Source: Escherichia phage ECp13
Reading direction: 5' to 3' (one strand)
Length of the DNA stretch: 64,000 nucleotides
Sequence record: PP274704.1
Position numbers and translations under genes: made by a program. This document shows positions 1 through 64,000 of this stretch, piece by piece. The notes under the pieces were generated by a model that was given only the letters and a program-made list of their open reading frames with translations, made no database searches and was not told the origin of the DNA. Numbering within the stretch: position 1 is the first letter of the stretch; each line of letters starts with the position of its first letter.

Positions 1-89
1 AAGACCTCACTCGTTTTATGGCTAATGAATATTGTGATGGTATGGATTCTGAAGACGCAGAATTTTACATGGGACTGATTGAACAATAA
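1..89 (+). CDS. C-terminal end of an upstream gene, partial (runs off the window start)
   Basis: Open frame from the window edge to TAA at 87-89, followed by a GGGCT-TTAT-AGCCC hairpin. Confidence 0.3.
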   Translation, partial: DLTRFMANEYCDGMDSEDAEFYMGLIEQ

Positions 90-132
90 TTATCAAGGGG
101 CTTTATAGCCCTATTAAAATGAGGAAAACGTA

Positions 133-498
133 ATGTATAATGGCAAAAAGTATGAGCTTGTTCCAAGACTTATTGATACATTTATTAGTTATCGCCCACG
201 TTCTAATTCATCAATAGTTAAAATTATTCAAGAAAATGGCGGATGGTTTGAAGTTAAAGAATCTTTCTTTGCTGACGGATTTAAAGTAATAAAACACATT
301 GAATGCGCAAATGGAAAGCATTTTTACTTTAACGTCTGCGAAGATGAATTTCATTGTTTTCGTGAGTATAAAGAACCAACTTCTGAAGAAGATGAAGTTA
401 AAGACAAGGTTTCTGGCGTAACAAAAATTCACTGCATTGTTGACGAAAACAATGTAGACGAAATCATTGAACTTTTGCGAAAAACTTTCAAAAAGTAG
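133..498 (+). CDS. hypothetical small early protein, paralog of 556..900
   Basis: 121-aa ORF; shares a spaced residue pattern with the next ORF. Confidence 0.5.
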   Translation: MYNGKKYELVPRLIDTFISYRPRSNSSIVKIIQENGGWFEVKESFFADGFKVIKHIECANGKHFYFNVCEDEFHCFREYKEPTSEEDEVKDKVSGVTKIHCIVDENNVDEIIELLRKTFKK

Positions 499-533
499 TT
501 TACAGAAGGGTAGTAGTGTGATACTATTACCCT
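498..533 (+). promoter_or_regulatory. early promoter with stem-loop (PeSL-like): GTTTAC -35, TGaTACTAT extended -10 inside an inverted repeat
   Basis: GTTTAC at 498-503, 18-nt spacer, TG-a-TACTAT at 519-527; arms GGGTAGTA and TATTACCC. Confidence 0.5.
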
Positions 534-555
534 ATTAAATACTGAGGAAATTAAA

Positions 556-900
556 ATGATGGAAACTGGTAAATTTTACGTATTAGACCCTGCTGCCAAA
601 AAACACTTTATCGCTAGTAGTCCTGATGATAATTCGTGCATGGTCAAGTTGATGGAACAACATGGCAATTCCTTCAAAGTCCTGGATATGTGTTATATTG
701 AAGGTGATTATTTTGTTGAAAAAGTTGAAATGAAAGATGGCACCATCCTGAATAGTATGGGTGATGATGATGAGTACTTTGAACTCGCTGAATGGGAATT
801 TCGCCACTTCCTAGAAGTTGATGGCGATGCTCCTGATGTTGATACTCAAACTATTCATGTGCAGGTAAATCATAAAAATGCGGCGGAAGTTATTGCTTGA
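556..900 (+). CDS. hypothetical small early protein, paralog of 133..498
   Basis: 114-aa ORF preceded by an early-promoter-like element and a GAGGAAA ribosome-binding site. Confidence 0.5.
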   Translation: MMETGKFYVLDPAAKKHFIASSPDDNSCMVKLMEQHGNSFKVLDMCYIEGDYFVEKVEMKDGTILNSMGDDDEYFELAEWEFRHFLEVDGDAPDVDTQTIHVQVNHKNAAEVIA

Positions 901-932
901 TTAAAGCAACTTTTGATATTCAGTAAAAGTAG

Positions 933-969
933 TGTACAACTAAATGGGGCTATGATATAATGGTCCCAT
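933..969 (+). promoter_or_regulatory. early promoter: GTGTAC -35, TGaTATAAT extended -10, flanking inverted repeat
   Basis: GTGTAC at 933-938, 17-nt spacer, TATAAT at 956-961; ATGGG and CCCAT arms. Confidence 0.5.
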
Positions 970-998
970 ACTGAGTTAACAAATAACTGGAGAATAAA

Positions 999-1241
999 AT
1001 GAGATTACAACGCCAGAGTATTAAAGATTCAGAAGTTAGAGGTAAATGGTATTTTAATATCATCGGTAAAGATTCTGAACTTGTTGAAAAAGCTGAACAT
1101 CTTTTGCGTGACATGGGATGGGAAGATGAATGTGATGGATGCCCTCTTTACGAGGATGGAGAAAGCGCAGGATTCTGGATTTACCATTCTGACGTTGAAC
1201 AGTTTAAAGCTGATTGGAAAATTGTGAAAAAGTCTGTTTGA
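999..1241 (+). CDS. hypothetical protein
   Basis: 80-aa ORF with a GGAG ribosome-binding site, preceded by an early-promoter-like element. Confidence 0.45.
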   Translation: MRLQRQSIKDSEVRGKWYFNIIGKDSELVEKAEHLLRDMGWEDECDGCPLYEDGESAGFWIYHSDVEQFKADWKIVKKSV

Positions 1242-1251
1242 GGAAAATATT

Positions 1252-1595
1252 ATGTCTGACATTTGTATAACTGGAATTACCCAAGTAAAAATTCGTTGTC
1301 AACTTAAAACCGCGCCTGGGACGGCTTTTATTAATTTATCACACGACATAGATTCCCGTGAAAGCCAGTTAATGGGTGTAATTACATTTTACGCTGGATT
1401 TGGCGGAAACGAATTTACTGTAGGCGAAATTGTCGGCCGTAAATTAAAAGTTCAGAAGAACGTATTAGAACTTTTTAATGACCTTTACGACGATAGTGAC
1501 GAAGTTTTTGATGAAATCGCGCAAGCAGTTAACAGAGGAATGGTAACTTTAGTTAAAATGATTGACGCTAGCGGATATGCTCATGACCCTTTTCA

Positions 1596-1611
<16 letters not shown>
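1252..1611 (+). CDS. hypothetical protein
   Basis: 119-aa ORF tightly packed against its neighbours. Confidence 0.45.
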
Positions 1612-2627
<1,016 letters not shown>

Positions 2628-2640
<13 letters not shown>

Positions 2641-3500
2641 TGAAACAATACCAGGATTTAATTAAAGACATTTTTGAAAATGGTTATGAAACCGATGACC
2701 GAACAGGCACAGGAACAATTGCTTTGTTCGGTACTAAATTACGCTGGGATTTAACTAAAGGTTTTCCTGCAGTAACGACTAAGAAGCTTGCCTGGAAAGC
2801 TTGCATTGCTGAGCTAATATGGTTTTTATCGGGAAGCACAAATGTCAATGATTTGCGATTAATTCAACATGATTCATTAATTCAAGGCAAAACAGTCTGG
2901 GATGAAAATTACGAAAATCAAGCAAAAGATTTAGGATACCATAGTGGTGAACTTGGTCCAATTTATGGAAAACAGTGGCGTGATTTTGGTGGTGTAGACC
3001 AAATTATAGAAGTTGTTGATCGTATTAAAAAACTGCCAAATGATAGACGTCAAATTGTTTCAGCATGGAATCCAGCTGAACTCAAGCAAATGGCATTACC
3101 ACCTTGTCATATGTTCTATCAATTTAATGTGCGTAATGGCTATTTGGATTTGCAGTGGTATCAACGTTCGGTAGATGTTTTCCTCGGTCTTCCATTTAAT
3201 ATTGCATCATATGCTACGTTAGTTCATATTGTAGCTAAGATGTGTAATCTTATTCCAGGAGATTTGATATTTTCTGGTGGTAATACTCATATCTATATGA
3301 ATCACGTAGAACAATGTAAAGAAATTTTGCGTCGTGAACCTATGGATTTATGCGAATTACAATTAAAATTTCCAGATGAATTTGATGAATGGGACACAGA
3401 ATCGCAGGTATTTTGGTTGAGTCAATTCGCAAAGCCGCATAATTTTGTTCTTAACAACTATGTATCTCACCCGCCAATTAAAGGAAAGATGGCGGTGTAA
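2628..3500 (+). CDS. td: thymidylate synthase, uninterrupted (no group I intron)
   Basis: 290 aa in one continuous frame; active-site region ALPPCHMFYQF; DRRQIVSAWNP motif. Confidence 0.95.
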
Positions 3501-3511
3501 TTTTAATTTAA

Positions 3512-3787
3512 TTGAGAGGATATATGATTTTACGATTTAAGGATACTTCTGGTGTCGTTCTTTTTACACTTCCTAACCCAAGTGAGTTAGAAGTTCCAGG
3601 ACCAAATCAGCCTATTATCATTTATGGCAAAAAATATTATACTCATAAAATGACCCGTGAGTATTTTGATAATAAAATTTCCACAGTTAAAACTTCTTCT
3701 GACTGTTATTATGATATTACTGTTTTAACGGAAAAACAATATGACGAATTATCACCGCGCGGGCCGTCTATGCCAGGTAGTGAATAA
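3512..3787 (+). CDS. hypothetical protein
   Basis: 91-aa ORF between td and nrdA. Confidence 0.4.
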
Positions 3788-4067
3788 ATATAAATCCGAC
3801 TTTGATGTTAATATTCACCGCGGTACATTTTGGGGAAATTACGTCGGTAAAGATGCTGGCAGCCGGGAGGCTGCCATTGAATTATTCAAAAAAGATTTTA
3901 TACGTCGAATTAAATCCGGAGAAATAACTAAAGCACATTTAGAGCCTTTACGTGGAATGAGGCTAGGATGCACATGTAAACCAAAGCCGTGTCATGGTGA
4001 TATAATAGCTCATATAGTTAACCGATTGTTTAAAGACGATTTTCAAGTTGAGGACTTATGCAATTAA
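3741..4067 (+). CDS. hypothetical protein
   Basis: 108-aa ORF; Cys/His-containing C-terminus ([10 protein letters not shown]). Confidence 0.4.
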
Positions 4068-6322
4068 TTAATGTTATCAAAAGTAGTGGTGTTTCTCAGA
4101 GCTTTGACCCACAAAAAATTATTAAAGTTTTATCTTGGGCAGCTGAAGGAACATCTGTAGATCCTTATGAATTATATGAAAATATTAAATCATATCTCCG
4201 TGATGGAATGACAACTGATGACATTCAGACTATTGTCATTAAGGCTGCTGCGAATTCTATTTCAGTTGAAGAGCCTGATTACCAATATGTAGCTGCACGC
4301 TGTTTAATGTTCGCTCTTCGTAAGCATGTTTACGGGCAGTATGAACCACGTTCATTTATTGACCATATTTCTTACTGCGTAAATGAAGGTAAATACGACC
4401 CTGAACTGTTATCAAAATATTCTGCAGAAGAAATTACATTTTTAGAATCAAAAATTAAGCACGAGCGGGATATGGAATTTACTTATTCCGGGGCGATGCA
4501 ATTAAAAGAAAAATATCTAGTTAAAGATAAAACCACTGGTCAAATTTATGAAACTCCGCAGTTTGCATTTATGACTATTGGAATGGCATTGCATCAAGAT
4601 GAACCCGTTGATAGACTAAAACACGTTATTCGTTTTTATGAAGCAGTATCTACTCGACAGATTTCATTGCCAACTCCTATTATGGCTGGTTGCCGTACTC
4701 CAACTCGGCAGTTTAGTTCATGCGTTGTTATTGAGGCGGGTGATTCATTGAAGTCTATCAATAAGGCTTCCGCTTCAATTGTTGAATATATCTCCAAACG
4801 TGCTGGAATTGGTATTAACGTTGGTATGATTCGTGCCGAAGGTTCTAAGATTGGCACAGGTGAAGTACGCCATACTGGTGTTATTCCTTTTTGGAAACAT
4901 TTTCAGACTGCTGTTAAATCATGCTCACAGGGTGGAATTCGTGGCGGCGCTGCTACTGCTTATTATCCTATTTGGCATTTGGAAGTTGAAAATCTTCTCG
5001 TTTTGAAAAATAACAAAGGCGTAGAAGAAAACCGTATCCGTCATATGGATTATGGCGTTCAGCTGAATGATTTGATGATGGAACGTTTTGGAAAGAACGA
5101 CTACATTACTTTGTTCAGTCCGCATGAAATGGGTGGCGAACTTTATTATTCTTATTTTAAAGACCAAGACCGTTTCCGTGAATTATATGAAGCTGCAGAA
5201 AAAGACCCTAATATTCGTAAAAAGCGTATTAAAGCCCGTGAACTGTTTGAATTGCTCATGACTGAACGCTCAGGAACAGCAAGGATTTATGTGCAGTTCA
5301 TTGATAATACGAATAACTATACTCCATTTATTCGTGAAAAGGCACCTATTCGTCAGAGTAACTTGTGTTGTGAAATTGCTATTCCAACAAATGATGTGAA
5401 TAGCCCTGATGCTGAAATTGGATTGTGCACGTTATCTGCGTTTGTGTTGGATAACTTCGATTGGCAAGACCAAGATAAAATTAATGAATTGGCAGAAGTC
5501 CAAGTTCGTGCTCTTGATAATCTTTTGGATTACCAAGGATATCCAGTTCCTGAAGCAGAAAAAGCTAAAAAACGTCGAAACCTTGGCGTAGGCGTTACTA
5601 ACTATGCAGCTTGGCTGGCAAGTAATTTTGCTTCTTATGAAGACGCTAACGATTTAACACATGAACTATTTGAGAGATTGCAGTATGGACTTATTAAAGC
5701 ATCCATTAAGCTCGCCAAAGAAAAAGGACCTTGCGAATATTATTCAGACACTCGTTGGTCTCGAGGCGAATTACCTATCGACTGGTACAATAAAAAGATT
5801 GACCAAATCGCAGCTCCAAAATACGTTTGTGACTGGTCGTCGCTGCGGGAAGACCTTAAGCTCTTTGGCATCCGTAATAGCACATTATCAGCACTTATGC
5901 CGTGTGAGTCATCTTCCCAAGTTTCTAACAGTACAAACGGTATCGAGCCTCCACGTGGACCAGTCTCTGTTAAAGAATCAAAAGAGGGTTCCTTTAATCA
6001 AGTCGTGCCCAATATTGAACATAACATAGACCTATATGATTATACGTGGAAATTAGCTAAGAAAGGTAATAAACCTTATCTTACGCAGGTAGCTATTATG
6101 CTGAAATGGGTATGTCAATCAGCTTCAGCGAATACATATTATGACCCGCAGATTTTTCCAAAAGGAAAGGTTCCAATGTCAATAATGATTGATGACCTTT
6201 TGTATTTTTGGTATTTTGGCGGAAAAAATTTCTATTATCATAATACCCGTGACGGTTCTGGTACTGATGATTATGAAATAGAAACTCCAAAAGCTGAAGA
6301 TTGTTCATCCTGTAAATTATGA
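4058..6322 (+). CDS. nrdA: aerobic ribonucleotide reductase large subunit
   Basis: 754 aa; class I RNR sequence with active-site NLCCEIA and the C-terminal CSSCKL. Confidence 0.95.
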   Translation: MQLINVIKSSGVSQSFDPQKIIKVLSWAAEGTSVDPYELYENIKSYLRDGMTTDDIQTIVIKAAANSISVEEPDYQYVAARCLMFALRKHVYGQYEPRSFIDHISYCVNEGKYDPELLSKYSAEEITFLESKIKHERDMEFTYSGAMQLKEKYLVKDKTTGQIYETPQFAFMTIGMALHQDEPVDRLKHVIRFYEAVSTRQISLPTPIMAGCRTPTRQFSSCVVIEAGDSLKSINKASASIVEYISKRAGIGINVGMIRAEGSKIGTGEVRHTGVIPFWKHFQTAVKSCSQGGIRGGAATAYYPIWHLEVENLLVLKNNKGVEENRIRHMDYGVQLNDLMMERFGKNDYITLFSPHEMGGELYYSYFKDQDRFRELYEAAEKDPNIRKKRIKARELFELLMTERSGTARIYVQFIDNTNNYTPFIREKAPIRQSNLCCEIAIPTNDVNSPDAEIGLCTLSAFVLDNFDWQDQDKINELAEVQVRALDNLLDYQGYPVPEAEKAKKRRNLGVGVTNYAAWLASNFASYEDANDLTHELFERLQYGLIKASIKLAKEKGPCEYYSDTRWSRGELPIDWYNKKIDQIAAPKYVCDWSSLREDLKLFGIRNSTLSALMPCESSSQVSNSTNGIEPPRGPVSVKESKEGSFNQVVPNIEHNIDLYDYTWKLAKKGNKPYLTQVAIMLKWVCQSASANTYYDPQIFPKGKVPMSIMIDDLLYFWYFGGKNFYYHNTRDGSGTDDYEIETPKAEDCSSCKL

Positions 6323-6373
6323 TATAATTTGACTCACGGACGAGTCACTATCTATTAACTAAGCGGAAAATTT

Positions 6374-7543
6374 ATGAGCACAGTTTTTAATACAAATCCA
6401 GTTGATGTTTTAAAAGAACCTATGTTCTTCGGTTCAGGTCTTGGTATTGCGCGTTATGATATTCAACGTCATAAAGTTTTTGAAGATTTAACTGAAAAGC
6501 AATTATCATTTTTCTGGCGTCCTGAAGAAGTAAACTTGATGATGGATGCTGCACAATTTAACAAGCTTCCTCAATATCAGCAAGATATTTTTACTAATAA
6601 CCTGAAGTATCAATCACTTCTAGATAGCATTCAGGGTCGTGCGCCGTCTGCTGTACTTATGTCGTTAATTTCAGACCCAAGTCTTGATACATGGGTTGCT
6701 ACATGGACTTTTAGCGAAACTATTCACAGCCGTTCATATACTCATATCATGCGAAATCTTTATACTGATCCATCAAAGGTATTTGATGAGATTGTATTAG
6801 ATAAAGCTATCATGAAACGTGCTGAATCTATTGGTCGTTATTATGATGACGTTCTAGTTAAGACTCGTGAATATCAGAATGCGGTTGAAGATTATGAAGG
6901 AATTTTATCAGAAGGATTTCGTAAAGAAGAGCTAGGCAAAGTTGTTGAATGTACTAAACGAGCACTAATGAAATCTCTTTATCTTTGCCTTCATGTAATC
7001 AACGCATTGGAAGCTATTCGTTTTTATGTATCTTTCGCATGTACCTTTAACTTCCATAAAAACATGGAAATTATGGAAGGTAATGCCAAGATTATGAAGT
7101 TCATTGCTCGTGATGAACAACTTCACCTTAAAGGCACCCAATATATTATTCGTCAACTTCAACTTGGCACTGATGGTGATGAATGGGTTAAAATTGCCCA
7201 AGAGTGTGAACAAGAAGCAGTTGATATTTTCATGGAAGTTAACCGTCAAGAAAAAGATTGGGCAGTTCATTTATTTAAAGATGGCGATGTTCCTGGATTA
7301 AATACAAATAGCATGTGGAGCTTTATTGATTACTTAACTGTATCTCGTATGAAACAGTGCGGTCTTCCATGCCCAATTACCGATGCTCCGGTTAAACATC
7401 CGTATCCTTGGATTCGTGAATATCTTAATTCTGATAATGTTCAATCCGCGCCACAAGAAGTAGAACTGTCATCTTACCTTGTAGCACAGATTGATAATGA
7501 TGTTGATGATAAAGTTATGATGAGTTTTAAAAAATATTTTTAA
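6374..7543 (+). CDS. nrdB: aerobic ribonucleotide reductase small subunit, uninterrupted (no intron)
   Basis: 389 aa in one continuous frame; R2-type iron-ligand motif (SETIHSRSY). Confidence 0.95.
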   Translation: MSTVFNTNPVDVLKEPMFFGSGLGIARYDIQRHKVFEDLTEKQLSFFWRPEEVNLMMDAAQFNKLPQYQQDIFTNNLKYQSLLDSIQGRAPSAVLMSLISDPSLDTWVATWTFSETIHSRSYTHIMRNLYTDPSKVFDEIVLDKAIMKRAESIGRYYDDVLVKTREYQNAVEDYEGILSEGFRKEELGKVVECTKRALMKSLYLCLHVINALEAIRFYVSFACTFNFHKNMEIMEGNAKIMKFIARDEQLHLKGTQYIIRQLQLGTDGDEWVKIAQECEQEAVDIFMEVNRQEKDWAVHLFKDGDVPGLNTNSMWSFIDYLTVSRMKQCGLPCPITDAPVKHPYPWIREYLNSDNVQSAPQEVELSSYLVAQIDNDVDDKVMMSFKKYF

Positions 7544-7547
7544 GGAG

Positions 7548-7570
7548 TGGGCCGCAAGGCCCATTTTATT
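7548..7570 (+). terminator. rho-independent terminator after nrdB
   Basis: TGGGCC-GCAA-GGCCCA hairpin followed by TTTTATT. Confidence 0.6.
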
Positions 7571-9157
<1,587 letters not shown>

Positions 9158-9160
9158 GCT

Positions 9161-9214
9161 GTTTACAAGTCCCTCGTGTTGTGTTATAGTAGACTTACTG
9201 ACATAACATGAGGA
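9161..9214 (+). promoter_or_regulatory. early promoter plus 5' leader, copy A of the 54-nt repeat, upstream of alc
   Basis: GTTTAC, 18-nt spacer, TG-t-TATAGT, then a leader carrying GAGGA. Confidence 0.5.
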
Positions 9215-9221
9215 CTTTATG

Positions 9222-9725
9222 ATGGATTTGCAGCTTATTACTACTGAGATGGTCGTTGAAGCATACGGTGATACTACAGATGGGATTTCTGTATTTAAAG
9301 GAAATCGTCGAGTTGGATATATCACCGATCTTAAGAAAGATTTAGCTAAGCAAGTCAAGCGGAAAACGACCATTAAAGAATATCGAAATCGTCGTCTTGA
9401 GCAAGCCCGTGATATGCTTCCTGATGCGGTTGAGGAGATGAAAGTCTTTTTAGAAAATCAGCTTGCGAAATATGATTGTGATGTGTTCATTAATCAGACT
9501 CAACCTAATGTTCATATCAACAACTGCAAATGCTATATCATCGTTAATCCTTTAACGGGAAAACACCGTCTTGGAATTAGTAATCCAAATCGTAGCGCAT
9601 CGGATATGGCAGAAGATGTTGAGGCATGCTTTAAAATTTCTAAATCTCCTGCTGAACATCATATTTTAATTAACGGTCTTTCTCAAGACGATATTATAGA
9701 GGTTATTAAAACTTTATGCAATTAA
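9222..9725 (+). CDS. alc: Alc, inhibitor of transcription on cytosine-containing DNA
   Basis: 167 aa from the second ATG; sequence recognised as T4 Alc; follows rnlA as in T4. Confidence 0.8.
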   Translation: MDLQLITTEMVVEAYGDTTDGISVFKGNRRVGYITDLKKDLAKQVKRKTTIKEYRNRRLEQARDMLPDAVEEMKVFLENQLAKYDCDVFINQTQPNVHINNCKCYIIVNPLTGKHRLGISNPNRSASDMAEDVEACFKISKSPAEHHILINGLSQDDIIEVIKTLCN

Positions 9726-10069
9726 GTAATACGACAACAGGCTTGCTATTAATTGTAATTGCATTGGGCGGAACTTCTTTAATTTTAAAAAATAAAATTG
9801 AAAGATTAGAAACGTCTGTTGTAGAAATTACAAAAACGGCCAATGAAAACGCTTTAGCATTAAATAATTTGCGAATTCAGTATAATTATATTGATGCGAT
9901 GAATAATAAAAATCGTGAGGCAATTGCTGCTATTGAGCGTGAAAATGAAAAACTGCGCAAAGACGCAAAGAAGGCGGATGTGGTGGCTCATAAGCCAGGA
10001 TTGGTTGAAAAACAAATCAACAACTCCTTCAACAAGTTCGCAGAAGACATCCAGGACCTTTCTAAATGA
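9716..10069 (+). CDS. hypothetical membrane-anchored coiled-coil protein
   Basis: 117 aa; N-terminal hydrophobic helix (GLLLIVIALGG) followed by a charged helical region. Confidence 0.45.
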   Translation: MQLSNTTTGLLLIVIALGGTSLILKNKIERLETSVVEITKTANENALALNNLRIQYNYIDAMNNKNREAIAAIERENEKLRKDAKKADVVAHKPGLVEKQINNSFNKFAEDIQDLSK

Positions 10070-10365
10070 TTAAACTATCAGCAGTAATATTATCTATTGG
10101 TCTTCTAGTTGGTTGTTCGACAAAGCCTCTAGAAGTAAAGAAAGAAACAGTTCATCCTAATTGGCCAGTACAAATAAAGTCATACGATGAAGCTAAACTA
10201 TCTTGGCAAGTTAAAGTTATTGATGGTAAAGCTTGGGTCGGTATGCCATTCGAAGATTCCCAGGAATTTCGTATTTGGCTTAATGATGTAAAACGATATG
10301 TACATGATCAGAAAACTATGATATGTTATTATCGCCAAGAGTTAAAAGAGGATAAATGCAAATGA
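10066..10365 (+). CDS. putative lipoprotein
   Basis: 99 aa; signal peptide with lipobox LLVGC. Confidence 0.5.
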   Translation: MIKLSAVILSIGLLVGCSTKPLEVKKETVHPNWPVQIKSYDEAKLSWQVKVIDGKAWVGMPFEDSQEFRIWLNDVKRYVHDQKTMICYYRQELKEDKCK

Positions 10366-10586
10366 TTTCATGGCATCAATTTGAACATCTCAAAGGATTG
10401 ATTTATGAATCCGAGATGGCTGCAATGATTTATGGACGTCAGATTCAGCGGTTAGAATCTTTACCTCCAACTAATGATGTTTTATTAGCTCAATCACGTG
10501 CTAATCTTAAAAATGAATACCAAAATAAGTGGGGTAAAGCATCTAAAGACCTACATGATTATATTCAATCATTGGTTGAGAAATAA
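10356..10586 (+). CDS. hypothetical protein
   Basis: 76-aa ORF. Confidence 0.4.
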   Translation: MQMISWHQFEHLKGLIYESEMAAMIYGRQIQRLESLPPTNDVLLAQSRANLKNEYQNKWGKASKDLHDYIQSLVEK

Positions 10587-10589
10587 TAA

Positions 10590-11814
<1,225 letters not shown>

Positions 11815-11815
<1 letters not shown>

Positions 11816-12012
11816 TGGCTTTGCATCATGAAACTTGGGCTATTGTTATTGTAAATAGCGGTTTAGTTGGTACTAGTAATGGGCAATTTTGTGTTTTCAC
11901 TAGTGAAAACAGAGCTTGGGAGGAATGTCTTAAATTAAGGGAAAAGAATCCTGATGTTGAACTAACAGTAAAGAAAACTAAACTACCTTTACCATGGAAA
12001 ACTTATGAATAA
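11815..12012 (+). CDS. hypothetical small protein
   Basis: 65-aa ORF, translationally coupled. Confidence 0.35.
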
Positions 12013-12205
12013 CATAGAAAAGATTTATCGACTTTGTGATAAAATTGAAAAAGAAAAGAAATATCTATTTTGTTTATGGCCTATTGTTGATGGAAGAATA
12101 GACTTAGATATTCTTGATTATGAAACAGAAGACATAGTAGATGGTTCAACTTTTGATAATGCGTTGGATGTTATTAATTGGCTCGAAGAAAATTATGTGG
12201 GGTGA
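12005..12205 (+). CDS. hypothetical small protein
   Basis: 66-aa ORF. Confidence 0.35.
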   Translation: MNNIEKIYRLCDKIEKEKKYLFCLWPIVDGRIDLDILDYETEDIVDGSTFDNALDVINWLEENYVG

Positions 12206-12483
12206 ATATGTTTCCGACTTATTCTAAAATCGTAGAAGTAGTGTTTAGTCAAATTATCGCTAATAATATGTTTGAAAAGCTTGATAACGCAGCCGAGCTT
12301 CGAATTCATGCTCAAGTGACTCATGTATTGAACACTTTGCTTCCAGACCAGGTGGATTCTATTGCCATTACGCTGTATCCAGGTTCCGCGCATATCATTG
12401 TCGTATTTGGTCTTGATGCTGAGCTAGTCATCAAAGGCGATATTCGCTTTGAATCACAGACATCAGAATTCAAAGCAATTTAA
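12178..12483 (+). CDS. hypothetical protein (start uncertain, possibly ATG at 12208)
   Basis: 101-aa ORF. Confidence 0.35.
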   Translation: MARRKLCGVNMFPTYSKIVEVVFSQIIANNMFEKLDNAAELRIHAQVTHVLNTLLPDQVDSIAITLYPGSAHIIVVFGLDAELVIKGDIRFESQTSEFKAI

Positions 12484-12485
12484 TG

Positions 12486-12524
12486 GTTTACTTTATGGTA
12501 GAGTTGTGATATTATAGCTCTACC
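12486..12524 (+). promoter_or_regulatory. early promoter with stem-loop (PeSL-like)
   Basis: GTTTAC at 12486-12491, 18-nt spacer, TG-a-TATTAT at 12507-12515; arms GGTAGAG and CTCTACC. Confidence 0.55.
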
Positions 12525-12545
12525 AAAACAAATGAGGAAATTGAA

Positions 12546-13073
12546 ATGAGCGAATGGTTTGAAGAAGATAAGGTTTATCGTTTTAAAGCTGGATATAAAG
12601 ATATTTTTAATGAAACTTGTGGGGCCAATAAACGAATTGCTCAGTTTATTGGGGAAAATTCATTTAAAGTAAAAATAGATCCTGCGAAAAATGTTATTAG
12701 CATTAAACGCGAAATTGATGACCGCTGGTATAAAGCTGTTGATGTAATGGGCGAATCCTATAAAGTTAGCCCGTTATTTTCAATTGCTTATATGTTAGAA
12801 TATTCTTTTTTCGAAGAAGTTCAAAAAGATGATTCTGTCAGTAAATTTGAAATTAAAACTGATAAAGAAATTAAGTGGAAAGTAGTAGGTATTACTGGTT
12901 GCATGTTTTATATCTATGCTCAAACTGATACGAAGGAAGAAGCTAAAAAGAAAGCTCTAGAATATCTTGAAGAGTATAAAGAAGGCCCGGTAATGATTAC
13001 CCAAGATGCCGAATTAGTTTCTGTCAAATTAGTTAAAAACGTTGAAAGTAAGGAGCTGGGATCAACATGCTAA
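12546..13073 (+). CDS. hypothetical protein
   Basis: 175-aa ORF with GAGGAAA ribosome-binding site, downstream of an early-promoter stem-loop. Confidence 0.45.
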   Translation: MSEWFEEDKVYRFKAGYKDIFNETCGANKRIAQFIGENSFKVKIDPAKNVISIKREIDDRWYKAVDVMGESYKVSPLFSIAYMLEYSFFEEVQKDDSVSKFEIKTDKEIKWKVVGITGCMFYIYAQTDTKEEAKKKALEYLEEYKEGPVMITQDAELVSVKLVKNVESKELGSTC

Positions 13074-13303
13074 GTGAAAAACCAATTACTGTTAAAGAAT
13101 TCCAAGAAAAAGTTAAACTATTTGCTCAGGAATTGGTAAATAAAGTTTCTGAACGATTTCCAGAAACATCGGTTCGTGTTATTACCGAAACTCCTCGTTC
13201 GGTATTAGTAATTGTGAATCCAGGTGATGGTGATCAAATAACACATCTCAAATTGGATTTTGATGGATTAGTTGAAGCACAAAGGGTGTATGGCGTACTA
13301 TGA
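13067..13303 (+). CDS. hypothetical protein
   Basis: 78-aa ORF. Confidence 0.4.
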   Translation: MLSEKPITVKEFQEKVKLFAQELVNKVSERFPETSVRVITETPRSVLVIVNPGDGDQITHLKLDFDGLVEAQRVYGVL

Positions 13304-13638
13304 TGAATTTAACTGATATAATTGATAATTGTCTTGAAAATGATACTGGCGATCATAGAGCGCTTGATTCTGAAACAGCACAGTTCATTAGAATAACTTT
13401 AATGAATGATACTCTAGTGAATAGTATTCATCCTTCTGTGTATGATGCTATTATTGTGACGAAGTATCCAGTTGAGCTTCACAAAAAGATGGTTGGCGCA
13501 ATTTTTATTGATAAGAAAAACCGCTTTAAAGACGGGCAGAATATAATTAGTTCTGCTATTAAAAGTATAACTAAACTTCGTCACGAAATTTATCGTGTTG
13601 AAACTGCTAAATCTGCTTATCTGGTGATTATGAAATGA
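13300..13638 (+). CDS. hypothetical protein
   Basis: 112-aa ORF. Confidence 0.4.
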   Translation: MMNLTDIIDNCLENDTGDHRALDSETAQFIRITLMNDTLVNSIHPSVYDAIIVTKYPVELHKKMVGAIFIDKKNRFKDGQNIISSAIKSITKLRHEIYRVETAKSAYLVIMK

Positions 13639-14216
13639 AAGCGAGTACAGTACTTCAAATTGCATATTTAGTATCACAAGAATCAAAATGTTGCTCCTGG
13701 AAAGTAGGAGCAGTAATTGAAAAGAATGGACGTATTATTTCTACCGGATATAATGGTTCACCTGCCGGGGGTGTGAACTGTTGTGATTATGCTGCTGAGC
13801 AAGGTTGGTTGCTGAATAAGCCTAAACATACTATCATTCAAGGTCATAAACCTGAATGTGTATCATTTGGTTCAACTGATCGTTTTGTCTTGGCGAAAGA
13901 ACATCGTAGTGCTCACTCTGAATGGTCGTCTAAAAATGAAATTCATGCTGAACTAAATGCGATTTTGTTTGCTGCACGAAACGGTTCTTCAATTGAAGGT
14001 GCTACTATGTATGTAACACTTTCTCCTTGCCCAGATTGTGCAAAAGCGATAGCTCAATCTGGTATTAAAAAGCTGGTTTATTGCGAAACATACGATAAAA
14101 ATAAACCTGGCTGGGATGATATTCTGCGAAATGCAGGTATTGAAGTGTTTAATGTTCCTAAGAAAAACTTGAATAAGTTAAACTGGGAAAATATCAACGA
14201 ATTCTGTGGTGAATAA
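13635..14216 (+). CDS. cd: dCMP deaminase
   Basis: 193 aa; cytidine/dCMP deaminase zinc motifs HAELNA and SPCPDCA. Confidence 0.9.
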   Translation: MKASTVLQIAYLVSQESKCCSWKVGAVIEKNGRIISTGYNGSPAGGVNCCDYAAEQGWLLNKPKHTIIQGHKPECVSFGSTDRFVLAKEHRSAHSEWSSKNEIHAELNAILFAARNGSSIEGATMYVTLSPCPDCAKAIAQSGIKKLVYCETYDKNKPGWDDILRNAGIEVFNVPKKNLNKLNWENINEFCGE

Positions 14217-14452
14217 TGAAATTTCGTTTGGTACAGCTCACAGCAATTAGTTCTTATTCTACCGAGAACATTTCATTTGCTGTAGAGTATAAGAAATATT
14301 TTTTCTCTAGGTGGAAACAGTATTATAAATCAAATTGGGTTTGTATTGATAGACCGCATAGTTGGAAATCTGATTTAGAAAAATATCAAAAATTACTTTC
14401 CACTCTTAAAGAACGTGGAACAATTTATCATAAAACTGTAATAGGTAAATAA
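14216..14452 (+). CDS. hypothetical protein
   Basis: 78-aa ORF. Confidence 0.4.
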   Translation: MKFRLVQLTAISSYSTENISFAVEYKKYFFSRWKQYYKSNWVCIDRPHSWKSDLEKYQKLLSTLKERGTIYHKTVIGK

Positions 14453-14761
14453 ATGAAACTTACAACTGAACAAAAAGTAGCAATTCGTGAAATTTTGAAA
14501 ACTAAATTGTCCATGGGGGTTTCAAACGTAGTTTTTGAAAAGTCTGATGGTACTATTCGTACTATGAAAGGTACTCGTGATGCCGATTTTATGCCAACCA
14601 TGCAAACTGGTAAATTGACTGAATCTGCCCGGAAAGAATCTACTGATATGATTCCAGTATTTGATGTTGAGCTTGGCGAGTGGCGAGGTTTTTCTATTAA
14701 CAAATTGATTTCCGTTAATGGTATGAAAGTTGAGCATTTGCTTCAATTTATTGGTAAATAA
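14453..14761 (+). CDS. hypothetical protein
   Basis: 102-aa ORF. Confidence 0.4.
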   Translation: MKLTTEQKVAIREILKTKLSMGVSNVVFEKSDGTIRTMKGTRDADFMPTMQTGKLTESARKESTDMIPVFDVELGEWRGFSINKLISVNGMKVEHLLQFIGK

Positions 14762-14787
14762 ATGCTTTAAGAATTATTTGTTATTAT
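14761..14787 (+). promoter_or_regulatory. MotA-dependent middle promoter for gene 31
   Basis: MotA-box-like AATGCTTTA at 14761-14769 and TATTAT about 20 nt downstream. Confidence 0.45.
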
Positions 14788-14817
14788 TAATTCATCTGTT
14801 AACAAAAAGGAAAAACG

Positions 14818-15153
14818 ATGTCTGAAGTACAACAGCTACCAATTCGTGCTGTAGGTGAATATGTGATTTTAGTTTCTGAACCTGCACAAGCCGGTGATGA
14901 AGAAGTTACAGAATCAGGACTTATTATCGGTAAACGTGTTCAAGGTGAAGTTCCTGAACTGTGTGTAGTTCACTCTGTTGGTCCTGATGTTCCTGAAGGT
15001 TTCTGTGAAGTTGGTGATTTGACTTCTCTTCCAGTTGGTCAAATTCGAAACGTTCCACATCCTTTTGTAGCTCTGGGTCTTAAGCAGCCAAAAGAAATTA
15101 AACAAAAATTCGTTACCTGTCACTATAAAGCTATTCCGTGTCTTTATAAGTGA
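14818..15153 (+). CDS. 31: co-chaperonin (GroES analogue) for capsid protein folding
   Basis: 111 aa; sequence recognised as gp31; middle-promoter motif upstream. Confidence 0.9.
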
Positions 15154-15161
15154 TATAAATA
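15154..15161 (+). promoter_or_regulatory. late promoter TATAAATA between gene 31 and rIII
   Basis: Exact TATAAATA in an intergenic position. Confidence 0.4.
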
Positions 15162-15300
15162 ATAATATGAATTGGGTGTCGGAATAATAAGTTAACCGAA
15201 CAATTCTACGTGGTAGTCTACAACTGAGAGATCTGTCGAAAGAAGATGAAATTCAGAAGAACGTGACTACCGAGTTTTAATCTCTAACGAGAATTTTTAA

Positions 15301-15549
15301 ATGATTAAACAATTACAACACGCTCTTGAACTGCAACGAAACGCATGGAATAATGGTCACGAAAACTATGGCGCATCTATTGATGTTGAAGCCGAAGCTC
15401 TTGAAATCCTGCGTTATTTCAAACATCTGAATCCTGCTCAAACTGCATTAGCTGCTGAGCTTCAGGAAAAAGATGAACTTAAATATGCTAAGCCTCTGGC
15501 TTCTGCTGCGCGAAAAGCAGTTCGTCACTTTGTGGTAACACTGAAGTAA
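15301..15549 (+). CDS. rIII: rIII lysis-inhibition accessory protein
   Basis: 82 aa; sequence recognised as rIII; position between 31 and 30. Confidence 0.8.
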   Translation: MIKQLQHALELQRNAWNNGHENYGASIDVEAEALEILRYFKHLNPAQTALAAELQEKDELKYAKPLASAARKAVRHFVVTLK

Positions 15550-15668
15550 GTATGTTGACGAGGTTTATGGTTATCCTGTCGGTAAATATTCAAAACCTAT
15601 GTTCCCCTTGAGGGCTTGCGCAGGCAATGCCAATAAGTCCTGCATTTTCATTTAAAAGAGAATTTATA

Positions 15669-15845
15669 ATGGCAAAACAAGCTAAAGCAAAGAAAGCAGT
15701 TGAAAAGAAAGTTGGTGATTCTAAACGCGCTGGCTACAAGCGTGGGTCGAACTCTCGTATCAATCAAACTGTTGAGAAGATCATGCGCCGAGCACGTGCG
15801 GTTCTTCGAGATGATGCTTCTCGTTTTGGTAAGCAGAAAGCATAA
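15669..15845 (+). CDS. hypothetical small basic protein
   Basis: 58 aa from ATG 15669 (the track ORF begins at 15627); Lys/Arg-rich; terminator immediately downstream. Confidence 0.4.
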   Translation: MAKQAKAKKAVEKKVGDSKRAGYKRGSNSRINQTVEKIMRRARAVLRDDASRFGKQKA

Positions 15846-15850
15846 GTTGA

Positions 15851-15879
15851 GGACTCCTTCGGGAGTCCTTTTTTATTTT
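15851..15879 (+). terminator. rho-independent terminator
   Basis: GGACTCC-TTCG-GGAGTCC hairpin followed by TTTTTTATTTT. Confidence 0.75.
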
Positions 15880-15897
15880 CCAAAGATTGCACAAAGT

Positions 15898-15941
15898 TGT
15901 TTACAGTATAGTTCCTTTGTGATAGTATTATCTTACACAAA
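15898..15941 (+). promoter_or_regulatory. early promoter with flanking inverted repeat
   Basis: GTTTAC at 15898-15903, 18-nt spacer, TG-a-TAGTAT at 15919-15927; TTTGTG and CACAAA arms. Confidence 0.45.
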
Positions 15942-15955
15942 CAAAGGAGAATAAA

Positions 15956-16288
15956 ATGAAAACGATTAATCTGAACGCTACAGTTAAAACTAAATGCTTC
16001 AATGGTAAATATGATGAAACTATGTGGTTCTTAATGGCAGTTGAAGGTGATATTATTGAAGTAGAAACAACAGAAGGTATGGGAACAGATTTCACCTTTA
16101 CAATTCAAGTTCATAATTTCTTTACTGGTTGGATTTATGAATTGAATACAGTAATCGTTGGAAAAATTGAACAAAATGAATTGGGTGAATGGTATTATGT
16201 TACAGCTCGCCAACGTGCCGAACGCTTAATTGAGAAGATGAAAAAAGTTGGTAAACTTGACATGCAGCACTGGAAAGTAGTAAAATAA
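15956..16288 (+). CDS. hypothetical protein
   Basis: 110-aa ORF with AAGGAG ribosome-binding site and an early promoter upstream. Confidence 0.45.
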   Translation: MKTINLNATVKTKCFNGKYDETMWFLMAVEGDIIEVETTEGMGTDFTFTIQVHNFFTGWIYELNTVIVGKIEQNELGEWYYVTARQRAERLIEKMKKVGKLDMQHWKVVK

Positions 16289-16290
16289 TT

Positions 16291-16328
16291 GTTTACTTTG
16301 GTACAGGATATGATATTATATACCTGTA
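16291..16328 (+). promoter_or_regulatory. early promoter with stem-loop (PeSL-like)
   Basis: GTTTAC at 16291-16296, 17-nt spacer, TG-a-TATTAT at 16311-16319; arms GGTACAGG and CCTGTACC. Confidence 0.55.
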
Positions 16329-16343
16329 CCGCAATTAAACATC

Positions 16344-16721
16344 TTGGAGAATAAAATGAACTACATCAACTTTGAACGTAAATATGTTTCTAATGGTATT
16401 GCAGGTTCTATTGATACTATTTGCCTTTGGAAACATCAAAATGGATCAGTATGCGAAATTGAACAGTATATGACTCCTAACTACGTTTATATGCGATTTG
16501 AAAATGGCATCACGGTTTCAATCACAATGGAAGGTTCCAACTTCAAAATCGCTTTGGATGATGATTTTCGTCAACGCGATTTAGGGACTCATCCTTGCTG
16601 GAATGGCGTTAATCGCAAGCTTCTGGTTAAAACTTGGATTCGTCATATTCTAAGTAACAGAGCTAAACCTGAGCATCTTGAAGCAATCTTTGATGTAGTT
16701 CTTAACGAATTTGATATTTAA
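16344..16721 (+). CDS. hypothetical protein
   Basis: 125-aa ORF with GGAG ribosome-binding site and an early-promoter stem-loop upstream. Confidence 0.45.
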   Translation: MENKMNYINFERKYVSNGIAGSIDTICLWKHQNGSVCEIEQYMTPNYVYMRFENGITVSITMEGSNFKIALDDDFRQRDLGTHPCWNGVNRKLLVKTWIRHILSNRAKPEHLEAIFDVVLNEFDI

Positions 16722-16731
16722 AATAAAATGA

Positions 16732-16745
16732 GGGGCTTCGGCCCC
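16732..16745 (+). other. stable UUCG-tetraloop hairpin
   Basis: GGGGC-TTCG-GCCCC with no clean T-tract downstream. Confidence 0.4.
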
Positions 16746-16762
16746 TTACTGAGGAAAATACT

Positions 16763-17050
16763 ATGTTTATGACTACTTATTTTGACACCCGCAAAAATTT
16801 CTGTGAAGTAGTTTTCTCAAAGGCGCCTAAAGACCTTCCTGCTCATTTGCAACCTACCAGCGAATCGATTAAAAACTACGTTAATGTAGTATGTCCTTTA
16901 GAGTTCCGTACTGTAAATGGCCGCGATACTTTAGCTATCACTAAACTCAATCGTGAAATTGACATTGACCCTTCAATTGCGCGCGAAATTAACATTTCTG
17001 ATATTGGCGGCGGTAATGTTAAATCACACGGTTTTCAGATGAGATTTTAA
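16763..17050 (+). CDS. hypothetical protein
   Basis: 95-aa ORF. Confidence 0.4.
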   Translation: MFMTTYFDTRKNFCEVVFSKAPKDLPAHLQPTSESIKNYVNVVCPLEFRTVNGRDTLAITKLNREIDIDPSIAREINISDIGGGNVKSHGFQMRF

Positions 17051-17054
17051 TAAA

Positions 17055-17270
17055 ATGTTTAAGAAATTAATCCAGAAATTACTTGGCACGGAAATGGTCG
17101 AAGTTACTTATCGCGTGACTGATGTCTCTCCGCTCACTGAAGACCATTTAGAGCCGTATATTATGACAATTAAAATGCTTAAATATGATGGCGGATTATC
17201 TATTGAAGACCGTTTACCGGGTTACGGTCATTGGGCTGATGTTGAAATTATAAGTATTAAAGATGTCTGA
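17055..17270 (+). CDS. hypothetical protein
   Basis: 71-aa ORF. Confidence 0.4.
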   Translation: MFKKLIQKLLGTEMVEVTYRVTDVSPLTEDHLEPYIMTIKMLKYDGGLSIEDRLPGYGHWADVEIISIKDV

Positions 17271-17721
17271 GTTAGAGATAAGAAGCAATTTTAGATGGCC
17301 ATCATGCGCATTAAGTAATTTCGCCCAATGGCCTTTCGTCATGGATGGTATCCAATTTGGAGGTCTCGAAGGATTCCTCCAAGGATGTAAGGTGAAAAAT
17401 GTTGAACAGCAAAGACGTATATTTGGGTTATCCGGGCTTGTCGCTCAACAAGCTGGAAGGTCTTATGCTAGAGCTCAGGACCGTGGGACCCTCTTCTGGC
17501 TTGGAGTTCCGTTTTCAAGATACTCCTCAGCGTGGAAAGAATTATACACAAATGCATATTTTGAAGCAGCGTTCCAAAACAAGGGCTTTCGCGATGCATT
17601 ACAAGCCTCGAAAGGAAAAGTTTTGAAGCATAGCATGGCTAGCGGTCTAACAAAAGATGATACAATACTAACCGAAGCTGAATTTATTGATGTGTTAAAC
17701 CTATTAAGAGACTCTCTATGA
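17263..17721 (+). CDS. NADAR / YbiA-like (DUF1768) domain protein
   Basis: 152 aa; CALSNFAQWPF and GLEGFLQ motifs resemble NADAR-family proteins. Confidence 0.5.
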   Translation: MSELEIRSNFRWPSCALSNFAQWPFVMDGIQFGGLEGFLQGCKVKNVEQQRRIFGLSGLVAQQAGRSYARAQDRGTLFWLGVPFSRYSSAWKELYTNAYFEAAFQNKGFRDALQASKGKVLKHSMASGLTKDDTILTEAEFIDVLNLLRDSL

Positions 17722-18560
17722 AGCCTACTATTTTAACTGATATTGATGGAGTATGTTTAAGCTGGCAATCAGGTCTTCCTTATTTTGCTCAGAAATATAA
17801 TCTTCCGTTAGAACATATTTTAAAAATGATCCAAGATGAGAAATTTATTTCTCCAGGTAAACTCTTTAATTGTGATGAAGAACTTGGTGTCAAGTTAATT
17901 GAAAAATATAATCGTTCAGATTTTATTCGTTACTTGTCTCCATATAAAGATGCTCTATGCGTAATTAACAAACTAAAAGAAGATTATAATTTTGTGGCTG
18001 TTACGGCATTGGGTGATTCTATTGACGCTCTGCTGAATCGTCAATTTAATTTGAATGCTCTTTTTCCTGGTGCCTTCTCAGAAGTAATGATGTGTGGTCA
18101 TGATTCTTCAAAAGAAGAGTTATTCAAAAAGGCAAAAGAGAAATATAACGTAATTTGTTATATTGACGATCTCGCTCACCATTGCGATCATGCGAGTGAA
18201 ATATTAAATGTTCCTGTTTATTGGATGGCTCGAGGAGAGCGTGACAATATTCCAAAAACTGCTCAGCGAGTTTATACATGGAATGATGTAGAAAATAAGC
18301 TTTTTTCACCAAAGGAAAATAAAGAAAGTTTTGATAGTGAAAAAGCTATAAAAGATGTGATTGAGAAGATGATTAAAAACGATTCTTTTCCTTGGAACAC
18401 TACCTGGAGAACTCCTGGATTAAATCCATATCATCCATATTATACACACCCATATCAAACACATCCGTTTCAGACATGGAACTACATTAAACCTGGTGGC
18501 ATAGAGTATTTGTATAATAGACCTACTAGCGGTGATAATATTTTCCAAGGAGCATTCTAA
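17718..18560 (+). CDS. HAD-superfamily hydrolase-like protein with a His/Pro/Tyr-rich C-terminal tail
   Basis: 280 aa; N-terminal ILTDIDGV matches HAD motif I; C-terminal NPYHPYYTHPYQTHPFQTW. Confidence 0.4.
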   Translation: MKPTILTDIDGVCLSWQSGLPYFAQKYNLPLEHILKMIQDEKFISPGKLFNCDEELGVKLIEKYNRSDFIRYLSPYKDALCVINKLKEDYNFVAVTALGDSIDALLNRQFNLNALFPGAFSEVMMCGHDSSKEELFKKAKEKYNVICYIDDLAHHCDHASEILNVPVYWMARGERDNIPKTAQRVYTWNDVENKLFSPKENKESFDSEKAIKDVIEKMIKNDSFPWNTTWRTPGLNPYHPYYTHPYQTHPFQTWNYIKPGGIEYLYNRPTSGDNIFQGAF

Positions 18561-18829
18561 TGTTTGTCGTTCACACTATTTATGAAAATGAAGGTAATAC
18601 TACACGTGATTATGGTCACGTAAATCAATTTTTTAGATGCAATCCAGAATTCCGAGCTCAAAAAGACGAACGAATTTTTAAAAAATGTGTAGAGCAAGGT
18701 TTCATTTACGTCAAGCACTGGATGCAAGGAAATAAAGTTAGAACTACATATCACAGGTCTTTGCCTGAGCTTAATGATGAATTGATTTATAATAGAAATG
18801 TAAATCAAACTCTGAAGGATGAACAATGA
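18560..18829 (+). CDS. hypothetical protein
   Basis: 89-aa ORF directly upstream of the ligase gene. Confidence 0.4.
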   Translation: MFVVHTIYENEGNTTRDYGHVNQFFRCNPEFRAQKDERIFKKCVEQGFIYVKHWMQGNKVRTTYHRSLPELNDELIYNRNVNQTLKDEQ

Positions 18830-20286
18830 TTCTTAAAATTCTGAATGAAATAGCATCTATTGGATCAACTAAGCAGAAGCAAGCAATTCTTGAAAAGAAT
18901 AAAGATAACGAATTGCTTAAACGAGTATATCGTCTGACTTATTCTCGTGGGTTACAGTATTATATCAAGAAATGGCCTAAGCCTGGTATTGCTACCCAGA
19001 GTTTTGGAATGCTGACTATTACCGATATGCTTGACTTCATTGAATTCACGTTAGCTACTCGGAAATTGACTGGAAATGCGGCAATTGAGGAATTAACTGG
19101 ATATATCACTGATGGTAAAAAGGATGATGTTGAAGTTTTGCGTCGAGTTATGATGCGAGACCTTGAATGCGGTGCTTCAGTATCTATTGCAAACAAAGTT
19201 TGGCCAGGTTTAATTCCTGAACAACCTCAAATGCTGGCAAGTTCTTATGATGAAAAAGGCATTAGTAAGAATATCAAATTTCCAGCTTTTGCACAGTTAA
19301 AAGCAGATGGAGCTCGGTGTTTTGCTGAAGTCCGAGGCGATGAATTAGATGATGTTCGTCTTTTATCACGAGCTGGTAATGAATATCTAGGATTAGATCT
19401 TCTTAAAGAAGAGTTAATCAAAATGACTGCCGAAGCCCGCCAGATTCATCCAGAAGGTGTGTTAATCGATGGCGAATTGGTATACCATGAGCAAGTTGAA
19501 AAGGAGCCAGAAGGCCTAGATTTTCTTTTTGATACTCCTGAAAATAGTAAAGTTAAAGAGTTTGCCGAAGTAGCTGAATCACGTACTGCTTCTAATGGAA
19601 TCGCCAATAAATCTTTAAAGGGAACTATTTCAGAAAAAGAAGCCAAATGCATGAAGTTTCAGGTCTGGGATTATGTCCCGTTGGTAGAAATATACGGTCT
19701 TCCAGCGTTTCGTTTAAAATATGATGTACGTTTTTCTAAACTAGAACAAATGACATCAGGATATGATAAAGTAATTTTAATTGAAAACCAGGTAGTAAAT
19801 AACCTAGATGAAGCTAAGGTAATTTATAAAAAGTATATTGACCAAGGTCTTGAAGGTATTATTCTCAAAAATACCGATGGATTATGGGAAAATGCTCGTT
19901 CAAAAAATCTTTATAAATTTAAAGAAGTAATTGATGTTGATTTAAAAATTGTAGGAATTTATCCTCACCGTAAAGACCCTACTAAAGCGGGTGGATTTAT
20001 TCTTGAATCAGAGTGTGGAAAAATTAAAGTAAATGCTGGTTCAGGCTTAAAAGATAAAGCCGGTGTAAAATCGCATGAACTTGACCGTACTCGCATCATG
20101 GAAAACCAAAATTATTATATTGGAAAAATTCTAGAGTGCGAATGTAACGGTTGGTTAAAATCTGATGGCCGCACTGATTACGTTAAATTATTTCTTCCGA
20201 TTGCGATTCGTTTACGTGAAGATAAAACTAAAGCTAATACATTCGAGGATGTATTTGGTGATTTTCATGAGGTAACTGGTCTATGA
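18826..20286 (+). CDS. 30: ATP-dependent DNA ligase
   Basis: 486 aa; adenylation motif LKADGARC; sequence recognised as T4-type ligase. Confidence 0.95.
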   Translation: MILKILNEIASIGSTKQKQAILEKNKDNELLKRVYRLTYSRGLQYYIKKWPKPGIATQSFGMLTITDMLDFIEFTLATRKLTGNAAIEELTGYITDGKKDDVEVLRRVMMRDLECGASVSIANKVWPGLIPEQPQMLASSYDEKGISKNIKFPAFAQLKADGARCFAEVRGDELDDVRLLSRAGNEYLGLDLLKEELIKMTAEARQIHPEGVLIDGELVYHEQVEKEPEGLDFLFDTPENSKVKEFAEVAESRTASNGIANKSLKGTISEKEAKCMKFQVWDYVPLVEIYGLPAFRLKYDVRFSKLEQMTSGYDKVILIENQVVNNLDEAKVIYKKYIDQGLEGIILKNTDGLWENARSKNLYKFKEVIDVDLKIVGIYPHRKDPTKAGGFILESECGKIKVNAGSGLKDKAGVKSHELDRTRIMENQNYYIGKILECECNGWLKSDGRTDYVKLFLPIAIRLREDKTKANTFEDVFGDFHEVTGL

Positions 20287-20471
20287 AAGCTTACTTAGAA
20301 ACAATTGTCGTTGCTCAAAAAGAAGGCGGAGATGTTTCTACTTCTGTATCACAAATTATGATTGAATTTATAGATGCATATGCTTATAATAAATTCACAG
20401 AAACATTTGATGCCTATGAAAAAGGTCCAAAGTTTGAAATATATCGTACTCTCTTACCAATAGATTATTAA
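20283..20471 (+). CDS. hypothetical small protein
   Basis: 62-aa ORF coupled to the ligase stop; terminator hairpin follows. Confidence 0.4.
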   Translation: MKAYLETIVVAQKEGGDVSTSVSQIMIEFIDAYAYNKFTETFDAYEKGPKFEIYRTLLPIDY

Positions 20472-20492
20472 AGGCCTTCGGGCCTTTAATTT
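20471..20492 (+). terminator. rho-independent terminator between the gene 30 operon and alt
   Basis: AAGGCC-TTCG-GGCCTT hairpin plus a T-rich tail. Confidence 0.6.
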
Positions 20493-20500
20493 TATAAATA
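20493..20500 (+). promoter_or_regulatory. late promoter TATAAATA for alt
   Basis: Exact TATAAATA 24 nt upstream of the alt ATG, just after a terminator hairpin. Confidence 0.6.
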
Positions 20501-20523
20501 GAATAAACACTAGAGAGGATATG

Positions 20524-22617
20524 ATGGAACTCATTACAGAATTATTTGACGAAGATACTACTCTTCCGATTACAAACTTAAATCCAAAGAAGAAAATACC
20601 ACAAATTTTTTCAGTTCATGTTGATGACGCAATTGAACAGCCAGGCTTTCGTTTATGTACCTATACATCTGGAGGTGATACTAATCGCGATTTAAAGATG
20701 GGCGATAAAATGATGCATATTGTTCCTTTTACATTAACTGCTAAAGGCTCAATTGCTAAATTAAAAGGTCTCGGTCCAAGCCCAATTAATTACATCAATT
20801 CAGTTTTTACTGTTGCAATGCAGACGATGCGTCAGTATAAAATTGATGCCTGTATGCTCCGTATTCTTAAGTCTAAAACTGCTGGTCAAGCTCGACAAAT
20901 TCAACTTATTGCTGATAGACTTATTCGCAGCCGTTCAGGAGGCAGATACGTCCTTCTTAAGGAACTCTGGGATTACGATAAAAAGTACGCATATATTCTT
21001 ATACATCGCAAAAATGTATCACTAGAAGACATTCCAGGAGTTCCGGAAATTAGTACCGAGCTCTTTACTAAAGTTGAATCGAAGGTCGGCGATGTTTATA
21101 TCAATAAAGATACTGGAGCTCAAGTAACTAAAAATGAGGCAATTGCAGCATCTATTGCGCAAGAAAACGATAAACGCTCTGACCAAGCTGTAATAGTTAA
21201 AGTTAAAATTTCCCGTAGAGCAATTGCACAAAGTCAGTCATTGGAATCTTCTAGATTTGAAAGTGAATTATTCCAAAAGTATGAATCTACTGCAGCTAAT
21301 TTCAATAAACCTGCTACCGCTCCTTTAATTCCCGAAGCGGAAGAAATGAAACTTGGAATTAATTCAATAGCTTCTAAAACTAAGGCAGCAAAAATCATTG
21401 CCGAAGGAACTGCAGATGAACTTCATTATGACTATAAATTCTTTTCAAAAAGTGAGGTTAATGAAGTTTCTGAAAAGATTAAAGATGTAATTCTTAATGC
21501 GATTAAAAATGAACCAACTACTTCAATAAAATGTTTAGAGAAATACGCAGCAGCCGTTAATCAATTCTTTGAAGAATATAAAGATAATTGGCTTGATAAA
21601 CATAATAAAACTCGTAAAGGGCAGCCAGATGAAGTCTGGGAAGAAATAACTAAAAATTCCTGGAACGCAGCAAAAACTAAATTCCTCAAACGAATGATTT
21701 ATAGTTTTTCTGGAATTGGTGCAGGTCCAATGATTGATATTACTATTGCCCGTGATGGTTCTAAATATACTCCATCACAAAAGCGCGGCATTAGAGAGTA
21801 TTGTGGTTCAGGATATACTGACATCAATAATCTTCTTTTAGGACGCTACAATCCAGAACGATATGATGTAATGAGTGAAAAAGAAATTGAATCTGCTATA
21901 AATAACTTAGATTCAGCTTTTGAAAATGGTGACCGTATACCAGAAGGCATTACAGTTTATCGTGCTCAAAGTATGACTGCTCCTATATACGAAGCACTAG
22001 TTAAAAATAAAGTGTTCTATTTCAGAAATTTTGTATCTACTTCTTTAACTCCTATCATTTTTGGACGTTTTGGAATTACGCATGCTGGTATTGGTCTTTT
22101 AGAACCAGAAGCTCGTAATGAATTGACAGTTGATAAAAATGAAGAAGGAATAACTATTAATCCAAACGAAATAAGAGCGTATAAAGAAAATCCTGAATAC
22201 GTTAAAGTTCAAATAGGATGGGCAATTGATGGAGCTCATAAAGTTAATGTTGTATATCCAGGAAGTCTCGGAATAGCAACAGAAGCTGAAGTTATTCTAC
22301 CACGCGGATTGATGGTCAAAGTTAATAAAATAACTGATGCTTCTAATAATGACGGAACAACATCTAATAATACAAAACTTATTCAAGCTGAAGTTATGAC
22401 TACGGAAGAACTCACCGAATCAGTAATTTATGACGGTGACCGTCTAATGGAAACTGGTGAAGTAATTGCAATGACAGGTGATATTGAAATAGAAGACAGA
22501 GTTGACTTTGCATCATTTGTTTCATCAAATGTTAAACAAAAAGTAGAATCATCTCTTGGAATTATTGCGTCTTGCATAGATATTACAAACATGCCTTACA
22601 AGTTCGTTCAAGGATAA
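20524..22617 (+). CDS. alt: ADP-ribosyltransferase Alt (capsid-packaged), copy 1
   Basis: 697 aa; N-terminal MELITELFD region; R-S-E triad (VYRAQ, FVSTSL, EAEVILPRG); late promoter TATAAATA just upstream. Confidence 0.85.
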   Translation: MELITELFDEDTTLPITNLNPKKKIPQIFSVHVDDAIEQPGFRLCTYTSGGDTNRDLKMGDKMMHIVPFTLTAKGSIAKLKGLGPSPINYINSVFTVAMQTMRQYKIDACMLRILKSKTAGQARQIQLIADRLIRSRSGGRYVLLKELWDYDKKYAYILIHRKNVSLEDIPGVPEISTELFTKVESKVGDVYINKDTGAQVTKNEAIAASIAQENDKRSDQAVIVKVKISRRAIAQSQSLESSRFESELFQKYESTAANFNKPATAPLIPEAEEMKLGINSIASKTKAAKIIAEGTADELHYDYKFFSKSEVNEVSEKIKDVILNAIKNEPTTSIKCLEKYAAAVNQFFEEYKDNWLDKHNKTRKGQPDEVWEEITKNSWNAAKTKFLKRMIYSFSGIGAGPMIDITIARDGSKYTPSQKRGIREYCGSGYTDINNLLLGRYNPERYDVMSEKEIESAINNLDSAFENGDRIPEGITVYRAQSMTAPIYEALVKNKVFYFRNFVSTSLTPIIFGRFGITHAGIGLLEPEARNELTVDKNEEGITINPNEIRAYKENPEYVKVQIGWAIDGAHKVNVVYPGSLGIATEAEVILPRGLMVKVNKITDASNNDGTTSNNTKLIQAEVMTTEELTESVIYDGDRLMETGEVIAMTGDIEIEDRVDFASFVSSNVKQKVESSLGIIASCIDITNMPYKFVQG

Positions 22618-22620
22618 ATC

Positions 22621-24678
22621 ATGGAACTTATTACAGAATTATTTGACGGCGCTTCGGCGCCGGTTGTTAACTTAAATCCTAAGCACAAAATACCTCAAAT
22701 TTTTGCTATTCAAGCCGGCGAAGAAAGCGTGCTTCCTGGATTTAGATTTTGTACATACACCTCTGGCGGTGATACAAATAAAAACGTTAAGCCAGGCGAT
22801 AAAATGATGCATATCGTAATGATAGGTGTTAATGAGAAACTATCATTAGTTAAACTTAAAAACTTGGGTGGAAATCCAATTGGTGTCATTAATGCCGTTT
22901 TTGATACTGCTCTTCAAACAATGAAACAGTATAAAATTGACGCATGCCTATTCCGCGTACTAAAAAGTAAAACAAATGGCGCAGCTCGTCAAATGCAAGT
23001 TATTGCTGACCGTTTAGTACGTACTAAAGGAGCAGGTCGATATGTTCTTTTAAAGGAAATCTGGGATTACGATAAAAAGTATGCATATATTATGGTTTAC
23101 CGTAAAAATGCCAATTTAGAAGACATTCCAGGTGTACCTCCTATTTCAACTGAGTTATTCACAAAAGTTGAATCAAAGGTTGGTGATGTTTATGTAGATG
23201 TTAAAACAGGTAATGCTGTTCCTAAAGCTGTTGCTGTTGCTGCTTCTATTGCTTTAGAAAATGATAAGCGCACGGATCAAGCCGTTATTCAGAAAACTAA
23301 AATTAGTCGTCGATTAGCAGCACAAGCTCAATATTCTACTGTAGATGCTTCGCTTCAGGGTGATAGCTTCGCTGCCAAGAAATATCAAGAGTTTGAATCT
23401 AAAGTTCCGGTATATAAAGCAGAAGGACCAATGAACTCTGGTGTTATTCAGATTGGTTCAAACTTCAGCAAAGGAGCTATCGGTGGTATGAGAAGTGCTT
23501 CTCGTTTTAAATCTAGCGATTATGAACTAGAAAGCTTCCGAAATCATATTGCATTGGCCCATGCACGTTTACGTGATCCGTCTATCAGACTGCAGAGCGA
23601 TATAACACATCAAGGTTCTCAAGAATATTTAAAGAATAAAGAATTTTTTGATTATAAAACCGATAAAATTTTGAGCGATCTCGCTGACATTAATATTTCT
23701 AATAGCTTTGATGTTATTAAGAAAATTATCAATGATTTAGTTAAAGGTTCTAAAGCTACGCCAGACGAAAAGGTAGCTATTATTCAATTTGTCATGAATG
23801 GCATTTATAAATTGATTAATGAATCTGCTGCTCAGGCATATGAATACGCAAGCACCGAAGTAACTCCAAAAGGATTAACTCAGGCTGAGTCTGATGTAAT
23901 TGAAGATTATTGCGCAGATTCATATGTTGAAATGAACTCGTTCCTTTTAGGTAAACCGGATTCTACCCGTGAAGAATACATGGAACGAGCTATTAAACAC
24001 ATCGAGACGCTGGATTCTGCATTCGCCAAAGGATCAGTTCTTCCTCCGGGAACTACGCTTTATCGTGGTCAAGAAGTTACTTTTAAAACTTTACGTCATA
24101 ATATTGAAAATAAAATGTTCTATTTCAAGAACTTCGTATCAACATCGCTTAAACCAAATATCTTCGGTGAGCATGGTAAAAACTATATGGCTCTAGATGA
24201 TTCCGGTGCAGTATTTTCTGGTGAAGGAGAAGGTTCTGTTGATGCTGAAGATTTAATGCATATGGGTAGTCACTCTTCTTATGCGAATGAAGATGCTGAA
24301 ACTAGCGTAGGTATGGTAATAAAAGGAGCTGAGCGAATTAAAGTTATCGTTCCAGGTCATTTATCAGGATTTCCATCAGAAGCTGAAGTTATTTTACCGC
24401 GTGGAATTTTGCTGAAGATTAATAAAGTGAGTACATACATGATGAAAGAAACTGCTTATAACAAGTATCTAATCGAAGGCACAATCGTTCCTCCTTCTGA
24501 ACAATTAGAAGAATCGGTATATGATGGCGATCATCTAATGGAAACTGGTGAAGTTCGTCCAATGGCTGGGTTTAATCAATTCCTTGTAGAAGAATCAAAA
24601 GAAGAGGAAAACGAAGTTTCTCAAATCTTGGCTTCTTTGGTTAACATCAACGGAATGTCTAAAAAGTTCAAGATGTAG
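22621..24678 (+). CDS. ADP-ribosyltransferase, Alt paralog, copy 2
   Basis: 685 aa; N-terminal ~230 aa closely similar to copy 1; R-S-E triad retained (LYRGQ, FVSTSL, EAEVILPRG); an insert sits between the STS and E-x-E motifs. Confidence 0.8.
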   Translation: MELITELFDGASAPVVNLNPKHKIPQIFAIQAGEESVLPGFRFCTYTSGGDTNKNVKPGDKMMHIVMIGVNEKLSLVKLKNLGGNPIGVINAVFDTALQTMKQYKIDACLFRVLKSKTNGAARQMQVIADRLVRTKGAGRYVLLKEIWDYDKKYAYIMVYRKNANLEDIPGVPPISTELFTKVESKVGDVYVDVKTGNAVPKAVAVAASIALENDKRTDQAVIQKTKISRRLAAQAQYSTVDASLQGDSFAAKKYQEFESKVPVYKAEGPMNSGVIQIGSNFSKGAIGGMRSASRFKSSDYELESFRNHIALAHARLRDPSIRLQSDITHQGSQEYLKNKEFFDYKTDKILSDLADINISNSFDVIKKIINDLVKGSKATPDEKVAIIQFVMNGIYKLINESAAQAYEYASTEVTPKGLTQAESDVIEDYCADSYVEMNSFLLGKPDSTREEYMERAIKHIETLDSAFAKGSVLPPGTTLYRGQEVTFKTLRHNIENKMFYFKNFVSTSLKPNIFGEHGKNYMALDDSGAVFSGEGEGSVDAEDLMHMGSHSSYANEDAETSVGMVIKGAERIKVIVPGHLSGFPSEAEVILPRGILLKINKVSTYMMKETAYNKYLIEGTIVPPSEQLEESVYDGDHLMETGEVRPMAGFNQFLVEESKEEENEVSQILASLVNINGMSKKFKM

Positions 24679-24731
24679 TTTACAAGTCCCTCGTGTTGTG
24701 TTATAGTAGTCTTACTGACATAACATGAGGA
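24678..24731 (+). promoter_or_regulatory. early promoter plus 5' leader, copy B of the 54-nt repeat
   Basis: 53 of 54 nt identical to 9161-9214. Confidence 0.5.
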
Positions 24732-24738
24732 ACACAAA

Positions 24739-25029
24739 ATGAAATCTTCTTTACGCTTTTTAGGTCAAGAACTTGTAGTTGAAGGCGTTATTCCTGCTGA
24801 TAACGCTTTTAATGAAGCAGTTTATGATGAATTTATCAAAATTTTTGGAACAGATAAAAAGTTCGGAATTTTTCCTTCTGAAAATTTTTCAAAGCCAGAA
24901 CAGACTGAAAGCATTTTCCAGGGTGTAGTAACAGGTAAATTTGAGTCAGAAGCTCCGGTAAAAATTGAAGTTTATATTGAAGACAGTTTAGTTGCTTCAG
25001 TTGCTGCTTTCATTTCATTCCGTAAATAA
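24739..25029 (+). CDS. hypothetical protein
   Basis: 96-aa ORF behind a copy of the 54-nt promoter-leader repeat; terminator follows. Confidence 0.45.
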   Translation: MKSSLRFLGQELVVEGVIPADNAFNEAVYDEFIKIFGTDKKFGIFPSENFSKPEQTESIFQGVVTGKFESEAPVKIEVYIEDSLVASVAAFISFRK

Positions 25030-25034
25030 AAATA

Positions 25035-25054
25035 TGGGGACCTTTCGGTCCCCA
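25035..25054. terminator. bidirectional terminator between the convergent alt-region and gene 54 transcripts
   Basis: TGGGGACC-TTTC-GGTCCCCA hairpin between two convergent stop codons. Confidence 0.65.
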
Positions 25055-25057
25055 TTG

Positions 25058-26023
25058 TTATATTGCTCCTAATATTTTACTTTGCGAATTGACAATTCCC
25101 GTCATAGTATTAATGTTTGAAATGCTTCCAGCAGTTCCTCCTAATCTACTAAGTCGTGAAAGCGAATTAGATAATCCAGTAACACCTCCACTATTTCCGA
25201 GAACGCTTTGAATGCCATTTATAGCAGCAGACTCAAGCCACTCAAGCGCAGCTTGTCTATCAACCGATCCAGCCTGCATGACTCTATACGCAAAAGTAAC
25301 ATCAAATGTAGTTATTTGGTTATCTCCATCATATGATAACTCAGGAGCGCTCACTGACACTGGAATGCATCCGGTGAACATCACTGCAGTATGAGGTAAT
25401 CCATTACGAGCATGAAGATTAACCTGAATATCTGCCTCGACATCTTGTGGCAAAGCACGCAGTCCAGTTACTGGGTCTTGAACAGCGTTAACCCAGTCTT
25501 GCATTGCACGATAGTTACAAGCTTCTGAATCCATTCTAAATGAAATAACCAAAGGGTCTAATTCTCTCCCAGTTATGCGAATATTAGGAGAATTATAGTT
25601 CCAGTCAGTTTCATAGGATAATCTATTCTCTGGCATTTTTACAGAGTATATCATCAACCCAGATGAGTTATATGCCATGTTAAAGAAGTCAATTAAATAT
25701 GTACCAACTGTAAATGAGCCCAATAAACTTTGAACTGTACGTTGACTCATGGCACCAATAAGATATTTACTAACCCCTGATTTTCTTATCAGTTTTTGTG
25801 TGCCAGCAGTAATTAGCGTGGTAATTCCCTGATTAATATCGCCTTGAGACAATCCTAACCAGTCTGAATTTAGACCCAAGTTATTATAAGAAAAGTTGCT
25901 AATTGAACTTATCAACGAAGAGCTTTTAGTTGATGGAGTTGTCGCAAAAACGCAGCTAAACATATTATTACGTTGAAAATCTGCGTTTATTGCTTGATTA
26001 TTAAATTCCTCTAAAGAATACAT
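25058..26023 (-). CDS. 54: baseplate tail-tube initiator
   Basis: 321 aa; synteny and size match T4 gp54. Confidence 0.8.
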   Translation of the reverse strand: MYSLEEFNNQAINADFQRNNMFSCVFATTPSTKSSSLISSISNFSYNNLGLNSDWLGLSQGDINQGITTLITAGTQKLIRKSGVSKYLIGAMSQRTVQSLLGSFTVGTYLIDFFNMAYNSSGLMIYSVKMPENRLSYETDWNYNSPNIRITGRELDPLVISFRMDSEACNYRAMQDWVNAVQDPVTGLRALPQDVEADIQVNLHARNGLPHTAVMFTGCIPVSVSAPELSYDGDNQITTFDVTFAYRVMQAGSVDRQAALEWLESAAINGIQSVLGNSGGVTGLSNSLSRLSRLGGTAGSISNINTMTGIVNSQSKILGAI

Positions 26024-27117
26024 TAAAAAGTCCCCGCATATAAAGAAGCACGGTTTAACGTGATAATTTCTCTCATAGTAATCTCAAGAGTAAATGTACT
26101 AGGGAGGTTTGGAGCAATAGCTAATCCGTTAAAGTTACCATTAGGCGTTTTATCAAATCTGATGCTCTGTATTTGACATGGGCCAAATATTTCCGTTTTT
26201 CCATCAAACTTAGACGTTGCACCAAAGTTTTTCACCATCCAAATTGTCGGGTTTGAAACTACTAGAACGTTAGTTAAGCTCGATGTCATTTTCTCAAATA
26301 GTGTTTTATTTTTAGCTGCGTCTTCCGGAGATAAAGGTTCAATTAATGTAGAACGATACCAATCATCTAAATACCCCTTTATTTCAGCAGCATATTGAGA
26401 TTTGCCCGTTTCACCATAAGAAAAATAGTTAAAATATTGATAGATATTGATAATAGCCATCAAATCTTCTGTTGAACGTGGAGTCAAATCCCATGTAAAC
26501 ACTTTAGTTCTATTCTCAGCACCACCATACATACTTCTGGCTGTCGTATAAATCTGTTCATTATTATCAGCCATTATACCTTGTGTTATACTTTCCAGTG
26601 CCCCAAATACTGCAGTTGAAGCAATATTACTTAACACACCAGTAGCAGTACCTCCGCCTCTGCTGATAAGACTTTCTTGAACATCATTAAATCTGTGTGA
26701 TGATGTATCAACATCAGATTTAGATCTCGGTAAAAGAATGTTTGCGACAGGAGCTTTACTTATTGTTCCTGAATTGTTATTTGATATTAATCCATTTGAT
26801 AGTTTTGATACTGTACTACTAATAGTGTTTCTAGCTGTACTTAAAATACTCGAAGATGAAGAAGAGTAGTTAGATCTCATCGATCTAAGACTTCCAGAAT
26901 CCCTAGATGACATATTGTATGCAGTAAATAATAATCCATTCTTATATAGATCTGTTACCTGGAAGTCCCCTGTAGTGTCATTACCACTAGCACGCCCAGT
27001 TGGAAACTGGGCAGTGTATGTTTTAGTTGCTACTTCTGATTTAGTACTCTGTCCGGCTGAAATTTTCTCACCGGACTTTTTAATTAAATCAGCAGTTATT
27101 TCTTTAACAATTGCCAT
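26023..27117 (-). CDS. 48: baseplate tail-tube cap
   Basis: 364 aa; synteny and size match T4 gp48. Confidence 0.8.
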   Translation of the reverse strand: MAIVKEITADLIKKSGEKISAGQSTKSEVATKTYTAQFPTGRASGNDTTGDFQVTDLYKNGLLFTAYNMSSRDSGSLRSMRSNYSSSSSSILSTARNTISSTVSKLSNGLISNNNSGTISKAPVANILLPRSKSDVDTSSHRFNDVQESLISRGGGTATGVLSNIASTAVFGALESITQGIMADNNEQIYTTARSMYGGAENRTKVFTWDLTPRSTEDLMAIINIYQYFNYFSYGETGKSQYAAEIKGYLDDWYRSTLIEPLSPEDAAKNKTLFEKMTSSLTNVLVVSNPTIWMVKNFGATSKFDGKTEIFGPCQIQSIRFDKTPNGNFNGLAIAPNLPSTFTLEITMREIITLNRASLYAGTF

Positions 27118-27125
27118 ATTATTCC

Positions 27126-28898
27126 TTAATTAACTCCAGTCGCGCCAAATACACCGGGAGCAGTCGTGCTCGTTACGGGTGTCATATTATGAACGACAGT
27201 ATTTTTCTTAATAACATTATTAGTATTATTGATCGAAGGAGATGCTTGTTGAACAGGAGCTTGCTGTGCTTTGTTCTTTTCTATTACCTGGACTTGTTTT
27301 GCTTCTGGCGATTTAGCAGAAGTTTCAGGTTTGGCATTAGGCTGATTTTTCTTGAGCTCTTGATAAGTAGCATCAATTTTAGAAAATCTAGCAGCAAGTT
27401 CTTTTTTAACTGCCGGTGAATTATTTAAATCCGGGTCATCCATTCGTTTTTTAAGGTCTTCATAGGCAGCTTCAACTGATTTAACCGTTGAGTCTTTACT
27501 CATATCAGCCGAATCAGCGTATTTTTCAAAACGAATCATCGCGGCCCGGGCTTCATTAGCTTTCATTAAAGCATTTTTTCTTTCTTCAGGTGAAAGTTGC
27601 TTTAATTTTTCTTCTTCTGCTGCACGTTCTTCGTCGGTAGTTAGTGCTTCTTTATTATCAACGCCACGAATCCAGTTAGATGCACGAGTTTTCCAGTTCG
27701 CAATTTTGTCTAGTCCTTCTGCTATCGGACCAAGGTCTCCATTCATTCGTTTATCTTGATAATTCGCAACTTTTTCCTGGTCTTCTTTATTGAGAGATGC
27801 TCCAGTAGAATTTTGGAAATTTTCCAGTGCTCTTCCTTCTACTTCGTCAGCAGTATCTTTCATACCAGGAATAACTCGAAGAATTGCTGCTGATAATTTA
27901 GCCATCCCAAGCTGAATAAGTTCTCCTAAATTATAAAGAACCTTTCCAAGCCCTTCTACAATAGCTACCGTCAAACCGCCCCAATCTCCCTCTTCCCAGA
28001 ATTTTTTAATTTCATCGATAGAACTAAAGATGCTCTGTAATAAAGGACCCCATGTTCCGGTTTCGCTAGAGAATTTAGTAAAGTCTGTACTAAACAAATC
28101 CCATGCCTGCGAAAATTTATCTGACCAATATTTAAAGTGAACCATCAGCAGATCTATTCCAACAACAACAGCCAATATCATTGCAGTCATTTTAGCAGCT
28201 TCAATAGCAGCACTGACAGTATACTTAAATAGCATGCTTGATATTTTATCAGTAATTGAAATGGATTTCTTAAATCCGAAATCAACAGTCTTTGTTAATT
28301 TATCTAAAGCTTGAGATAATTTTAAGTTAAATGCGTCTTTTTTCTGTTTTTCTTCTGGCGATTCTTGTTTAGGTTCAACTGGCTGAGGGGTAGGGAAAAA
28401 ATCAGCATCAGGATCATTATTAACCGCTTCAGGAGCCGGTAATAAAGGACCAACAGATTCAGCTGTATCATCCTCAACGACTTTAACAGGAATAGCGCTT
28501 TCAACCGTAGCTAAACTAGTTCCAGTCTGTTGAATTCCAGCTGTCTGGATTTTTTGCTCTAGTAAACTTGTTAATTTATCTAATTTACTTCCGAGTGATT
28601 CACCGATTTCTTTATTAATATTGTTGCCAATTTCTACAGTTTCAGCAATTAACTCAGAACCAGCAGTAGTATCACTCACTGCGTTTTCTACGTTGTCAAT
28701 TGCTCCAATTATTTCATTCGATTTTTCTTCGACAGTTTGAGCAATTAATTCAGAAGCAGCTTGAGCATCATCCAATTTCGTAGATATATCGTTAAGTCCA
28801 GATAAAGTGTTGGAAGCGGATTTAGCCGCTTCCTGTGTTGGTTTATTATCTGAAATAACTTTTCTACGCATCGTTTGCATTTCTTGTGGCTTTTTCAT
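27126..28898 (-). CDS. 29: tail tape-measure / baseplate hub protein
   Basis: 590 aa; synteny and size match T4 gp29. Confidence 0.8.
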   Translation of the reverse strand: MKKPQEMQTMRRKVISDNKPTQEAAKSASNTLSGLNDISTKLDDAQAASELIAQTVEEKSNEIIGAIDNVENAVSDTTAGSELIAETVEIGNNINKEIGESLGSKLDKLTSLLEQKIQTAGIQQTGTSLATVESAIPVKVVEDDTAESVGPLLPAPEAVNNDPDADFFPTPQPVEPKQESPEEKQKKDAFNLKLSQALDKLTKTVDFGFKKSISITDKISSMLFKYTVSAAIEAAKMTAMILAVVVGIDLLMVHFKYWSDKFSQAWDLFSTDFTKFSSETGTWGPLLQSIFSSIDEIKKFWEEGDWGGLTVAIVEGLGKVLYNLGELIQLGMAKLSAAILRVIPGMKDTADEVEGRALENFQNSTGASLNKEDQEKVANYQDKRMNGDLGPIAEGLDKIANWKTRASNWIRGVDNKEALTTDEERAAEEEKLKQLSPEERKNALMKANEARAAMIRFEKYADSADMSKDSTVKSVEAAYEDLKKRMDDPDLNNSPAVKKELAARFSKIDATYQELKKNQPNAKPETSAKSPEAKQVQVIEKNKAQQAPVQQASPSINNTNNVIKKNTVVHNMTPVTSTTAPGVFGATGVN

Positions 28899-29428
28899 TC
28901 AAATAATCCAATAATATTACCAATTCCAGTTATTGGACCATTAGGGCCAGGAATTGCTAAAGTTGTAAAAATATCATTTGCCCATTTTAAAACGAATGCT
29001 GGCATCTCAAGAAAATTAATTTCTTTAACTTCATCATTGACCTTAAGCAAGCATTTGGATAACATATCGCTCACCGTTAAAAATTGTTCAAATTTTCCAG
29101 GAGGTCTAAAATAAAATGTATTTCCTTGGTATTGAAATTCTAATCTTTGGCACACATAAACATCATTAATGTCATAAGTATAACCATCTATTTCTTTACG
29201 AGATTTAATCTTTCCATTAAATTCCAATAAATGAATGGAAACGAAATCAACTTCTGCTGGTGATAAATTCGGACAAATAGAATCAATAAGAAGTTTTAAA
29301 TTTTCATCAGGACCTTTAACATCTTTTAAAATGTTATAATGTTTAAGACCCATTTTAGGAATAGAAACTTCTTTATTGCTTATTGGAAGAACTACTTTCT
29401 TCAGTGGTAGTATCAGATTTAAATTCAT
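28895..29428 (-). CDS. 28: baseplate hub distal subunit
   Basis: 177 aa; synteny and size match T4 gp28. Confidence 0.75.
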
Positions 29429-30548
29429 TTTTAACCTTAACTGGGTCTATTGTTTCCAGTTTCGTTGCATTAGTGAACATATATAGATGAGTTACTGAAT
29501 TATTATTGGATAATTCGTGGATAACTTCATCAACGTAAAATTCTGTTTTAAATTGGTTTTTACTATCATTAAAAATAATTTTAACGCCAGGAGTCAAGTT
29601 AAAATTACCGACAGTAGAACATTTAGCATAGCCATCGTATTGTGCCATAGTTTGAAGACGAATAGCTTCTTCATATCCATTCCTATAAGTCATTTCAGAA
29701 TAAGCACCTGACCTTGACACTACAATAGAGTTTTCGCCCTTTCCTGTAGTAATCATTGGCAATGAAGAATCTAAAAATGAATGCGCATAGATAGTAGCGT
29801 TTTTCATTGGGTCGCGTTTGTGAGGATTCGATTTAGTCAACCAAACGAAATCATATGCTAATGGATATTTTAATTCTTGGATGAATTGACCTATTAAAGA
29901 TGGCTCACCGACAATCATTGGATACGGTTCTTGATTTATCATCATATCATAGTCCATCATGTTAACTCCCATGATGTCTTGCCACACAAATACAAATTTG
30001 TCACTTCCTACAGCTAGAGCAACTTCTCTGACATACGACAAATAGTTTTCAAATGTGCTAGTCCATGGAATATCAGGAACATAAGCATTTATAGCATTTA
30101 TTGCTGGAGTTAATAATGTGCGATCCTGATAAATGACACCAAGCATTTCCTTTATAGATTCACCTACATCAGAGAAAAACGGTCTGCCAAATTTAAGATT
30201 TTCTATAGAATGAATAGTTCCCAATTCAATAGCAATGATGTTATCACCCTTTGAATCTACTGACACGGAAAAATGCTTGCATCCATAAATTCGTGTTTTA
30301 ACATTATTAATATCGTTTGCATTAGCTACAGAAATCTGAATTATTTCATTTCCATCCATTTTTGTATGGATATTTTTAGAATCATAAAACTGCAGCATTC
30401 CTTCATTTCGGCCATAAAGAGAATCCCGCATAGTTAATGTGGTAATAGTAGCAGCTAATTCAACAAATCTATTATTACTCCAAGCGTCGTAGCTATCAAA
30501 TAATTTAACGCTGAGATTTGGATATCCTGGGCGTTGCAACATACTCAT
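29373..30548 (-). CDS. 27: baseplate hub subunit
   Basis: 391 aa; synteny and size match T4 gp27. Confidence 0.8.
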
Positions 30549-31297
30549 TATTGTTTATCCTTCTCAATCAGTTTTAATACGAATCCGCGCTCGGCAGGAA
30601 TCATTTTCATTATTGAATTTAAGCTATAATTACTTTTTACGAGTGTGTGATTAATTTGATAAAAAGTAAATATTTCATCTGGGTTAACTAATAGCTTAAA
30701 CACATCTACTATATCAGTGTATTTTTTTACATACTTATTACAACATGACATATGCAATGTTAAATTAATAGGATTCATTGCATCAAGAATTTTTTCTAAT
30801 GTTTCTATCTCGATGGCATCAACAAGTTCTATTTGACTTGATTCACTAATTTCCTTCCAATCATACCATATTTCATCTACTTGAACAGAATGAATATTTT
30901 CAGTAATCATCTTTGCTTTATTTTCATAAAACTCAGAAGGAAAATTTAATTTAATTCTAACATTAGCTACGTCAAAAATAGGTTCCTTTAATTCTTTTTG
31001 ATATATTTCAAATGGAACTGTCTTTTCTTTTTTACATTTTGGACATACAAATGTGACCGGTACTTTAGTTTTACCTATTGACCCTACAAATACCTGCAAA
31101 AATATAAATGGTTGCCAAGTCTTCGGATAGTCTCCAAAATAATCAGCAATTAAATCAGCAATTATTTCTTTTTGTTCTTGTGGTGACCGATGTTCTATAT
31201 CGTTTCGAACTAACAAAAAATCTCGATAATCTTCTACCGTAAATGGTTTAAAACGATGAACACCATCTGGTAATTTACAACGAATAATGTTTGCCAT
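30548..31297 (-). CDS. 51: baseplate hub assembly catalyst
   Basis: 249 aa; synteny and size match; late promoter upstream. Confidence 0.75.
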
Positions 31298-31314
31298 AGA
31301 TGCTCCTTTTATTC

Positions 31315-31322
31315 TATTTATA
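31315..31322 (-). promoter_or_regulatory. late promoter TATAAATA for gene 51
   Basis: Plus-strand TATTTATA; overlaps the gene 26 late promoter. Confidence 0.55.
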
Positions 31323-31326
31323 AATA
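31319..31326 (+). promoter_or_regulatory. late promoter TATAAATA for gene 26
   Basis: Exact motif 22 nt upstream of the gene 26 ATG. Confidence 0.55.
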
Positions 31327-31347
31327 TGATAAATAAAGGAGCTAAAT

Positions 31348-31980
31348 ATGTATGAATATAAATTTGATGTGAGAGTTGGTTCTAAAATAATCAACTGTCG
31401 CGCATTTACTCTTAAAGAATATCTAGAACTTATTACTGCTAAAAAGAACGGTTCAGTAGAAGAGATCGTTAAAAAGCTAATCAAAGACTGTACAAATGCA
31501 AAAGCAAAAGATTTAAACCGCCAAGAATCAGAACTACTGCTGATTCATTTATGGGCGCATTCTCTTGGAGAAGTTAATCACGAAAACTCCTGGAAGTGCA
31601 CCTGTGGAACTGAAATACCAACCCATATAAATCTATTACATACACAAATAGATGCACCAGAAGACCTCTGGTATACACTGGGTGACATTAAAATTAAGTT
31701 CCATTACCCTAAAATTTTTGATGATAAAAACATAGCCCACATGATAGTATCATGTATAGAAACGATTCATGCTAACGGTGAAAGCATTCCAGTTGAAGAC
31801 TTAAATGAAAAAGAACTGGAAGATTTATACTCTATCATCACAGAGTCAGATATTGTAGCTATAAAAGATATGCTTTTAAAGCCTACTGTTTATTTGGCTG
31901 TTCCAATTAAGTGTCCAGAGTGTGGAAAAACTCACGCTCATGTAATAAGAGGACTCAAAGAATTCTTTGAGCTATTGTAA
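31348..31980 (+). CDS. 26: baseplate hub subunit
   Basis: 210 aa; divergent from 51 as in T4; late promoter upstream. Confidence 0.75.
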
Positions 31981-32378
31981 TGGCAAATATTAATAAGCTT
32001 TATTCTGACATTGACCCAGAAATGAAAATGGATTGGGACAAAGATGTTTCTAGATCCCTTGGATTAAGGTCAATTAAAAATAGCCTTTTAGGAATTATTA
32101 CAACTAGAAAGGGGTCAAGGCCATTTGACCCAGAATTTGGATGCGATTTATCTGATCAGCTTTTTGAGAATATGACTCCTCTTACTGCTGATACTGTTGA
32201 GCGTAACATTGAAAGCGCAGTAAGAAACTACGAGCCACGTATTGATAAATTAGCAGTTAATGTAATACCAGTTTATGATGATTATACTCTGATAGTAGAA
32301 ATACGCTTTTCAGTCATCGATAACCCTGATGATATTGAGCAGATAAAACTGCAACTGGCTTCTAGTAACAGAGTATAA
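31980..32378 (+). CDS. 25: baseplate wedge subunit
   Basis: 132 aa; synteny and size match T4 gp25. Confidence 0.85.
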   Translation: MANINKLYSDIDPEMKMDWDKDVSRSLGLRSIKNSLLGIITTRKGSRPFDPEFGCDLSDQLFENMTPLTADTVERNIESAVRNYEPRIDKLAVNVIPVYDDYTLIVEIRFSVIDNPDDIEQIKLQLASSNRV

Positions 32379-32404
32379 TGCTTCACGTATAAACGTGGTA
32401 TAAT
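32377..32404 (+). promoter_or_regulatory. MotA-dependent middle promoter for uvsY
   Basis: MotA-box-like AATGCTTCA with TATAAT at 32399-32404, 20 nt downstream of TGCTT. Confidence 0.5.
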
Positions 32405-32444
32405 GAATCTAAGTCCATCCAATAACAATTGAATAGAGAACAAT

Positions 32445-32858
32445 ATGAGATTAGAAGATCTTCAAGAAGAATTGAAGAAAGATGTGTTTATAGATTCGAC
32501 TAAATTACAGTATGAAGCAGCTAATAATGTGATGTTATATAGTAAATGGCTTAATAAGCATTCAAGTATTAAAAAAGAAATGCTTAGAATTGAAGCACAG
32601 AAAAAAGTTGCTCTTAAAGCTAAATTAGACTACTACTCGGGACGAGGAGATGGTGATGAATTTAGTATGGACCGTTATGAGAAATCAGAAATGAAGACAG
32701 TTCTATCAGCTGATAAGGATGTTTTAAAAGTTGATACTTCATTGCAATATTGGGGAATTTTATTGGATTTCTGTAGCGGAGCTCTTGATGCTATTAAATC
32801 ACGCGGATTTGCTATTAAGCATATTCAAGACATGCGAGCATTTGAGGCTGGAAAATAA
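32445..32858 (+). CDS. uvsY: recombination mediator UvsY
   Basis: 137 aa; sequence recognised as UvsY; middle-promoter motif upstream. Confidence 0.9.
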   Translation: MRLEDLQEELKKDVFIDSTKLQYEAANNVMLYSKWLNKHSSIKKEMLRIEAQKKVALKAKLDYYSGRGDGDEFSMDRYEKSEMKTVLSADKDVLKVDTSLQYWGILLDFCSGALDAIKSRGFAIKHIQDMRAFEAGK

Positions 32859-33082
32859 TGAAATATAGCATTGATGATGCTTTTAATTATGAAGAAGAAT
32901 TCGAAACGGAAATTCAATTCTTAATGAAAAAGTATAATCTCAAGCGTCAGGATATTCGTATCCTGGCCGACCATCCATGCGGTGAAGATGTACTTTATGT
33001 TAAAGGAAAATTTGCTGGATATCTTGATGAATATTTTTATTCTAAAGATATGGGCATTGATATGCATATGAGAGTTATATAA
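32858..33082 (+). CDS. hypothetical protein (T4 uvsY.-1 position)
   Basis: 74-aa ORF coupled to the uvsY stop. Confidence 0.5.
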   Translation: MKYSIDDAFNYEEEFETEIQFLMKKYNLKRQDIRILADHPCGEDVLYVKGKFAGYLDEYFYSKDMGIDMHMRVI

Positions 33083-33085
33083 ATA
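33078..33085 (+). promoter_or_regulatory. late promoter TATAAATA upstream of the uvsY.-2-position ORF
   Basis: Exact motif 26 nt upstream of the ATG at 33111. Confidence 0.45.
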
Positions 33086-33110
33086 GATATATAATTTAGA
33101 GGAGACAATC

Positions 33111-33278
33111 ATGTCAGATAAGATTTGTGTTGTCTGTAAAACTCCAATCGATTCTGCATTGGTTGTTGAAACAGACAAAGGTCCTGTACATCCTGGGCCT
33201 TGTTATAATTACATTAAAGAACTACCGGTTTCAGAAAGTTCGGAAGAACAATTAAATGAAACACAACTTTTGCTATAG
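33111..33278 (+). CDS. hypothetical small Cys-containing protein (T4 uvsY.-2 position)
   Basis: 55-aa ORF, below the ORF-track length cutoff; GGAG ribosome-binding site; late promoter at 33078; CVVCKTP...HPGPC. Confidence 0.4.
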   Translation: MSDKICVVCKTPIDSALVVETDKGPVHPGPCYNYIKELPVSESSEEQLNETQLLL

Positions 33279-33301
33279 TGTGACCTTTAGTCTATAGTTT
33301 T

Positions 33302-33331
33302 GGCCCTTCCTTTTTGGTTGGGCCTTTTTTA
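33302..33331 (+). terminator. terminator after the uvsY operon
   Basis: GGCCC...GGGCC stem followed by TTTTTT. Confidence 0.55.
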
Positions 33332-33333
33332 AT

Positions 33334-33564
33334 TTAAAAGCTTTCTTCTACTTCATCGTCTGAATCTTCTAATTCAGCTCTTTTTCCTGCCAAAGCATCT
33401 CTGACTGAGATGTCATCAGTATCTTTTAATTCAGTTTCTTTAACTCTTTTCTTATAATAAGCTTCAAGTTCTTCTAGACCTTCTATTGTTTGACAAGAGG
33501 CAATTTTACCCATAAATTCATCAATAGAAGCTTCATAAAGAAATTGTTTAAATTCTAGTAACAT
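33334..33564 (-). CDS. UvsW.1 small protein
   Basis: 76 aa from the ATG at 33564 (the track ORF extends to a TTG at 33576); lies between uvsW and uvsY. Confidence 0.6.
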   Translation of the reverse strand: MLLEFKQFLYEASIDEFMGKIASCQTIEGLEELEAYYKKRVKETELKDTDDISVRDALAGKRAELEDSDDEVEESF

Positions 33565-33576
33565 CTTTTTCTCCAA

Positions 33577-33590
33577 AGGGCCGAAGCCCT
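33577..33590 (-). other. hairpin at the uvsW stop
   Basis: AGGGC-CGAA-GCCCT overlapping the uvsW stop codon. Confidence 0.35.
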
Positions 33591-35101
33591 TATAAATTAA
33601 CTGTTTTCATTACGTAATTAAATTTTTCATCTGCATATCGCTGAATACGATCAATGCCGTGTTTTAAAAGATAGTTCAAATGAACGTATTTCTTTTTCGT
33701 ATTAGCAGATTTTGGCTTAACACCGCAATCATCTATGAGGTCCCAGACTGTTGCGATTGTTTTAGAACCGTGTTTACGTAATACGCGACCTATTGTTTGC
33801 AATACAATAATTTTAGATTTAACACCGTGTGCTAAAACAACGTGATGCAGATTTTTAACTGAAATACCAGTAGAAAATACACCATAACTAGCTACTATAA
33901 TTATTCCTTTACCGTTTTCAGCTAAGGTTTTCATTACATTGCGGGTTTCGGTATCAACTTCCCCTGATACGTAATAAACTTTATCGTATTCATTTTTAAT
34001 TAAATCGAAAATAGCTTTACCATGTGATACATGCTTAAACATGACAAAAGCGTTTTCATCTTTTTGTGCAAGCTTAATAGCTAATTTAGCGATCCATTTA
34101 TTTCTTTTACTGAGCCCAGTAATAATTTTTATTTCTTCTTGGTAAGTTTTTCCCTTTAATTTAGTAGTGAACTCATCGGGATAGCGAAGAAAAATACTAT
34201 TAATTTTTAACTCGGTTACTTGTCCATCTTCCATTAATTTAGAAGTAGTTACTGGCTTAAATATTTCACCAAACATTCCAACATACTGCATGATATTAGC
34301 TTTGCCATCACGTAATGAACCAGATAAACCGAATTTGAACATGCAGTTATTTAAACCTGATATGATAGATGAAATACTTTTTCCAGTAGCAAGATGACAT
34401 TCATCATTCATCATCATTCCAAACTGTGAGAACCATTCTTTCGGTTGTTTTACTACAGTTTGCCATGTACCAACAACGACTGGTGCATCATTTTTATATT
34501 TATCATCTTTTGATGCTCCACCGCCGATTTTCTTTATCATTGCATGACTGAATAAACGATAGTCAACAAAGTCATCAGCCATCTGAGTTGTCAGAGCAGT
34601 TGTTGGAACAATGATAAGAATTTTACCTTCATAATTTTCCAAATAATATCGAGCAAGCAAAGCTTGAATTAAAGATTTACCTGCGGATGTTGGAAGATTA
34701 AGAATTCTACGACGATTAACTAATCCTTCGAACACTGCATCTTTTTGATACCAGTGTGGTTCAATTCTTTTATTTCCTGAATAGATTTCTAATTTAGAAA
34801 GCCATTCATCAAAATCTTTTCTTGATAATTCTTCTTTTTCGTTAATCTGTGGGTCAATCCAGGCTTTATAGCCAAAGTTATCACAGAACTTTTTAATTTG
34901 CCCAACTAAGCCGAATGGAAGAAGGCGATTATAATCTAAAAGACGGATTCGTCCATCCCAGTGGCCATATTTGTACTTCGGATTAAAACGATACCCATCA
35001 GCTTCAAAGCTAAAGAAATCACGGAGTTCATGAAATGTACTTTCTTCACAATCAATTCTCACGTGACTAAAATCATAAAAATGTACTTTAATGTCAGTCA
35101 T
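33590..35101 (-). CDS. uvsW: RNA-DNA / DNA-DNA helicase UvsW
   Basis: 503 aa; helicase motifs PTSAGKS (Walker A) and DECH. Confidence 0.9.
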   Translation of the reverse strand: MTDIKVHFYDFSHVRIDCEESTFHELRDFFSFEADGYRFNPKYKYGHWDGRIRLLDYNRLLPFGLVGQIKKFCDNFGYKAWIDPQINEKEELSRKDFDEWLSKLEIYSGNKRIEPHWYQKDAVFEGLVNRRRILNLPTSAGKSLIQALLARYYLENYEGKILIIVPTTALTTQMADDFVDYRLFSHAMIKKIGGGASKDDKYKNDAPVVVGTWQTVVKQPKEWFSQFGMMMNDECHLATGKSISSIISGLNNCMFKFGLSGSLRDGKANIMQYVGMFGEIFKPVTTSKLMEDGQVTELKINSIFLRYPDEFTTKLKGKTYQEEIKIITGLSKRNKWIAKLAIKLAQKDENAFVMFKHVSHGKAIFDLIKNEYDKVYYVSGEVDTETRNVMKTLAENGKGIIIVASYGVFSTGISVKNLHHVVLAHGVKSKIIVLQTIGRVLRKHGSKTIATVWDLIDDCGVKPKSANTKKKYVHLNYLLKHGIDRIQRYADEKFNYVMKTVNL

Positions 35102-35130
35102 GTCTAAATACCGTGTAATAAATATATCTA

Positions 35131-35138
35131 TATTTATA
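35131..35138 (-). promoter_or_regulatory. late promoter TATAAATA for uvsW
   Basis: Plus-strand TATTTATA about 30 nt upstream of the uvsW start. Confidence 0.5.
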
Positions 35139-35151
35139 CTGAGGAAATATT

Positions 35152-35832
35152 ATGATAGATAAAGATTATATTGCAGAGCTGAAGGCTCTTGATGATAATA
35201 AAGAAGCTAAAGCTAAATTAGCTGAATATGCTGAACAGTTTGGTATAAAGGTCAAAAAGAATAAATCTTTTGATAATATCGTTAATGATATTGAAGAAGC
35301 TTTCCAGAAGCTCGCTAGTGAACCTATGCCAGAGACTGATGGGTTATCTATTAAAGACTTAATTGATGCTGCTGATGCCGCAGACGGATTAAAATATGAC
35401 GATGAAGAAGTCAATCCAGAGGCAGCACTTCTGATTGATTCTCCGGTTAAATCTGACATTAAAATTGAAGTAGTAGAAACGGATAAAATTCCTGAAAATA
35501 CCGATGTTTTGATTGAAGATACTCCTTTTGTTGAAGAAAAATTCGAACAGGCTGTAGCTGAGATTATTGAATCTGAAAAGCCGTCTGTATTTACTCTTCC
35601 GGAAAACTTTAGCCCAAATCTTCAGCTGATTGGAAAAAATCCAGGATTCTGCACTGTTCCTTGGTGGATTTACCAATGGATTGCTGAAACTCCGGATTGG
35701 AAATCTCACCCAACTAGTTTTGAACATGCGTCTGCTCATCAAACTTTGTTTAGCTTAATTTACTACATTAATCGTGACGGATCAGTTCTAATTCGTGAAA
35801 CACGCAATTCTTCTTTCGTAACATTAAAATAA
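35152..35832 (+). CDS. inh: putative Inh, inhibitor of the prohead protease
   Basis: 226 aa; position between uvsW and hoc; acidic N-terminal half. Confidence 0.55.
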   Translation: MIDKDYIAELKALDDNKEAKAKLAEYAEQFGIKVKKNKSFDNIVNDIEEAFQKLASEPMPETDGLSIKDLIDAADAADGLKYDDEEVNPEAALLIDSPVKSDIKIEVVETDKIPENTDVLIEDTPFVEEKFEQAVAEIIESEKPSVFTLPENFSPNLQLIGKNPGFCTVPWWIYQWIAETPDWKSHPTSFEHASAHQTLFSLIYYINRDGSVLIRETRNSSFVTLK

Positions 35833-35841
35833 GGATAACTT

Positions 35842-37260
35842 ATGGCTTTTACAGTTGATATAACTCCTAAAACACCTACTGGAGTTATTGATGAAACCAA
35901 GCAGTTTACTGCTGCACCAAGTGGTCAAACCGAAGGTGGAACTATTACCTATGCTTGGAGTGTAGATAATGTTCCACAGGATGGAGCTGAAGCAACTTTT
36001 GATTATGTATTAAAAGGACCTGCCGGTCAAAAGACTATTAAGGTGGTTGCAACAAATACAGTTCCAGAAGCTGATCCTGAAACAGCAGAAACTACGACAA
36101 CTATCACAGTTAAAAATAAAACACAAACAACTACCTTGGCAGTAACTCCTGCTAGTCCTCCAGCTGGAGTAATCGGAACAGCTGTCCAATTTACTGCTGC
36201 CTTAGCTTCACAGCCATCGGGCGCAACAGCCACGTATCAATGGCACGTTGACGGTTCTCCTGTAAGCGAAGCAACTTCTGCTACATTCAATTACACTCCT
36301 ACCACAAGTGGAGTTAAAAAAATCAAGTGCATAGCTCAAGTAACTGCGGCAGATTATGATGCACTGAGCGTTACTTCTAATGAAGTGTCACTGACAGTTA
36401 ATAAAAAGACGCAGACAACTACCTTAGCTGTAACTCCTAATAGTCCTTCAGCTGGAGTAATTGGAACCCCAGTTCAATTTACTGCTGCCTTAGCTTCTCA
36501 ACCCGATGGCGCAACTGCTACATATAAATGGTATGTAGATGATTCTCAAATTGGTGGAGAAACTAACTCTACATTTAACTATACTCCAACTACAAGTGGA
36601 GTAAAAAGAATTAAATGTGTAGCGCAAGTAACTGCAGAAAATTACAATGAAAAGGAAGTTACTTCCAACGAAGTGTCACTGACGGTTAATAAGAAGACAA
36701 TGAATCCACAGGTTGCATTGACTCCTCCTTCTATTAACGTTCAGCAAGATGCTTCGGCTACATTTACAGCTAATGTTACTGGAGCACCTGAAGCAGCACA
36801 AATTACTTATTCATGGAAGAAAGATTCTTCTCCTGTGGAAGGGTCAACTAACGTATACACCGTTGACACCTCATCTATTGGAAGTCAAACTATTGAAGTT
36901 ACTGCTGTCGTTACAGCAACTGACTATGACAGTAAAACAGTTAAAGCAACAGGCCAAGTTCAGGTGACTGATAAAGTTGCTCCGGAACCAGAAGGTGAAT
37001 TGCCTTATGTTCATCCTCTTCCACATCGTACTTCAGCTTATATCTGGTGCGGTTGGTGGGTTATGGATGAAATCCAAAAAATGACCGAAGAAGGTAAAGA
37101 TTGGAAAACTGAAGATCCAGATAGTAAATACTACCTGCACCGTTACACCCTTCAGAAGATGATGAAAGACTATCCAGAAGTTGATGTTCAAGAATCACGT
37201 AATGGATACATCATTCATAAAACTGCTTTAGAAACTGGTATCATCTATACCTATCCATAA
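35842..37260 (+). CDS. hoc: highly immunogenic outer capsid protein Hoc with four Ig-like repeats
   Basis: 472 aa; repeated Ig-like modules (...TQTTTLAVTP...VQFTAALASQP...ATYxW...) and a conserved C-terminal capsid-binding region. Confidence 0.8.
   Translation: MAFTVDITPKTPTGVIDETKQFTAAPSGQTEGGTITYAWSVDNVPQDGAEATFDYVLKGPAGQKTIKVVATNTVPEADPETAETTTTITVKNKTQTTTLAVTPASPPAGVIGTAVQFTAALASQPSGATATYQWHVDGSPVSEATSATFNYTPTTSGVKKIKCIAQVTAADYDALSVTSNEVSLTVNKKTQTTTLAVTPNSPSAGVIGTPVQFTAALASQPDGATATYKWYVDDSQIGGETNSTFNYTPTTSGVKRIKCVAQVTAENYNEKEVTSNEVSLTVNKKTMNPQVALTPPSINVQQDASATFTANVTGAPEAAQITYSWKKDSSPVEGSTNVYTVDTSSIGSQTIEVTAVVTATDYDSKTVKATGQVQVTDKVAPEPEGELPYVHPLPHRTSAYIWCGWWVMDEIQKMTEEGKDWKTEDPDSKYYLHRYTLQKMMKDYPEVDVQESRNGYIIHKTALETGIIYTYP
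36115..36696 (+). repeat. two tandem ~291-bp units inside hoc, each encoding one Ig-like domain
   Basis: Units 36115-36405 and 36406-36696 align end to end at roughly 80% nucleotide identity (estimated by eye). Confidence 0.6.
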
Positions 37261-37266
37261 TCATAA

Positions 37267-37291
37267 GGGCTTCGGCCCCTTTCTTCATTTT
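37267..37291 (+). terminator. rho-independent terminator after hoc
   Basis: GGGC-TTCG-GCCC hairpin followed by CTTTCTTCATTTT. Confidence 0.6.
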
Positions 37292-37348
37292 GAAAGCACA
37301 CAAAACACACTCATAAAATGATGTATATAATGGCACCAACTCGATAAC

Positions 37349-37564
37349 ATGAGATTGATTATGAGAACTGAGGTTGTGGTGTTTACACTCCATGAGTCTG
37401 GAAAGTCATTCATTGAAATTGCTCGTGAATTGAACTTACAGGCAAAAGAAGTGGCTGTATTATGGGCTCGAGCTATGACTGCTAAGAATAAATTTGAGAC
37501 TCGAGAAAAAGTTGTCTATAGAAAAAGACATATTAATAAAAAGGTGAAAAATGGAACAGTATGA
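37349..37564 (+). CDS. hypothetical protein
   Basis: 71-aa ORF. Confidence 0.35.
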   Translation: MRLIMRTEVVVFTLHESGKSFIEIARELNLQAKEVAVLWARAMTAKNKFETREKVVYRKRHINKKVKNGTV

Positions 37565-37829
37565 TCTTTATGAAAATGAATCTTTTGCTAATCAATTACG
37601 AGAAAAAGCACTTAAAAGCAAACAGTTTAAGCTAGAGTGTTTTATTAAAGATTTTTCAGAACTTGCTAATAAAGCAGCTGAACAAGGTAAAACATATTTT
37701 AGTTATTATTGCACTGCTCGCGATAAATTGATTACTGAAGAAATTGGTGATTGGCTGAGAAAAGAAGGATTTAGCTTTAAAGTCAATAGTGATCAGCGTG
37801 ATGGTGATTGGTTAGAAATTACATTTTGA
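37551..37829 (+). CDS. hypothetical protein
   Basis: 92-aa ORF. Confidence 0.4.
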   Translation: MEQYDLYENESFANQLREKALKSKQFKLECFIKDFSELANKAAEQGKTYFSYYCTARDKLITEEIGDWLRKEGFSFKVNSDQRDGDWLEITF

Positions 37830-37838
37830 GGATTAATT

Positions 37839-38843
37839 ATGTTTAAAAAGTATAGCAGTCTTGAAAATCATTACAATTCTAAATTTATTGAAAAACTTTA
37901 TAGTTTAGGATTGACTGGTGGCGAATGGGTAGCTCGTGAAAAGATTCATGGCACAAATTTCTCATTAATTATTGAGCGTGATAAAGCAACTTGTGCTAAA
38001 CGTACTGGTCCTATTCTTCCTGCTGAAGATTTCTTTGGGTATGAAATTATTTTGAAGAATTACGCTGATTCCATTAAAGCAGTACAAGATATTATGGAAA
38101 CTTCAGCAGTTGTATCTTATCAAGTCTTTGGCGAATTCGCTGGACCTGGCATTCAGAAGAATGTCGATTATGGTGATAAAGATTTTTATGTATTTGACAT
38201 TATTGTTACTACCGAAAGTGGTGATGTGACTTATGTCGATGATTATATGATGGAATCATTCTGCAATACATTTAAATTTAAAATGGCTCCACTTTTAGGT
38301 CGCGGTAAATTTGAAGAGCTTATTAAATTGCCAAATGATTTAGATTCTGTCGTCCAAGATTATAATTTTACAGTAGACCATGCTGGATTAGTTGATGCAA
38401 ATAAATGCGTTTGGAATGCTGAAGCAAAAGGCGAAGTATTTACCGCTGAAGGATATGTATTGAAACCTTGTTATCCTTCTTGGATGCCTAATGGCAATCG
38501 CGTAGCTATCAAATGCAAGAACTCTAAATTTAGTGAAAAGAAAAAGTCTGATAAGCCTATTAAAGCTAAAGTTGAGTTGTCAGAAGCTGATAATAAATTG
38601 CTGGGAATTTTAGCTTGTTATGTTACACTGAACCGAGTAAATAACGTTATTTCTAAAATTGGCGAAATTGGTCCAAAAGATTTTGGAAAGGTGATGGGAC
38701 TAACGGTTCAAGATATTTTGGAAGAAACTTCTCGTGAAGGTATTACTCTAACTCAAGCGGATAATCCTTCTTTGATTAAGAAGGAATTAGTTAAAATGGT
38801 ACAAGATGTACTTCGTCCGGCTTGGATTGAATTGGTAAGTTAA
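37839..38843 (+). CDS. rnlB: RNA ligase 2
   Basis: 334 aa; nucleotidyltransferase motif I KIHGTN; sequence recognised as T4 Rnl2. Confidence 0.9.
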
Positions 38844-38849
38844 ATAAAA

Positions 38850-38867
38850 AGGGACCTTTCGGTCCCT
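38850..38867. terminator. bidirectional terminator between rnlB and gene 24
   Basis: AGGGACC-TTTC-GGTCCCT with T-runs on both strands. Confidence 0.7.
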
Positions 38868-38872
38868 TTGTT

Positions 38873-40156
38873 TTATTCATCAATGATAATTTTTGGTAGC
38901 TTAACACCTAATAAAACAGACAAATCTGAACGACCCGCCATTTTATCCATGTCTCCACCATCAATTACTCTTGCTTCTTTTTCATCTTTTGCTACAGTGT
39001 AAGGATTTGCAGATAAAGCATATCTAACTAATAAACCGATAGATGGCTGCAAACTTTCTGGATCAACTACAACTTTAAATGCACCTACATGTTCAGGGTC
39101 ATCTAAGTCAAGACCTTCTGTATACGGAGCATAGAAAATTGACCCAACAATTTCTTTTTCACCGATATTTTCTACTACGCCAACGATTACATAATCTAAT
39201 GGGCTGTTGGTATCGCAATAAAGCGGTAAACCATTAGCTAAGAACCCGTAGGCATTTTGTGAAAGATATTTGTCATCTTCTGGTTTATGTTTTAACCAAC
39301 CTGATGCAGCAAGAATTGCAGCGGCACGAGCTGAAGCAACACAGAATGTTGCAGTATAAGTTGATTCTTTTTGGATATGCGAAACCATTTCACATACCAT
39401 TCGGTATAATGAACGACCAGCTTCAGGTGCAGATGCATAACTCAAATCAATGAATCCAGTATCAGTAATTCCTGTAACTTTATAGCGTTTTGACACTGTA
39501 ATCAAAGACTGCAGAATATCTTTATTGATTTCATCTGCCATTTCGGTTGCAAGCAAATCTTCCAAGAAATTAGGAGCATCGAATCCATTTGCTTCTAAAT
39601 CTTGTGCTAATTCAACTGTGATGCCAGTTTTAAGTTTACGAGATTTAACCGCGGTTTGCCATTTATTAATCTGGAATCTAGCATCCGCAATTTCACTATC
39701 AGAGCTTTCAAATTTGCTTGTTACTGCAGCATCAGAAAATAGACGAACCTTTAAAAGAACAATTGCAATCTGAAGAGCTAATTCTAAATCGCTTTCTTCA
39801 ATATCAGCAAATGGTGTATCTTCTAATACTTTATAAACGATATTATTATATTTGAATAAATCGCCTTTATTGAGAGTTAATTTAGACTCTTCTGTTAATT
39901 CTGTGATTTGTTCTCGGTCTACATACCCAGCTTCGCCGGCGTAAGTAGCACCAGTTTTAAATGTAAATTCGTTATCTGGGTTAAGGTATTTGATACCATA
40001 AAAAGCAGCAACAGGTTGATTAGTTCTTTGCGTTGCTACAATGTCAGAATATATTAATTTAGTGGTAGCGCGAGTCAAAGCAACGAGATTTGGGCGACCG
40101 ATTGAGTTGCTATTCGTTGTGGTTGATTCGCGCAGAAGTTCGTTGATTTTAGCCAT
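38873..40156 (-). CDS. 24: capsid vertex protein
   Basis: 427 aa; paralog of gp23; late promoter upstream. Confidence 0.9.
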   Translation of the reverse strand: MAKINELLRESTTTNSNSIGRPNLVALTRATTKLIYSDIVATQRTNQPVAAFYGIKYLNPDNEFTFKTGATYAGEAGYVDREQITELTEESKLTLNKGDLFKYNNIVYKVLEDTPFADIEESDLELALQIAIVLLKVRLFSDAAVTSKFESSDSEIADARFQINKWQTAVKSRKLKTGITVELAQDLEANGFDAPNFLEDLLATEMADEINKDILQSLITVSKRYKVTGITDTGFIDLSYASAPEAGRSLYRMVCEMVSHIQKESTYTATFCVASARAAAILAASGWLKHKPEDDKYLSQNAYGFLANGLPLYCDTNSPLDYVIVGVVENIGEKEIVGSIFYAPYTEGLDLDDPEHVGAFKVVVDPESLQPSIGLLVRYALSANPYTVAKDEKEARVIDGGDMDKMAGRSDLSVLLGVKLPKIIIDE

Positions 40157-40183
40157 TGCGCTTTCCTTTTGGTTTATATGATT

Positions 40184-40191
40184 TATTTATA
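40184..40191 (-). promoter_or_regulatory. late promoter TATAAATA for gene 24
   Basis: Plus-strand TATTTATA 28 nt upstream of the gene 24 ATG. Confidence 0.6.
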
Positions 40192-40206
40192 CCATAAAAA
40201 CAACTA

Positions 40207-40226
40207 AAGGGACCCGAAGGTCCCTT
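40207..40226 (-). terminator. terminator after gene 23
   Basis: AAGGGACC-CGAA-GGTCCCTT hairpin between the gene 23 stop and the gene 24 late promoter. Confidence 0.65.
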
Positions 40227-40239
40227 AAATCGTCAAAGA

Positions 40240-41805
40240 TTAGATACCTTTAACATATACACGGCGGAAGTAAGCGTTTTTACCAAGGCTATTCAGAATA
40301 GAAGGCATACCGCTCTGGATGCGAGAAGCCGGAGCCTGAGCAGCGGATTCTGCAAATGGGTTGATACCGATACCGTAACGAGTTTTGAATCCCATTACTG
40401 GTTGGAAGTTCTTCGGATCGGAACCACGCAGCGGAGTCAGAGCTACATATGGAGCGTAGTAAATACCAGCATCCATTTCGTTCGGACCTTTATAACCTAC
40501 AGTGAAATAATCCTGTTTAGCATACTGGTCGATATATACACGGTATTTACCACCCAGAACACCAGCAAATACTGACTTAGTAGTATCAGTGTTAAAGCCG
40601 GTAGCCAGACCCTGTGCAGCATAAGAAATGCCAGTATCAACTGAAGCCAGAACGTTAACTACGTTACGGGAAGCGATAATGAAGTTACCTTCACCACGAC
40701 CGGTCTGACGAGCAATTTCAACTGCTTCTTTGTCAATCTGGAACAACAGAGCTTTAAAGGATTCACCCGCCCAGCGAGCACCACGAATATCAATCGGATC
40801 CTGGAAGTCAAACACACCAGCTTTAGAACCCGGAGTCAGGGTCATACCAGATTTACCAACCTGAGCTGAGTAGTTAATCCAATCAACAACTTCACGGTTG
40901 ATTTCCAGCATGATTTCGGTAGCCAGAATACCAGACAGTTCAGCATCAGCATCCATACCGTGAACAGCGCGGAGGTCTTGTGCTAATTCGATAGAGTAAG
41001 CAGCTTTCAGCTGGCGAGATTTAGCTTCGATAACTTGTTTATCGATACGGAAGCCCATTTCATTCCATGGGTTATCGGTAGAACCGTTGAAACCTTCCTG
41101 AAGTTCAGCGATAGAAGTAGCCATACCTTCAGCGATTTCTACCAGTACACCAGCTTCCATTTGTTTCTTAATTTCAGCATCTAATTTAGCTGCATCATCC
41201 GCAGTAGAACTAATTGTTACTTGAGCAGAAGCTTGCAGATACACAGTACCAGTGTCCTGGAAGAAGTGAGTATAGATATCACCTACTGTAGTTTGTGTAC
41301 TAGCAGCCAGAGCTGGGAATTTCTTAGCAGCACCCTGACCAGAGAACATTGCATCTGGACCATACATTGGGTGGAATGCTTCTTTAGCACCGGCAGCGAT
41401 TGGGTCTTTACCATATACTGCACGCAGTGCGAATACCTGGCCAGTCGGGCTGTTCATCGGCTGAACACCGCAAATGTCGAAAGCAATCAGGTTAGGAATA
41501 GCACGACGTACCATACCCATAACAGCTGGGCCAATCTGAGTTACTGCGCCAGAAGTCTGACCTGCAGCGATGTTGGTAGCATTGTAACCGTGGTCACCAC
41601 CGATTTCAGCTTCTGTTAAGAAAGAACCGAATGCCTGAGCAATTTTTTCGTCTTTATATTCCGGAGCTGTCTGGAAATCTTTTTCCTGGTTTTCAAAGAT
41701 TTTAGCGATAATCGCTTGTTTGCTATTAGCAATTTCCGGTAAACCTTCACCTTCCAGTAATGGCTTCCATTTGTTCAAAAGTTCAGCTTTAGTTTTGATA
41801 GTCAT
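40240..41805 (-). CDS. 23: major capsid protein
   Basis: 521 aa; sequence recognised as gp23 (MTIKTKAELLNKWKPLLEGEG...). Confidence 0.97.
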   Translation of the reverse strand: MTIKTKAELLNKWKPLLEGEGLPEIANSKQAIIAKIFENQEKDFQTAPEYKDEKIAQAFGSFLTEAEIGGDHGYNATNIAAGQTSGAVTQIGPAVMGMVRRAIPNLIAFDICGVQPMNSPTGQVFALRAVYGKDPIAAGAKEAFHPMYGPDAMFSGQGAAKKFPALAASTQTTVGDIYTHFFQDTGTVYLQASAQVTISSTADDAAKLDAEIKKQMEAGVLVEIAEGMATSIAELQEGFNGSTDNPWNEMGFRIDKQVIEAKSRQLKAAYSIELAQDLRAVHGMDADAELSGILATEIMLEINREVVDWINYSAQVGKSGMTLTPGSKAGVFDFQDPIDIRGARWAGESFKALLFQIDKEAVEIARQTGRGEGNFIIASRNVVNVLASVDTGISYAAQGLATGFNTDTTKSVFAGVLGGKYRVYIDQYAKQDYFTVGYKGPNEMDAGIYYAPYVALTPLRGSDPKNFQPVMGFKTRYGIGINPFAESAAQAPASRIQSGMPSILNSLGKNAYFRRVYVKGI

Positions 41806-41823
41806 TTGTGTTAACCTTTAAAA

Positions 41824-42633
41824 TTAGAAACGAGATGCGACTTTCGCATATACACTTACAATATCTTCTGCACCAGGTGCAGCTTTATCTTCTACAGCTT
41901 CAGTGACGAAATTCAGTCCGGCTGCTTCAGTATCAGGAGTATTTATACTCTCAGTAATAGTGCTTTCATCTTTATTAGATTTCTTCACCATTTCTACGAT
42001 GGCACTCAATTTACTTGAGAATGCATCTGAATAATCCATACCTTCGACCAGAGCAGAGACTTTTTCTTTTTGAGACTCAGTCAGATCTTTAGTACTTTCG
42101 CTCAATGCCACTTCACGCTGCACATAATTAATATATGCGTCGCGCATATTGAGTTCTTCGAACAGACGAGCTGATTCTTCTTTATGTTCTTGCAGCTCTT
42201 CTTCCATTTCAGCTACAACATCAACTGATTCTTCTGGAACAACAACGTTGTGTTCAACAAAGAGCTCTTTTAATCCACCAAGCATGGATTCAAACAGTTC
42301 GGCTTTGATGCCTTTATCAACTGCTAATTTATTTTCAGCGAGCCATTCTTTTGCAAGATGGTCGATGAATTTAGAAGCTTGCTCAGCGATTTTCTTCTCA
42401 GCTTTTTCTTCGGCTTCTTCTTTATTTTTTTCTACTTCTTCTTCTGCTTTTTCAGCAATTTTAGCGATATGAGATTCAGCTAATTTAACGGCGTGCTGCT
42501 TGACGGTAGCTTCGAATACAGTGCCGAAAGTTTCTTTTGCTTCCGGAGAAATATTAACTGATTCGAAAATACTATCAAGAGCAACGGAAGCATCAATTTT
42601 TTGCGCTTCAGCAATCAGTTGTTCTTTAAGCAT
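41824..42633 (-). CDS. 22: prohead core scaffold protein
   Basis: 269 aa; acidic coiled-coil-type sequence; synteny. Confidence 0.85.
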   Translation of the reverse strand: MLKEQLIAEAQKIDASVALDSIFESVNISPEAKETFGTVFEATVKQHAVKLAESHIAKIAEKAEEEVEKNKEEAEEKAEKKIAEQASKFIDHLAKEWLAENKLAVDKGIKAELFESMLGGLKELFVEHNVVVPEESVDVVAEMEEELQEHKEESARLFEELNMRDAYINYVQREVALSESTKDLTESQKEKVSALVEGMDYSDAFSSKLSAIVEMVKKSNKDESTITESINTPDTEAAGLNFVTEAVEDKAAPGAEDIVSVYAKVASRF

Positions 42634-42660
42634 TTTGTAGTCCTGTTGTTTAGATAATAA

Positions 42661-42668
42661 TATTTATA
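42661..42668 (-). promoter_or_regulatory. late promoter TATAAATA for gene 22
   Basis: Plus-strand TATTTATA at the 3' end of gene 21. Confidence 0.5.
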
Positions 42669-43302
42669 ACGCTTTTTTCATGGCCTCTGCGAGAGCCATA
42701 TAGGCGTCATCGGCACTTGTATCGGCTTCCGCCGTCTGTGATTCGGTAATTTCCTTAGGAGTTACCCATGCATCTGGAGCACTTGGACCCCATACTGCAT
42801 CAACACCTACAGTTAATTTGAATCCTTCGTTTACGATACGATAACCTTTATTTGTGTCAGTCAATGAACCTAATCCACGAGAAGAAACTCCTGGAATCCA
42901 TCCGGCACGAATATTAGCTGCTAATTTATCTCCAGGACCATGGTCACCTTCAATAACACGAGCTCGTCCGTATACGTCATTTCCTTTCCACCACATATCT
43001 TCTATAATGATAGCGGCTTGCATCGGGTCAACATTAGCGCGTGGAGGATGATTTAATTCTCCGAGAGCTTGTTTAGTTAAAACTTGCTCATTGATATAGT
43101 CTTTTACCGCTTTTTCTAATATGCGTTTTGGATAAAGACGTTTATTTCTATTGACGACTTCCGCTTGCATGAATATTCCTTCGATGTATAAACCAGGTTT
43201 TAAACCGAGGTCTTTTCCATCATGAGATTCAAGCATTGGCACGCCATCAATAATTTCGCCAGGTTGACCCCAAGTTTCAATTAGTAATTGGGGTTCATTC
43301 AT
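42664..43302 (-). CDS. 21: prohead core protease
   Basis: 212 aa; synteny and size match T4 gp21. Confidence 0.9.
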   Translation of the reverse strand: MNEPQLLIETWGQPGEIIDGVPMLESHDGKDLGLKPGLYIEGIFMQAEVVNRNKRLYPKRILEKAVKDYINEQVLTKQALGELNHPPRANVDPMQAAIIIEDMWWKGNDVYGRARVIEGDHGPGDKLAANIRAGWIPGVSSRGLGSLTDTNKGYRIVNEGFKLTVGVDAVWGPSAPDAWVTPKEITESQTAEADTSADDAYMALAEAMKKAL

Positions 43303-43727
43303 TAGCTTAATCCTAATGCTTTACGGCGTTTAAGAGCTTTTTTACGCTTACGCTGAGCACGAGATTGACCTGCTGGATTGGCAATCTTCGTTTTGGTAGC
43401 TTTGCGAGCAATTTGTCTACGTTTTGCTTTAGACAGCCCGGTGGTTTGAAATGCATTACGTTCACGCGTTTTGCGGTCTTTGGTACGTGTAATTTCACCA
43501 CGAGCAGAAACATGTTTAACGATGAATTCATTTAGCGGCATATCTTCATTAATAGAAGCTAATGCAATCGCTAAATCAGTTTCATCATCAAGCATATTCT
43601 CGACAATTGTATTTATATCGTCTTTATTTAAAGCAGAAGACAATTCGTCAAAGCGACCCTGTGCTTCAGGAATAAGTGCTTCGACATTCTCGAGAACCAA
43701 TTCATGAGTTTCAGGGATCAGAAGCAT
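43302..43727 (-). CDS. 68: prohead core protein
   Basis: 141 aa; synteny. Confidence 0.7.
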
Positions 43728-43974
43728 TATTCATCATCCTCGTCTTCGTCAGAGTCTTTGTCTTTTTTGTCGTCTTTATCATCGCTATCTTCATCATCCT
43801 CGTCTTCGTCATCATCCTCATCATCAGGTTCTTCACCTTCGATTAAGAAATTGCGAGCGATAGCGATTTTTTCTTCTTTAATTAAATCAATCGTTCTTGC
43901 AGCCATGGCTTCAGCAAATAATTTACGAGCGGCTACGAGGTCGTTTGATTTAATAGCTTCAATTAAACCTTCCA

Positions 43975-43975
<1 letters not shown>
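43727..43975 (-). CDS. 67: prohead core protein with an acidic D/E-rich tail
   Basis: 82 aa; poly-Asp/Glu C-terminus. Confidence 0.7.
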
Positions 43976-45600
<1,625 letters not shown>

Positions 45601-45610
45601 TTAAGCAGGA

Positions 45611-45626
45611 TGGGGATTTCTCCCCA
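45611..45626 (-). other. hairpin between genes 19 and 20
   Basis: TGGGGA-TTTC-TCCCCA. Confidence 0.4.
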
Positions 45627-45632
45627 TTCATT

Positions 45633-46124
45633 TTATTCCCAATAATCGAGAGCGAGAGTTACTTCAAAGGTTTGGATTTCATTGTTTGAATCCCAATCTA
45701 ACTGAAGTTCACCCACGTTAGTAGGCCACAGGCCTTTAATTTCGACTTCTTTTGTTACAGTTTTAGCGTCACGAGCATATTGGCGAACAACAGCGCTCTT
45801 TTTATACTCTGCTGGTTTTCCACCAGTAATTTCGTTCCCCTGCCCAGCGGCAATGCTTTGCCAATCAACAAACTTCTGACGAGCATCATGTGCCTCATCG
45901 TTCATTACTGTAACAGTCCAGTCATCGAATGTACGATCGCCTGCTACGTTAATTTTACGGTTCATAAATCCGACTGGAATTTTTTCTACAATACCAGCTG
46001 GTAAAGCAGTGGCTTTACATTGAAACGTAAAATTTTGTCCAAGATAAGAAATTTCTACTTGGAATAAGTTAGGTCGAGCAAAATCACCAGATTCAAACGC
46101 TCGTGTTACATCATCTACAAACAT
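45633..46124 (-). CDS. 19: tail tube protein
   Basis: 163 aa; synteny; late promoter upstream. Confidence 0.9.
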   Translation of the reverse strand: MFVDDVTRAFESGDFARPNLFQVEISYLGQNFTFQCKATALPAGIVEKIPVGFMNRKINVAGDRTFDDWTVTVMNDEAHDARQKFVDWQSIAAGQGNEITGGKPAEYKKSAVVRQYARDAKTVTKEVEIKGLWPTNVGELQLDWDSNNEIQTFEVTLALDYWE

Positions 46125-46138
46125 ATTAGCCTCTGTAG

Positions 46139-46146
46139 TATTTATA
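46139..46146 (-). promoter_or_regulatory. late promoter TATAAATA for gene 19 (proximal)
   Basis: Plus-strand TATTTATA 15 nt upstream of the gene 19 ATG. Confidence 0.55.
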
Positions 46147-46196
46147 TCCCTATGTTTAACCTAGGCATATAGAATTAAAGAATTAAGGATATAGTG

Positions 46197-46204
46197 TATT
46201 TATA
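46197..46204 (-). promoter_or_regulatory. second late promoter motif at the edge of the endonuclease cassette
   Basis: Plus-strand TATTTATA next to the 46206-46225 hairpin. Confidence 0.4.
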
Positions 46205-46205
46205 T

Positions 46206-46225
46206 GGCCTGCCGAAACAGGCCTT
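46206..46225 (-). other. hairpin at the 3' boundary of the endonuclease cassette
   Basis: GGCCTG-CCGAAA-CAGGCC. Confidence 0.4.
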
Positions 46226-46230
46226 TAGAA

Positions 46231-46848
46231 TCATTCTAGTAAATCCCAAAGATCTACACTATTTCTTTTTGATTTTTCTCGGTTAGATTCCCAAGTGATT
46301 ATTTCTAAATTATTAATACCGCCAATTATTTCAGCAGGAATTAAATTATCAAAACCGTATTTGATAGATACCTTATGATCAAGTTGGTAAGCACCTTTTG
46401 TACCGCACACTCCTATTTTATCAGCATTTGGCCATTTTGACCAAATTTTCTTATGCTTACGAGTTTCTTTATATACCAATGAAATATATTCACGCATTTC
46501 AGATTTATTTGGGTTCCATCTTGGATGATTTACGCCATGCATACATTCTACTGTTTTTCCTTTATTCGCGGAACCATATGAATTATTGCGCATTTTATCT
46601 TTATGACGGCAATCACGACAAATATCAGTGTTTCTTCCAATGCGTTGGTTATATTCAATTCCACATTTATCGCAACGGCATTTTACATACGCGGTATTAC
46701 CTTTAATGTCTTCAACTTTAACATCAATTTCATAATACCTAAATCCATGTTTAACCGCTCCAAGAGGTGTTAATTTATAACCCTTTGATTGATAATGTTT
46801 AAAATTTGATGGTACAATTTTCACTTTAACAAACTTAGAAATAATCAC
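46231..46848 (-). CDS. HNH-family endonuclease with an N-terminal Cys cluster; putative free-standing homing endonuclease
   Basis: 205 aa; GTG start with GAGGAAA ribosome-binding site; CRCDKCG...CRDCRH Cys cluster; HNH-like C-terminus (CGTKGAYQLDHKVSIKYG...NNLEIITWESNREK); AT-rich. Confidence 0.6.
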   Translation of the reverse strand: MIISKFVKVKIVPSNFKHYQSKGYKLTPLGAVKHGFRYYEIDVKVEDIKGNTAYVKCRCDKCGIEYNQRIGRNTDICRDCRHKDKMRNNSYGSANKGKTVECMHGVNHPRWNPNKSEMREYISLVYKETRKHKKIWSKWPNADKIGVCGTKGAYQLDHKVSIKYGFDNLIPAEIIGGINNLEIITWESNREKSKRNSVDLWDLLE

Positions 46849-46865
46849 TTGTTTCCTCGAGAATA

Positions 46866-46877
46866 GGGCCGAAGCCC
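46866..46877 (-). other. hairpin after gene 18, at the 5' boundary of the endonuclease cassette
   Basis: GGGC-CGAA-GCCC. Confidence 0.4.
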
Positions 46878-46886
46878 CATAATCAA

Positions 46887-48866
46887 TTAACCTGCAAGAC
46901 CAGTTAACTCATCGAAGTCTGCACCAGTAGCAGTTGCGACGAAATTCAAAGTAATATAATTTATACTGCGCGCCGGTTGGATGTAGAATGTTGCAACAAA
47001 CTCATTTCTATCAATTACTGACGGAGTGTTATTTGTTGTATCGCAAACTACACGATATTCATAAATTCCACCGAGAGCTTTAATTCCCTGCAAGTACTGG
47101 GAAGTTTCTGTGCGGAATGATGAACGAGTAAACGCGTTGTTTAATTCGAACAAACGATATTTTGAACTACGTCCGATATTCGTTTTCAACATATTAAACA
47201 GACGACGAACGTTAATACGATCAAATGGAGAAGGAACAGAAGTAGCTGTTTTATCACCATATAATACGTAACCATCACCACCTGTACCAGTTACTGGGTT
47301 GATAGCTTCTTGATATAAACGGTCGCGCTGAGCTTGGCGAGTTTCAATAGCAAGTTTAATAACGTTCAAAATTTGGCCACGATTATAACCAGCTGGAGAC
47401 ATCCAAGTCTGAGAAATGTTATCTGTTCTTGCGCATAAACCAGCAATATCAGCTGCTAATGGAACCCAACGATTTACATCATTATATTTGTCATACTGAT
47501 ACTTGTAGTTACCATCAATTGCTGCGTAGGTTGAACTGATATTAAAGTTATTATCAGTGTATGAACCTGCTGCGGTTCTCCAGTTGACTAAGTTATCAAC
47601 AGCACGAGTTACAGGAATTCCAACTACAGTTTCACGCGGTGGCGAGCACAGTACTAAGCAATCTTGGCGAGCATCCCCAATTGAAACGACGTGTTTTTGG
47701 ACAGTAGATGCTGTTTCTAAAGATTCACCGGCGCAAGAACCCGCAATAAACAACTGAACATCAACAGATTCGCGGTCAGCAAAGAAGTCCCAAGCTTCCA
47801 TCAAATCTCCTGCTGTTACTTCAGCATTTGACGATAATCCACCAGACAGAGTTAAAATTCCAGAGAAGCCTTCTGGCCAGTTTTGTGCAGTTGCAAAAAT
47901 ATATTCTGAACCGCCTTTTGCGAAAAAGTCATCAATGTAGATGTTACTATCGTAAATATCTTTTTCACCACGTTTTGTTGAAAGAACAACGCTTTGAACA
48001 ATAGCATCATTGCGACGAACTATAATAGCGTATTGTGAATCAGTTTGTGGTCCATATCCAAACACTGCTTTGGCAGTAGATGCACGTGTTCCGCCACCTG
48101 GATAAATCGGCAGTAATGCAGAAGCCCCTTTTGCGTAGTCAGCTTTAGATACAATTTCAATTTCAATTTTATCGCCCAACTCGCCTGGATAAAGAGCTAC
48201 TACTCCTGGAATTCCATATTTTTCGAGATTTGCCTGAAAGTCAACAGCTGTCATAGCAGCTTCGGCATTTTCAATTTCAGCTAATAAAATACCAGAATCA
48301 GTAATAATTTTTCCAAGAGTTATTACTGCAGCTAAACCAGATGAAGACGAAGAAATTTCCGCGGTCCAGTTAGAACCTAATTCTGGATATTCGCCTACTT
48401 CTTTCGCTTTAGCGATAATTTTTGCGGTAGGAATATTAATTTTCTTAATTTTTCCATCAGCATCTACTTCGGTAACTTTACATTCTGTTTCAACATCTTC
48501 TGAAACATACTTAACCGTGATTTTATCTCCAACCGCGTAGTTACTACCTGGTGTAGAAATAGTGTATTCAATATTACCGGCAATCGGAGATGAGTTTTTA
48601 GCGGTATCTCTATCGACAGCACGCACAACTCGCAAATCATTTCCGTATTGTAAGAAATTCATTGCAGACATAAAATAGTCAGCAGTTTCAGCTGTAGGTT
48701 GACCAAAAGTATTAACTAAATCTACTTCATTTGTAACCTGTTTAATTTGAAAAGCAGGACCCCACTGGAATTTACCGGCCAAAGCTGCTGTACCAGTAGA
48801 GTTATTAACCACGGTGCTTTGAACCGTAGTTTCTTTGAGCTCAATGCCCGGAGATAATAAAGTCAT
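46887..48866 (-). CDS. 18: tail sheath protein
   Basis: 659 aa; synteny and size. Confidence 0.95.
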   Translation of the reverse strand: MTLLSPGIELKETTVQSTVVNNSTGTAALAGKFQWGPAFQIKQVTNEVDLVNTFGQPTAETADYFMSAMNFLQYGNDLRVVRAVDRDTAKNSSPIAGNIEYTISTPGSNYAVGDKITVKYVSEDVETECKVTEVDADGKIKKINIPTAKIIAKAKEVGEYPELGSNWTAEISSSSSGLAAVITLGKIITDSGILLAEIENAEAAMTAVDFQANLEKYGIPGVVALYPGELGDKIEIEIVSKADYAKGASALLPIYPGGGTRASTAKAVFGYGPQTDSQYAIIVRRNDAIVQSVVLSTKRGEKDIYDSNIYIDDFFAKGGSEYIFATAQNWPEGFSGILTLSGGLSSNAEVTAGDLMEAWDFFADRESVDVQLFIAGSCAGESLETASTVQKHVVSIGDARQDCLVLCSPPRETVVGIPVTRAVDNLVNWRTAAGSYTDNNFNISSTYAAIDGNYKYQYDKYNDVNRWVPLAADIAGLCARTDNISQTWMSPAGYNRGQILNVIKLAIETRQAQRDRLYQEAINPVTGTGGDGYVLYGDKTATSVPSPFDRINVRRLFNMLKTNIGRSSKYRLFELNNAFTRSSFRTETSQYLQGIKALGGIYEYRVVCDTTNNTPSVIDRNEFVATFYIQPARSINYITLNFVATATGADFDELTGLAG

Positions 48867-48894
48867 TTTTAATCCTCTTTAATATGCTTTAATA

Positions 48895-52035
<3,141 letters not shown>

Positions 52036-52076
52036 GATTTCTCCTAATCTGGGCTTTAATTAGTTTATAATATTTA

Positions 52077-53778
<1,702 letters not shown>

Positions 53779-53791
53779 TTAAAAATCCTTT

Positions 53792-53805
53792 GGGCCTTGC
53801 GGCCC
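53792..53805 (-). terminator. terminator after wac
   Basis: GGGCC-TTGC-GGCCC hairpin; the minus-strand transcript then has a U-run. Confidence 0.5.
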
Positions 53806-53809
53806 CATG

Positions 53810-55267
53810 TTATGCTGGTGATAAAAAGGTAGAAAGTAATACCCATTCGCCGTCTTTACGAACGTAAGCTTGACCATCTTTTGGAGCTTCAGGAATATAA
53901 CCTGCTTCCTGTAAAGTCTGAACATCCGCCTGTAATGAAGATACATTACTTTTAATACTACGCATTTCTTGATTAATAGAAGAAATGTTAGTTTCATTAG
54001 CTTTTATTGAATTAGTTAATCCACGTTCTTCGACAGTTGAACCATTTGGATTTGTTCCATTTACTAATTTATTTAATGTTACAACCTGTCCTTTAATTCC
54101 GGAATTGTTATTACCAATTTCAACTTGCAAGTTTTGAACATCATTATTCAGTCTATTAACGGAAGTTTCAACAGTTGAAACTCTATTTAAAAGAGACCCA
54201 GGAGGAGAAGGTTGTCCACCGCTAGAATCAGTTCCAACAATTTGGTTTAACCACGAAACGTTTGCTCGTAGTCCAGATGAAGTGTTTTCACCTACAATTC
54301 CATTTAAAGACTCAATAGAGGTAGTATTATCTTTAATTTGACCTTTAATACTAGAAGGAATATCATCTGAGCCAATTGATGTTTCAATGACAGTTAATCG
54401 CTGTTTAACACCTCCGCTTTTATTTAGCTCATCAGTTAAAGCTGAAATTTCTCGTGTATTAGTGTTAACATCTGTGATTATTGAAGTATTTCCTGGATAT
54501 CCAATAGAAGTTTTGATAGATTTAATTTCGGAATTAAGATTAATTTGTGATTGATCTAAATTATGCACACGTGAATATATACTTTCACTAAATGAAGGTG
54601 GTCTTTGTCCTAATTCCTGTCTAAGATTTCCTACTTCGATTGTAAGCGAACCTACATCAGATTCAATAAATTTTTCTTCTAAATCACTTAGACGTATTCC
54701 TTGGGAAGTTATAGCATCTGTGTTATTAATAATACGATGCTTCATTCCCGTGCTGGTATTTCCTACAACAGGAAGACCATTAATATCTTGTCCAGCATAT
54801 TGTCCTAGTTCCCTTTTAATCCACAACAAATCATTTCTAATCGTTCTATAAACTGAATTTGCTTGCGAATTAAATGGGCCAATATCAGAAAGAATATTGT
54901 CAACCGTAGTATTTGTACCATTTAATATATCAGTATGTTCACTTGTGAGCGTCTTTAAACTTGATATATCATTTTTATTAACGCTGATTTGTGACAGTGC
55001 TTCTATATCTCCAGATACATCCAAAATGCCTTGAATTGTTTTAATATCTTCCTGAGATGTTTCAACAGCATCTTTAAGAATTCCTATATTTTCATCAAGA
55101 ACCTCAACATTTTTAAACACGGAAACAGTTGGTCTATTCATTGATCCATCGTTTCCATACTTAGTACTAGCTCCTAGTATTTCTTCACCATTTTTAATCC
55201 ATGAAATACGTTCCTGACCTTCGCCAGGAACGCTATCAACAAAAGGTAACTCTTTTAATTCAATCAT
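53810..55267 (-). CDS. wac: fibritin (whisker) protein
   Basis: 485 aa; coiled-coil heptad-rich sequence; C-terminal foldon-like [27 protein letters not shown]. Confidence 0.85.
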
Positions 55268-55276
55268 TTGTAATCC

Positions 55277-56827
55277 TTAGTAATGAATTTTAATAATATA
55301 GTTTAATGATATATTCCATGGTCTAGTTTCATAACCAATTAATCCTTCACGATTAAGTGTACCAAGGGCATCTCTCGGTCCACCTAATTCAAATCCATCA
55401 TTAGTGAAGTATGAAGCATTATCCCAGTCGGCATATTTTCTAGTTCCAAGATATCCTTGATAAACGGACGCGCCAAATGGAGCTTCATGTCTTTGGTATT
55501 CTCCCCAGCCACCAGCATGTTTATGGTATGACATTTGTTGTGCCTGAACACCACCAACATGCATTCCGTCACATCCTACACCAAGTCTATCCTTCCCATA
55601 ACCATCTTGTCCGCGTTGATTTAAAATATGACCACCTGTGCCAGCTCCTCTGACGAAAAGACCTCGCATATCAGGAATGCCAGGATTATTCCAATCACCA
55701 CCAAATCTTGTTCCAACTGTGTTTCTATAATCAGGATATTGATCTCCTGACACGGTTCCACCATGGCACATAATCCAACCTGGAGGTGCAGAATCACCCG
55801 CAAACATCATAATAGTTCCAACTGGAACCCTTTCAGACGCATATCTTTCAGTGGCAACGGGTTGATCGCCATTTTTCCACATACCGCCGCGTGACCAAAT
55901 TCCATTTGCTGTAAGATGGTCTAAATTTAAAGAACCGTTAATAGTTTGTCCACCGCGAGTATTAATTACATCTGCGTTCCATGCTAATGCTCCAGAGCCA
56001 TCACCTTCGGGGGCAATACCGGCTTGCGTCGTTAATTTTACTACACCGCGCATAGAACCAGTAGCTCCTCGACCATTTAATGTTTCGCCTGTTACTGCAA
56101 CATCTCCCAAATTACTGTTAATTTCTGACTGCGTTCCTAAACGTATAACACCCTTATATTCTTGTGTTGCAACAGAATTCATAAAGGTATATGGGGAAAT
56201 TGCATATCCTTCGCGGAGAGTTCCTTGACGAGTTTGCGCAACAGTAGATAATTGAACTACACCTCTCACAGATTCTGATGCAGTATCTTCGGAAGGAGCT
56301 ATTTGTGAAATTAATTTTATTGCAAGTTTTTGCGTTTTTAATGGAGTCATTGCCGTAGTATCATCAACTCCAGCTAAAGCTGCAGGTGTAGATGATATTT
56401 TAATAACCCCGTTTGATGACTCAGACGAATATCTATTTTGGAATACATCGTCAGTATGGTATTTCAGTTTTTGCGGCGTTATTGATGAATTATTATCTGA
56501 GCCTTCTAAAGTTTCTTCATTTGTTGAATAGCGCGTTAAACCATATTTAGTTTCAGTAGCATTTGGATACAATAATCTTGTTGCTAATGTAGCGGGTGTA
56601 ACGATTTTAGAATTATTAGTTCCATCTAAAACTTCTTGCTCTGACGCAATCATTGCTATTCCTTTAACTTCCATAGTTGCATCAGGAATACCATTTACGC
56701 CAATATTACTTATTTTTGATAATGCAGACTGCACTGTCGTAACAGTGTCAGGAAAATTCGATCCTACTGGATCGAATTTAACATATTTTGATTCATTTGA
56801 TACGTGCTGATATGTATTGTTATTCAT
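55277..56827 (-). CDS. 12: short tail fibre protein
   Basis: 516 aa; synteny. Confidence 0.85.
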
Positions 56828-57483
56828 GCTATTCTCTCAAAATAATAAAATACTGTAGGTTGTGTGTGACTATCTAGCGTGACAGTTTGCGCACCCAATA
56901 ATTGCCAAGTTCCATATCCGGGCTTAGAAGGAGAAATTATTTCTTGTTTGAAAGTAATTCCTTTATCAGAGTATTGTTCTAAGATATGTTCTTGGTTATC
57001 TAAATACTTAACTTGTATTTTATTTCCTATGGTAGGATGGTCTTCAAATGAATCAATTGCAATAAATTTTGCAACCATTTCCTGTAGAGCTGTTCTAACG
57101 GCACTTGTGAATTCGATTGAAGTCATTCCATTAGTAGCTTTAACAGGAATGCCAAACATGTTAACAATAACTGGGTCACCTGGTTTGGCTGAAGTATCAT
57201 TGACAGTTCCTTCAAATGACCAATAGTCTGTTTGCTGCACGCCAGTAGGAGATACGCCGCTTATATTAACTAATACAGCTCCAACTTGTTGCTCTGCCAT
57301 ATTTCTAACATCATTAATAGCTGATTCGACATTTGGGTCATAAAAACCTTTTGCTATTTGTGAAATTGTTACAGCGCCGACCGGTTGATTATTCATAACC
57401 GAAATATCATTTTTCTTAGTTCTAAAACCGAGAAAATCTGCTAAGCGGGAAATGACTCCCGCTTTATTATTAAGTAAACTCAT
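56824..57483 (-). CDS. 11: baseplate wedge / short tail fibre attachment protein
   Basis: 219 aa from the ATG at 57483 (the track ORF extends to 57501); the start overlaps the gene 10 stop. Confidence 0.85.
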
Positions 57484-59288
57484 TATGCAATCCTTATCCA
57501 ACGATATACAGTAATAGACGGTTGAATATTACTAATATTAGCAGGAGGAGTATGTGAAGAGTTTGTTGTTGCGTAATCTTCACGATATTTTGTATATATA
57601 GGACCAGTTTCATCTGGGTCATATTGGCAACCTCCAATAATAACCGATCCATTTTCGTCTTCAATTAAAACTCTTTCGTCGGTTTTAGTTGCAGGAAGAT
57701 TTGCGTTTTCAAGCGTTACTGATGTTGTTCCAACCGTTCCACCTGCCGTATGTGAAGGATTTCCGCTAGAATCTAAATCATTATTGTTTAAAGCAAAGTT
57801 TGGATCCGTAACATCATCATTCCATCCTACTAAAACTTGTCCTTTACCAAATAATTTCCATGAACCAAATCCCATATAAGTCACCGGATTATTTGGGTTT
57901 ATAGCATTTTCATAAATTGAACCAACAGGATAAATGCTGTCGAAAATAGATGATATTGAATTATACGTTCTAGTATAAGAATCAACTTTTTCAACATTTG
58001 GCCAACCGATTTTATCAAAATCTGTTAAGGCCACATCACCAGTAACTTCAGTAGATGATCCTTTACTAACATAGCGGTCATCAGTCAATTCAATAATGTC
58101 ATCTTTTTCTAAAAGAGTTCCTAAATCGTTATTGAACCATGTTATAACGATAATGTCACCGGATTCAAATTTTCTATCAAATAAAAGACTGATAGGTTTT
58201 CCGTCTTCATATTCTATAGAATAATCGGTGTTTGATTCTTTCCATTCGCCACCAAGAGATATACATCCTTCTTGCGTATCTGAATTAGCGCCTTCGCACA
58301 AAAACAGAGGATATCCAGCTGTTCCAGCCTGCTGCTGTAAAATTCCATTAAAACGAACCTCAAGAGAGTTCGGATTAATGGGTTCACCAGGAATTAATCC
58401 AAATGCAGAAAATGGAATTGATTTCATCGCCGATAAATCAGTAACATAAATGCTTCCTTCTAAAGAAGTCTTTGATGTTAGTTTTGAATCCAGTACTTTT
58501 ATTTGGCGTCTTGTATATGAACTTCTCCATTGTGATACACCATCCATAAATGTTTCAATTTGAACAGTGTCACCAATATTACAAGGCTGTCTTAATCGAA
58601 TATTAAATCCATCAAGAGGAACTAATTCGCCTTCATTTTCGCCCGGAGAGCCAAAGTCACTGTTTTCGCTAAATACATCGCCGTAATACAATTCGTTACC
58701 ACGATGTTTTACTCTGATGTTATTGACATTATAACTAGTTCCACGGAAAATATCTAAAAAGTCAGTTTGTCCTTGAACTTCAACTAAAAATTCTTTGCGA
58801 GCTACATTACTAATATCTGAACTAATAATTTTATCAATTTGCTTATTTTTGACATACTCCCAGCGTCCTGGAGCGCAATAAACGAGCTCTAAATCACTAA
58901 ATTGAATATTAATTTCAACTGACGATGACGACCCTTTAATTGTATCTCCGGAAGCAGCTACTAAAGTAACTGGATTGATGTTCCATGTAGCGAATACGTC
59001 TCTAGCTCTAATTACCTTGTTGTAATCATTAACAGTTCCTTTAGGAAGTTGTAGTGTTACTCTCCCAGACGAAGTATTAATAGCGTATGATTTTCCCCAT
59101 TCTGCCGTTAGTGTTTGCCCAGATGAAGCATTATAAGTTTTCCAGGCACCGGCTGAATATGGAACATTCCCATCACCAAGCTCATAATAAAGTTCATCAA
59201 AGTTTTCATTTATTTTTATACCACCTTTACGCAGGTAGTCACCGGTACCATCATCAACAACATTACCGATATTAATATTTTGTTTCAT
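57483..59288 (-). CDS. 10: baseplate wedge protein
   Basis: 601 aa; synteny. Confidence 0.85.
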
Positions 59289-60154
59289 TATTGAGCCACC
59301 CCGATTTTCTGCGTAGCGATAACTTTAACTGCTGCTCTCATACCGACAGTTGAAGAACTTATAGTCGCCGTTACATAATTTTCTTTAATACTAAATGTAA
59401 TATTAGCGATTTCGTCTTCTTCGGTTTCATTCCCAACCCGCATGACAGCATATTCAGAAGAAATGACCGTTGAATTAACAGTATCTACAAGAATATTTAT
59501 TTCTGCCGTTTTAATTTTTCTTCCATCTACCGATTGACAAGTAACTAGCAATTTAGCCATATTGTATTCAGTACGATGAAATAATGGAATGTCAACTGAT
59601 CCAGATGTAGAAATATTCCATGTACCTTCGGCAGGTGATTCCTTTTGGCCAAACATACTTTCAATAGAATAATTCCAAACTGACGTAGAATTATCAGATG
59701 AAATACAGCGCAAAGTAACTTTACTATATGGACTAGTTACTACTAAATTACCTGAAACACCTTTTATTGAATCAATCGCTTGAATCGTTAAAGGATTAGT
59801 AACTGATATAGATCCATTTGAGTTAATAAATTCAACGCAGTCACCAAGTTCGCCTCTTTCAATGATAACTTTAACACCTACAGTAGAGGTATCAATATCA
59901 TGCCTAGTGCCAACTTTTACTGGAGTTGCGTACTCTGCAATAGAGTGTTTTTGATAATATCCAGTAGCATGAATAATTTGGCCATCTGCTCCGGTGCCAT
60001 TTGCTACTGCCATTTTGCGCTGATCGCCAAACGCATTATAAATTGCGTTAAAATCACTATTAATTTTATTACCACCGTCGAATAAGATATCACCAGTAGA
60101 AGCGTTACCAATTTCGCCGGTATCAATCAATTTCTTTGGTTCTTGAATGAACAT
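59288..60154 (-). CDS. 9: baseplate wedge / long tail fibre socket protein
   Basis: 288 aa; late promoter upstream. Confidence 0.85.
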   Translation of the reverse strand: MFIQEPKKLIDTGEIGNASTGDILFDGGNKINSDFNAIYNAFGDQRKMAVANGTGADGQIIHATGYYQKHSIAEYATPVKVGTRHDIDTSTVGVKVIIERGELGDCVEFINSNGSISVTNPLTIQAIDSIKGVSGNLVVTSPYSKVTLRCISSDNSTSVWNYSIESMFGQKESPAEGTWNISTSGSVDIPLFHRTEYNMAKLLVTCQSVDGRKIKTAEINILVDTVNSTVISSEYAVMRVGNETEEDEIANITFSIKENYVTATISSSTVGMRAAVKVIATQKIGVAQ

Positions 60155-60178
60155 AGCGGTTTCCTTATGAGTTTATAG

Positions 60179-60186
60179 TATTTATA
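60179..60186 (-). promoter_or_regulatory. late promoter TATAAATA for gene 9
   Basis: Plus-strand TATTTATA 25 nt upstream of the gene 9 ATG. Confidence 0.6.
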
Positions 60187-60193
60187 AAGAAAA

Positions 60194-60213
60194 AGGGAGC
60201 CCATGGGCTCCCT
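60194..60213 (-). terminator. terminator after gene 8
   Basis: AGGGAGCCC/GGGCTCCCT palindrome followed on the minus strand by a T-run running into the gene 9 late promoter. Confidence 0.6.
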
Positions 60214-60217
60214 TAAT

Positions 60218-61222
60218 TTAAAATGTAAACAGAATATTGATTTCTTCTGTTTGATCCATTGCCATGATAATAGGTGGCCTATTTTCCATATAAATCATTT
60301 CGCCCGAATGCCTCATTAAATCTTCCGGATCATAATAATCCTTTTCAGCTTTAACGTTTGGGTCATTTGGATGAACTTTAGCTTCAAGAGGATTGGTGAT
60401 TATTGATATTTGTCTAAATCCTTTATTTCCCGGTAATGCAGCATCAGGAAAGTAAACTGAATCTAAATATGCTTTAAAACGGATAGTATTTGCCTTAACG
60501 CGATAAATTAATCCAAAATCATCTTGTTGCCATGTGAGATTATCTTCATACCCCCATCTAGCCGGGTCTTCTTTTAATTCCTCAGGCCAAGGAACCACGA
60601 TATATTCATTCGTGCATCTATTTATAGATACATCAGGCGGAATCTCAAAAAGATATTCCCAAACATATCCGTCTCCGGGTTCGATTGTTCCTTCAGCGTC
60701 TCCTCGACCTTCAGGAGGAGTCATTGACCTAACAGAAGGAGTCCATTTTCCACCTAACTTAAGACATTCATCCTTATTAGTTAAAGATGCTATTGAACAC
60801 GTTCCGGTATCAGGAACATCTAAACAACGATATACTAACCAGCCTGCGCCTGATTCAGTAGCGTTGTAAGGAGCTGAGTTACACACTACAATATCGTTAA
60901 TTCTAAATGTGTATGGATCCGGATATCTCGTATCTCCCCAATCTCTACGAGGAATAACTGCATCAAGCATAGATGGAAGAACCTTTACGGTTCCCATCAT
61001 ATGAGTCCACATGTCAGTTACACCCAATACAGAATCAGTTGGATAAGGTGGAGCAAAGCCCACCTCATTTTCATTTGATGACCACGGTTCTGATCTTCCA
61101 AATGTGATAAAGATAGTGTTTTTATCCGGACCACTCCCAATTGAATTATAAAAATTCAACATTTTTTCTGTTCTAAATTTTGAAGTAACTATCGCACGAT
61201 AGATAACACTTGAATCATTCAT
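60218..61222 (-). CDS. 8: baseplate wedge protein
   Basis: 334 aa; synteny. Confidence 0.85.
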   Translation of the reverse strand: MNDSSVIYRAIVTSKFRTEKMLNFYNSIGSGPDKNTIFITFGRSEPWSSNENEVGFAPPYPTDSVLGVTDMWTHMMGTVKVLPSMLDAVIPRRDWGDTRYPDPYTFRINDIVVCNSAPYNATESGAGWLVYRCLDVPDTGTCSIASLTNKDECLKLGGKWTPSVRSMTPPEGRGDAEGTIEPGDGYVWEYLFEIPPDVSINRCTNEYIVVPWPEELKEDPARWGYEDNLTWQQDDFGLIYRVKANTIRFKAYLDSVYFPDAALPGNKGFRQISIITNPLEAKVHPNDPNVKAEKDYYDPEDLMRHSGEMIYMENRPPIIMAMDQTEEINILFTF

Positions 61223-64000
61223 CTATTTTAACCTGTGTTGGATTTTCAGGGTCTCTTGGATTTCCTATATTATCTTTTAGACGTTTATTAACTAAATCTC
61301 TAAATTGTGCAAATGTTGTTCCAGATGCATCAAATAAAGGACTCATTAATTTGCGTCGTTCAGACGGCAATTGACCTTGAAATATTGAATTGTTATTTTC
61401 AGCATTATAGTCATCAGGAAGAGGATATTCTACGCCAGCCATTGGGCCAGGTTCATAAATTGCTTCGCCTGTTACCGAATCATGCTCAATTTCACCAGTC
61501 GGAGTCAATTTAGCTACTCTATCAGCATATTCGGTAGGCAATCCAGAATCCCATTTGTAGTTTTTGTATTTATTAATTATAGTCTCTGTATGTTTAAGAG
61601 TTAAACCAACATTAATAAACATCGTTAAAAGGGTAATTGCTATAAATCCAAATCCTACTGGATGAACAAAACGAATAACGTCAGATTTCCAGCGGGAAGA
61701 AGGCAAATTGGATTTAATTTTCATTACATAATATGATCGACTTCTATTAATATAGTCTATATTATTTTGAAGCAAATCCTTTCCTTTAACTCCACGAATA
61801 ATTTCGCCTTCAAAACTAGGAAGTCTTTCTGCTTTAACTTCTTGACCAGCAATTAATCTTCCCAAAAGATTATGAATAGTTACGGTCCATTGCAATTTAC
61901 CATTAGAATAGCTTCTTTCTATATAAGTAACATTACATCTTCCTGTAGCTGTATAAATCGTTTGTCCTACTAAGTCTTCAGTCAAAGAATCAGATTGAAC
62001 GATTATATCATATTCAGTACCAGCCCCAGATTCAATTTCAATTTCAACCTCTTCATTATAAAGAACTTTAAAAAGAAATTTGTATGATGCTTCAATTCCT
62101 TTAGTAGAATAAAAATCATAGCTACGTGATTCGAAAAATCTTGCAACAGCATCACGTTTGTCAGCATTTAAATAAATGTTTCTTTTATATATCTCTGACC
62201 ACAAATATTCCCATGCATGCTCTTCTCGTGGATATTTGTTACGAATTAAATTTCGTAAATTGTTATACTGAGTTCCATATCCATCAGAAAGATATTGAAT
62301 ATATGCTTCGCAAAATGCTTCAAAATTCGAATCCTGTAACAAATAAGAATCAGGCATCATTGTGCCAATCAATGGTCTTAAATCAGGGTCAGCTAATCCA
62401 CTCTCTTCTTCAGGCGACCAAGGAGTTTCATGTTCTTGGTTTTGTAAAAATGCTTTTAAAAATACTCCAGTTGGCTTCCAAATAATTTCGACAGTGTCTC
62501 TAACACGATAGTTAAAATCGTAGTAAGAAATTATTTCGCCGGAGGCTTTATAGAAAAGCATCCCAGATGCATATTTTTTAAATCCAGTGAATTTAACATT
62601 TGGCATTACTATAGTGCAATCGCCGTCATCCCAGTATTCATGAACTAATCTATCTGGAGATGTTTCTGGAAAATTTTCAATAACTTTAGTGTATTTTAAA
62701 TCAGCATAAACTACTACAGCTCTATCAGAGTTGTTTATCCAACAACGTGTGTTAGATTTTTTAGACCAGTTAAAGAATGGTTCTGCGTAGTATTTCATTG
62801 GCTGAGGCGTAAAAGTTTCCCAATCAGATTTTTCATCTGCTATAAATGCCATCATATGATAATGCTTATCAGCTAACCATTCACGAGGAAATTCATATTT
62901 AACGGCACCAATTAACTGATATTTTGCTGCAGTTTCAGAGTCATTAACAATATTATCACTTAAAAACTTAAAATTACTCGAAGATAGCGAAACTAATTTA
63001 CCGTCAGTTGACATATTCGCATACCCTGGTTGAATACGTCTTCTTTCTTCTTCAGTGTTGCCAAAAACTCTTTTCCATGTTTTTGTGTCATGATTTAAAA
63101 CATATATTCCTTTATCAGCAGAATCAATTATTTTTGATGTTCTAGGATTAGCATTTACTGTTTCAACTTCACCAATAATAAGAGCAAAAACTTTATCACC
63201 GATAGAATCCATTTTATAGCATACTGCTTTAGGATTTCCAGTTATAGTCATTGTATCAGGTTCAAAAAGCCTTTCCGAATATGTTGGAGATAATGGATCA
63301 GAATCTATAGGTGCATTACTCGTTTTTATGTATCTAACTTTGTCTCTGGCGACAACGTAAATGTAATCATCGGTGCAAGTAATAGCTTCTGCAATGCGAT
63401 ATACATTCGCTGGTAAAGTCGCGTAAGTGGCAAAAATTTCTACATCAAATCCTAAATGTAATTGGTCGCCAAGTTTAGCGAATGTTATATCCTGCGAACT
63501 AAATCTGACATCGTCAGCTGACCATCTAACATCAGTAGATTTGCGGCCATAGAAAATCTTGTCGTATCCTAGAACGTATGTTGTGTTCGCAGATTGGTAA
63601 TATACTGTCTTAGATAAAGGATATCCTACGCGGTCATTGAAGAGCTTTACAGCTTTCCAGGTTTGTCCTTTATCATTGGATACTTTAACTACAGGCTGAT
63701 AGCGCTCAAAAAGATATAGAACCCCTTCTGATTCCATCAAATAAACTCGGTTAATATCCTTACATACTTGCTGAATAGAACCCTGTATTTCATGATACTC
63801 ATTTTCACCAATAATAAAATTACTTATTGATGAAACGTCAACATATGATGGGCTGAATTGGAATGATTCATTCATCAATGCAGCCATTATAGTGTCATTA
63901 TTAAAATTAACATAGTTAGAATTATTAAGAGTAAATTTTTCCTGAATGAATTTATTGGCTAATTGCATTTCAATCATGTTTTGAAATGTATAAGCATTTG
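61215..64000 (-). CDS. 7: baseplate wedge initiator, 5' end beyond the window (partial)
   Basis: At least 920 aa; the frame stays open upstream of the ATG at 63977 to the window edge, so the true N-terminus is probably outside. Confidence 0.85.
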   Translation of the reverse strand, partial: NAYTFQNMIEMQLANKFIQEKFTLNNSNYVNFNNDTIMAALMNESFQFSPSYVDVSSISNFIIGENEYHEIQGSIQQVCKDINRVYLMESEGVLYLFERYQPVVKVSNDKGQTWKAVKLFNDRVGYPLSKTVYYQSANTTYVLGYDKIFYGRKSTDVRWSADDVRFSSQDITFAKLGDQLHLGFDVEIFATYATLPANVYRIAEAITCTDDYIYVVARDKVRYIKTSNAPIDSDPLSPTYSERLFEPDTMTITGNPKAVCYKMDSIGDKVFALIIGEVETVNANPRTSKIIDSADKGIYVLNHDTKTWKRVFGNTEEERRRIQPGYANMSTDGKLVSLSSSNFKFLSDNIVNDSETAAKYQLIGAVKYEFPREWLADKHYHMMAFIADEKSDWETFTPQPMKYYAEPFFNWSKKSNTRCWINNSDRAVVVYADLKYTKVIENFPETSPDRLVHEYWDDGDCTIVMPNVKFTGFKKYASGMLFYKASGEIISYYDFNYRVRDTVEIIWKPTGVFLKAFLQNQEHETPWSPEEESGLADPDLRPLIGTMMPDSYLLQDSNFEAFCEAYIQYLSDGYGTQYNNLRNLIRNKYPREEHAWEYLWSEIYKRNIYLNADKRDAVARFFESRSYDFYSTKGIEASYKFLFKVLYNEEVEIEIESGAGTEYDIIVQSDSLTEDLVGQTIYTATGRCNVTYIERSYSNGKLQWTVTIHNLLGRLIAGQEVKAERLPSFEGEIIRGVKGKDLLQNNIDYINRSRSYYVMKIKSNLPSSRWKSDVIRFVHPVGFGFIAITLLTMFINVGLTLKHTETIINKYKNYKWDSGLPTEYADRVAKLTPTGEIEHDSVTGEAIYEPGPMAGVEYPLPDDYNAENNNSIFQGQLPSERRKLMSPLFDASGTTFAQFRDLVNKRLKDNIGNPRDPENPTQVKIDE

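Follow-up and report, generated by a model that had tools for sequence, protein, structure and literature searches.

An early-promoter and leader cassette with a predicted Shine–Dalgarno-pairing hairpin is shared by alc and alt.-3 in Tequatrovirus

The promoter-early stem-loop (PeSL) cassettes of T4-type phages (Arbiol et al. 2010, PMC2839356; Comeau et al. 2014, PMC4122927) are intergenic elements in which a strong sigma-70-like early promoter is combined with a stem-loop that covers the −10 box or sits between it and the −35 box, with a Shine–Dalgarno (SD) sequence and a start codon located 3′. PeSL copies at separate loci are similar enough to recombine, and mapping placed the exchange points in the stretch from the −10 box to the SD or ATG. 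In the T4 genes e, soc, 49 and I-TevI, the SD is held in a helix on long RNAs, and a promoter within the 5′ strand of the helix gives shorter RNAs that are translated (Uzan & Miller 2010, PMC3014915). T4 early promoters (Pe) carry a GTTTAC −35 box, a TGn extended −10 and a near-consensus −10 box, and show MotA-independent immediate early activity (Hinton 2010, PMC2988021). In the concerted evolution of short dispersed repeats by ectopic conversion, the copies draw on a single variant pool and the paralogue distance equals the between-genome distance.

Features of each of these systems recur in a pair of 54-bp cassettes upstream of alc and alt.-3 in Escherichia phage ECp13, which is well supported as a new example of known phage T4 themes and not as a new kind of system. 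The cassette resembles the PeSLs in all of the points above and fits their T4/PST consensus TTTACW-N17-TAYWAT. However, PeSLs are many and loosely similar, lie in hyperplastic regions and mediate insertions, deletions and mini-circles, whereas this cassette is present as exactly two near-identical copies that flank essential genes, has no associated indel or gene replacement and appears to be exchanged by conversion only. The PeSL stem was read as a terminator, whereas the stem of the cassette includes the SD and is conserved with covariation at alc across genera. Ordinary Pe promoters share consensus positions only (32–46/54 after alignment), whereas the two cassettes share the entire spacer and leader.

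The analysed DNA, here called the window, is a 64,000-nucleotide stretch of phage ECp13 (PP274704.1) and belongs to Tequatrovirus. Copy 1 of the cassette (9161–9214, plus strand, like all stranded features below) lies in the gap between rnlA and alc, and copy 2 (24678–24731) lies in the gap between the second alt gene and alt.-3. As claimed by the initial annotation, whose quoted sequence was correct, the copies were identical at 53 of 54 positions; the only mismatch was at position 33, with A in copy 1 and T in copy 2. The copies are 15.5 kb apart with unrelated flanks, each contains an early promoter, a leader and an SD, and the repeat takes up each of the two intergenic gaps. Copy 1 begins 3 nt past the stop codon of rnlA (RNA ligase 1, 8034–9157) and ends 4–7 nt before the ATGs at 9219 and 9222. 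The latter is the T4-equivalent start of alc (9222–9725; inhibitor of host transcription, Pfam PF17527), and the ATG at 9219 is in frame with it. The first base of copy 2 is the G of the TAG that stops the second alt gene, and 7 nt separate the end of the copy from the ATG of alt.-3 (24739–25029; 96 aa, DUF5498). Upstream of copy 2 are alt (20521–22617) and a full-length second alt paralogue (22621–24678).

No third copy was found in the 64 kb window with up to three mismatches allowed. The number of cassette matches expected by chance was 0 (100 dinucleotide shuffles of the window), and a repeat search of the window grouped the two cassettes as one family (D6). A small ORF has its ATG at cassette positions 48–50 and a TGA overlapping each start codon. 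It was treated as a by-product because its ATG sits directly 5′ of the SD and has no SD of its own. A scan of the whole window against Rfam 15 gave no match at the gathering score, no promoter feature is annotated at either site in the T4 records NC_000866 and AF158101, and a full-text literature search found no mention of the alc/alt.-3 pair.

Each copy consists of a TTTACA −35 hexamer, a 17-nt spacer, a TG-extended −10 box with the hexamer TATAGT and, at the end of the leader, the SD GAGGA. In copy 1, the −35 hexamer is at 9162–9167, inside GTTTAC, the form of T4 early promoters, and the TGn extension and −10 hexamer (TGTTATAGT) are at 9182–9190. The corresponding elements of copy 2 are at 24679–24684 and 24699–24707. 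Both 9162–9190 and 24679–24707 thus show the features of a T4-type early (sigma-70) promoter, namely −35 GTTTAC(A), a spacer of 17 ± 1 bp, TGn and −10 TAnnnT. Transcription starts were predicted by distance alone, 7 nt after the −10 box, at about 9197 (copy 1) and 24714 (copy 2). The DNA upstream of the −35 boxes, where an A/T-rich UP element would lie at about −40 to −60, is coding; at alc, an A/T-rich run stops 21 nt short of the −35 box, and the A/T-rich stretch upstream of the alt.-3 −35 box is just CTAAAAAGTT. The other early promoters of the window (498, 12486, 15899 and 16291) have only GTTTAC and TGTGATAnTAT in common with the cassette, which is therefore a specific copy and not a generic consensus. 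The 54-bp repeat is most likely a compact sigma-70 early-promoter and 5′-leader cassette that drives alc and alt.-3. This agrees with the copied promoter, leader and ribosome-binding site that had been proposed for it, with two copies per genome.

The initial annotation missed a hairpin in which the SD is paired with the promoter spacer. The cassette folds as one long imperfect hairpin, in which the spacer, containing the anti-SD CCCUC, pairs with the leader and SD, and the −10 box and predicted transcription start lie in the apical loop. In copy 1, the 5′ arm is at 9167–9185 (anti-SD CCCTC at 9171–9175) and the 3′ arm at 9200–9217 (SD at 9210–9214); in copy 2, the arms are at 24686–24702 and 24717–24733 (SD at 24727–24731). 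The minimum free energies were −24.4 kcal/mol (z −4.64) for copy 1 and −23.0 kcal/mol (z −4.42) for copy 2, and none of 200 shuffles was as stable in either case, while RNAs of the leader alone gave z near 0. All SD nucleotides are paired in the predicted fold of the long transcript. The predicted cost of opening the region from the SD through the AUG was 13.2–13.3 kcal/mol on read-through RNA versus 3.2–4.4 kcal/mol on RNA from the cassette's own promoter. The arms were almost invariant in at least 24 Tequatrovirus copies, and variation clustered at the apex (positions 27–34). A standard pair was kept in each of the four arm changes seen (G16A, T44C, C42T and G40A), and pair counting found no double-sided covariation within Tequatrovirus. 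A quasi-palindrome 'correction' was also weighed as an origin for the multi-site variants of the apex but dropped, since these variants leave the apex no more palindromic.

The same hairpin-promoter architecture was found upstream of alc in six genera (Tequatro-, Dhaka-, Gelderland-, Karam-, Jiaoda- and Bragavirus). An alignment across genera by MAFFT and RNAalifold misaligned the 3′ arms and recovered 7 pairs; it was replaced by per-sequence folds and duplex energies, with the arms aligned simply by distance from the −35 box. In 6/6 genera, all four SD nucleotides (4/4) were paired, the −10 box was in the loop and the predicted start was at position 37, before or at the onset of the 3′ arm. 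Compensatory differences across the six genera were found in 15 of 19 left-arm columns, and cognate arm duplexes had a mean of −19.7 kcal/mol, versus −9.3 kcal/mol for non-cognate pairings, while spacer and leader sequences varied freely between genera. From these comparisons, the hairpin-promoter is an ancestral regulatory region of alc supported by covariation. In Tequatrovirus, the sense fold was stronger than the antisense fold (−24.4 versus −15.4 kcal/mol), with three G·U pairs in the sense strand. In four of the six genera with the alc hairpin, the sense and antisense strands fold about equally well, and a DNA-level or antisense reading of the structure may apply in those four.

Public T4 data show that alc and alt.-3 are early at both the RNA and the protein level, which confirms the shared timing expected for two genes under one copied promoter. 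rnlA RNA is also of the early class, alt.-1 and alt.-2 are middle RNAs, and alt is a middle RNA with a late protein. In RNA-seq of a motA-amber infection at 5 min, reads per nt rose from 16.1 in rnlA to 23.7 in alc and from 17.4 in alt.-2 to 43.7 in alt.-3. The motA-amber change was 1.61-fold up for alc and 2.38-fold up for alt.-3, and rnlA went down to 0.68-fold. The two genes thus showed immediate-early, MotA-independent expression and behaved as Pe-driven genes. In wild-type T4 at 5 min, RNA per nt was lower in alc (12.9) than in rnlA (21.2) despite the promoter between them, which indicates that much of the upstream RNA ends or decays at the junction. A T4 late-promoter motif (TATAAATA, 20493–20500) lies just upstream of alt; the same motif is annotated in phage SA20RB by its depositors. 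A bidirectional terminator-like hairpin follows alt.-3 and gp54 (25034–25055). There is no plus-strand terminator before 25034, so alt.-3 would lie inside the late transcription unit that starts at this motif, and read-through RNA across copy 2 is plausible from the gene arrangement.

The hairpin probably permits translation only of messages that start at the cassette itself, as judged from the predicted folds and by analogy with e, soc, 49 and I-TevI. Read-through RNA from rnlA or from the late-transcribed alt genes would hold both arms, and the ribosome-binding site would be locked, with about 13 kcal/mol needed to open it. RNA begun at the cassette's own promoter would lack the 5′ arm, and the site would be open at 3–4 kcal/mol. 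Alc and Alt.-3 would then be made only from their own early transcripts. The logic would be that of the four T4 genes, with an early promoter within the hairpin. The predicted difference in opening energy is about 9–10 kcal/mol, and the cassette's own transcripts are predicted to lack the 5′ strand, as in those genes. However, the known cases combine a silent early RNA with a late (or middle) internal promoter, whereas the cassette promoter is early and the RNA predicted to be silent is the later or longer read-through, and alc and alt.-3 are absent from the published list (PMC3014915). It counts against gating at alc that rnlA RNA is itself early, so that a gain from blocking read-through is doubtful.

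Alternatively, the hairpin could act as a PeSL-type attenuator that mainly stops or trims the upstream-gene transcripts, by attenuation or by forming a stable 3′ end, with the SD pairing a side effect of fitting a stable stem into a very short gap. T4-type PeSLs have their stem-loops in the same positions, and Arbiol et al. (2010, PMC2839356) showed that lacZ read-through is cut by one of these as by a strong terminator. In SA20RB, the 50-nt stretch preceding alt.-3 carries the depositors' annotation 'rho-independent terminator'. The drop in RNA from rnlA to alc suits an attenuator or 3′-end role at least as well as gating. However, the G+C-rich stem followed by a U run of an intrinsic (rho-independent) terminator was found at neither copy: the tails after the hairpins are CUUUAUGAUGG and ACACAAAAUG, with no U-tract 3′ of either hairpin, and a terminator scan found nothing at either copy. 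The SD nucleotides also stay in the stem in all six genera while the remaining stem sequence changes, which an attenuator alone would not need. Furthermore, the early promoters at 498, 12486 and 16291 have hairpins around the −10 box that leave the SD out, so a stem can be built without it. Attenuation as the main role is less likely than gating but a serious rival to it.

Translational coupling is an improbable second alternative. A ribosome ending the upstream gene could melt the base of the stem and free the SD, so that alc and alt.-3 would be co-translated with rnlA and alt and not silenced. The upstream stop codon is 0–5 nt from the −35 box at alc in 6/6 genera and overlaps cassette position 1 at alt.-3, and the footprint of a terminating ribosome, from its known size, would reach the anti-SD at positions 11–15. 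The same spacing argues against gating, since such a ribosome could couple and not block translation. However, tight gene spacing is general in these compact genomes, and in T4 the Alt.-3 protein is early and the Alt protein late, the opposite of coupling. In addition, rnlA in the window has a 1-nt deletion near 8671 relative to T4 that causes a frameshift; its translation would end about 430 nt upstream, yet the cassette is intact.

The native alt.-3 promoters of Mosig-, Gapriver-, Dhaka-, Karam- and Marfavirus have no hairpin (z −0.8 to +1.2), and the Dhakavirus alc promoter is the nearest outgroup sequence to the Tequatrovirus element. Since the architecture is found at alc in six genera and the native alt.-3 promoters of five lack it, the donor would be the alc cassette. 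From these sequence comparisons, it most likely reached alt.-3 as a copy in the ancestor of Tequatrovirus and took the place of the native promoter. The replaced tract at alt.-3 is bounded by generic GTTTACA and TGAGGA motifs. A specially similar pair in Mosigvirus was also considered and rejected: it matched at 42/54 against a background of up to 46 in the identity matrix and did not stand out. A later family-level comparison suggests that the Mosigvirus alc promoter is of the alt.-3 type.

T4 itself has the pair at the same two genes, as do about 498 sequenced Tequatrovirus records, and the copying therefore predates the radiation of the genus. These counts are from an annotated phage collection, in which the cassette was found at 1031 places in 533 records overall, consistent with two per Tequatrovirus genome and with no record above two; an exact IMG/VR scan with the first 29 nt gave 6 loci. 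The initial annotation, whose interpretation is supported in part, had taken the repeat as recently copied and as a possible recombination substrate. A recent duplication in the ECp13 genome, mattering chiefly for ectopic crossover or rearrangement, is very unlikely: the 53/54 identity with unrelated flanks would suit it, as would a length of 54 bp, near the minimum homology that Singer et al. in 1982 are said to have given for T4 recombination, but both loci are occupied throughout the genus and the gene order between the copies is unchanged in 14/14 genomes. The essential genes 30 and 31 lie within the 15.5 kb between the copies, and a crossover would delete or duplicate that stretch. No rearrangement junctions were found at the cassettes, and the flanking genes and their order were kept in the 14 Tequatrovirus genomes and in three genera examined over the whole interval, with only the cassette replaced.

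The part of the recombination proposal that stands is that variants move between the loci. Among the 14 genomes, 5 of 12 haplotypes were found at both loci, including multi-site haplotypes. Of 7 derived mutations at alc and 8 at alt.-3, 5 agreed in both site and base change, an overlap with P between 1e-6 and 8e-4, restrictive models included. The paralogue distance was 2.29 within a genome versus 2.27 between genomes, and the orthologue distances were 1.98 and 2.35. Because the loci share derived variants across 14 genomes, these data indicate that variants are traded between the copies by continuing non-crossover gene conversion. Part of the sharing may be due to parallel selection acting on the −10 box and the discriminator. 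Parallel selection on a demanding promoter and leader as the sole cause, with no exchange at all, is highly improbable. Such changes plausibly tune promoter strength (G29A gives consensus TATAAT, and G32A, T33A and C34T alter the discriminator), and variation is concentrated at the hypervariable apex (5 of 8 positions, compared with 5–10% in the flanks). However, the identity of the shared mutations and the recurrence of multi-site haplotypes speak against it, and the free variation of spacer and leader among genera shows that selection does not dictate the particular sequence of the cassette. The pattern matches concerted evolution of dispersed repeats, but here the tract is only about 54 bp, in a virus where crossover between the copies would be lethal.

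Taken together, the explanation that we find best, and rate as somewhat probable as a whole, combines a promoter cassette, putative hairpin gating, copying from alc to alt.-3 and gene conversion. A broader reading is possible but doubtful. It would be common for T4-like early promoters to include the 5′ arm of a hairpin concealing the downstream ribosome-binding site, translation would be gated by which promoter made the RNA, and cassettes would move between loci as units. There would have been two or more swaps between the alc and alt.-3 promoters, one towards alt.-3 in Tequatrovirus and one towards alc in Mosigvirus, with Tequatrovirus still exchanging variants by gene conversion. If this were true, such hairpins would contribute in cis to the still unexplained arrest of early protein synthesis.

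The cassette has practical consequences. The hairpin at alc and alt.-3 should not be labelled a terminator in genome annotation, and 54-bp ectopic conversion should be expected when T4-type phages are engineered near alc or alt. The cassette displaced another promoter over exactly the tract from the −35 box to the SD, and the concerted evolution of its two copies over hundreds of genomes gives direct population-level evidence for the idea of a 'mobile regulatory cassette' in T4. The proposed gating is a testable cis mechanism by which synthesis of the host-takeover protein Alc and of Alt.-3 could be limited to the transcripts of one promoter. This restriction would hold although both genes directly follow genes transcribed at other times, and the principle known for late promoters from e, soc, 49 and I-TevI would be extended to early ones.

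The 54-nt cassette, GTTTACAAGTCCCTCGTGTTGTGTTATAGTAG[A/T]CTTACTGACATAACATGAGGA, was found on the + strand at 9161-9214 upstream of alc (copy 1) and at 24678-24731 upstream of alt.-3 (copy 2). The two copies were identical at 53 of 54 positions, as the initial annotation had stated for two loci 15.5 kb apart, and repeat detection in the window recovered them as a two-copy family with a spacing of 15,517 bp. With up to 3 mismatches allowed, the cassette occurred at only two sites in the 64 kb window and at none in 100 dinucleotide-preserving shuffles. The flanking sequences of the two copies were unrelated, in agreement with the differing surroundings first noticed. The window comes from a Tequatrovirus (T4-like) genome whose early genes are directed along the + strand, and both regions were matched by about 500 phage records at 90-99% identity. 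According to the T4 annotation, copy 1 is preceded by nrdB, denA and rnlA, the genes between the copies are alc, pseT.3-pseT, cd, 31, rIII, 30.x, 30 (ligase), alt.1, alt and a second full-length alt paralogue, and copy 2 is followed by alt.-3 and then gp54 on the opposite strand. Alc matched Pfam PF17527, and Alt.-3 (96 aa) matched DUF5498. Copy 1 begins 3 nt past the stop of the upstream gene and finishes 4-7 nt short of the alc ATGs (9219 and 9222), while the first base of copy 2 is the final base of the upstream gene's TAG stop and its last base lies 7 nt before the ATG at 24739.

Several features of the neighbouring genes were also recorded. rnlA (RNA ligase 1; 8034-9157) has a 1-nt deletion relative to T4, with a C missing near 8671; the frame is broken and the N-terminal part ends at 8729, reflecting either a real pseudogene or a sequencing error. 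The full-length alt paralogues (698 and 685 aa) lie in tandem at 20521-24678, with repeat families D2, D5, D7, D8 and D16 spaced about 2.1 kb apart; mere remnants of the second paralogue (alt.-1 and alt.-2) are present in T4 and Salmonella phage pSe_SNUABM_01. The alt deletion in T4 halts about 20 nt before the cassette, which was not used as the endpoint. An ATG at cassette positions 48-50 starts a mini-ORF of 4 or 5 codons (9208-9222 and 24725-24742), whose TGA overlaps the true start codon (ATGA) at both loci despite the differing sequence and length after the cassette. This mini-ORF was noticed post hoc and is probably a by-product.

Both copies carry TTTACA, a 17-nt spacer, a TG-preceded TATAGT and then the Shine-Dalgarno (SD) sequence GAGGA. 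The early promoters at 498, 12486, 15899 and 16291 had only GTTTAC and TGTGATAnTAT in common with the cassette, and when aligned with it they were identical at 32-41 of 54 positions, versus 53 of 54 for the pair. These values, and the search of this genome with the 54-mer, which gave no many-site occurrence, bear out a specific copy rather than a generic consensus. In time-resolved omics of T4, alc and alt.-3 are early at both the RNA and the protein level, alt.-1 and alt.-2 are middle RNAs, alt is a middle RNA and late protein, and rnlA is an early RNA and late protein (Wolfram-Schauerte et al. 2022). A difference in timing between alc and alt.-3, raised initially as a possible objection, was thus not found. 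In a T4 RNA-seq table from 5 min after infection (Patterson-West et al. 2018), reads per nt in wild type and motA-amber were 21.2 and 16.1 for rnlA, 12.9 and 23.7 for alc, 9.6 and 17.4 for alt.-2, and 15.6 and 43.7 for alt.-3, respectively. The motA-amber/wild-type ratio was 0.68, 1.61 and 2.38 for rnlA, alc and alt.-3, respectively. The changes at both junctions indicate a MotA-independent promoter in each, behaving like other T4 early (Pe) promoters.

As RNA, the alc copy, the alt.-3 copy and a divergent natural variant of the cassette folded with MFE values of -24.4, -23.0 and -19.0 kcal/mol (z -4.64, -4.42 and -4.1), respectively, and none of 200 shuffles was as stable as the alc copy. The 5' arm of the hairpin is the promoter spacer (cassette positions 7/9-25, including CCCUC), the apex contains the -10 hexamer and the expected start site, and the 3' arm is the leader (positions 40-56/57, including the SD). 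RNAs starting near the expected start site had no structure (z near 0). The computed cost of opening the SD through the AUG was 13.2-13.3 kcal/mol on read-through RNA versus 3.2-4.4 kcal/mol on RNA from positions 35-39. The sense strand was far more stable than the antisense strand (-24.4 versus -15.4) and the stem contains three G.U pairs, which points to the Tequatrovirus hairpin acting as an RNA-level structure. No U-tract follows either hairpin, the terminator scan called neither copy, and no Rfam match was found anywhere in the window. The depositors of phage SA20RB annotated the cassette hairpin (L019 1002-1051, - strand, covering the 50 nt upstream of alt.-3) as a rho-independent terminator using WebGeSTer; the hairpin has no U-tract, and this annotation is probably wrong.

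The rnlA-alc gaps of Dhakavirus (two phages), Gelderlandvirus, Karamvirus, Jiaodavirus and Bragavirus were compared. Every gap held an early promoter at the equivalent place and a hairpin of -17 to -22 kcal/mol, in which the spacer pairs with the leader, 4 of 4 SD nucleotides are paired and the -10 box lies in the loop. In each, a start placed 7 nt past the -10 box lay no further downstream than the 3' arm's first base. Outside the SD core, the arm pairs diverge (GTTTAGTT / AACTAAAC, ATTTG / CAAAT, GTCAG / CTGAT, TCATTTTT / GAAAATGA and GTGTTGTG / CATAACAT). When the arms were placed in a simple self-made register counted from the -35 box, compensatory differences were present in 15 of 19 left-arm columns; just 7 pairs, 5 showing compensatory changes, came out of an automatic MAFFT/RNAalifold alignment. 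Arm duplexes averaged -19.7 kcal/mol for cognate and -9.3 kcal/mol for non-cognate partners. In 5 of 6 cases the cognate partner scored best; only the Dhakavirus 5' arm paired better with the 3' arm of its closest relative, Tequatrovirus. Judged from these alignments, the case for a functional hairpin that is alc's own rests most strongly on cross-genus covariation. In Gaprivervirus VR20, a partial alc duplicate (77 aa; L012 14710-15030, - strand) lies between rnlA and alc. A terminator-like hairpin encloses the -35 box of its promoter (GGGGTGTACAAGCCCC), and in a second hairpin an anti-SD (GGUUCC) directly follows the -10 box, which once more places the predicted start within the 5' arm.

A late promoter motif is located at 20493-20500 upstream of alt and no + strand terminator was found until 25034, placing alt.-3 within the alt transcription unit. 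The ribosome-binding site would be locked on read-through RNA and open on RNA from the cassette's own promoter, so that Alc and Alt.-3 would be made from their own early transcripts only. The same mechanism is documented at T4 e, soc, 49 and I-TevI (Uzan & Miller 2010, PMC3014915), relative to which the temporal logic in the cassette is reversed. The stem-loop may also attenuate transcription, and this could coexist with gating: promoter-overlapping stem-loops of exactly such kind have been described, one of them terminator-like in activity (Arbiol et al. 2010, PMC2839356), and wild-type T4 RNA per nt drops from rnlA to alc. However, the missing U-tract and the retention of the SD within the stem in six genera argue against attenuation as the sole function.

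In Mosigvirus, Gaprivervirus, Dhakavirus, Karamvirus and Marfavirus, the native promoters of alt.-3 belong to a separate family with a small CAC(C)AAGGAAGTG hairpin in common within the spacer. Their overall structure was not significant (z -0.8 to +1.2), and no spacer-SD pairing was found in these five genera. The closest outgroup to the Tequatrovirus element was the Dhakavirus alc promoter, and past GAGGA the Tequatrovirus alt.-3 locus (AACACAAAATG) is still like the Gaprivervirus alt.-3 locus (AAACAAAATG). Together these comparisons indicate that the alt.-3 promoter was most likely overwritten by the alc cassette in a Tequatrovirus ancestor. The edges of the replaced tract are motifs common to all early promoters, GTTTACA and (A)TGAGGA. 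Since just 6-7 bp of shared motif flanked the original replacement, it was probably an illegitimate or template-switch event, and homologous conversion probably became possible only later, once 54 bp of identity existed. An older swap in the opposite direction is probable but not established in Mosigvirus. There (L011 14601-14662, - strand, and L010 983-1041) the alc promoter has no alc-type hairpin, each of its four nearest neighbours is an alt.-3-type promoter, and the leader TATCAACAACAYGAGGA is common to it and the Mosigvirus alt.-3 copy.

The pair is present in T4, with 1 mismatch at alt.-3 and 0 at alc. Megablast with the 54-mer gave 628 places in 411 records, and more sensitive blastn with window 8900-9500 hit essentially all of about 499 Tequatrovirus records at two places each and 34 records from other genera at one. 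Among 14 Tequatrovirus genomes read at both copies, plus several single copies, cassette positions 1-15, 17-26 and 45-54 were invariant; sites 27, 29, 32, 33, 34 and 40 varied, as did 16, 42 and 44 rarely. The apex (positions 27-34) was a hot spot, with 5 of 8 positions variable versus 5-10% in the flanking 150 nt. The stem changes G16A (G.U to A-U), T44C (G.U to G-C), C42T (G-C to G.U) and G40A (U.G to U-A) each kept a standard pair, and no double-sided covariation was found within Tequatrovirus at such shallow depth. Variants of the -10-to-start segment (9187-9194 and 24704-24711) included TATAGT, TATAAT and TACAGT along with discriminator changes, and this hypervariability may reflect tuning of promoter strength.

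Five of the 12 distinct haplotypes were seen at both loci, in different genomes. Seven derived mutations were counted at alc and eight at alt.-3, five being identical in change and site (G16A, G29A, G32A, T33A and C34T; hypergeometric P 1e-6 to 8e-4, varying with the possible-mutation model). The mean copy-to-copy distance was 2.29 within and 2.27 between genomes, orthologues were close to this (1.98 and 2.35), and no locus-diagnostic site was found. These values are most simply explained by repeated non-crossover gene conversion between the sites together with ordinary inter-phage recombination. Parallel selection at the two loci without exchange is unlikely, because multi-site haplotypes are common to both. 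If the two direct repeats were to cross over, the 15.5 kb from alc to alt would be lost or doubled, and with it genes 30 and 31, both essential in T4; consistent with this, no rearranged genome was found among the 14 inspected. The proposed role as a recombination substrate therefore stands for the exchange of variants between the loci (five shared) but not for rearrangement.

Upstream stop codons 0-5 nt from the -35 box mean that a terminating ribosome could melt the anti-SD, but the early appearance of Alt.-3 protein and the late appearance of Alt protein contradict such translational coupling. The initial view of a recent copy serving as a rearrangement substrate is contradicted by the genus-wide presence of the pair and the conserved gene order.

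The early promoters at 498-560, 12486-12550 and 16291-16360 likewise fold into significant hairpins whose loop contains the -10 box (z -2.5 to -4.9), with the arms GGGTAGTA/TATTACCC, GGTAGAG/CTCTACC and GGTACAGG/CCTGTACC, respectively, and an unpaired SD. In Mosigvirus, Gaprivervirus and Dhakavirus orthologues, the arms are retained for at least the 12486 and 16291 promoter types. At 15899-15960, in the early promoter upstream of the 30.8 homologue, the spacer (UUCCUUUGUG) pairs with the leader and SD (CACAAACAAAGGAG; MFE -15.4, z -3.7), and this is a predicted third gene with the promoter-embedded anti-SD design. Elsewhere, a tandem pair of 288-nt units with 77% identity (repeat family D1) is located at 36106-36681, and the terminator-like hairpin GGGACCTTTCGGTCCC with a similar A/T-rich lead-in occurs at 25006-25052 and 38820-38866, 13.8 kb apart (family D10, 70% over 47 nt).

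The cassette is not a new kind of system. It belongs to the promoter-early stem-loop (PeSL) class of mobile regulatory cassettes and, by prediction, joins the class of hairpins that sequester a ribosome-binding site and contain an internal promoter. As far as the literature was checked, the covariation-supported alc hairpin, the recognition of the alt.-3 copy as a probable transplanted alc cassette, and the evidence pointing to ongoing conversion between both sites appear to be new.

Follow-up and report, generated by a model that had tools for sequence, protein, structure and literature searches.

In the 64,000-nt stretch of Escherichia phage ECp13 analysed here (PP274704.1; hereafter the window), the reading frame at 17263..17721 is orthologous to gene 30.3, or adfN, of bacteriophage T4. 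With high confidence we assign its product as AdfN, an enzyme that repairs guanine-ADP-ribose (guanine-ADPr) lesions in DNA against the DarTG1 system, and the allele in the window can be expected to behave in the same way as its T4 counterpart. Orthology, fold, active-site residues and full length follow from our analysis, and activity and phenotype from the T4 literature. The function and anti-DarTG1 biology of gp30.3/AdfN are in fact already published, and in that sense the finding is a known one. A counter-defence role against DNA ADP-ribosylation had been suggested for this gene in a sequence-only reading of the window; the interpretation is supported by the published chemistry and DarTG1 phenotype of the T4 orthologue, which is 97% identical.

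Coordinates and reading frame of the 152-aa ORF are as given in that reading, and so is the location upstream of the ligase gene, with homologues of 30.2 and 30.1 in between. The locus contains the following features.

16763..17050, homologue of T4 gene 30.6 (ORF listing)
17055..17270, plus strand, homologue of T4 gene 30.4 (ORF listing)
17263..17270, plus strand, 8-nt overlap between the start of 30.3 and the end of the 30.4 homologue (ORF coordinates and sequence)
17263..17721, plus strand, adfN / gene 30.3 coding sequence, 152 aa plus stop, ATG start (ORF listing)
17718..17721, plus strand, ATGA overlap between the stop of 30.3 and the start of the 30.2 homologue (ORF coordinates and sequence)
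17718..18560, plus strand, homologue of T4 gene 30.2, 280 aa, phrog_420 (ORF listing)
18826..20286, DNA ligase (gene 30), 486 aa (ORF listing)

The gene is real far beyond chance. Its sole Pfam match is PF08010 (Phage_30_3, 'Bacteriophage protein GP30.3') at E = 3.3e-69 and 231.5 bits (cut-off 36 bits), spanning profile positions 1-138 of 138, and by tblastn the protein turns up in 1510 records of phages from Escherichia, Klebsiella, Shigella, Aeromonas, Acinetobacter, Vibrio and other hosts. A match to phrog_652 (E = 1.8e-50) was also obtained. Alignment to T4 gp30.3 (NP_049816) shows 148 of 152 residues identical (97%) with no gaps. The four substitutions (V60, S89, F104 and M125, against A, P, I and I in T4) all sit at positions that vary in the alignment, and at position 125 Met is common in the family. 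The 21 nucleotide differences from T4 30.3 amount to 14 synonymous and 4 non-synonymous codon changes, a pattern expected under purifying selection. Gene order is the same as in T4 (NC_000866), namely 30.8, 30.7, 30.6, 30.4, 30.3, 30.2, 30.1 and 30, and the 2.2-kb stretch around 30.3 is 96-97% identical to many Tequatrovirus genomes. Flanking ORFs match the Pfam families of T4 gp30.8, gp30.7 and gp30.1 (DUF3045).

Given the overlaps at both of its ends, 30.3 sits in a tightly packed co-directional cluster, and its translation may be coupled to that of the 30.4 homologue through the 8-nt overlap. T4 gene 30.5 (198 nt) is missing at 17050..17055, where the 30.6 homologue is directly followed by the 30.4 homologue; RB69 also has no 30.5 between 30.6 and 30.4, and SP18 retains it.

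The region had further been described as an early gene cluster. A scan of 14-22 kb for promoters and terminators gave counts not above those of shuffled sequence (for sigma-70-like promoters 32 matches, against a shuffled expectation of 29.0 +/- 5.1), and the sequence therefore gives no ground for claiming early expression. Support comes solely from the T4 record, which annotates a co-oriented early promoter upstream. Two individual sites stand out on the plus strand: a terminator-like hairpin at 15849..15870 (a 9-bp stem followed by TTTTATTTT) just past a 30.9-like ORF, and a near-consensus sigma-70 promoter at 16257..16286 (TTGACA, 18 nt, TAAAAT; 11 of 12 positions matching), which lies where the 30.8 homologue ends, ahead of 30.7. 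Possibly these mark the boundaries of a transcription unit for the 30.7-30 cluster, although promoter-like sites are not enriched overall.

A second ORF lies within 30.3 in another frame (17399..17626, plus strand, 75 aa) and corresponds to the 'gene 30.3'' annotated in T4. It has a good Shine-Dalgarno sequence (AAGGTG, 5 nt, ATG). Its product, however, is only 88% identical to that of T4, against 97% for the main frame, and over the same stretch the 30.3' frame shows 2 synonymous against 9 non-synonymous codon differences, compared to 5 and 3 in the main frame. The frame is also interrupted by a stop in RB69, and in SP18 by a stop together with an ATT start. Most probably, 30.3' is therefore not a genuine overlapping gene.

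The 152-aa product had been said to look like a NADAR (DUF1768) domain, and it carries the motifs CALSNFAQWPF (residues 15-25) and GLEGFLQ (residues 34-40). This view is borne out by the family profile, hhalign, the fold and the catalytic residues, which support membership of the NADAR superfamily (PF08719 / DUF1768 / COG3236). The profile search that the sequence-only reading proposed as a check was less straightforward: the Pfam NADAR profile PF08719 does not match the protein, neither at E<=1 nor at E<=10. Taken literally, this is the outcome named beforehand as refuting the assignment, and homology was reached by other routes. We gathered 60 diverse homologues from a database of 5.8 billion proteins, of which 23 match PF08719 (best E 1.5e-7); the miss is thus explained by Pfam splitting the superfamily in two. 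Several of the collected homologues are named 'YbiA (DUF1768 family)' by JGI.

Searches against the PDB agree. Single-sequence phmmer returned YbiA alone at E 0.66, which is weak on its own, so that a family profile and structure prediction were needed to convince. The family profile again returned YbiA alone (E 0.004), and hhalign aligned the family to YbiA with a probability of 94.4% (E 9e-8, 91 columns). AlphaFold2 with the 60-sequence alignment produced a confident model (pLDDT 93.1, pTM 0.88) with the fold of YbiA, a helical core flanked by small sheets. Its three top Foldseek matches in the PDB are YbiA (2b3w), a Phytophthora NADAR with ADP-ribose (8bau) and the DarG1-type NADAR of Geobacter lovleyi (8bat), and structure prediction, which had also been put forward as a check, thus favours the NADAR assignment. 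Most likely the adfN product is a stand-alone DNA ADP-ribosylglycohydrolase made up of the NADAR core, without an N-terminal extension.

The functional positions within the protein are located as follows.

17368..17370, plus strand, GAA, Glu36, catalytic residue; invariant in the 60 homologues, aligned with YbiA Glu48
17389..17391, plus strand, AAG, Lys43, second conserved active-site residue; present in at least 90% of the 60 homologues, aligned with YbiA Lys55
17629..17631, plus strand, CAT, His123, mark of the gp30.3 (phage) NADAR subfamily; invariant in the 60 homologues
17674..17718, plus strand, C-terminal helix, residues 138-152 (138-151 helical in the model); missing from the RB69 allele

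Glu36 and Lys43 belong to an E..(F/Y)Q..K motif that is present in the window protein, and the equivalent of Glu36 contacts the distal ribose in NADARs. In T4 AdfN the E36A mutation abolished de-ADP-ribosylation in vitro and weakened rescue, and with K43A rescue was only partial (PMC11825919). His123 comes after the predicted last strand (residues 120-122 of the AlphaFold2 model) and, in the hhalign register, stands opposite Glu125 of YbiA (...KLVEH...). At this position Glu is typical of YbiA, Asp of DarG1 and His of the phage gp30.3 type (PMC11125620, PMC11543638). His123 may take part in catalysis.

The C-terminal helix is needed for full activity, as truncation lowered the activity of T4 AdfN (PMC11825919). 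In RB69 (NC_004928) an extra T after nt 410 of adfN results in a stop after residue 137. This published frameshift could be confirmed from the RB69 sequence itself (NC_004928, 601..1075 of the extracted locus), and the lesion appears to be recent because the residues of the lost helix can still be read further downstream in the original frame (...EAEFIDVLNLLRDSL). The extra T is absent from the window, whose allele reads through to residue 152 at full length and in frame.

That AdfN is the main counter-defence by which T-even phages resist DarTG1 was established in 2024-2025. A 2023 structural paper on DarT1 and NADARs had included T4 gp30.3 among the phage NADARs (PMC11543638), and in 2024 the purified protein was reported to hydrolyse guanine-ADPr, not thymine-ADPr, in vitro (PMC11125620). 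Johannesman et al. (Nat Commun, 2025) renamed it AdfN, for anti-DarT factor NADAR. According to their work T4 and T2 lose plaquing on DarTG1 cells once adfN is deleted, AdfN is necessary and sufficient for resistance of T-even phages to DarTG1, ectopic expression rescues RB69, and there is no effect on DarTG2 (PMC11825919). A transposon screen of the same year (HIDEN-SEQ) found 30.3/adfN to be conditionally essential on DarTG1 hosts only, and a 2026 paper, which took the T4 enzyme to represent the phage NADARs, described it as a bare core domain (PMC12945103). Resistance to DarTG1 during infection has been demonstrated for the T4 and T2 alleles; with a full-length allele, the phage studied here is predicted to be resistant too.

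The picture in which the enzyme alone suffices is nonetheless incomplete, because T4 gp30.3 fails to rescue uninfected E. coli from DarT1 (PMC11125620, PMC11825919) and AdfN(T4) rescues non-T-even phages only weakly (PMC11825919). Full function is confined to T-even infections, which implies a phage cofactor (PMC11825919).

Based on these data the following course of events can be proposed. Upon infection of a DarTG1-carrying cell, DarT1 would attach ADP-ribose to the N2 amino group of guanine in the phage DNA, and this modification would block DNA replication. AdfN would bind the ADP-ribosylated guanine and hydrolyse its N-glycosidic link with the help of Glu36, Lys43 and the subfamily-specific His123. 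Unmodified DNA would thereby be restored, and replication could proceed. AdfN would act as an 'orphan antitoxin' that repairs the lesion instead of binding the toxin, and its specificity for guanine-ADPr should leave thymine-ADPr made by DarT2 untouched.

Four other explanations were weighed against repair of DarT1 lesions. One is that the main substrate is ADP-ribosylation by the phage's own Alt, ModA and ModB, or on RNA, along the lines of the role in handling ADP-ribosylation intermediates that had been offered as an alternative. The window does contain two tandem Alt-like ADP-ribosyltransferase genes 2.8 kb downstream of adfN, in the same orientation:

20521..22617, plus strand, Alt-like ADP-ribosyltransferase ORF 1, 698 aa (PF03496)
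22621..24678, plus strand, Alt-like ADP-ribosyltransferase ORF 2, 685 aa (PF03496)

An Alt homologue is also found near the 30.3 homologue of Acinetobacter phage KARL-1. This linkage is not kept, however, in RB43, JSE, Vibrio D482, RL2RES and RSP15, and the targets of Alt, ModA and ModB are protein arginines, not guanine. Removal of guanine-ADPr from RNA as well has been reported for all NADAR families (PMC12945103), yet on E. coli K-12 the phage can do without adfN, which is essential only with DarTG1 present (PMC11825919, HIDEN-SEQ), and we regard a main role on such substrates as very unlikely. Near identity to T4 Alt extends over about 245 residues of ORF 1, after which the sequences diverge (70% overall, taken against the first 501 residues), ORF 2 is 44% identical to T4 Alt, and the T4 record shows one alt gene after alt.1 in the stretch from 124000. 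In the window the locus thus looks like a duplicated, mosaic Alt locus.

The fold is shared with YbiA, YbiA is the best PDB sequence match and its RefSeq name is 'N-glycosidase YbiA'; the gene could accordingly encode a housekeeping N-glycosidase that destroys reactive intermediates of the riboflavin pathway and has no part in defence. Identity to YbiA is only about 21%, though, the Glu125 that defines YbiA is replaced by His, the published phylogeny places gp30.3 proteins nearest to DarG1 antitoxins (PMC11825919), and the phenotype is specific to DarTG1, all of which makes such a role extremely improbable. The same negligible chance is given to the idea that AdfN blocks DarT1 mainly by binding and without catalysis, as AdfA and AdfB do. 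That the E36A and K43A mutants still partly rescued RB69 in vivo counts against a simple catalytic picture, and another phage NADAR is said, in the discussion of the same paper, to work without enzymatic activity (PMC11825919). But a bacterial two-hybrid assay showed no association of AdfN with DarT1, and the purified enzyme strips ADP-ribose from DarT1-modified DNA whereas E36A does not (PMC11825919). The conservation of the active site, called invariant across the 60 homologues (Lys43 in at least 90%), likewise argues for catalysis. Finally, the allele in the window might be impaired like that of RB69, as it differs from T4 by four amino acids and the published experiments concern other alleles. 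Its intact length, the location of the substitutions in variable columns, the 14-to-4 codon pattern and the occurrence of alleles that are 95-99% identical in 589 phage records together render impairment highly improbable.

With repair of guanine-ADPr by AdfN as the preferred reading, the adjoining 30.2 homologue (17718..18560) comes into view as a candidate partner. It adjoins or lies near the 30.3 homologue in T4, RB69, SP18, Acinetobacter phage KARL-1 and RB43, and HAD-phosphatase-like motifs in gp30.2 (D8xD10, T96, K132, D150-D151) are invariant across the T4, KARL-1 and RB43 homologues. The KARL-1 and RB43 proteins lack the Pro/Tyr/His-rich C-terminal tail of the window protein, which is about 75 residues long. 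There is a weak PHROG match to polynucleotide kinase/phosphatase; sequence searches with gp30.2 in Pfam, NCBIfam and the PDB were empty, and when a 4-sequence alignment was compared with T4 PseT by hhalign, motif I alone could be aligned, at 3.5% probability. The single-sequence AlphaFold model (pLDDT 35.6) is unusable, and a literature search on gp30.2 returned nothing relevant. Moreover, tblastn located no gp30.2 homologue less than 4 kb from the 30.3 homologue in JSE, Vibrio D482, RL2RES and RSP15 (four of six distant phages), and the HIDEN-SEQ text names 30.3/adfN as the sole gene lost on DarTG1, leaving 30.2 unmentioned. As an HAD phosphatase or AdfN partner gp30.2 is a weak lead, and we consider it very unlikely that it is the T-even factor for full AdfN(T4) activity, whether by potentiating AdfN or by processing the ADP-ribose product.

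More distant relatives place the 30.3 homologue among genes of DNA metabolism: it adjoins ligase in JSE and KARL-1, lies near SbcCD-like genes in Vibrio phage D482, and in Rhizobium phage RL2RES has genes for a helicase, endonuclease V and RNase H nearby. No ADP-ribosyltransferase gene adjoins the 30.3 homologues in six phage loci or two metagenomic contig sets, which agrees with the description as 'orphan'. A distant member of the gp30.3 family (38% identity) was observed in jumbo-phage-like metagenomic contigs of up to 308 kb, near NUDIX hydrolase and Thg1-like genes and with no ADP-ribosyltransferase as neighbour. A bacterial, DarT-linked origin of such distant members was considered and set aside, as the contigs examined look phage-like and the gene has no ADP-ribosyltransferase beside it.

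The main value of these results lies in annotation. Almost all of the 1510 records carry the label 'hypothetical protein', and no NCBIfam model matched gp30.3 or gp30.2, even though this is a known anti-DarTG1 gene. Prediction of DarTG1 resistance would be useful in assessing the host range of therapeutic T4-like phages. The questions raised are those of the published work, namely which T-even factor potentiates AdfN and what role the His substitution plays.

Compared with known systems, the window protein stands well apart from DarG1, the DarTG1 antitoxin of the BC4488 family. Identity to DarG1 is about 14% (for example the NADAR of Geobacter/Trichlorobacter lovleyi, 8bat), and DarG1 combines an N-terminal extension with a catalytic Asp in the last strand, whereas the window protein is core only and has His123 instead. 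Nor does a darT1 gene adjoin 30.3 in the window, where 30.3 is flanked by the homologues of 30.4 and 30.2, and neither mark of the DarG1 type (an adjoining darT1; the extension with Asp) is thus seen. The function of DarG1 in uninfected cells cannot be taken over by the T4 protein. YbiA of E. coli (2b3w), the founding member of NADAR/DUF1768 (PF08719), differs by its Glu125 in place of His123; it is chromosomal and shares a LexA-controlled operon with dinG, rhlE and ybiB, and a riboflavin-related housekeeping role has been proposed for it.

Among phage factors, AdfN(Bas32) and AdfN(Bas60), from T5-like and Vequintavirinae phages, are NADARs that are likewise orphan, anti-DarTG1 and guanine-specific, but belong to other clades (archaeal-like and bacterial non-YbiA), were acquired independently and need no T-even factor (PMC11825919). 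AdfA of T-even phages, AdfB of ICP1 and AdfM/Tk.4, a T4 macrodomain, are anti-DarTG factors as well, none of them homologous to the window protein: AdfA and AdfB are non-enzymatic toxin binders (PMC11825919), and AdfM acts against thymine-ADPr made by DarT2 (HIDEN-SEQ). The closest counterpart is AdfN(T4) itself. Apart from the four substitutions and the absence of the adjoining gene 30.5 in the window, the two agree in genomic position and catalytic residues, and in both the C-terminal helix is intact.

Follow-up and report, generated by a model that had tools for sequence, protein, structure and literature searches.

The window analysed here, a 64,000-nucleotide stretch of Escherichia phage ECp13 (PP274704.1), carries two adjacent genes for paralogous Alt-type ADP-ribosyltransferases, and the second of them (copy 2) is the intact form of a gene that survives in T4 as a remnant, alt.-1/alt.-2. 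We propose that the copy 2 product is probably a second late-expressed, capsid-packaged and injected arginine ADP-ribosyltransferase, whose range of substrates would differ from that of the first (copy 1). The tandem pair is itself already known, having been annotated in hundreds of genomes and remarked on in print. What is new here is the identification of T4 alt.-1/alt.-2 as a broken copy 2, the strong selection on copy 2 and the old age of the duplication.

Layout and predicted expression of the alt locus

Copy 1, the T2/T6-type allele of alt, lies at 20524..22617 on the plus strand and encodes 697 aa (698 aa with the ATG at 20521). Copy 2, of which T4 has only the remnant, follows on the same strand at 22621..24678 as an intact, full-length reading frame of 685 aa. 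These are as claimed in an earlier note on this DNA, which described two adjacent intact frames of 697 and 685 aa, both beginning MELITELFD. Both genes sit between DNA ligase/alt.1 and alt.-3/gp54, as does alt in T4 and as do their counterparts in T2, T6, RB27 and Shfl2; the Tequatrovirus alt region is here in its T2/T6-type state, in the order lig, alt.1, alt, second alt, alt.-3 and convergent gp54. The alt.1 homologue (20283..20471, plus strand; 62 aa, Pfam Phage_blade) occupies the position of T4 alt.1 and is followed by a hairpin, aaaggccttcgggccttt, at 20470-20487. The alt.-3 homologue (24739..25029, plus strand; 96 aa) carries a DUF5498 domain.

A match to the T4 late-promoter consensus, TATAAATA, is found at 20493..20500 on the plus strand, 23 nt upstream of the alt start codon; it is a motif match only, one of 18 in the window where 9.6 are expected. 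The gap between the copy 1 stop codon and the copy 2 ATG is only 3 nt, and a Shine-Dalgarno sequence for copy 2, AAGGA (22610..22614, plus strand), is housed inside the last codons of copy 1, from which we infer co-transcription and translational coupling of the two genes. A motif search of the window found no separate promoter motif upstream of copy 2. The late promoter before copy 1 would drive both alt genes, copy 2 having its own ribosome-binding site, and the arrangement suggests that the pair is co-transcribed late.

Directly past the copy 2 stop codon and upstream of alt.-3 is a sigma-70/T4-early-like promoter motif (TTTACA, 17 nt, TG-TATAGT; 24679..24707, plus strand), a motif-only assignment that matches at 10 of 12 positions and whose sequence is kept in T4. 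Between the convergent alt.-3 and gp54 lies an intrinsic-terminator-like, bidirectional hairpin (25034..25055), G+C-rich and with a T-run. It had been suggested that the late promoter at 20493 and a terminator at 25035 bracket the pair. Both motifs are indeed present, but alt.-3 intervenes before the terminator.

Divergence of the two Alt paralogs

Copy 1 and copy 2 are paralogous Alt-type ADP-ribosyltransferases, 41% identical overall (BLASTP E = 2e-157). Identity is unevenly spread, at 68% over the N-terminal ~240 aa, 18% in the linker, 37% in the ADP-ribosyltransferase (ART) domain and 42% at the C-terminus, which bears out the earlier description of closely similar first ~230 residues and strongly different middle regions. 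Copy 2 is equally close to T4 Alt over its N-terminal 240 aa (68%). Pfam PF03496 (ADPrib_exo_Tox) matches copy 1 at E = 1.6e-37 (129.2 bits) and copy 2 at E = 2.9e-20 (72.9 bits), both above the curated gathering cutoff of 23.4 bits. The R-S-E triad is kept in each, as had been noted, with the Arg, S-T-S and E-x-E elements in order: YRAQ (R480), STS 505-507 and EAE 587-589 in copy 1, and YRGQ (R482), STS 507-509 and EAE 587-589 in copy 2. In an 18-sequence alignment across Alt types, R482, Q484, S507, S509, E587 and E589 of copy 2 are invariant. Within the R-S-E class, E-x-E marks arginine-specific enzymes. The E577A substitution in T4 Alt abolishes ADP-ribosylation (PMC11404850). By our reading E577 is the second Glu of this motif (E576 when numbered from MELITE), and it appears conserved in both window copies.

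An insert of about 60 aa between STS and E-x-E, which the earlier note saw in copy 2, is not borne out. Between these motifs there are 80 aa in copy 2, 82 in copy 1 and 71 in T4 Alt, so that a long spacer is a feature of the Alt family rather than of copy 2. Canonical ART toxins have a spacer of ~40 aa. The bacterial toxins Vis, Certhrax, CDTa, VIP2 and C3bot share only 14-26% identity with Alt proteins, which differ from them in the 71-82 aa spacer and in their fused, phage-specific N- and C-terminal modules.

The copies also part ways where specificity might be set. Their STS-to-ExE spacers are 21% identical and the residues just before E-x-E differ (GFPSEAE vs GIATEAE), and both segments may serve in substrate recognition, by analogy with other R-S-E ARTs. 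A search of the copy 2 sequence against PDB chains gave no match at E ≤ 0.01 and we know of no solved Alt-family structure, so the fold is taken from a predicted model. There the ART fold is intact, with an uncertain STS-to-ExE spacer (pLDDT ~60-75) and a poor C-terminus (below 50); the first 10 and the C-terminal ~55 residues are poorly modelled. It is reasonable, on these sequence features, to regard the pair as two probably competent Alt-type enzymes with diverged specificity.

The T4 remnant, selection and age

T4 alt.-1/alt.-2 (NP_049810, NP_049809) is the same gene as copy 2, but dead in T4. Over its first ~348 nt it matches copy 2 at ~96% identity, except that one A is absent, and it then joins the last 20 nt of copy 2 across a 9-bp repeat, CTAAAAAGT; in a collinear alignment of the copy 2 region with the remnant and its flanks, 340 of 360 positions are identical. 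The missing A belongs to an A5 run at 22780..22784 (plus strand), and its loss in T4 causes the frameshift that splits alt.-1 from alt.-2. The 5' and 3' copies of the direct repeat, at 22960..22968 and 24659..24667 (both plus strand), mark the left and right ends of a 1699-bp T4-type deletion. T4 alt.-1/alt.-2 is a wreck of the copy 2 gene, left by these 1-bp and 1699-bp deletions. That T4 has a single alt, as the earlier note had it, is true of intact genes, but T4 also carries this pseudogene. The T4 record words the remnant as 'an old duplication of the first part of gene alt', and the T6 record describes the full-length gene as an 'apparent insertion in alt.-2'. Since the intact gene is conserved and subject to selection, a deletion in T4 is the simpler assumption, and both records can be reread in this way, with no need for partial duplication or insertion. 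In practical terms this corrected alt.-1/alt.-2 reading has modest value.

Copy 2 is under strong purifying selection. In pairwise comparisons of the window phage, T2, T6, Shfl2 and RB27 its dN/dS is 0.026-0.049, with 42-89 synonymous vs 6-13 non-synonymous differences per pair, and copy 1 behaves likewise (0.025-0.068). Shigella phage sb4 (L006) was left out of this analysis; both of its alt genes, like its ligase and gp48, are broken into fragments, which suggests sequencing errors. Between the paralogs synonymous sites are saturated, even in the similar N-terminal domain (dS 1.2-1.8), which indicates that the alt duplication is old. The same values rule out recent gene conversion as the source of the N-terminal similarity, which instead reflects constraint.

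These data also bear on whether copy 2 might be mainly a structural prohead-core or internal protein, retained for its N-terminal module, with an ART domain that either has no activity or does not matter. T4 Alt has been called both an enzyme and a protein of the core (PMC11404850), conservation between the paralogs is highest in the N-terminal domain (68% vs 37% for the ART), and the Pfam ART score of copy 2 is below that of copy 1 (73 vs 129 bits). Yet the catalytic residues of copy 2 are all invariant and its predicted ART fold is intact, and a dN/dS of 0.03-0.05, with 6-13 amino-acid differences per 685 residues, leaves no room for a decaying domain. Phages of the T4 type, moreover, drop nearly the whole gene and not the ART half alone. 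We consider a mainly structural role very unlikely.

The novelty that the earlier note implied for a second full-length alt does not hold, as the gene is already annotated at the same position in T2, T6, RB27, Shfl2, ime09 and ~400 Tequatrovirus records. These orthologues of copy 2 are 97-99.6% identical to it and are labelled Alt-like RNA polymerase ADP-ribosyltransferase, alt.-2 or alt_2; the RefSeq label for such loci is 'Alt-like RNA polymerase ADP-ribosyltransferase (x2)', and the Shfl2 annotation notes mention a second alt in RB14, RB32 and RB51. Copy 2 differs in nothing substantive from the T2/T6-type second Alt and is one more member. At ≥90% protein identity it recurs in ~400 phage records, including T2, T6, RB27 and Shfl2, and its 90% protein cluster has 772 members. 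A more diverged lineage (L008) keeps the two alt genes side by side, its copy 2 being 74% identical. Koch & Rüger (1994) reportedly gave T2, T4 and T6 alt sequences, probably without the second gene, since the T6 alt fragment X69894 ends 48 nt into copy 2. Nolan 2006 makes a genomic remark only on the second Alt (PMC1524935), and a 2026 paper describes two Alt paralogs of ~43% identity and speculates on functional divergence (PMC13600099). The searchable literature yielded no experimental work on the second Alt protein.

Proposed function and a possible cassette system at the alt locus

Each product comprises four parts, namely a ~240-aa Tevenvirinae_ADPRT module, a variable helical linker, an R-S-E (Alt/VIP2/C3-type) ART and a conserved C-terminal segment. 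T4 Alt (gpAlt, NAD+--arginine ADP-ribosyltransferase, NP_049811) shares this architecture with the window copies, together with the locus and the MELITELFD start. The N-terminal module corresponds to PF26846, a precomputed annotation of copy-2-type proteins whose model is absent from the Pfam set used on the window; it is precomputed for a protein 99% identical to copy 2 (P0001) and for the L007 and L008 genes.

The prohead protease gp21 cuts at L/I-x-E sites. The module opens with MELITE, an I-x-E site of the kind that gp21 would cut (ITE at residues 4-6 in both copies), and the conserved C-terminal segment, E-S-x-Y-D-G-D-x-L-M-E-T-G-E, includes L-x-E motifs: near residues 629-643 copy 1 has LTE and LME, and copy 2 has LEE and LME (629-641). 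Short motif matches are the support for these candidate sites. Each T4 head contains 40 copies of Alt, which gp21 cleaves at both termini (PMC9026906). By analogy, both window products would enter the prohead core, be trimmed by gp21 at both ends, be ejected with the DNA and, during the first seconds after infection begins, mono-ADP-ribosylate host proteins on arginine. Packaging and processing would depend on the N- and C-terminal modules that the two copies share, whereas the linker and ART surface, which have diverged strongly, would direct copy 2 to substrates other than those of copy 1. Packaging, gp21 cleavage, enzymatic activity and distinct targets are all predictions. Our search of the literature found no virion proteomics of phages with copy 2.

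Might copy 2 instead be active but unpackaged, acting late in the producing cell, much as ModA and ModB are not injected? Its poorly modelled first 10 and last ~55 residues would fit such a role. However, ModA and ModB are short early proteins without the PF26846 module, and copy 2 keeps that module, MELITE and the C-terminal motif in common with packaged T4 Alt and lies behind a late-promoter motif, with no promoter motif of its own. An unpackaged enzyme seems highly improbable.

Comparison with other Tevenvirinae speaks to specificity. Single Alts such as those of JS10 (P0012) and Salmonella phage KM16 (P0014) are nearer to copy 2 than copy 1 is in the linker, the ART (47-56% vs 37%) and the C-terminus (51-71% vs 42%). 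Its N-terminal module, by contrast, is 68% identical to copy 1 and T4 Alt vs 45% to JS10, and region by region copy 2 resembles a 'JS10-like' enzyme body to which a packaging module of Tequatrovirus type has been attached. Overall it is 42% identical to T4 Alt. T4 Alt ADP-ribosylates RNA polymerase alpha (Arg265) and other host proteins, which is known for T4 Alt only. Copy 2 could be a redundant dosage duplicate with the targets of Alt, such as alpha Arg265, given that the copies have their architecture, arginine-type E-x-E motif and operon position in common and that copy 2 has been lost without obvious cost in 91 records. We regard this as unlikely, because only 37% of the ART, 18% of the linker and 21% of the STS-to-ExE spacer are identical, the saturated synonymous sites imply that two distinct sequences have long been maintained, the pre-ExE residues with their putative recognition role differ, and the copy 2 ART is nearer to single Alts of other genera than to copy 1.

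The second, injected enzyme that we favour may not be needed in culture. The T4-type deletion junction is contiguous in 91 of 497 records; with T4 and ~90 other records lacking copy 2, and T4 Alt itself non-essential (PMC9026906), any function of copy 2 appears dispensable under laboratory conditions.

It is tempting, if tentative, to go further and view copy 2 as a distinct injected effector, with targets unlike those of Alt and lost from T4, and the alt locus as an ART cassette system; we hold this to be possible rather than probable. The conserved modules at the N- and C-termini would anchor recombination, so that phages could swap, fuse or drop ART 'warheads'. If so, ~80% of Tequatroviruses, including T2 and T6, would inject two different ADP-ribosyltransferases. 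What is known of phage-injected ADP-ribosyltransferases derives almost entirely from T4, which has only a dead remnant of copy 2, whereas most of its close relatives, T2 and T6 among them, retain the gene intact and under strong purifying selection. Were copy 2 injected with targets of its own, the T4 picture of three ARTs (Alt, ModA and ModB) would be incomplete for the genus, and copy 2 could account for some of the ways in which T4 differs from T2/T6 in host takeover or in sensitivity to host defences.

Consistent with the cassette view, alt itself occurs with either a T4-type or a T2/T6-type central cassette. The overall identity of 70% between copy 1 and T4 Alt is that of a mosaic: the ends are close (98-100% over the N-terminal 240 aa and ~93% over the C-terminal ~55 aa; dS 0.12-0.19), whereas residues 241-~640 are 34-85% identical (34-68% up to 585; dS 0.8-1.6). 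Cassette type and presence of copy 2 assort independently, which also fits. The T4-type central cassette is found in 175 records and the copy 2 deletion in only 91; HP3 joins a T4-type alt to an intact copy 2, so the T4-type alt is not always paired with copy 2 loss, and slur14 has a T2/T6-type alt with the deletion. Finally, and again in keeping with exchange of cassettes, one contig from one sequencing run (L007) has just one alt gene, a hybrid whose N-terminus is that of copy 1 and whose body is that of copy 2. Its sequence changes from one type to the other at one clean breakpoint, where ~11 nt are shared, and with identical paralog runs of at most 22 nt in that region a repeat-collapse assembly artefact seems unlikely.

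The tandem alt pair and its distribution

Two adjacent intact ORFs, alt itself (copy 1, 697 aa, 20524-22617, with a further in-frame ATG at 20521) and a second Alt-type gene (copy 2, 685 aa, 22621-24678), both begin MELITELFD, as the earlier note described. The pairwise alignment proposed there gives 41% identity overall (BLASTP E = 2e-157) and bears out the reported pattern of closely similar N-termini and strongly different middles: identity is 68% across the N-terminal ~240 aa, drops to 18% in the central part and rises again to 37% for the ADP-ribosyltransferase (ART) domain and 42% for the C-terminal end. Pfam ADPrib_exo_Tox matches both products far over its curated cutoff, and the R-S-E triad recognized in both could be located at R480, STS 505-507 and EAE 587-589 in copy 1 and R482, STS 507-509 and EAE 587-589 in copy 2. 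An insert of some 60 aa private to copy 2 between STS and ExE, also claimed, is not there: STS and ExE stand 80 aa apart in copy 2, against 82 aa in copy 1 and 71 aa in T4 Alt, and the long spacer is common to the whole Alt family. The copies diverge most in the linker, in this spacer (21% identity) and in the residues immediately N-terminal to ExE (GFPSEAE versus GIATEAE).

The window is a genome segment of a Tequatrovirus (T4-like). The pair follows DNA ligase gp30 (18826-20286) and alt.1 (20283-20471, Pfam Phage_blade) and precedes alt.-3 (24739-25029, DUF5498), 3' of which gp54 and gp48 lie on the opposite strand. Only 3 nt separate the copy 1 stop codon from the copy 2 ATG, with an AAGGA ribosome-binding site 5' of the latter. 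The late promoter and terminator said to bracket the pair are both present as motifs, a match to the consensus TATAAATA at 20493-20500 and a bidirectional terminator-like hairpin at 25034-25055, but alt.-3 lies between copy 2 and the hairpin. A sigma-70/T4-early-like promoter (TTTACA, 17 nt, TG-TATAGT; 24679-24707), rated good and kept in T4, sits directly 3' of the copy 2 stop and upstream of alt.-3. With such a promoter, alt.-3 may be transcribed early, apart from the late message of the alt genes.

The 4.8-kb locus has DNA matches in 537 phage records, with at least 80% of it covered in 353 and a top match of 98.3% identity, and RefSeq labels it 'Alt-like RNA polymerase ADP-ribosyltransferase (x2)'. 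In a tblastn search, 396 records contain copy 2 at 95% identity or more and another 5 at 90-95%; its protein cluster at 90% identity holds 772 member sequences. The same gene pair (2094 and 2058 nt) was present in all four loci fetched, those of T6, T2, Shfl2 and RB27, and the Shfl2 annotation notes also mention alt.-2 in RB14, RB32 and RB51. A more diverged lineage (L008) keeps a tandem pair of 697 and 694 aa, the 694-aa protein being 74% identical to copy 2; no alt.1 is called there between ligase and the first alt (1663-1904). The pair is thus widely annotated and is the usual arrangement in the genus, T2 and T6 included, and the novelty implied for a second intact alt falls away, as hundreds of records already carry it. 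In 2006, a comparative study of T4-like genomes had already counted alt.-1/alt.-2 of T4 among the paralogs duplicated from alt, and it reported that phage 44RR has a duplicate of alt at full length (PMC1524935). Given the RefSeq and record annotation and these published remarks, both the observation and its interpretation are already in databases and in print; the earlier reading of a second capsid-injected enzyme with a different target is reasonable, not new.

Selection on both copies and deletion in T4

By the Nei-Gojobori method, applied among the window phage, T2, T6, Shfl2 and RB27, dN/dS is 0.026-0.049 for copy 2 (42-89 synonymous against 6-13 non-synonymous differences per pair) and 0.025-0.068 for copy 1, and purifying selection is equally strong on the two. 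Between the paralogs, synonymous sites are saturated throughout, so the duplication is old. Even the N-terminal domain, similar as it is, has a dS of 1.2-1.8, and its similarity has therefore been kept by constraint and not by recent gene conversion. The record of Shigella phage sb4 (PQ666542.1) has ligase, gp48 and the two alt genes each broken into several ORFs, probably by artefactual indels from sequencing or assembly.

T4 was described as having a single alt. Only one is indeed intact; after it come the small ORFs alt.-1 and alt.-2, which the T4 record itself describes as an old duplication of alt's first part. Alignment with the window identifies them (L001, the T4 locus, 5066-5451) as a remnant of copy 2, since ~348 nt from the ATG are ~96% identical to its 5' end. 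T4 lacks one A of the A5 run at window 22780-22784, and the resulting frameshift divides alt.-1 from alt.-2. Past these ~348 nt, T4 goes straight on with the final 20 nt of copy 2, followed by alt.-3. The joint is a 9-bp direct repeat, CTAAAAAGT, both copies of which stand in the window (22960-22968 and 24659-24667). The T4 remnant is therefore a 1699-bp deletion between 9-bp repeats combined with a 1-bp frameshift, a history whose polarity the annotations of T6 and T4 read differently. The T6 record (MH550421.1, L002 3001-5058) notes an 'apparent insertion in alt.-2'; because full copy 2 is conserved and under selection, the comparison argues that this note has the polarity reversed and that T4 represents the derived, deleted state. 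Of 497 records matching a 121-nt probe across the T4 junction, 91 match it contiguously and the remainder in halves only; among sequenced Tequatroviruses, about one fifth are thus T4-like here and about four fifths have the intact gene.

A possibly modular locus

Copy 1 and T4 alt are not related by simple orthology. Their first 240 aa and last ~55 aa are ~93-100% identical (dS 0.12-0.19), whereas the centre, residues 241 to ~640, is 34-85% identical (34-68% up to 585; dS 0.8-1.6). The gene alt itself thus exists in two forms that are nearly identical at the ends but deeply diverged in the central cassette, and T4 Alt biochemistry may therefore not carry over directly, even to copy 1. The cassettes compared were window 21244-22383 (copy 1 residues ~241-620) and L001 5641-6783; in counts of cassette type and copy 2 state, which come from BLAST summaries only, the T4 type occurs at 90% identity or above in 175 records and the window/T2/T6 type in 318, with 34 more at 80-90%. 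Which cassette alt carries and whether copy 2 is present assort independently: in HP3 a T4-type alt stands beside an intact copy 2, and slur14 combines a T2/T6-type alt with the T4-type deletion.

Three database proteins (P0004, P0005 and P0007) are hybrids of a copy-1-type N-terminus and a copy-2 body, with a different crossover point in each. On the contig of P0005 (L007, from Logan SRR24155011, 4001-6055), the hybrid is the sole alt gene, between alt.1 and alt.-3. At the DNA level it is copy-1-type to about nt 550 and copy-2-type thereafter, switching cleanly and only once, at a stretch of ~11 nt that the two types share. Known from one contig of one sequencing run, it has the pattern that unequal recombination of the tandem pair would produce.

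Aligned with P0011-P0015, which include the Alt of JS10 (P0012) and of Salmonella phage KM16 (P0014), the linker, ART domain and C-terminus of copy 2 are nearer to the single Alt of these other Tevenvirinae than to copy 1 (ART domain 56% identical to the JS10 type and 47-52% to the KM16 type, against 37%), whereas its N-terminal module is nearest to copy 1 and T4 Alt. Of the two, copy 2 may represent the more widespread Alt lineage. Together, the diverged cassettes, their independent assortment, the hybrids and this affinity of the copy 2 body suggest a modular locus, in which packaging constraints hold the conserved end modules in place while the enzyme bodies can be replaced, fused or lost.

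Predicted role of the second enzyme

An AlphaFold2 model of copy 2, built on an 18-sequence alignment (mean pLDDT 77, pTM 0.70), divides into four regions: the N-terminus forms an alpha/beta domain (~1-240), which is followed by a long linker of helices (~250-470), the ART domain (~480-625) and a poorly modelled C-terminal tail. Searched against PDB chains, copy 2 detected no solved structure of an Alt-family protein by sequence. In T4 Alt, E577A abolishes ADP-ribosylation (PMC11404850); by our reading of the numbering, E577 is the second Glu of ExE (E576 counted from MELITE). That residue is conserved in both copies. A purely structural role for copy 2 seems less likely than an enzymatic one.

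T4 Alt is a prohead-core protein, present in 40 copies per head, that is trimmed at both termini by the gp21 protease and ejected with the DNA (PMC9026906). Copy 2 has the N-terminal module (Pfam PF26846, Tevenvirinae_ADPRT), an I-x-E motif within its MELITE start, an invariant C-terminal segment E-S-x-Y-D-G-D-x-x-x-E-x-G-E with L-x-E motifs, and a place downstream of the late-promoter motif. The features it has in common with T4 Alt are plausibly those responsible for packaging, processing and ejection. By this analogy, copy 2 is probably a second packaged, injected, arginine-directed mono-ADP-ribosyltransferase; that it acts late inside the cell, unpackaged, is the less likely course. The regions in which the paralogs differ most, namely linker, STS-to-ExE spacer and pre-ExE residues, would be those that usually select substrate in R-S-E ARTs. 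It is natural to infer from their divergence that the second injected enzyme may have a target range unlike that of copy 1, and simple redundancy appears less likely.

Elsewhere in the window, minus-strand ORFs of 427, 521, 269, 212 and 141 aa (38873-43727) fit T4 gp24, gp23, gp22, gp21 and gp68, as assigned by size and order only. If they are assigned correctly, the window also encodes the prohead protease by which the two Alt proteins would be processed. A GC peak of 0.436 at 40-42 kb falls on the 521-aa ORF.

Follow-up and report, generated by a model that had tools for sequence, protein, structure and literature searches.

The 64,000-nucleotide stretch of Escherichia phage ECp13 analysed here (the window; sequence record PP274704.1) carries a hoc gene that is longer than the hoc gene of T4, and this raises the question of what the additional length encodes, how old it is, and whether it is peculiar to this phage. 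The initial annotation, which was made from the letters alone, put the product at 472 aa against 376 aa for T4 Hoc. Both figures are correct; T4 Hoc is 376 aa in chain 5vf3_Z and is encoded by a gene of 1131 bp in NC_000866, such that the difference between the two proteins is exactly 96 aa.

The gene and its flanking signals are as follows.

35842-37260, + strand: hoc coding sequence, 472 aa plus stop codon, from the ORF list, phmmer against 5vf3_Z, and PHROG 1149
35831-35835: Shine-Dalgarno sequence AAGGA, overlapping the stop codon of inh, read from the sequence
37265-37291, + strand: terminator-like GC hairpin with a T-run, directly 3' of the hoc stop codon, found by a consensus scan, as a pattern match only

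The open reading frame is uninterrupted across its 472 aa. A phmmer search against PDB sequences returned T4 Hoc (5vf3_Z, 376 aa) as the top match with an E-value of 1.9e-222, and the two proteins share 97-99% identity across the parts that can be aligned. The alignment is broken into two stretches, in which residues 1-113 of the query correspond to T4 residues 1-113 and residues 190-472 correspond to T4 residues 94-376; the protein thus corresponds to T4 Hoc carrying a 96-residue insertion at domain 2. It also matches PHROG 1149 ('Hoc-like head decoration') at 6e-149. The order of the neighbouring genes in the window, uvsW (on the - strand), inh, hoc, 24.3, 24.2 and rnlB, is the same as that annotated for T4 in NC_000866, with hoc at its expected place in a late head-gene neighbourhood, between inh and 24.3/24.2/rnlB, and the 16-kb stretch surrounding hoc is approximately 97.5% identical to many Tequatrovirus genomes. 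These comparisons support identification of the gene as hoc of a Tequatrovirus (T4-like) phage, and as a long allelic form of what is predicted to be the non-essential capsid-decoration fibre.

The predicted expression signals of hoc, a ribosome binding site and the hairpin, are conventional. Upstream of inh and hoc, the + strand carries no exact copy of the T4 late promoter TATAAATA. A sequence with one mismatch to it, AATAAATA, lies upstream of inh at approximately 35117-35124, and an exact late-promoter match at 35131-35138 sits on the - strand, directed towards uvsW. The position of the hairpin is also labelled 'terminator' in the NBG2 and fPS-90 records.

The part of the gene that accounts for the difference from T4 is repetitive. 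Tandem Repeats Finder (TRF) reports a single array at 36106-36699 with a period of 288, 2.1 copies, 77% matches and 0% indels, and the motif KTQTTTLAVTP begins at residue 93 (nt 36118) and again at residue 189 (nt 36406). The two modules are referred to here as D2a and D2b.

36118-36405, + strand: domain-2 module copy a (D2a), aa 93-188, from TRF, hmmsearch boundaries of 93-188, and Pfam Ig_2, BiPBP_C and PKD
36406-36693, + strand: domain-2 module copy b (D2b), aa 189-284, with a Pfam PKD match at 195-267

When placed in register, the two modules are identical at 221 of 288 nucleotides (76.7%) and at 74 of 96 amino acids, without indels. The best of 10,000 shuffles reached 35.8%, and the similarity of D2a and D2b is therefore far above chance. 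They are arranged head to tail and are of equal length, 288 bp or 96 codons, with 0% indels, as is expected of an in-frame tandem duplication. The initial annotation had noted this repeat as a pair of 291-bp 'near-copies' with roughly 80% nucleotide identity. The repeat is real, and the inner boundary at 36405/36406 was placed correctly, but the true period of 288 bp is one codon shorter (an offset of 291 gives 31% identity, as opposed to 76% at an offset of 288), both outer boundaries were 3 nt too far out, and the identity is a little lower than was estimated by eye. Using the Nei-Gojobori method, we obtained a dS of 0.91 and a dN of 0.15 for the comparison of D2a with D2b (dN/dS 0.16); the term 'near-copies' is thus generous, because the synonymous sites are near saturation.

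The remainder of the protein is divided into three further domains.

35842-36117, + strand: Ig-like domain 1 (D1), aa 1-92, an AlphaFold beta domain with pLDDT 85-93 and a match to the D2 profile
36694-36969, + strand: Ig-like domain 3 (D3) of the I-set type, aa 285-376, from Pfam I-set and AlphaFold (pLDDT ~90)
36970-37257, + strand: C-terminal capsid-binding domain, aa 377-472, the equivalent of T4 Hoc residues 281-376 (range and function from PMC10385173)

A PDB sequence search for RB49 Hoc returned only T4 Hoc, titin and ColH, so the Ig-like nature of the modules was assessed by structure prediction and Foldseek. An AlphaFold2 model, built from a 39-sequence alignment and with a mean pLDDT of 84, contains four all-beta domains at approximately residues 1-91, 93-187, 189-283 and 285-376, with pLDDT of about 90, and a helical/beta C-terminal domain of low pLDDT. 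Each of the D2 units is modelled with seven to eight strands at pLDDT above 90, as befits a PKD/Ig-like domain. The best Foldseek matches in the PDB, all with a probability of 1.0, are to four-Ig fragments of Dscam1, Sidekick-2 (Ig1-4) and ICAM-5 (D1-D4). Among Pfam families, PKD (PF00801) matches the protein in two stretches, the better of them at 195-267 (39.4 bits against a cut-off of 23.5; whole-protein E-value 5.9e-10), I-set matches at 289-374 (1e-05; 25.9 bits against a cut-off of 23.7), and Ig_2 is also above its gathering threshold. When D2a and D2b are combined into a profile, it detects both D1 (residues 4-78, 1.3e-11) and D3 (5e-9), each of which is approximately 37-42% identical to D2 in amino acid sequence.

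T4 Hoc consists of four domains, three of them Ig-like and the fourth an alpha/beta capsid-binding domain (PMC10385173). With three Ig-like domains in T4 and 96 extra residues here, the ECp13 protein is predicted to have one additional Ig-like module. The initial annotation had proposed four Ig-like modules, and AlphaFold, Foldseek, Pfam and the D2 profile all point to this number; the first three of these also agree with a linear string of Ig-like domains at the N-terminus, as is characteristic of Hoc. Its attribution of the extra length to one Ig-like module is likewise borne out, the 96 aa being a second copy of domain 2. It had also named what would count against it, a T4 Hoc that itself had four Ig-like modules, and T4 Hoc has three.

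The C-terminal part of the protein is conserved. D3 aligns with T4 Hoc residues 189-280, and residues 377-472 match T4 residues 281-376 over their whole length with only two substitutions (dN 0.013). The C-terminal domain is almost invariant across the 39 homologues, and the segments PYVHPLPHR, CGWWV and QESRNGY, all of which lie within it, are invariant. The ESRNG loop and the gp23-contacting aromatic residues, which define the capsid-binding domain of Hoc (PMC10385173), are kept. The predicted architecture of the protein is D1, tandem paralogous PKD/Ig-like modules D2a and D2b, D3, and a conserved C-terminal domain.

Comparison with known Hoc proteins places this architecture between shorter and longer relatives. 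T4 Hoc (376 aa; PDB 5vf3/8t1x; NP_049793) shares its late-gene context and the PKD/Ig-like fold of its D2, but it has one D2 module where the window gene has two. D2a is of the first-position type, a module that is absent from T4, whereas D2b is of the second-position type and is the closer counterpart of T4 domain 2. The T4 D2 is a mosaic, with a D2b-like middle (96% nucleotide identity) and a D2a-like 3' end encoding DYDALSV; the D1 region of the window gene is 89% identical to T4 D1 in nucleotide sequence. Hoc proteins of 472-474 aa from phages sb2, SP1, BF15, PP01, AR1, wV7, Sf21 and NBG2 have the identical D1-D2a-D2b-D3-C-terminal architecture, with 91-94% nucleotide identity to the window gene over the full 1419 bp and 85-95% identity between the proteins, and they differ from it only by allelic substitutions, chiefly in variable patches of D2 and D3. 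These proteins are annotated as 'Hoc-like head decoration' or 'PKD domain protein'. The Hoc proteins of UGKSEcP1 and UGKSEcP2 (568-570 aa) are encoded by the same gene with three D2 units, the third being a 'C-type' module; unit 1 of UGKSEcP2 is approximately 87% identical to D2a in nucleotide sequence and unit 2 is approximately 85% identical to D2b. The Hoc of PMBT63 is a more distant homologue (46% identical to T4 Hoc), which shares the principle of a conserved capsid-binding domain joined to a variable number of Ig-like domains, and which has its extra domain after D1, as in the window.

The long form is widespread. Among cluster representatives of the best 120 clusters (90% identity) taken from a search of 5.8 billion proteins, Hoc is 376 aa long in 74, 472 aa in 29, 568 aa in seven and 378 aa in six, with single clusters at 570, 567, 468 and 365 aa. 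The lengths of 376, 472 and 568 aa correspond to exactly one, two and three full D2 matches by hmmsearch. Several of the 472-aa clusters hold 58-167 members, and together they hold hundreds; the protein identical to that of the window (P0009) has nine members from ENA/Logan assemblies, and was found only there among the matches listed. The GenBank phage collection contains 680 records that match hoc, and dozens of these phages have a contiguous hoc of 1419-1425 bp with 91-94% nucleotide identity, including sb2, SP1, Sf21, PP01, AR1, wV7, NBG2 and BF15. In a spread sample of 60 evenly spaced records out of the 680, a hoc of 1419-1425 bp is present in 17 (28%), and most of the others are 1131 bp, the T4 length. 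The number of D2 units in the array thus varies across Tequatrovirus, being one, two or three. The four-Ig form is a common, already annotated allele within the known variability of Ig-domain number, and is in this respect ordinary and already known; between 1 and 10 Ig-like domains are described for Hoc homologues (PMC10385173). The literature searched mentions variable domain number in general terms only, and yielded no description of the 472-aa form, of a 96-aa D2 copy-number series in Tequatrovirus or of its recombinational contraction.

Clustering of 168 D2 modules at 85% amino acid identity gives three main types. The first contains 29 of the 30 first-of-two modules and all nine first-of-three modules, the second contains 22 of the 30 second-of-two and six of the nine second-of-three modules, and the third contains six of the nine third-of-three modules. 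As classified by sequence, the D2 module types are therefore specific to array position; the single-copy Hocs are spread over all three types. Column entropy over the 168 modules is greater in loops than in strands (0.63 vs 0.31, p 0.04), albeit a weak signal, and the differences between D2a and D2b fall outside the modelled strands in 14 of 22 cases, which is similarly weak (Fisher p 0.049).

Copy number varies even among close relatives, and is mixed in 14 of 50 clusters formed at 97% identity of the D1, D3 and C-terminal sequence. Phage KNP1 provides a counterpart to the window gene itself. Its 1131-bp hoc is the window hoc minus one 288-bp unit, with five mismatches in 1131 nt; D1 is 100% identical, D3 and the C-terminal domain are 99.3% identical, and the 3' flank is the same save for a 1-nt indel. 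The single D2 of KNP1 has D2a-specific bases at seven of seven informative sites up to module nt 35, and from nt 43 it has D2b-specific bases at all informative sites but one, which matches neither copy.

36153-36160, + strand: KNP1 crossover interval in D2a (partner 36441-36448 in D2b), from a deletion scan and a three-way alignment

The composition of the KNP1 D2 is what unequal homologous recombination, or single-strand annealing, between diverged repeats would be expected to produce. The KNP1 sequence is an UNVERIFIED, unannotated GenBank record and the example rests on that assembly, with cases at the protein level giving independent support. For 16 of the 74 Hocs of 376 aa, removal of 96 aa from a sampled 472-aa Hoc reproduces the sequence with at most 12 mismatches; the breakpoint is internal in 14 of these 16, and at least five distinct intervals are represented. 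The Hoc of phage ChristianSchoenbein (P0072), for example, is P0015 minus one unit with no mismatches, while 18 differences separate it from the closest 376-aa relative. A comparison of P0027 with P0006, which leaves five mismatches after removal of one unit, suggests that contraction from three units to two also occurs. Descent of the window allele itself from a sampled three-unit allele by recent loss of one unit is not supported, as even the best candidate shows 32 differences.

Judged from these alignments, contraction from longer to shorter hoc alleles is recurrent and leaves chimeric D2 modules with differing breakpoints. Because a two-unit allele with complete A and B modules cannot have descended from a chimeric short D2, the direction of change is clear for these cases. 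Equal crossovers between unsampled single-copy alleles of different D2 type could in principle be an alternative source of chimeric single D2 modules.

How the two-unit array came about is a related question. It could have been put together by unequal recombination of two single-copy hoc alleles, such that an A-type and a B-type D2 were stacked, giving the same architecture by a different route. T-even phages recombine intensively, the D2 of single-copy Hocs may be A-like, B-like or C-like, and a TV(K/N)(N/K)KT sequence that is common to the D1/D2 and D2/D3 junctions could mediate the necessary misalignment. We nonetheless consider this origin unlikely. Many of the single-copy D2 modules are chimeric derivatives of two-copy alleles and not pure parental types, and multi-copy alleles keep the order A-B(-C); taken together, these observations are better accommodated by one ancient array that loses units than by repeated stacking.

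The divergence of the units gives an indication of the age of such an array. D2a is 94% identical in nucleotide sequence to unit 1 of sb2, 87% to unit 1 of UGKSEcP2 and 78.8% to T4 D2, and D2b is 93% identical to unit 2 of sb2, 97% to the single D2 of KNP1 and 86.8% to T4 D2. The first and second units inside one phage (the window phage, sb2 or UGKSEcP2) share 74-77% nucleotide identity. Modules at the same position are thus closer across phages (87-97%) than neighbours are within a phage, which indicates that the duplication predates the divergence of these phages. Between the window gene and T4, dS (Nei-Gojobori) is 0.38 in D1, 0.51 in D3 and 0.25 in the C-terminal domain. By these estimates, D2a and D2b are old paralogues that have been kept under purifying selection.

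The two units adjoin each other in frame, are equal in length and lack indels, and these features might be taken as signs that domain 2 was duplicated in tandem only recently and only in the lineage of this phage, a fresh and unusual event, as the wording 'near-copies' in the initial annotation implies. We regard this as highly improbable and reject it on the basis of dS and the orthology of the units across phages: the dS between the units is two to four times that between the window and T4 for the remaining gene (0.25-0.51), each unit is closer to its same-position counterparts elsewhere than to its neighbour, and the two-unit architecture is present in many independent genomes. An assembly or annotation artefact, either a mis-joined repeat or two fused ORFs, is rejected as having next to no likelihood, for although tandem repeats are a classic cause of assembly errors, these units differ at 23% of positions, so that an assembler cannot collapse or expand them, the ORF is intact, and the same form occurs in many independent records (the nine Logan/ENA members of P0009, the hundreds of members in 472-aa clusters, and the dozens of GenBank phages with a contiguous 1419-bp hoc).

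The explanation that we favour, and which is very probably correct as a whole, is that the window gene is the long form of Tequatrovirus hoc, in which an old in-frame duplication of D2 underlies an array of one to three units, with short alleles arising by recombination.

The consequences for the virion can be considered by analogy with T4. Once the head has expanded, T4 Hoc binds as a monomer at the centre of the gp23 hexamer and extends outward as a fibre, with 155 fibres per head, each approximately 180 Å long (PMC10385173). The 472-aa Hoc would presumably dock in the same way, as a monomer at gp23 hexamer centres and with up to 155 per head, since its binding domain is near identical to that of T4. 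The extra module of approximately 10 kDa would lengthen the fibre by about one Ig domain; a T4 fibre of about 180 Å for four domains suggests an addition of about 45 Å. In the Hoc of PNJ-9, residues S183-L184-T185 of D2 have been reported as a MUC2/fucose-binding site that is critical in that protein (PMC11853027). The S-L-T motif is present twice in the window Hoc, at 183-185 in D2a, with the same numbering as in PNJ-9, and at S279-L280-T281 in D2b. The long allele may therefore offer two S-L-T sites per fibre, and the reach and valency for mucin or for cell-surface glycans would change with the added module. A role of the window Hoc as a mucus-adherence (BAM) adhesin that binds mucin glycans through its Ig-like domains is putative.

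The 'bacteriophage adherence to mucus' model is built on Hoc, which is also a main display scaffold for T4 nanoparticle vaccines. The window itself adds little, as the four-Ig form is common and already annotated. Together, however, the window phage with its four Ig-like domains and KNP1 with three appear to form a near-isogenic natural allele pair, differing essentially by one module, and the contractions described above indicate that T4-like short alleles can derive from longer ones. We propose, tentatively and with rather less than even confidence, that the D2 array is a recombination-driven cassette of one to three position-specific Ig modules, which would let phage populations tune fibre length and glycan valency on short timescales, with frequent contractions (as in KNP1 and P0072) balanced by selection for longer forms and with strong synonymous divergence of the copies slowing their loss by recombination. 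This reading is plausible and is partly evidenced by the contraction events, and its adaptive side is a proposal. Hoc length and the number of Ig modules would set both the reach of the capsid and the count of glycan-binding surfaces that it presents.

When one 288-bp D2 unit is removed from the window hoc, the remaining sequence is 99.6% identical to hoc of phage KNP1 (KX452694.1, locus L002, positions 301-1431; the record is flagged UNVERIFIED and is without annotation). The 16 kb around hoc is only 97.7% identical between the two phages. As judged from these sequences, KNP1 and the window phage constitute a natural near-isogenic pair with three-Ig and four-Ig forms of Hoc.

The sequences flanking hoc contain the following features.

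35117-35124, plus strand: AATAAATA, the sole plus-strand candidate promoter 5' of inh and hoc; not an exact consensus
35131-35138, minus strand: TATAAATA, an exact match to the T4 late-promoter consensus, facing uvsW
37349-37564, plus strand: ORF at the gene 24.3 position, 71 aa

The two promoter motifs are arranged back to back within the 50-bp spacer between uvsW and inh (35102-35151). In T4 the homing-endonuclease gene segE (618 bp) sits between uvsW and inh, whereas it is missing from the short gap in the window, and ECp13 is therefore a segE-minus allele at this site. Downstream of hoc, the ORF at the 24.3 position shares 14 nt with the beginning of 24.2 and is longer than T4 24.3, which is annotated at 56 aa (171 bp), although this difference may simply reflect start-codon choice.

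Several of the phage records matched by the window hoc have split matches or annotations. In Shigella phage KNP5 (KX452698.1 / NC_055713.1; records H46 and H65) the match is in three pieces over 2072 bp (109965-112036) with 96% query coverage, and the KNP5 record, at 193.6 kb, exceeds the usual length of a Tequatrovirus genome. Inserted or rearranged DNA within or beside hoc could account for this, as could an assembly problem. The hoc region of Escherichia phage T2 (PV648363.1; record H86) spans 1117 bp (8283-9399), and its annotation is divided among three features, each labelled 'Hoc-like head decoration', which suggests that the gene is frameshifted or fragmented. In BYEP02 (OR757454.1; record H96) the match is in two pieces across 1496 bp (50672-52167), where a PKD-domain protein and a hypothetical protein are annotated; both T2 and BYEP02 look like carriers of disrupted hoc alleles. 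Two Hoc protein clusters from bacterial assemblies of Shigella sonnei and Salmonella enterica, P0016 and P0111, carry the NCBI name 'endonuclease', and these are probably mis-annotated phage Hoc proteins from contaminating or co-assembled phage contigs.

Among 120 Hoc homologues, variation in D2 is clustered in a few patches, at module positions 12-16, 22-24, 34, 43-56, 66-68 and 78-84, and these are combined in many different ways among the phages. Such a variety of combinations indicates that hoc alleles have undergone fine-scale mosaicism or gene conversion, on top of changes in D2 copy number.

Follow-up and report, generated by a model that had tools for sequence, protein, structure and literature searches.

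A cassette behind the tail sheath gene of Escherichia phage ECp13 encodes a putative free-standing homing endonuclease from a new family of HNH-like proteins

T-even phages are a model system for free-standing homing endonucleases, and the free-standing endonuclease genes of T4 are known as promoter-less cassettes that harness upstream promoters and carry hairpins at the ribosome-binding site (RBS) (PMC2988022). HNH enzymes of the T4 MobA-E and I-HmuI type come close to the 205-aa open reading frame (ORF) described here, which lies between the tail sheath gene (gp18) and the tail tube gene (gp19) of Escherichia phage ECp13: both are free-standing promoter-less cassettes between conserved T-even genes that use an upstream promoter (PMC2988022), and both combine a nuclease part with a specificity part and have a DH...N...N/H type core. 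The 205-aa family differs from the Mob enzymes in its reversed domain order with the nuclease at the C-terminus, its zinc-ribbon specificity module (both domains predicted) and the lack of the HNH zinc-knuckle cysteines. MobE matches PF01844 and NUMOD3, whereas the family matches no Pfam HNH or NUMOD model, and hhalign of the family profile (A2) against T4 MobE gave a probability of only 0.6%; the family is thus not Mob.

Other described systems share single traits with the ORF. F-CphI of the T4-like cyanophage S-PM2, a DHHRN-family enzyme with an Endo VII motif, is likewise a free-standing endonuclease of a T4-type phage, and its C-terminal catalytic domain also escaped the classical family models (PMC6083498). 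Membership in the DHHRN family (PMC6083498), whose name stands for an Endo VII motif of Asp, two His, Arg and Asn, was rejected since the ORF reads D157-H158-K-V-S without a second His and has no Endonuclease_7 Pfam match. The Hef-like F-LimVIII of LIMEstone1 is a free-standing endonuclease in the same interval, between the tail tube and sheath genes (PMC3296691). Membership in the Hef/EDxHD group, considered for this match, was rejected as well, since Hef/EDxHD endonucleases (I-Bth0305I) are Vsr-like (PMC3239194) and no such similarity is seen in the 205-aa family. The family is also missing from the catalogue of T4 endonucleases (Table 1 of PMC2988022), because T4 lacks the gene, and a literature search found no paper on it.

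One more endonuclease cassette in a T-even phage is not surprising. What is novel here is an undescribed HNH-like family that joins a C-terminal nuclease to an N-terminal zinc ribbon (both predicted), its constant position after the sheath gene, in Straboviridae as well as beyond them, and a predicted specificity domain that is modular and comes in two forms. On balance we think it probable that the cassette product is a putative free-standing homing endonuclease of this new family, which is carried by such classical phages as T6 and RB3. If active, the enzyme would add an HNH-like endonuclease family with reversed domain order and would create a site of marker exclusion or gene conversion within the tail-gene block, relevant to T-even crosses and to the engineering of therapeutic T4-like phages. 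Natural allele pairs that share the nuclease half but not the specificity module would then offer a ready test of how homing specificity evolves, and the functional assignment would extend to 6120 metagenome relatives found by profile search.

An optional insertion with exact borders

The window, i.e. the whole stretch of 64,000 nt of ECp13 DNA (PP274704.1) that was analysed, carries at this place the late morphogenesis genes of a Tequatrovirus on the minus strand, in the order gp17, gp18, 205-aa ORF, gp19 and gp20 (Table 1). The neighbouring genes were identified from the annotated records of PBM-1, pSs-1, RB3 and ADUt, which are 98-99% identical. A sequence-only reading of this DNA had proposed an AT-rich HNH endonuclease cassette, bracketed by hairpins, in an interval where it expected no gene in T4. 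The minus-strand ORF is indeed present between gp18 and gp19, and T4 has no gene there. The cassette is AT-rich, though only modestly so, with a GC content of 32.8% compared to 39.6% for gp18, 40.4% for gp19 and 36.1% for the whole window.

Table 1. Features of the gp17-gp20 region of the window (positions in the window)
Feature	Position	Strand	Basis
Large terminase gp17	48898-50730	-	ORF list
Tail sheath gp18, 659 aa	46887-48866	-	ORF list; 99% identity to annotated sheath genes of RB3, ADUt, T6
gp18 stop codon TAA, left border of the insertion	46887-46889	-	Junction alignment
Optional 656-bp cassette (hairpin, RBS, ORF)	46231-46886	-	Alignment with PP01, T4, SA20RB; junctions in 19 loci
Cassette RNA hairpin, 7-bp stem, UUCG loop, just upstream of the RBS	46863-46880	-	Fold prediction
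Shine-Dalgarno GAGGA, 6 nt before GTG	46854-46858	-	Sequence
GTG start of the 205-aa ORF	46846-46848	-	ORF list
205-aa ORF, PHROG 5104 member (N-terminal zinc-ribbon module and C-terminal HNH-like domain, both predicted)	46231-46848	-	
Dimorphic central module, about residues 9-133, type A in ECp13	46450-46826	-	DNA alignment
Cys cluster C57-x-C59-x2-C62...C77-x2-C80, predicted zinc ribbon / treble-clef finger	46609-46680	-	
Predicted HNH-like beta-beta-alpha core	46273-46413	-	Motif
Core residues D157-H158; N180; N189; K192	46375-46380; 46309-46311; 46282-46284; 46273-46275	-	
Native hairpin GGCCUGUUUCGGCAGGCC, next to gp18 in phages lacking the insert; outside the insert	46206-46223	-	Same in T4, SA20RB, PP01; annotated as terminator in SA20RB
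Two native T4 late promoters TATAAATA serving gp19	46197-46204; 46139-46146	-	Pattern search; one annotated as late promoter in SA20RB
Tail tube gp19, 163 aa	45633-46124	-	ORF list and annotated relatives
Portal gp20	43975-45561	-	ORF list

The window was aligned first to PP01, T4 and SA20RB and then to 19 Tequatrovirus loci. The cassette, which consists of a UUCG-loop hairpin followed by the RBS and the ORF up to its stop codon, replaces the 9-bp TACGGTGCA of the T4/T2-type empty site. Between the gp18 stop codon and TTCTAAAGGCCTG, occupied Tequatrovirus genomes have 645-657 bp, and the empty ones (T4, T2, SA20RB, Sf23 and five IMG/VR contigs) only TACGGTGCA. These junctions are identical across the 10 occupied and 9 empty loci. 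The interval holds a precise optional insertion with a patchy distribution, and the comparison of T-even genomes bears out the insertion proposed earlier: rather than being a core gene of all T4-type phages, the ORF is absent from T4, T2 and close relatives in two other sampled lineages. The gene is optional, and its location is unusually constant.

The two bracketing hairpins both exist, but only the upstream one is borne by the cassette. The downstream hairpin (GGCCUG-UUUC-GGCAGGCC; -14.1 kcal/mol and z -3.1 for the 51-nt stretch around it) is native, and so are the two TATAAATA late promoters; insert-free T4, T2 and SA20RB have them too.

Elsewhere in the window, the 23/24 interval measures 83 nt (40157-40239) between a 521-aa ORF (40240-41805, gp23-sized) and a 427-aa ORF (38873-40156, gp24-sized). 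T4 has the GIY-YIG gene segD in this interval (Table 1 of PMC2988022); judged from the 83-nt gap, ECp13 appears to be without it.

Transcription and translation signals

A pattern search of the interval found no late promoter between the gp18 stop codon and the start of the ORF; transcription of the ORF must therefore be read-through of the gp18 message. The nearest upstream late promoter (48895-48902) lies ahead of gp18, and the cassette would be transcribed late from there, on the tail of the abundant gp18 message. The GTG start and its RBS are in place as the sequence-only reading described them, the RBS lying six nucleotides before the start, and the GTG is common to both Tequatrovirus alleles (types A and B, see below), S16, Roth21, POP12 and the metagenome locus L047. 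A longer 216-aa product with an upstream start, annotated in ADUt and in the homologue P0001, was rejected, as it rests on a 1-nt difference in hairpin length and the homologues all begin with MIISK at the GTG.

The hairpin of the cassette (AUGGGGC-UUCG-GCCCUAU) lies in a 61-nt stretch that folds at -16.6 kcal/mol (z -2.1), and a weak outer stem (46883-46886 paired with 46857-46860) takes in the first two RBS bases. Across the family, 14 copies have a spacer of 35 nt or more, and 13 of them show a stable hairpin between the sheath stop codon and the RBS, the sequences being unrelated; an Rfam search of the interval returned nothing credible. In the free-standing endonuclease gene seg43(25) of Aeromonas phage 25, too, a stable hairpin stands just before the RBS without fully sequestering it (PMC2988022). 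Unlike the ORF described here, seg43(25) is a GIY-YIG enzyme at another locus, and for both hairpins a regulatory role is putative. The hairpin ahead of the RBS together with the GTG start may keep expression of the ORF low. The 227-aa and 223-aa variants of CBH8 and Bp7 are arranged in another way: a TATAAATA late-promoter motif ends 5-6 nt before the ATG, which leaves no room for an RBS and suggests a near-leaderless late transcript in place of hairpin and GTG.

A predicted zinc ribbon and an HNH-like end

The ORF matches PHROG 5104 over its full length (residues 1-204, E 3.8e-91), a family whose listed function is "unknown function". dN/dS values of 0.04-0.33 within and between lineages place the family under purifying selection. 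Because of the PHROG match, hundreds of homologues and these dN/dS values, the ORF is a real gene and not a chance reading frame. Full-length ORFs were found in all 10 extracted Tequatrovirus copies and in 8 of 9 from other lineages (AS-zj matches the C-terminal half only), and 232 of 239 tblastn matches span at least 80% of the query. A word-indexed search gave 37 homologue clusters, none of them with a Pfam domain, and the exhaustive HMMER profile search of metagenomes yielded its 6120 representatives at E<=1e-3.

Both motifs named by the sequence-only reading, the N-terminal cysteine cluster (C57/C59/C62...C77/C80) and the HNH-like C-terminal string QLDHKVSIKYG...NNLEIITWESNREK, are found in the protein. 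Its placement among HNH proteins was not matched by profiles: in the Pfam scan no curated HNH model (PF01844, HNH_2-5 and similar) was hit by the window protein at E<=1, and 35 family members gave a single HNH_4 match (E 0.078). The window protein and its relatives matched no nuclease family in NCBIfam and no defence or anti-defence model in PADLOC. DUF4379, a treble-clef zinc finger, was matched weakly by 10 of the 35 members, and the N-terminal half gave weak PDB matches to the ribbons of mS66, bL31 and AccD. Beyond such weak zinc-ribbon matches, PDB sequence searches (single sequence, A2, C-domain A3 and broad A4) found nothing, and neither did Foldseek against the PDB.

Invariant in 35 homologues are C59, C62, C77, G105, W111, Y121, N141, G149, Q155, D157, H158, S161, Y164, G165, N180, L181, W186, N189 and K192. 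Among 56 more distant sequences N180 is still invariant, and D157, H158, L181, N189 and K192 are at least 90% conserved. The window protein and the family thus present the HNH-type residue pattern (DH, N, N, x2-K), with 22 residues from H158 to N180 and 9 from N180 to N189, a spacing that is canonical by the Pfam HNH consensus. Likewise, D-H...(22)...N-L-x3-T-x2-S-N-x2-K aligns with the classical HNH pattern DH...NL..LC..CN..K. The second cysteine pair of that pattern is replaced by T/S, so that the zinc-knuckle cysteines are absent, and this is plausibly why the family escapes the cysteine-weighted Pfam HNH profiles.

In confident AlphaFold models (pLDDT 85.9 for the full length; pLDDT 84.8 and pTM 0.74 for the C-domain), one strand ends in D157-H158, the next one begins at N180, and the helix after it contains N189. 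From motif and fold together, D157-H158 would act as general base, N180 would be structural and N189 would be a metal ligand; the zinc-ribbon module may confer DNA specificity. We regard the window protein as a predicted zinc-ribbon protein with an HNH-like nuclease end, belonging to a so far uncharacterised family. In distant relatives the same C-terminal domain is paired with other N-termini, e.g. DUF7487 repeats: the homologues P0169 and P0125 join the DH...N...N domain to long series of "RYGVxxPMQSxExKEK" repeats (Pfam DUF7487), which resemble a DNA-binding region of the repeat type that takes the place of the zinc ribbon.

Could the protein have lost catalysis and act merely as a nucleic-acid-binding protein, e.g. 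one that regulates the mRNA or DNA of late tail genes, by means of its zinc ribbon and a degenerate HNH scaffold? The missing nuclease profile match and the loss of the zinc-knuckle cysteines would fit, as would the position of the gene between two hairpin-flanked late messages. However, conservation across thousands of relatives falls precisely on residues of catalytic type (D157, H158, N180, N189, K192) and not on a surface patch, and many active enzymes of the HNH superfamily do without the cysteines; we consider this reading improbable.

The best structural matches of both the full and the C-domain model are Gme HNH (4h9d) and GVE2 HNH (5h0o), i.e. small phage or bacterial HNH nicking endonucleases of the HK97 gp74 class. 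Further matches include Cas9 HNH domains, DUF1524 of SspE and BrxU, an Rhs toxin, T5 SciA, Vibrio endonuclease I, Cap5, TagI, VcaM4I and DraIII. The two top matches are stand-alone, terminase-associated enzymes, and the ORF is only one gene away from the large terminase gene. Both points would suit an HNH packaging factor associated with the terminase, like HK97 gp74, Gme HNH and GVE2 HNH, a role to which we nevertheless give very little credence.

A fixed address, a patchy distribution and two N-terminal forms

The interval is matched by 690 phage records, of which about 520 with at least 90% identity form our Tequatrovirus set. Type A, the allele of RB3 and ECp13, is present in 47 of these ~520 records (including RB3, pSs-1, HY03 and HP3) and type B, the T6 type, in 70 (including T6, PP01 and Kelasse). 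Occupancy is thus about 22%, while about 78% of the records, among them T4 and T2, are empty without a scar. Most public records label the ORF "hypothetical protein"; a few pipelines name it homing endonuclease, type II restriction endonuclease, holin or putative head morphogenesis protein. In RB5, RB6, RB7, RB9 and RB10 the ORF is unannotated, and in S16 only the 3' half is annotated, the GTG start having been missed. T-even DNA 98-99% identical to the interval is also present in MG010123.1 (Staphylococcus phage SAJK-IND, 32 kb), OR584013.1 (Pseudomonas phage PsgM02F) and MW749000.1 (Hafnia phage IsaacDaniel), and the host labels look doubtful for at least the first two.

Tblastn located the family in 239 phage records at 240 places, so essentially one copy per genome. 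We inspected 15 contexts outside Tequatrovirus, comprising eight annotated phages (S16, Roth21, POP12, Mokit, CBH8, Bp7, phiM12 and AS-zj), one IMG/VR contig (L022) and six metagenome lineages (L041/L042, L043/L044, L045, L046/L047, L048 and L049, the last three being loci of A/B partners). In all 15 the sheath gene is followed directly by the homologue; five contexts are short contigs with a cut upstream ORF, where the sheath was called by tblastn to the gp18 C-terminus alone, over as few as 40 residues (L049). The association of the family is with the sheath gene, since in phiM12 the gene after the homologue is not gp19. Close relatives with an empty site were found in two other sampled lineages (L018/L019 compared to S16, and L021/L023 compared to Bp7 and L022), and in the S16 lineage the insertion is likewise bounded by the stop codons of the sheath gene and of the ORF.

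The two alleles differ in a single module. Types A and B share the hairpin and the first 22 nt and last ~220 nt of the ORF, and differ in the central ~375 nt, where T6/PP01-type phages and two other lineages confirmed by DNA carry an unrelated-looking type B module in place of type A. This pattern was confirmed at the DNA level in three separate lineages. In the pairs L046/L047 and L048/L049, whose lineages have 70-78% DNA identity to the window and to each other, the partners match at 87-97% until about 60-75 nt into the ORF, show no similarity over the central ~365 nt, and match again from the last ~220 nt on through gp19 (and gp20 in the longer pair). For five A/B pairs, identity is 26-35% in the N region and 87-95% in the C-terminal domain; proteins of the same type from different lineages have 49-63% and 69-75%, respectively. 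The nuclease half therefore follows the phage lineage, and two old versions of the zinc ribbon coexist within lineages. A third N-terminal variant of 227 aa occurs in CBH8/CHI14-type phages.

Such a polymorphism of A, B and empty sites across lineages is unusual for a homing element. It is conceivable, if rather unlikely, that the locus has three states kept across genus-level lineages by frequency-dependent competition, with A and B modules that recognise different targets; each form would then possibly target the allele of the other in addition to the empty site. If true, this would be a long-lived modular homing-endonuclease polymorphism tied to the sheath gene, unlike the usual cycle of invasion, decay and loss.

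The same data bear on a different history, in which the gene is a resident accessory that benefits the phage, for instance a late nuclease directed against co-infecting phages or the DNA of hosts or parasites, or a factor shaped by an arms race. It would have been inherited vertically since early T4-type evolution and often lost, with its two N-terminal types under balancing selection. The strict adjacency to the sheath gene in the 15 contexts, the strong purifying selection with hardly any decayed copies, the A/B dimorphism that spans lineages and the tight packing of some copies in the operon speak for this history. So does the co-divergence of the C-domain with the flanking gp18 and gp19 genes (correlation of identities, rho about 0.51, p about 0.035, n=17), which is equally expected if transfers require homologous flanks and so stay within lineages. 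However, the gene is dispensable, as the many scarless empty records attest, it has no embedded promoter, no neighbouring gene relies on the cassette, and known defence and anti-defence models are unmatched. Moreover, a benefit to the phage leaves unexplained why most phages lack the gene and why its seat must be behind gp18; site-specific homing accounts for that seat. We regard the accessory nuclease as the main rival reading, possible but unlikely.

Is there evidence for horizontal spread? In 19 loci, a small sample, the distribution of the cassette is sporadic and does not track the relatedness of the flanks. The flanks of the empty SA20RB are closer to the window than those of the occupied RB3, HY03 and HP3, and the divergence of the type-A ORF (0.3-1.1%) is lower than that of the adjoining 500-700 nt (1-3%) in five of six comparisons; both may be weaker signs of horizontal spread. 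An IMG/VR search with gp19 gave only 15 loci, too few for a population analysis. A co-conversion tract, seen as lower downstream divergence in occupied genomes, was rejected, as the signal was driven by one empty contig (L015, IMG/VR contig 3300030021_000023). Its gp20 shows ~20% DNA divergence from the window beside a 97%-identical gp19, i.e. a sharp mosaic boundary at the 19/20 junction.

The interpretation given by the sequence-only reading is partly supported. The precise insertion, the patchy distribution and the HNH-type motif agree with it; no HNH profile is matched, and the family is not Mob. In the homing scheme, a mobile promoter-less cassette would have inserted exactly after the stop codon of the tail sheath gene. 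Its product would be a two-module site-specific nuclease, made up of an N-terminal zinc ribbon and a C-terminal HNH-like beta-beta-alpha-metal nuclease without the zinc-binding cysteines. In mixed infections a relative without the insert would be nicked or cut by the enzyme at its 18-19 junction or at a site nearby, and recombinational repair off the cassette-bearing genome would copy the cassette in. Comparison of 10 occupied with 9 empty Tequatrovirus genomes revealed no fixed nucleotide difference within 2.9 kb on each side. If the region is targeted, a site split by the insertion therefore accounts better for the immunity of the phage's own genome than a fixed protective polymorphism in these flanks would.

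One junction further downstream, an ORF of ~190 aa lies between gp19 and gp20 in L046 (1619-2191), L047 (1908-2480) and the Bp7 locus L010 (3769-4350), with no counterpart in the window. Its weak Pfam matches to NUMOD3 (E 0.006) and SegE GIY-YIG (E 0.005) make a further free-standing endonuclease probable. The Bp7 record splits the annotation of gp20 in two.
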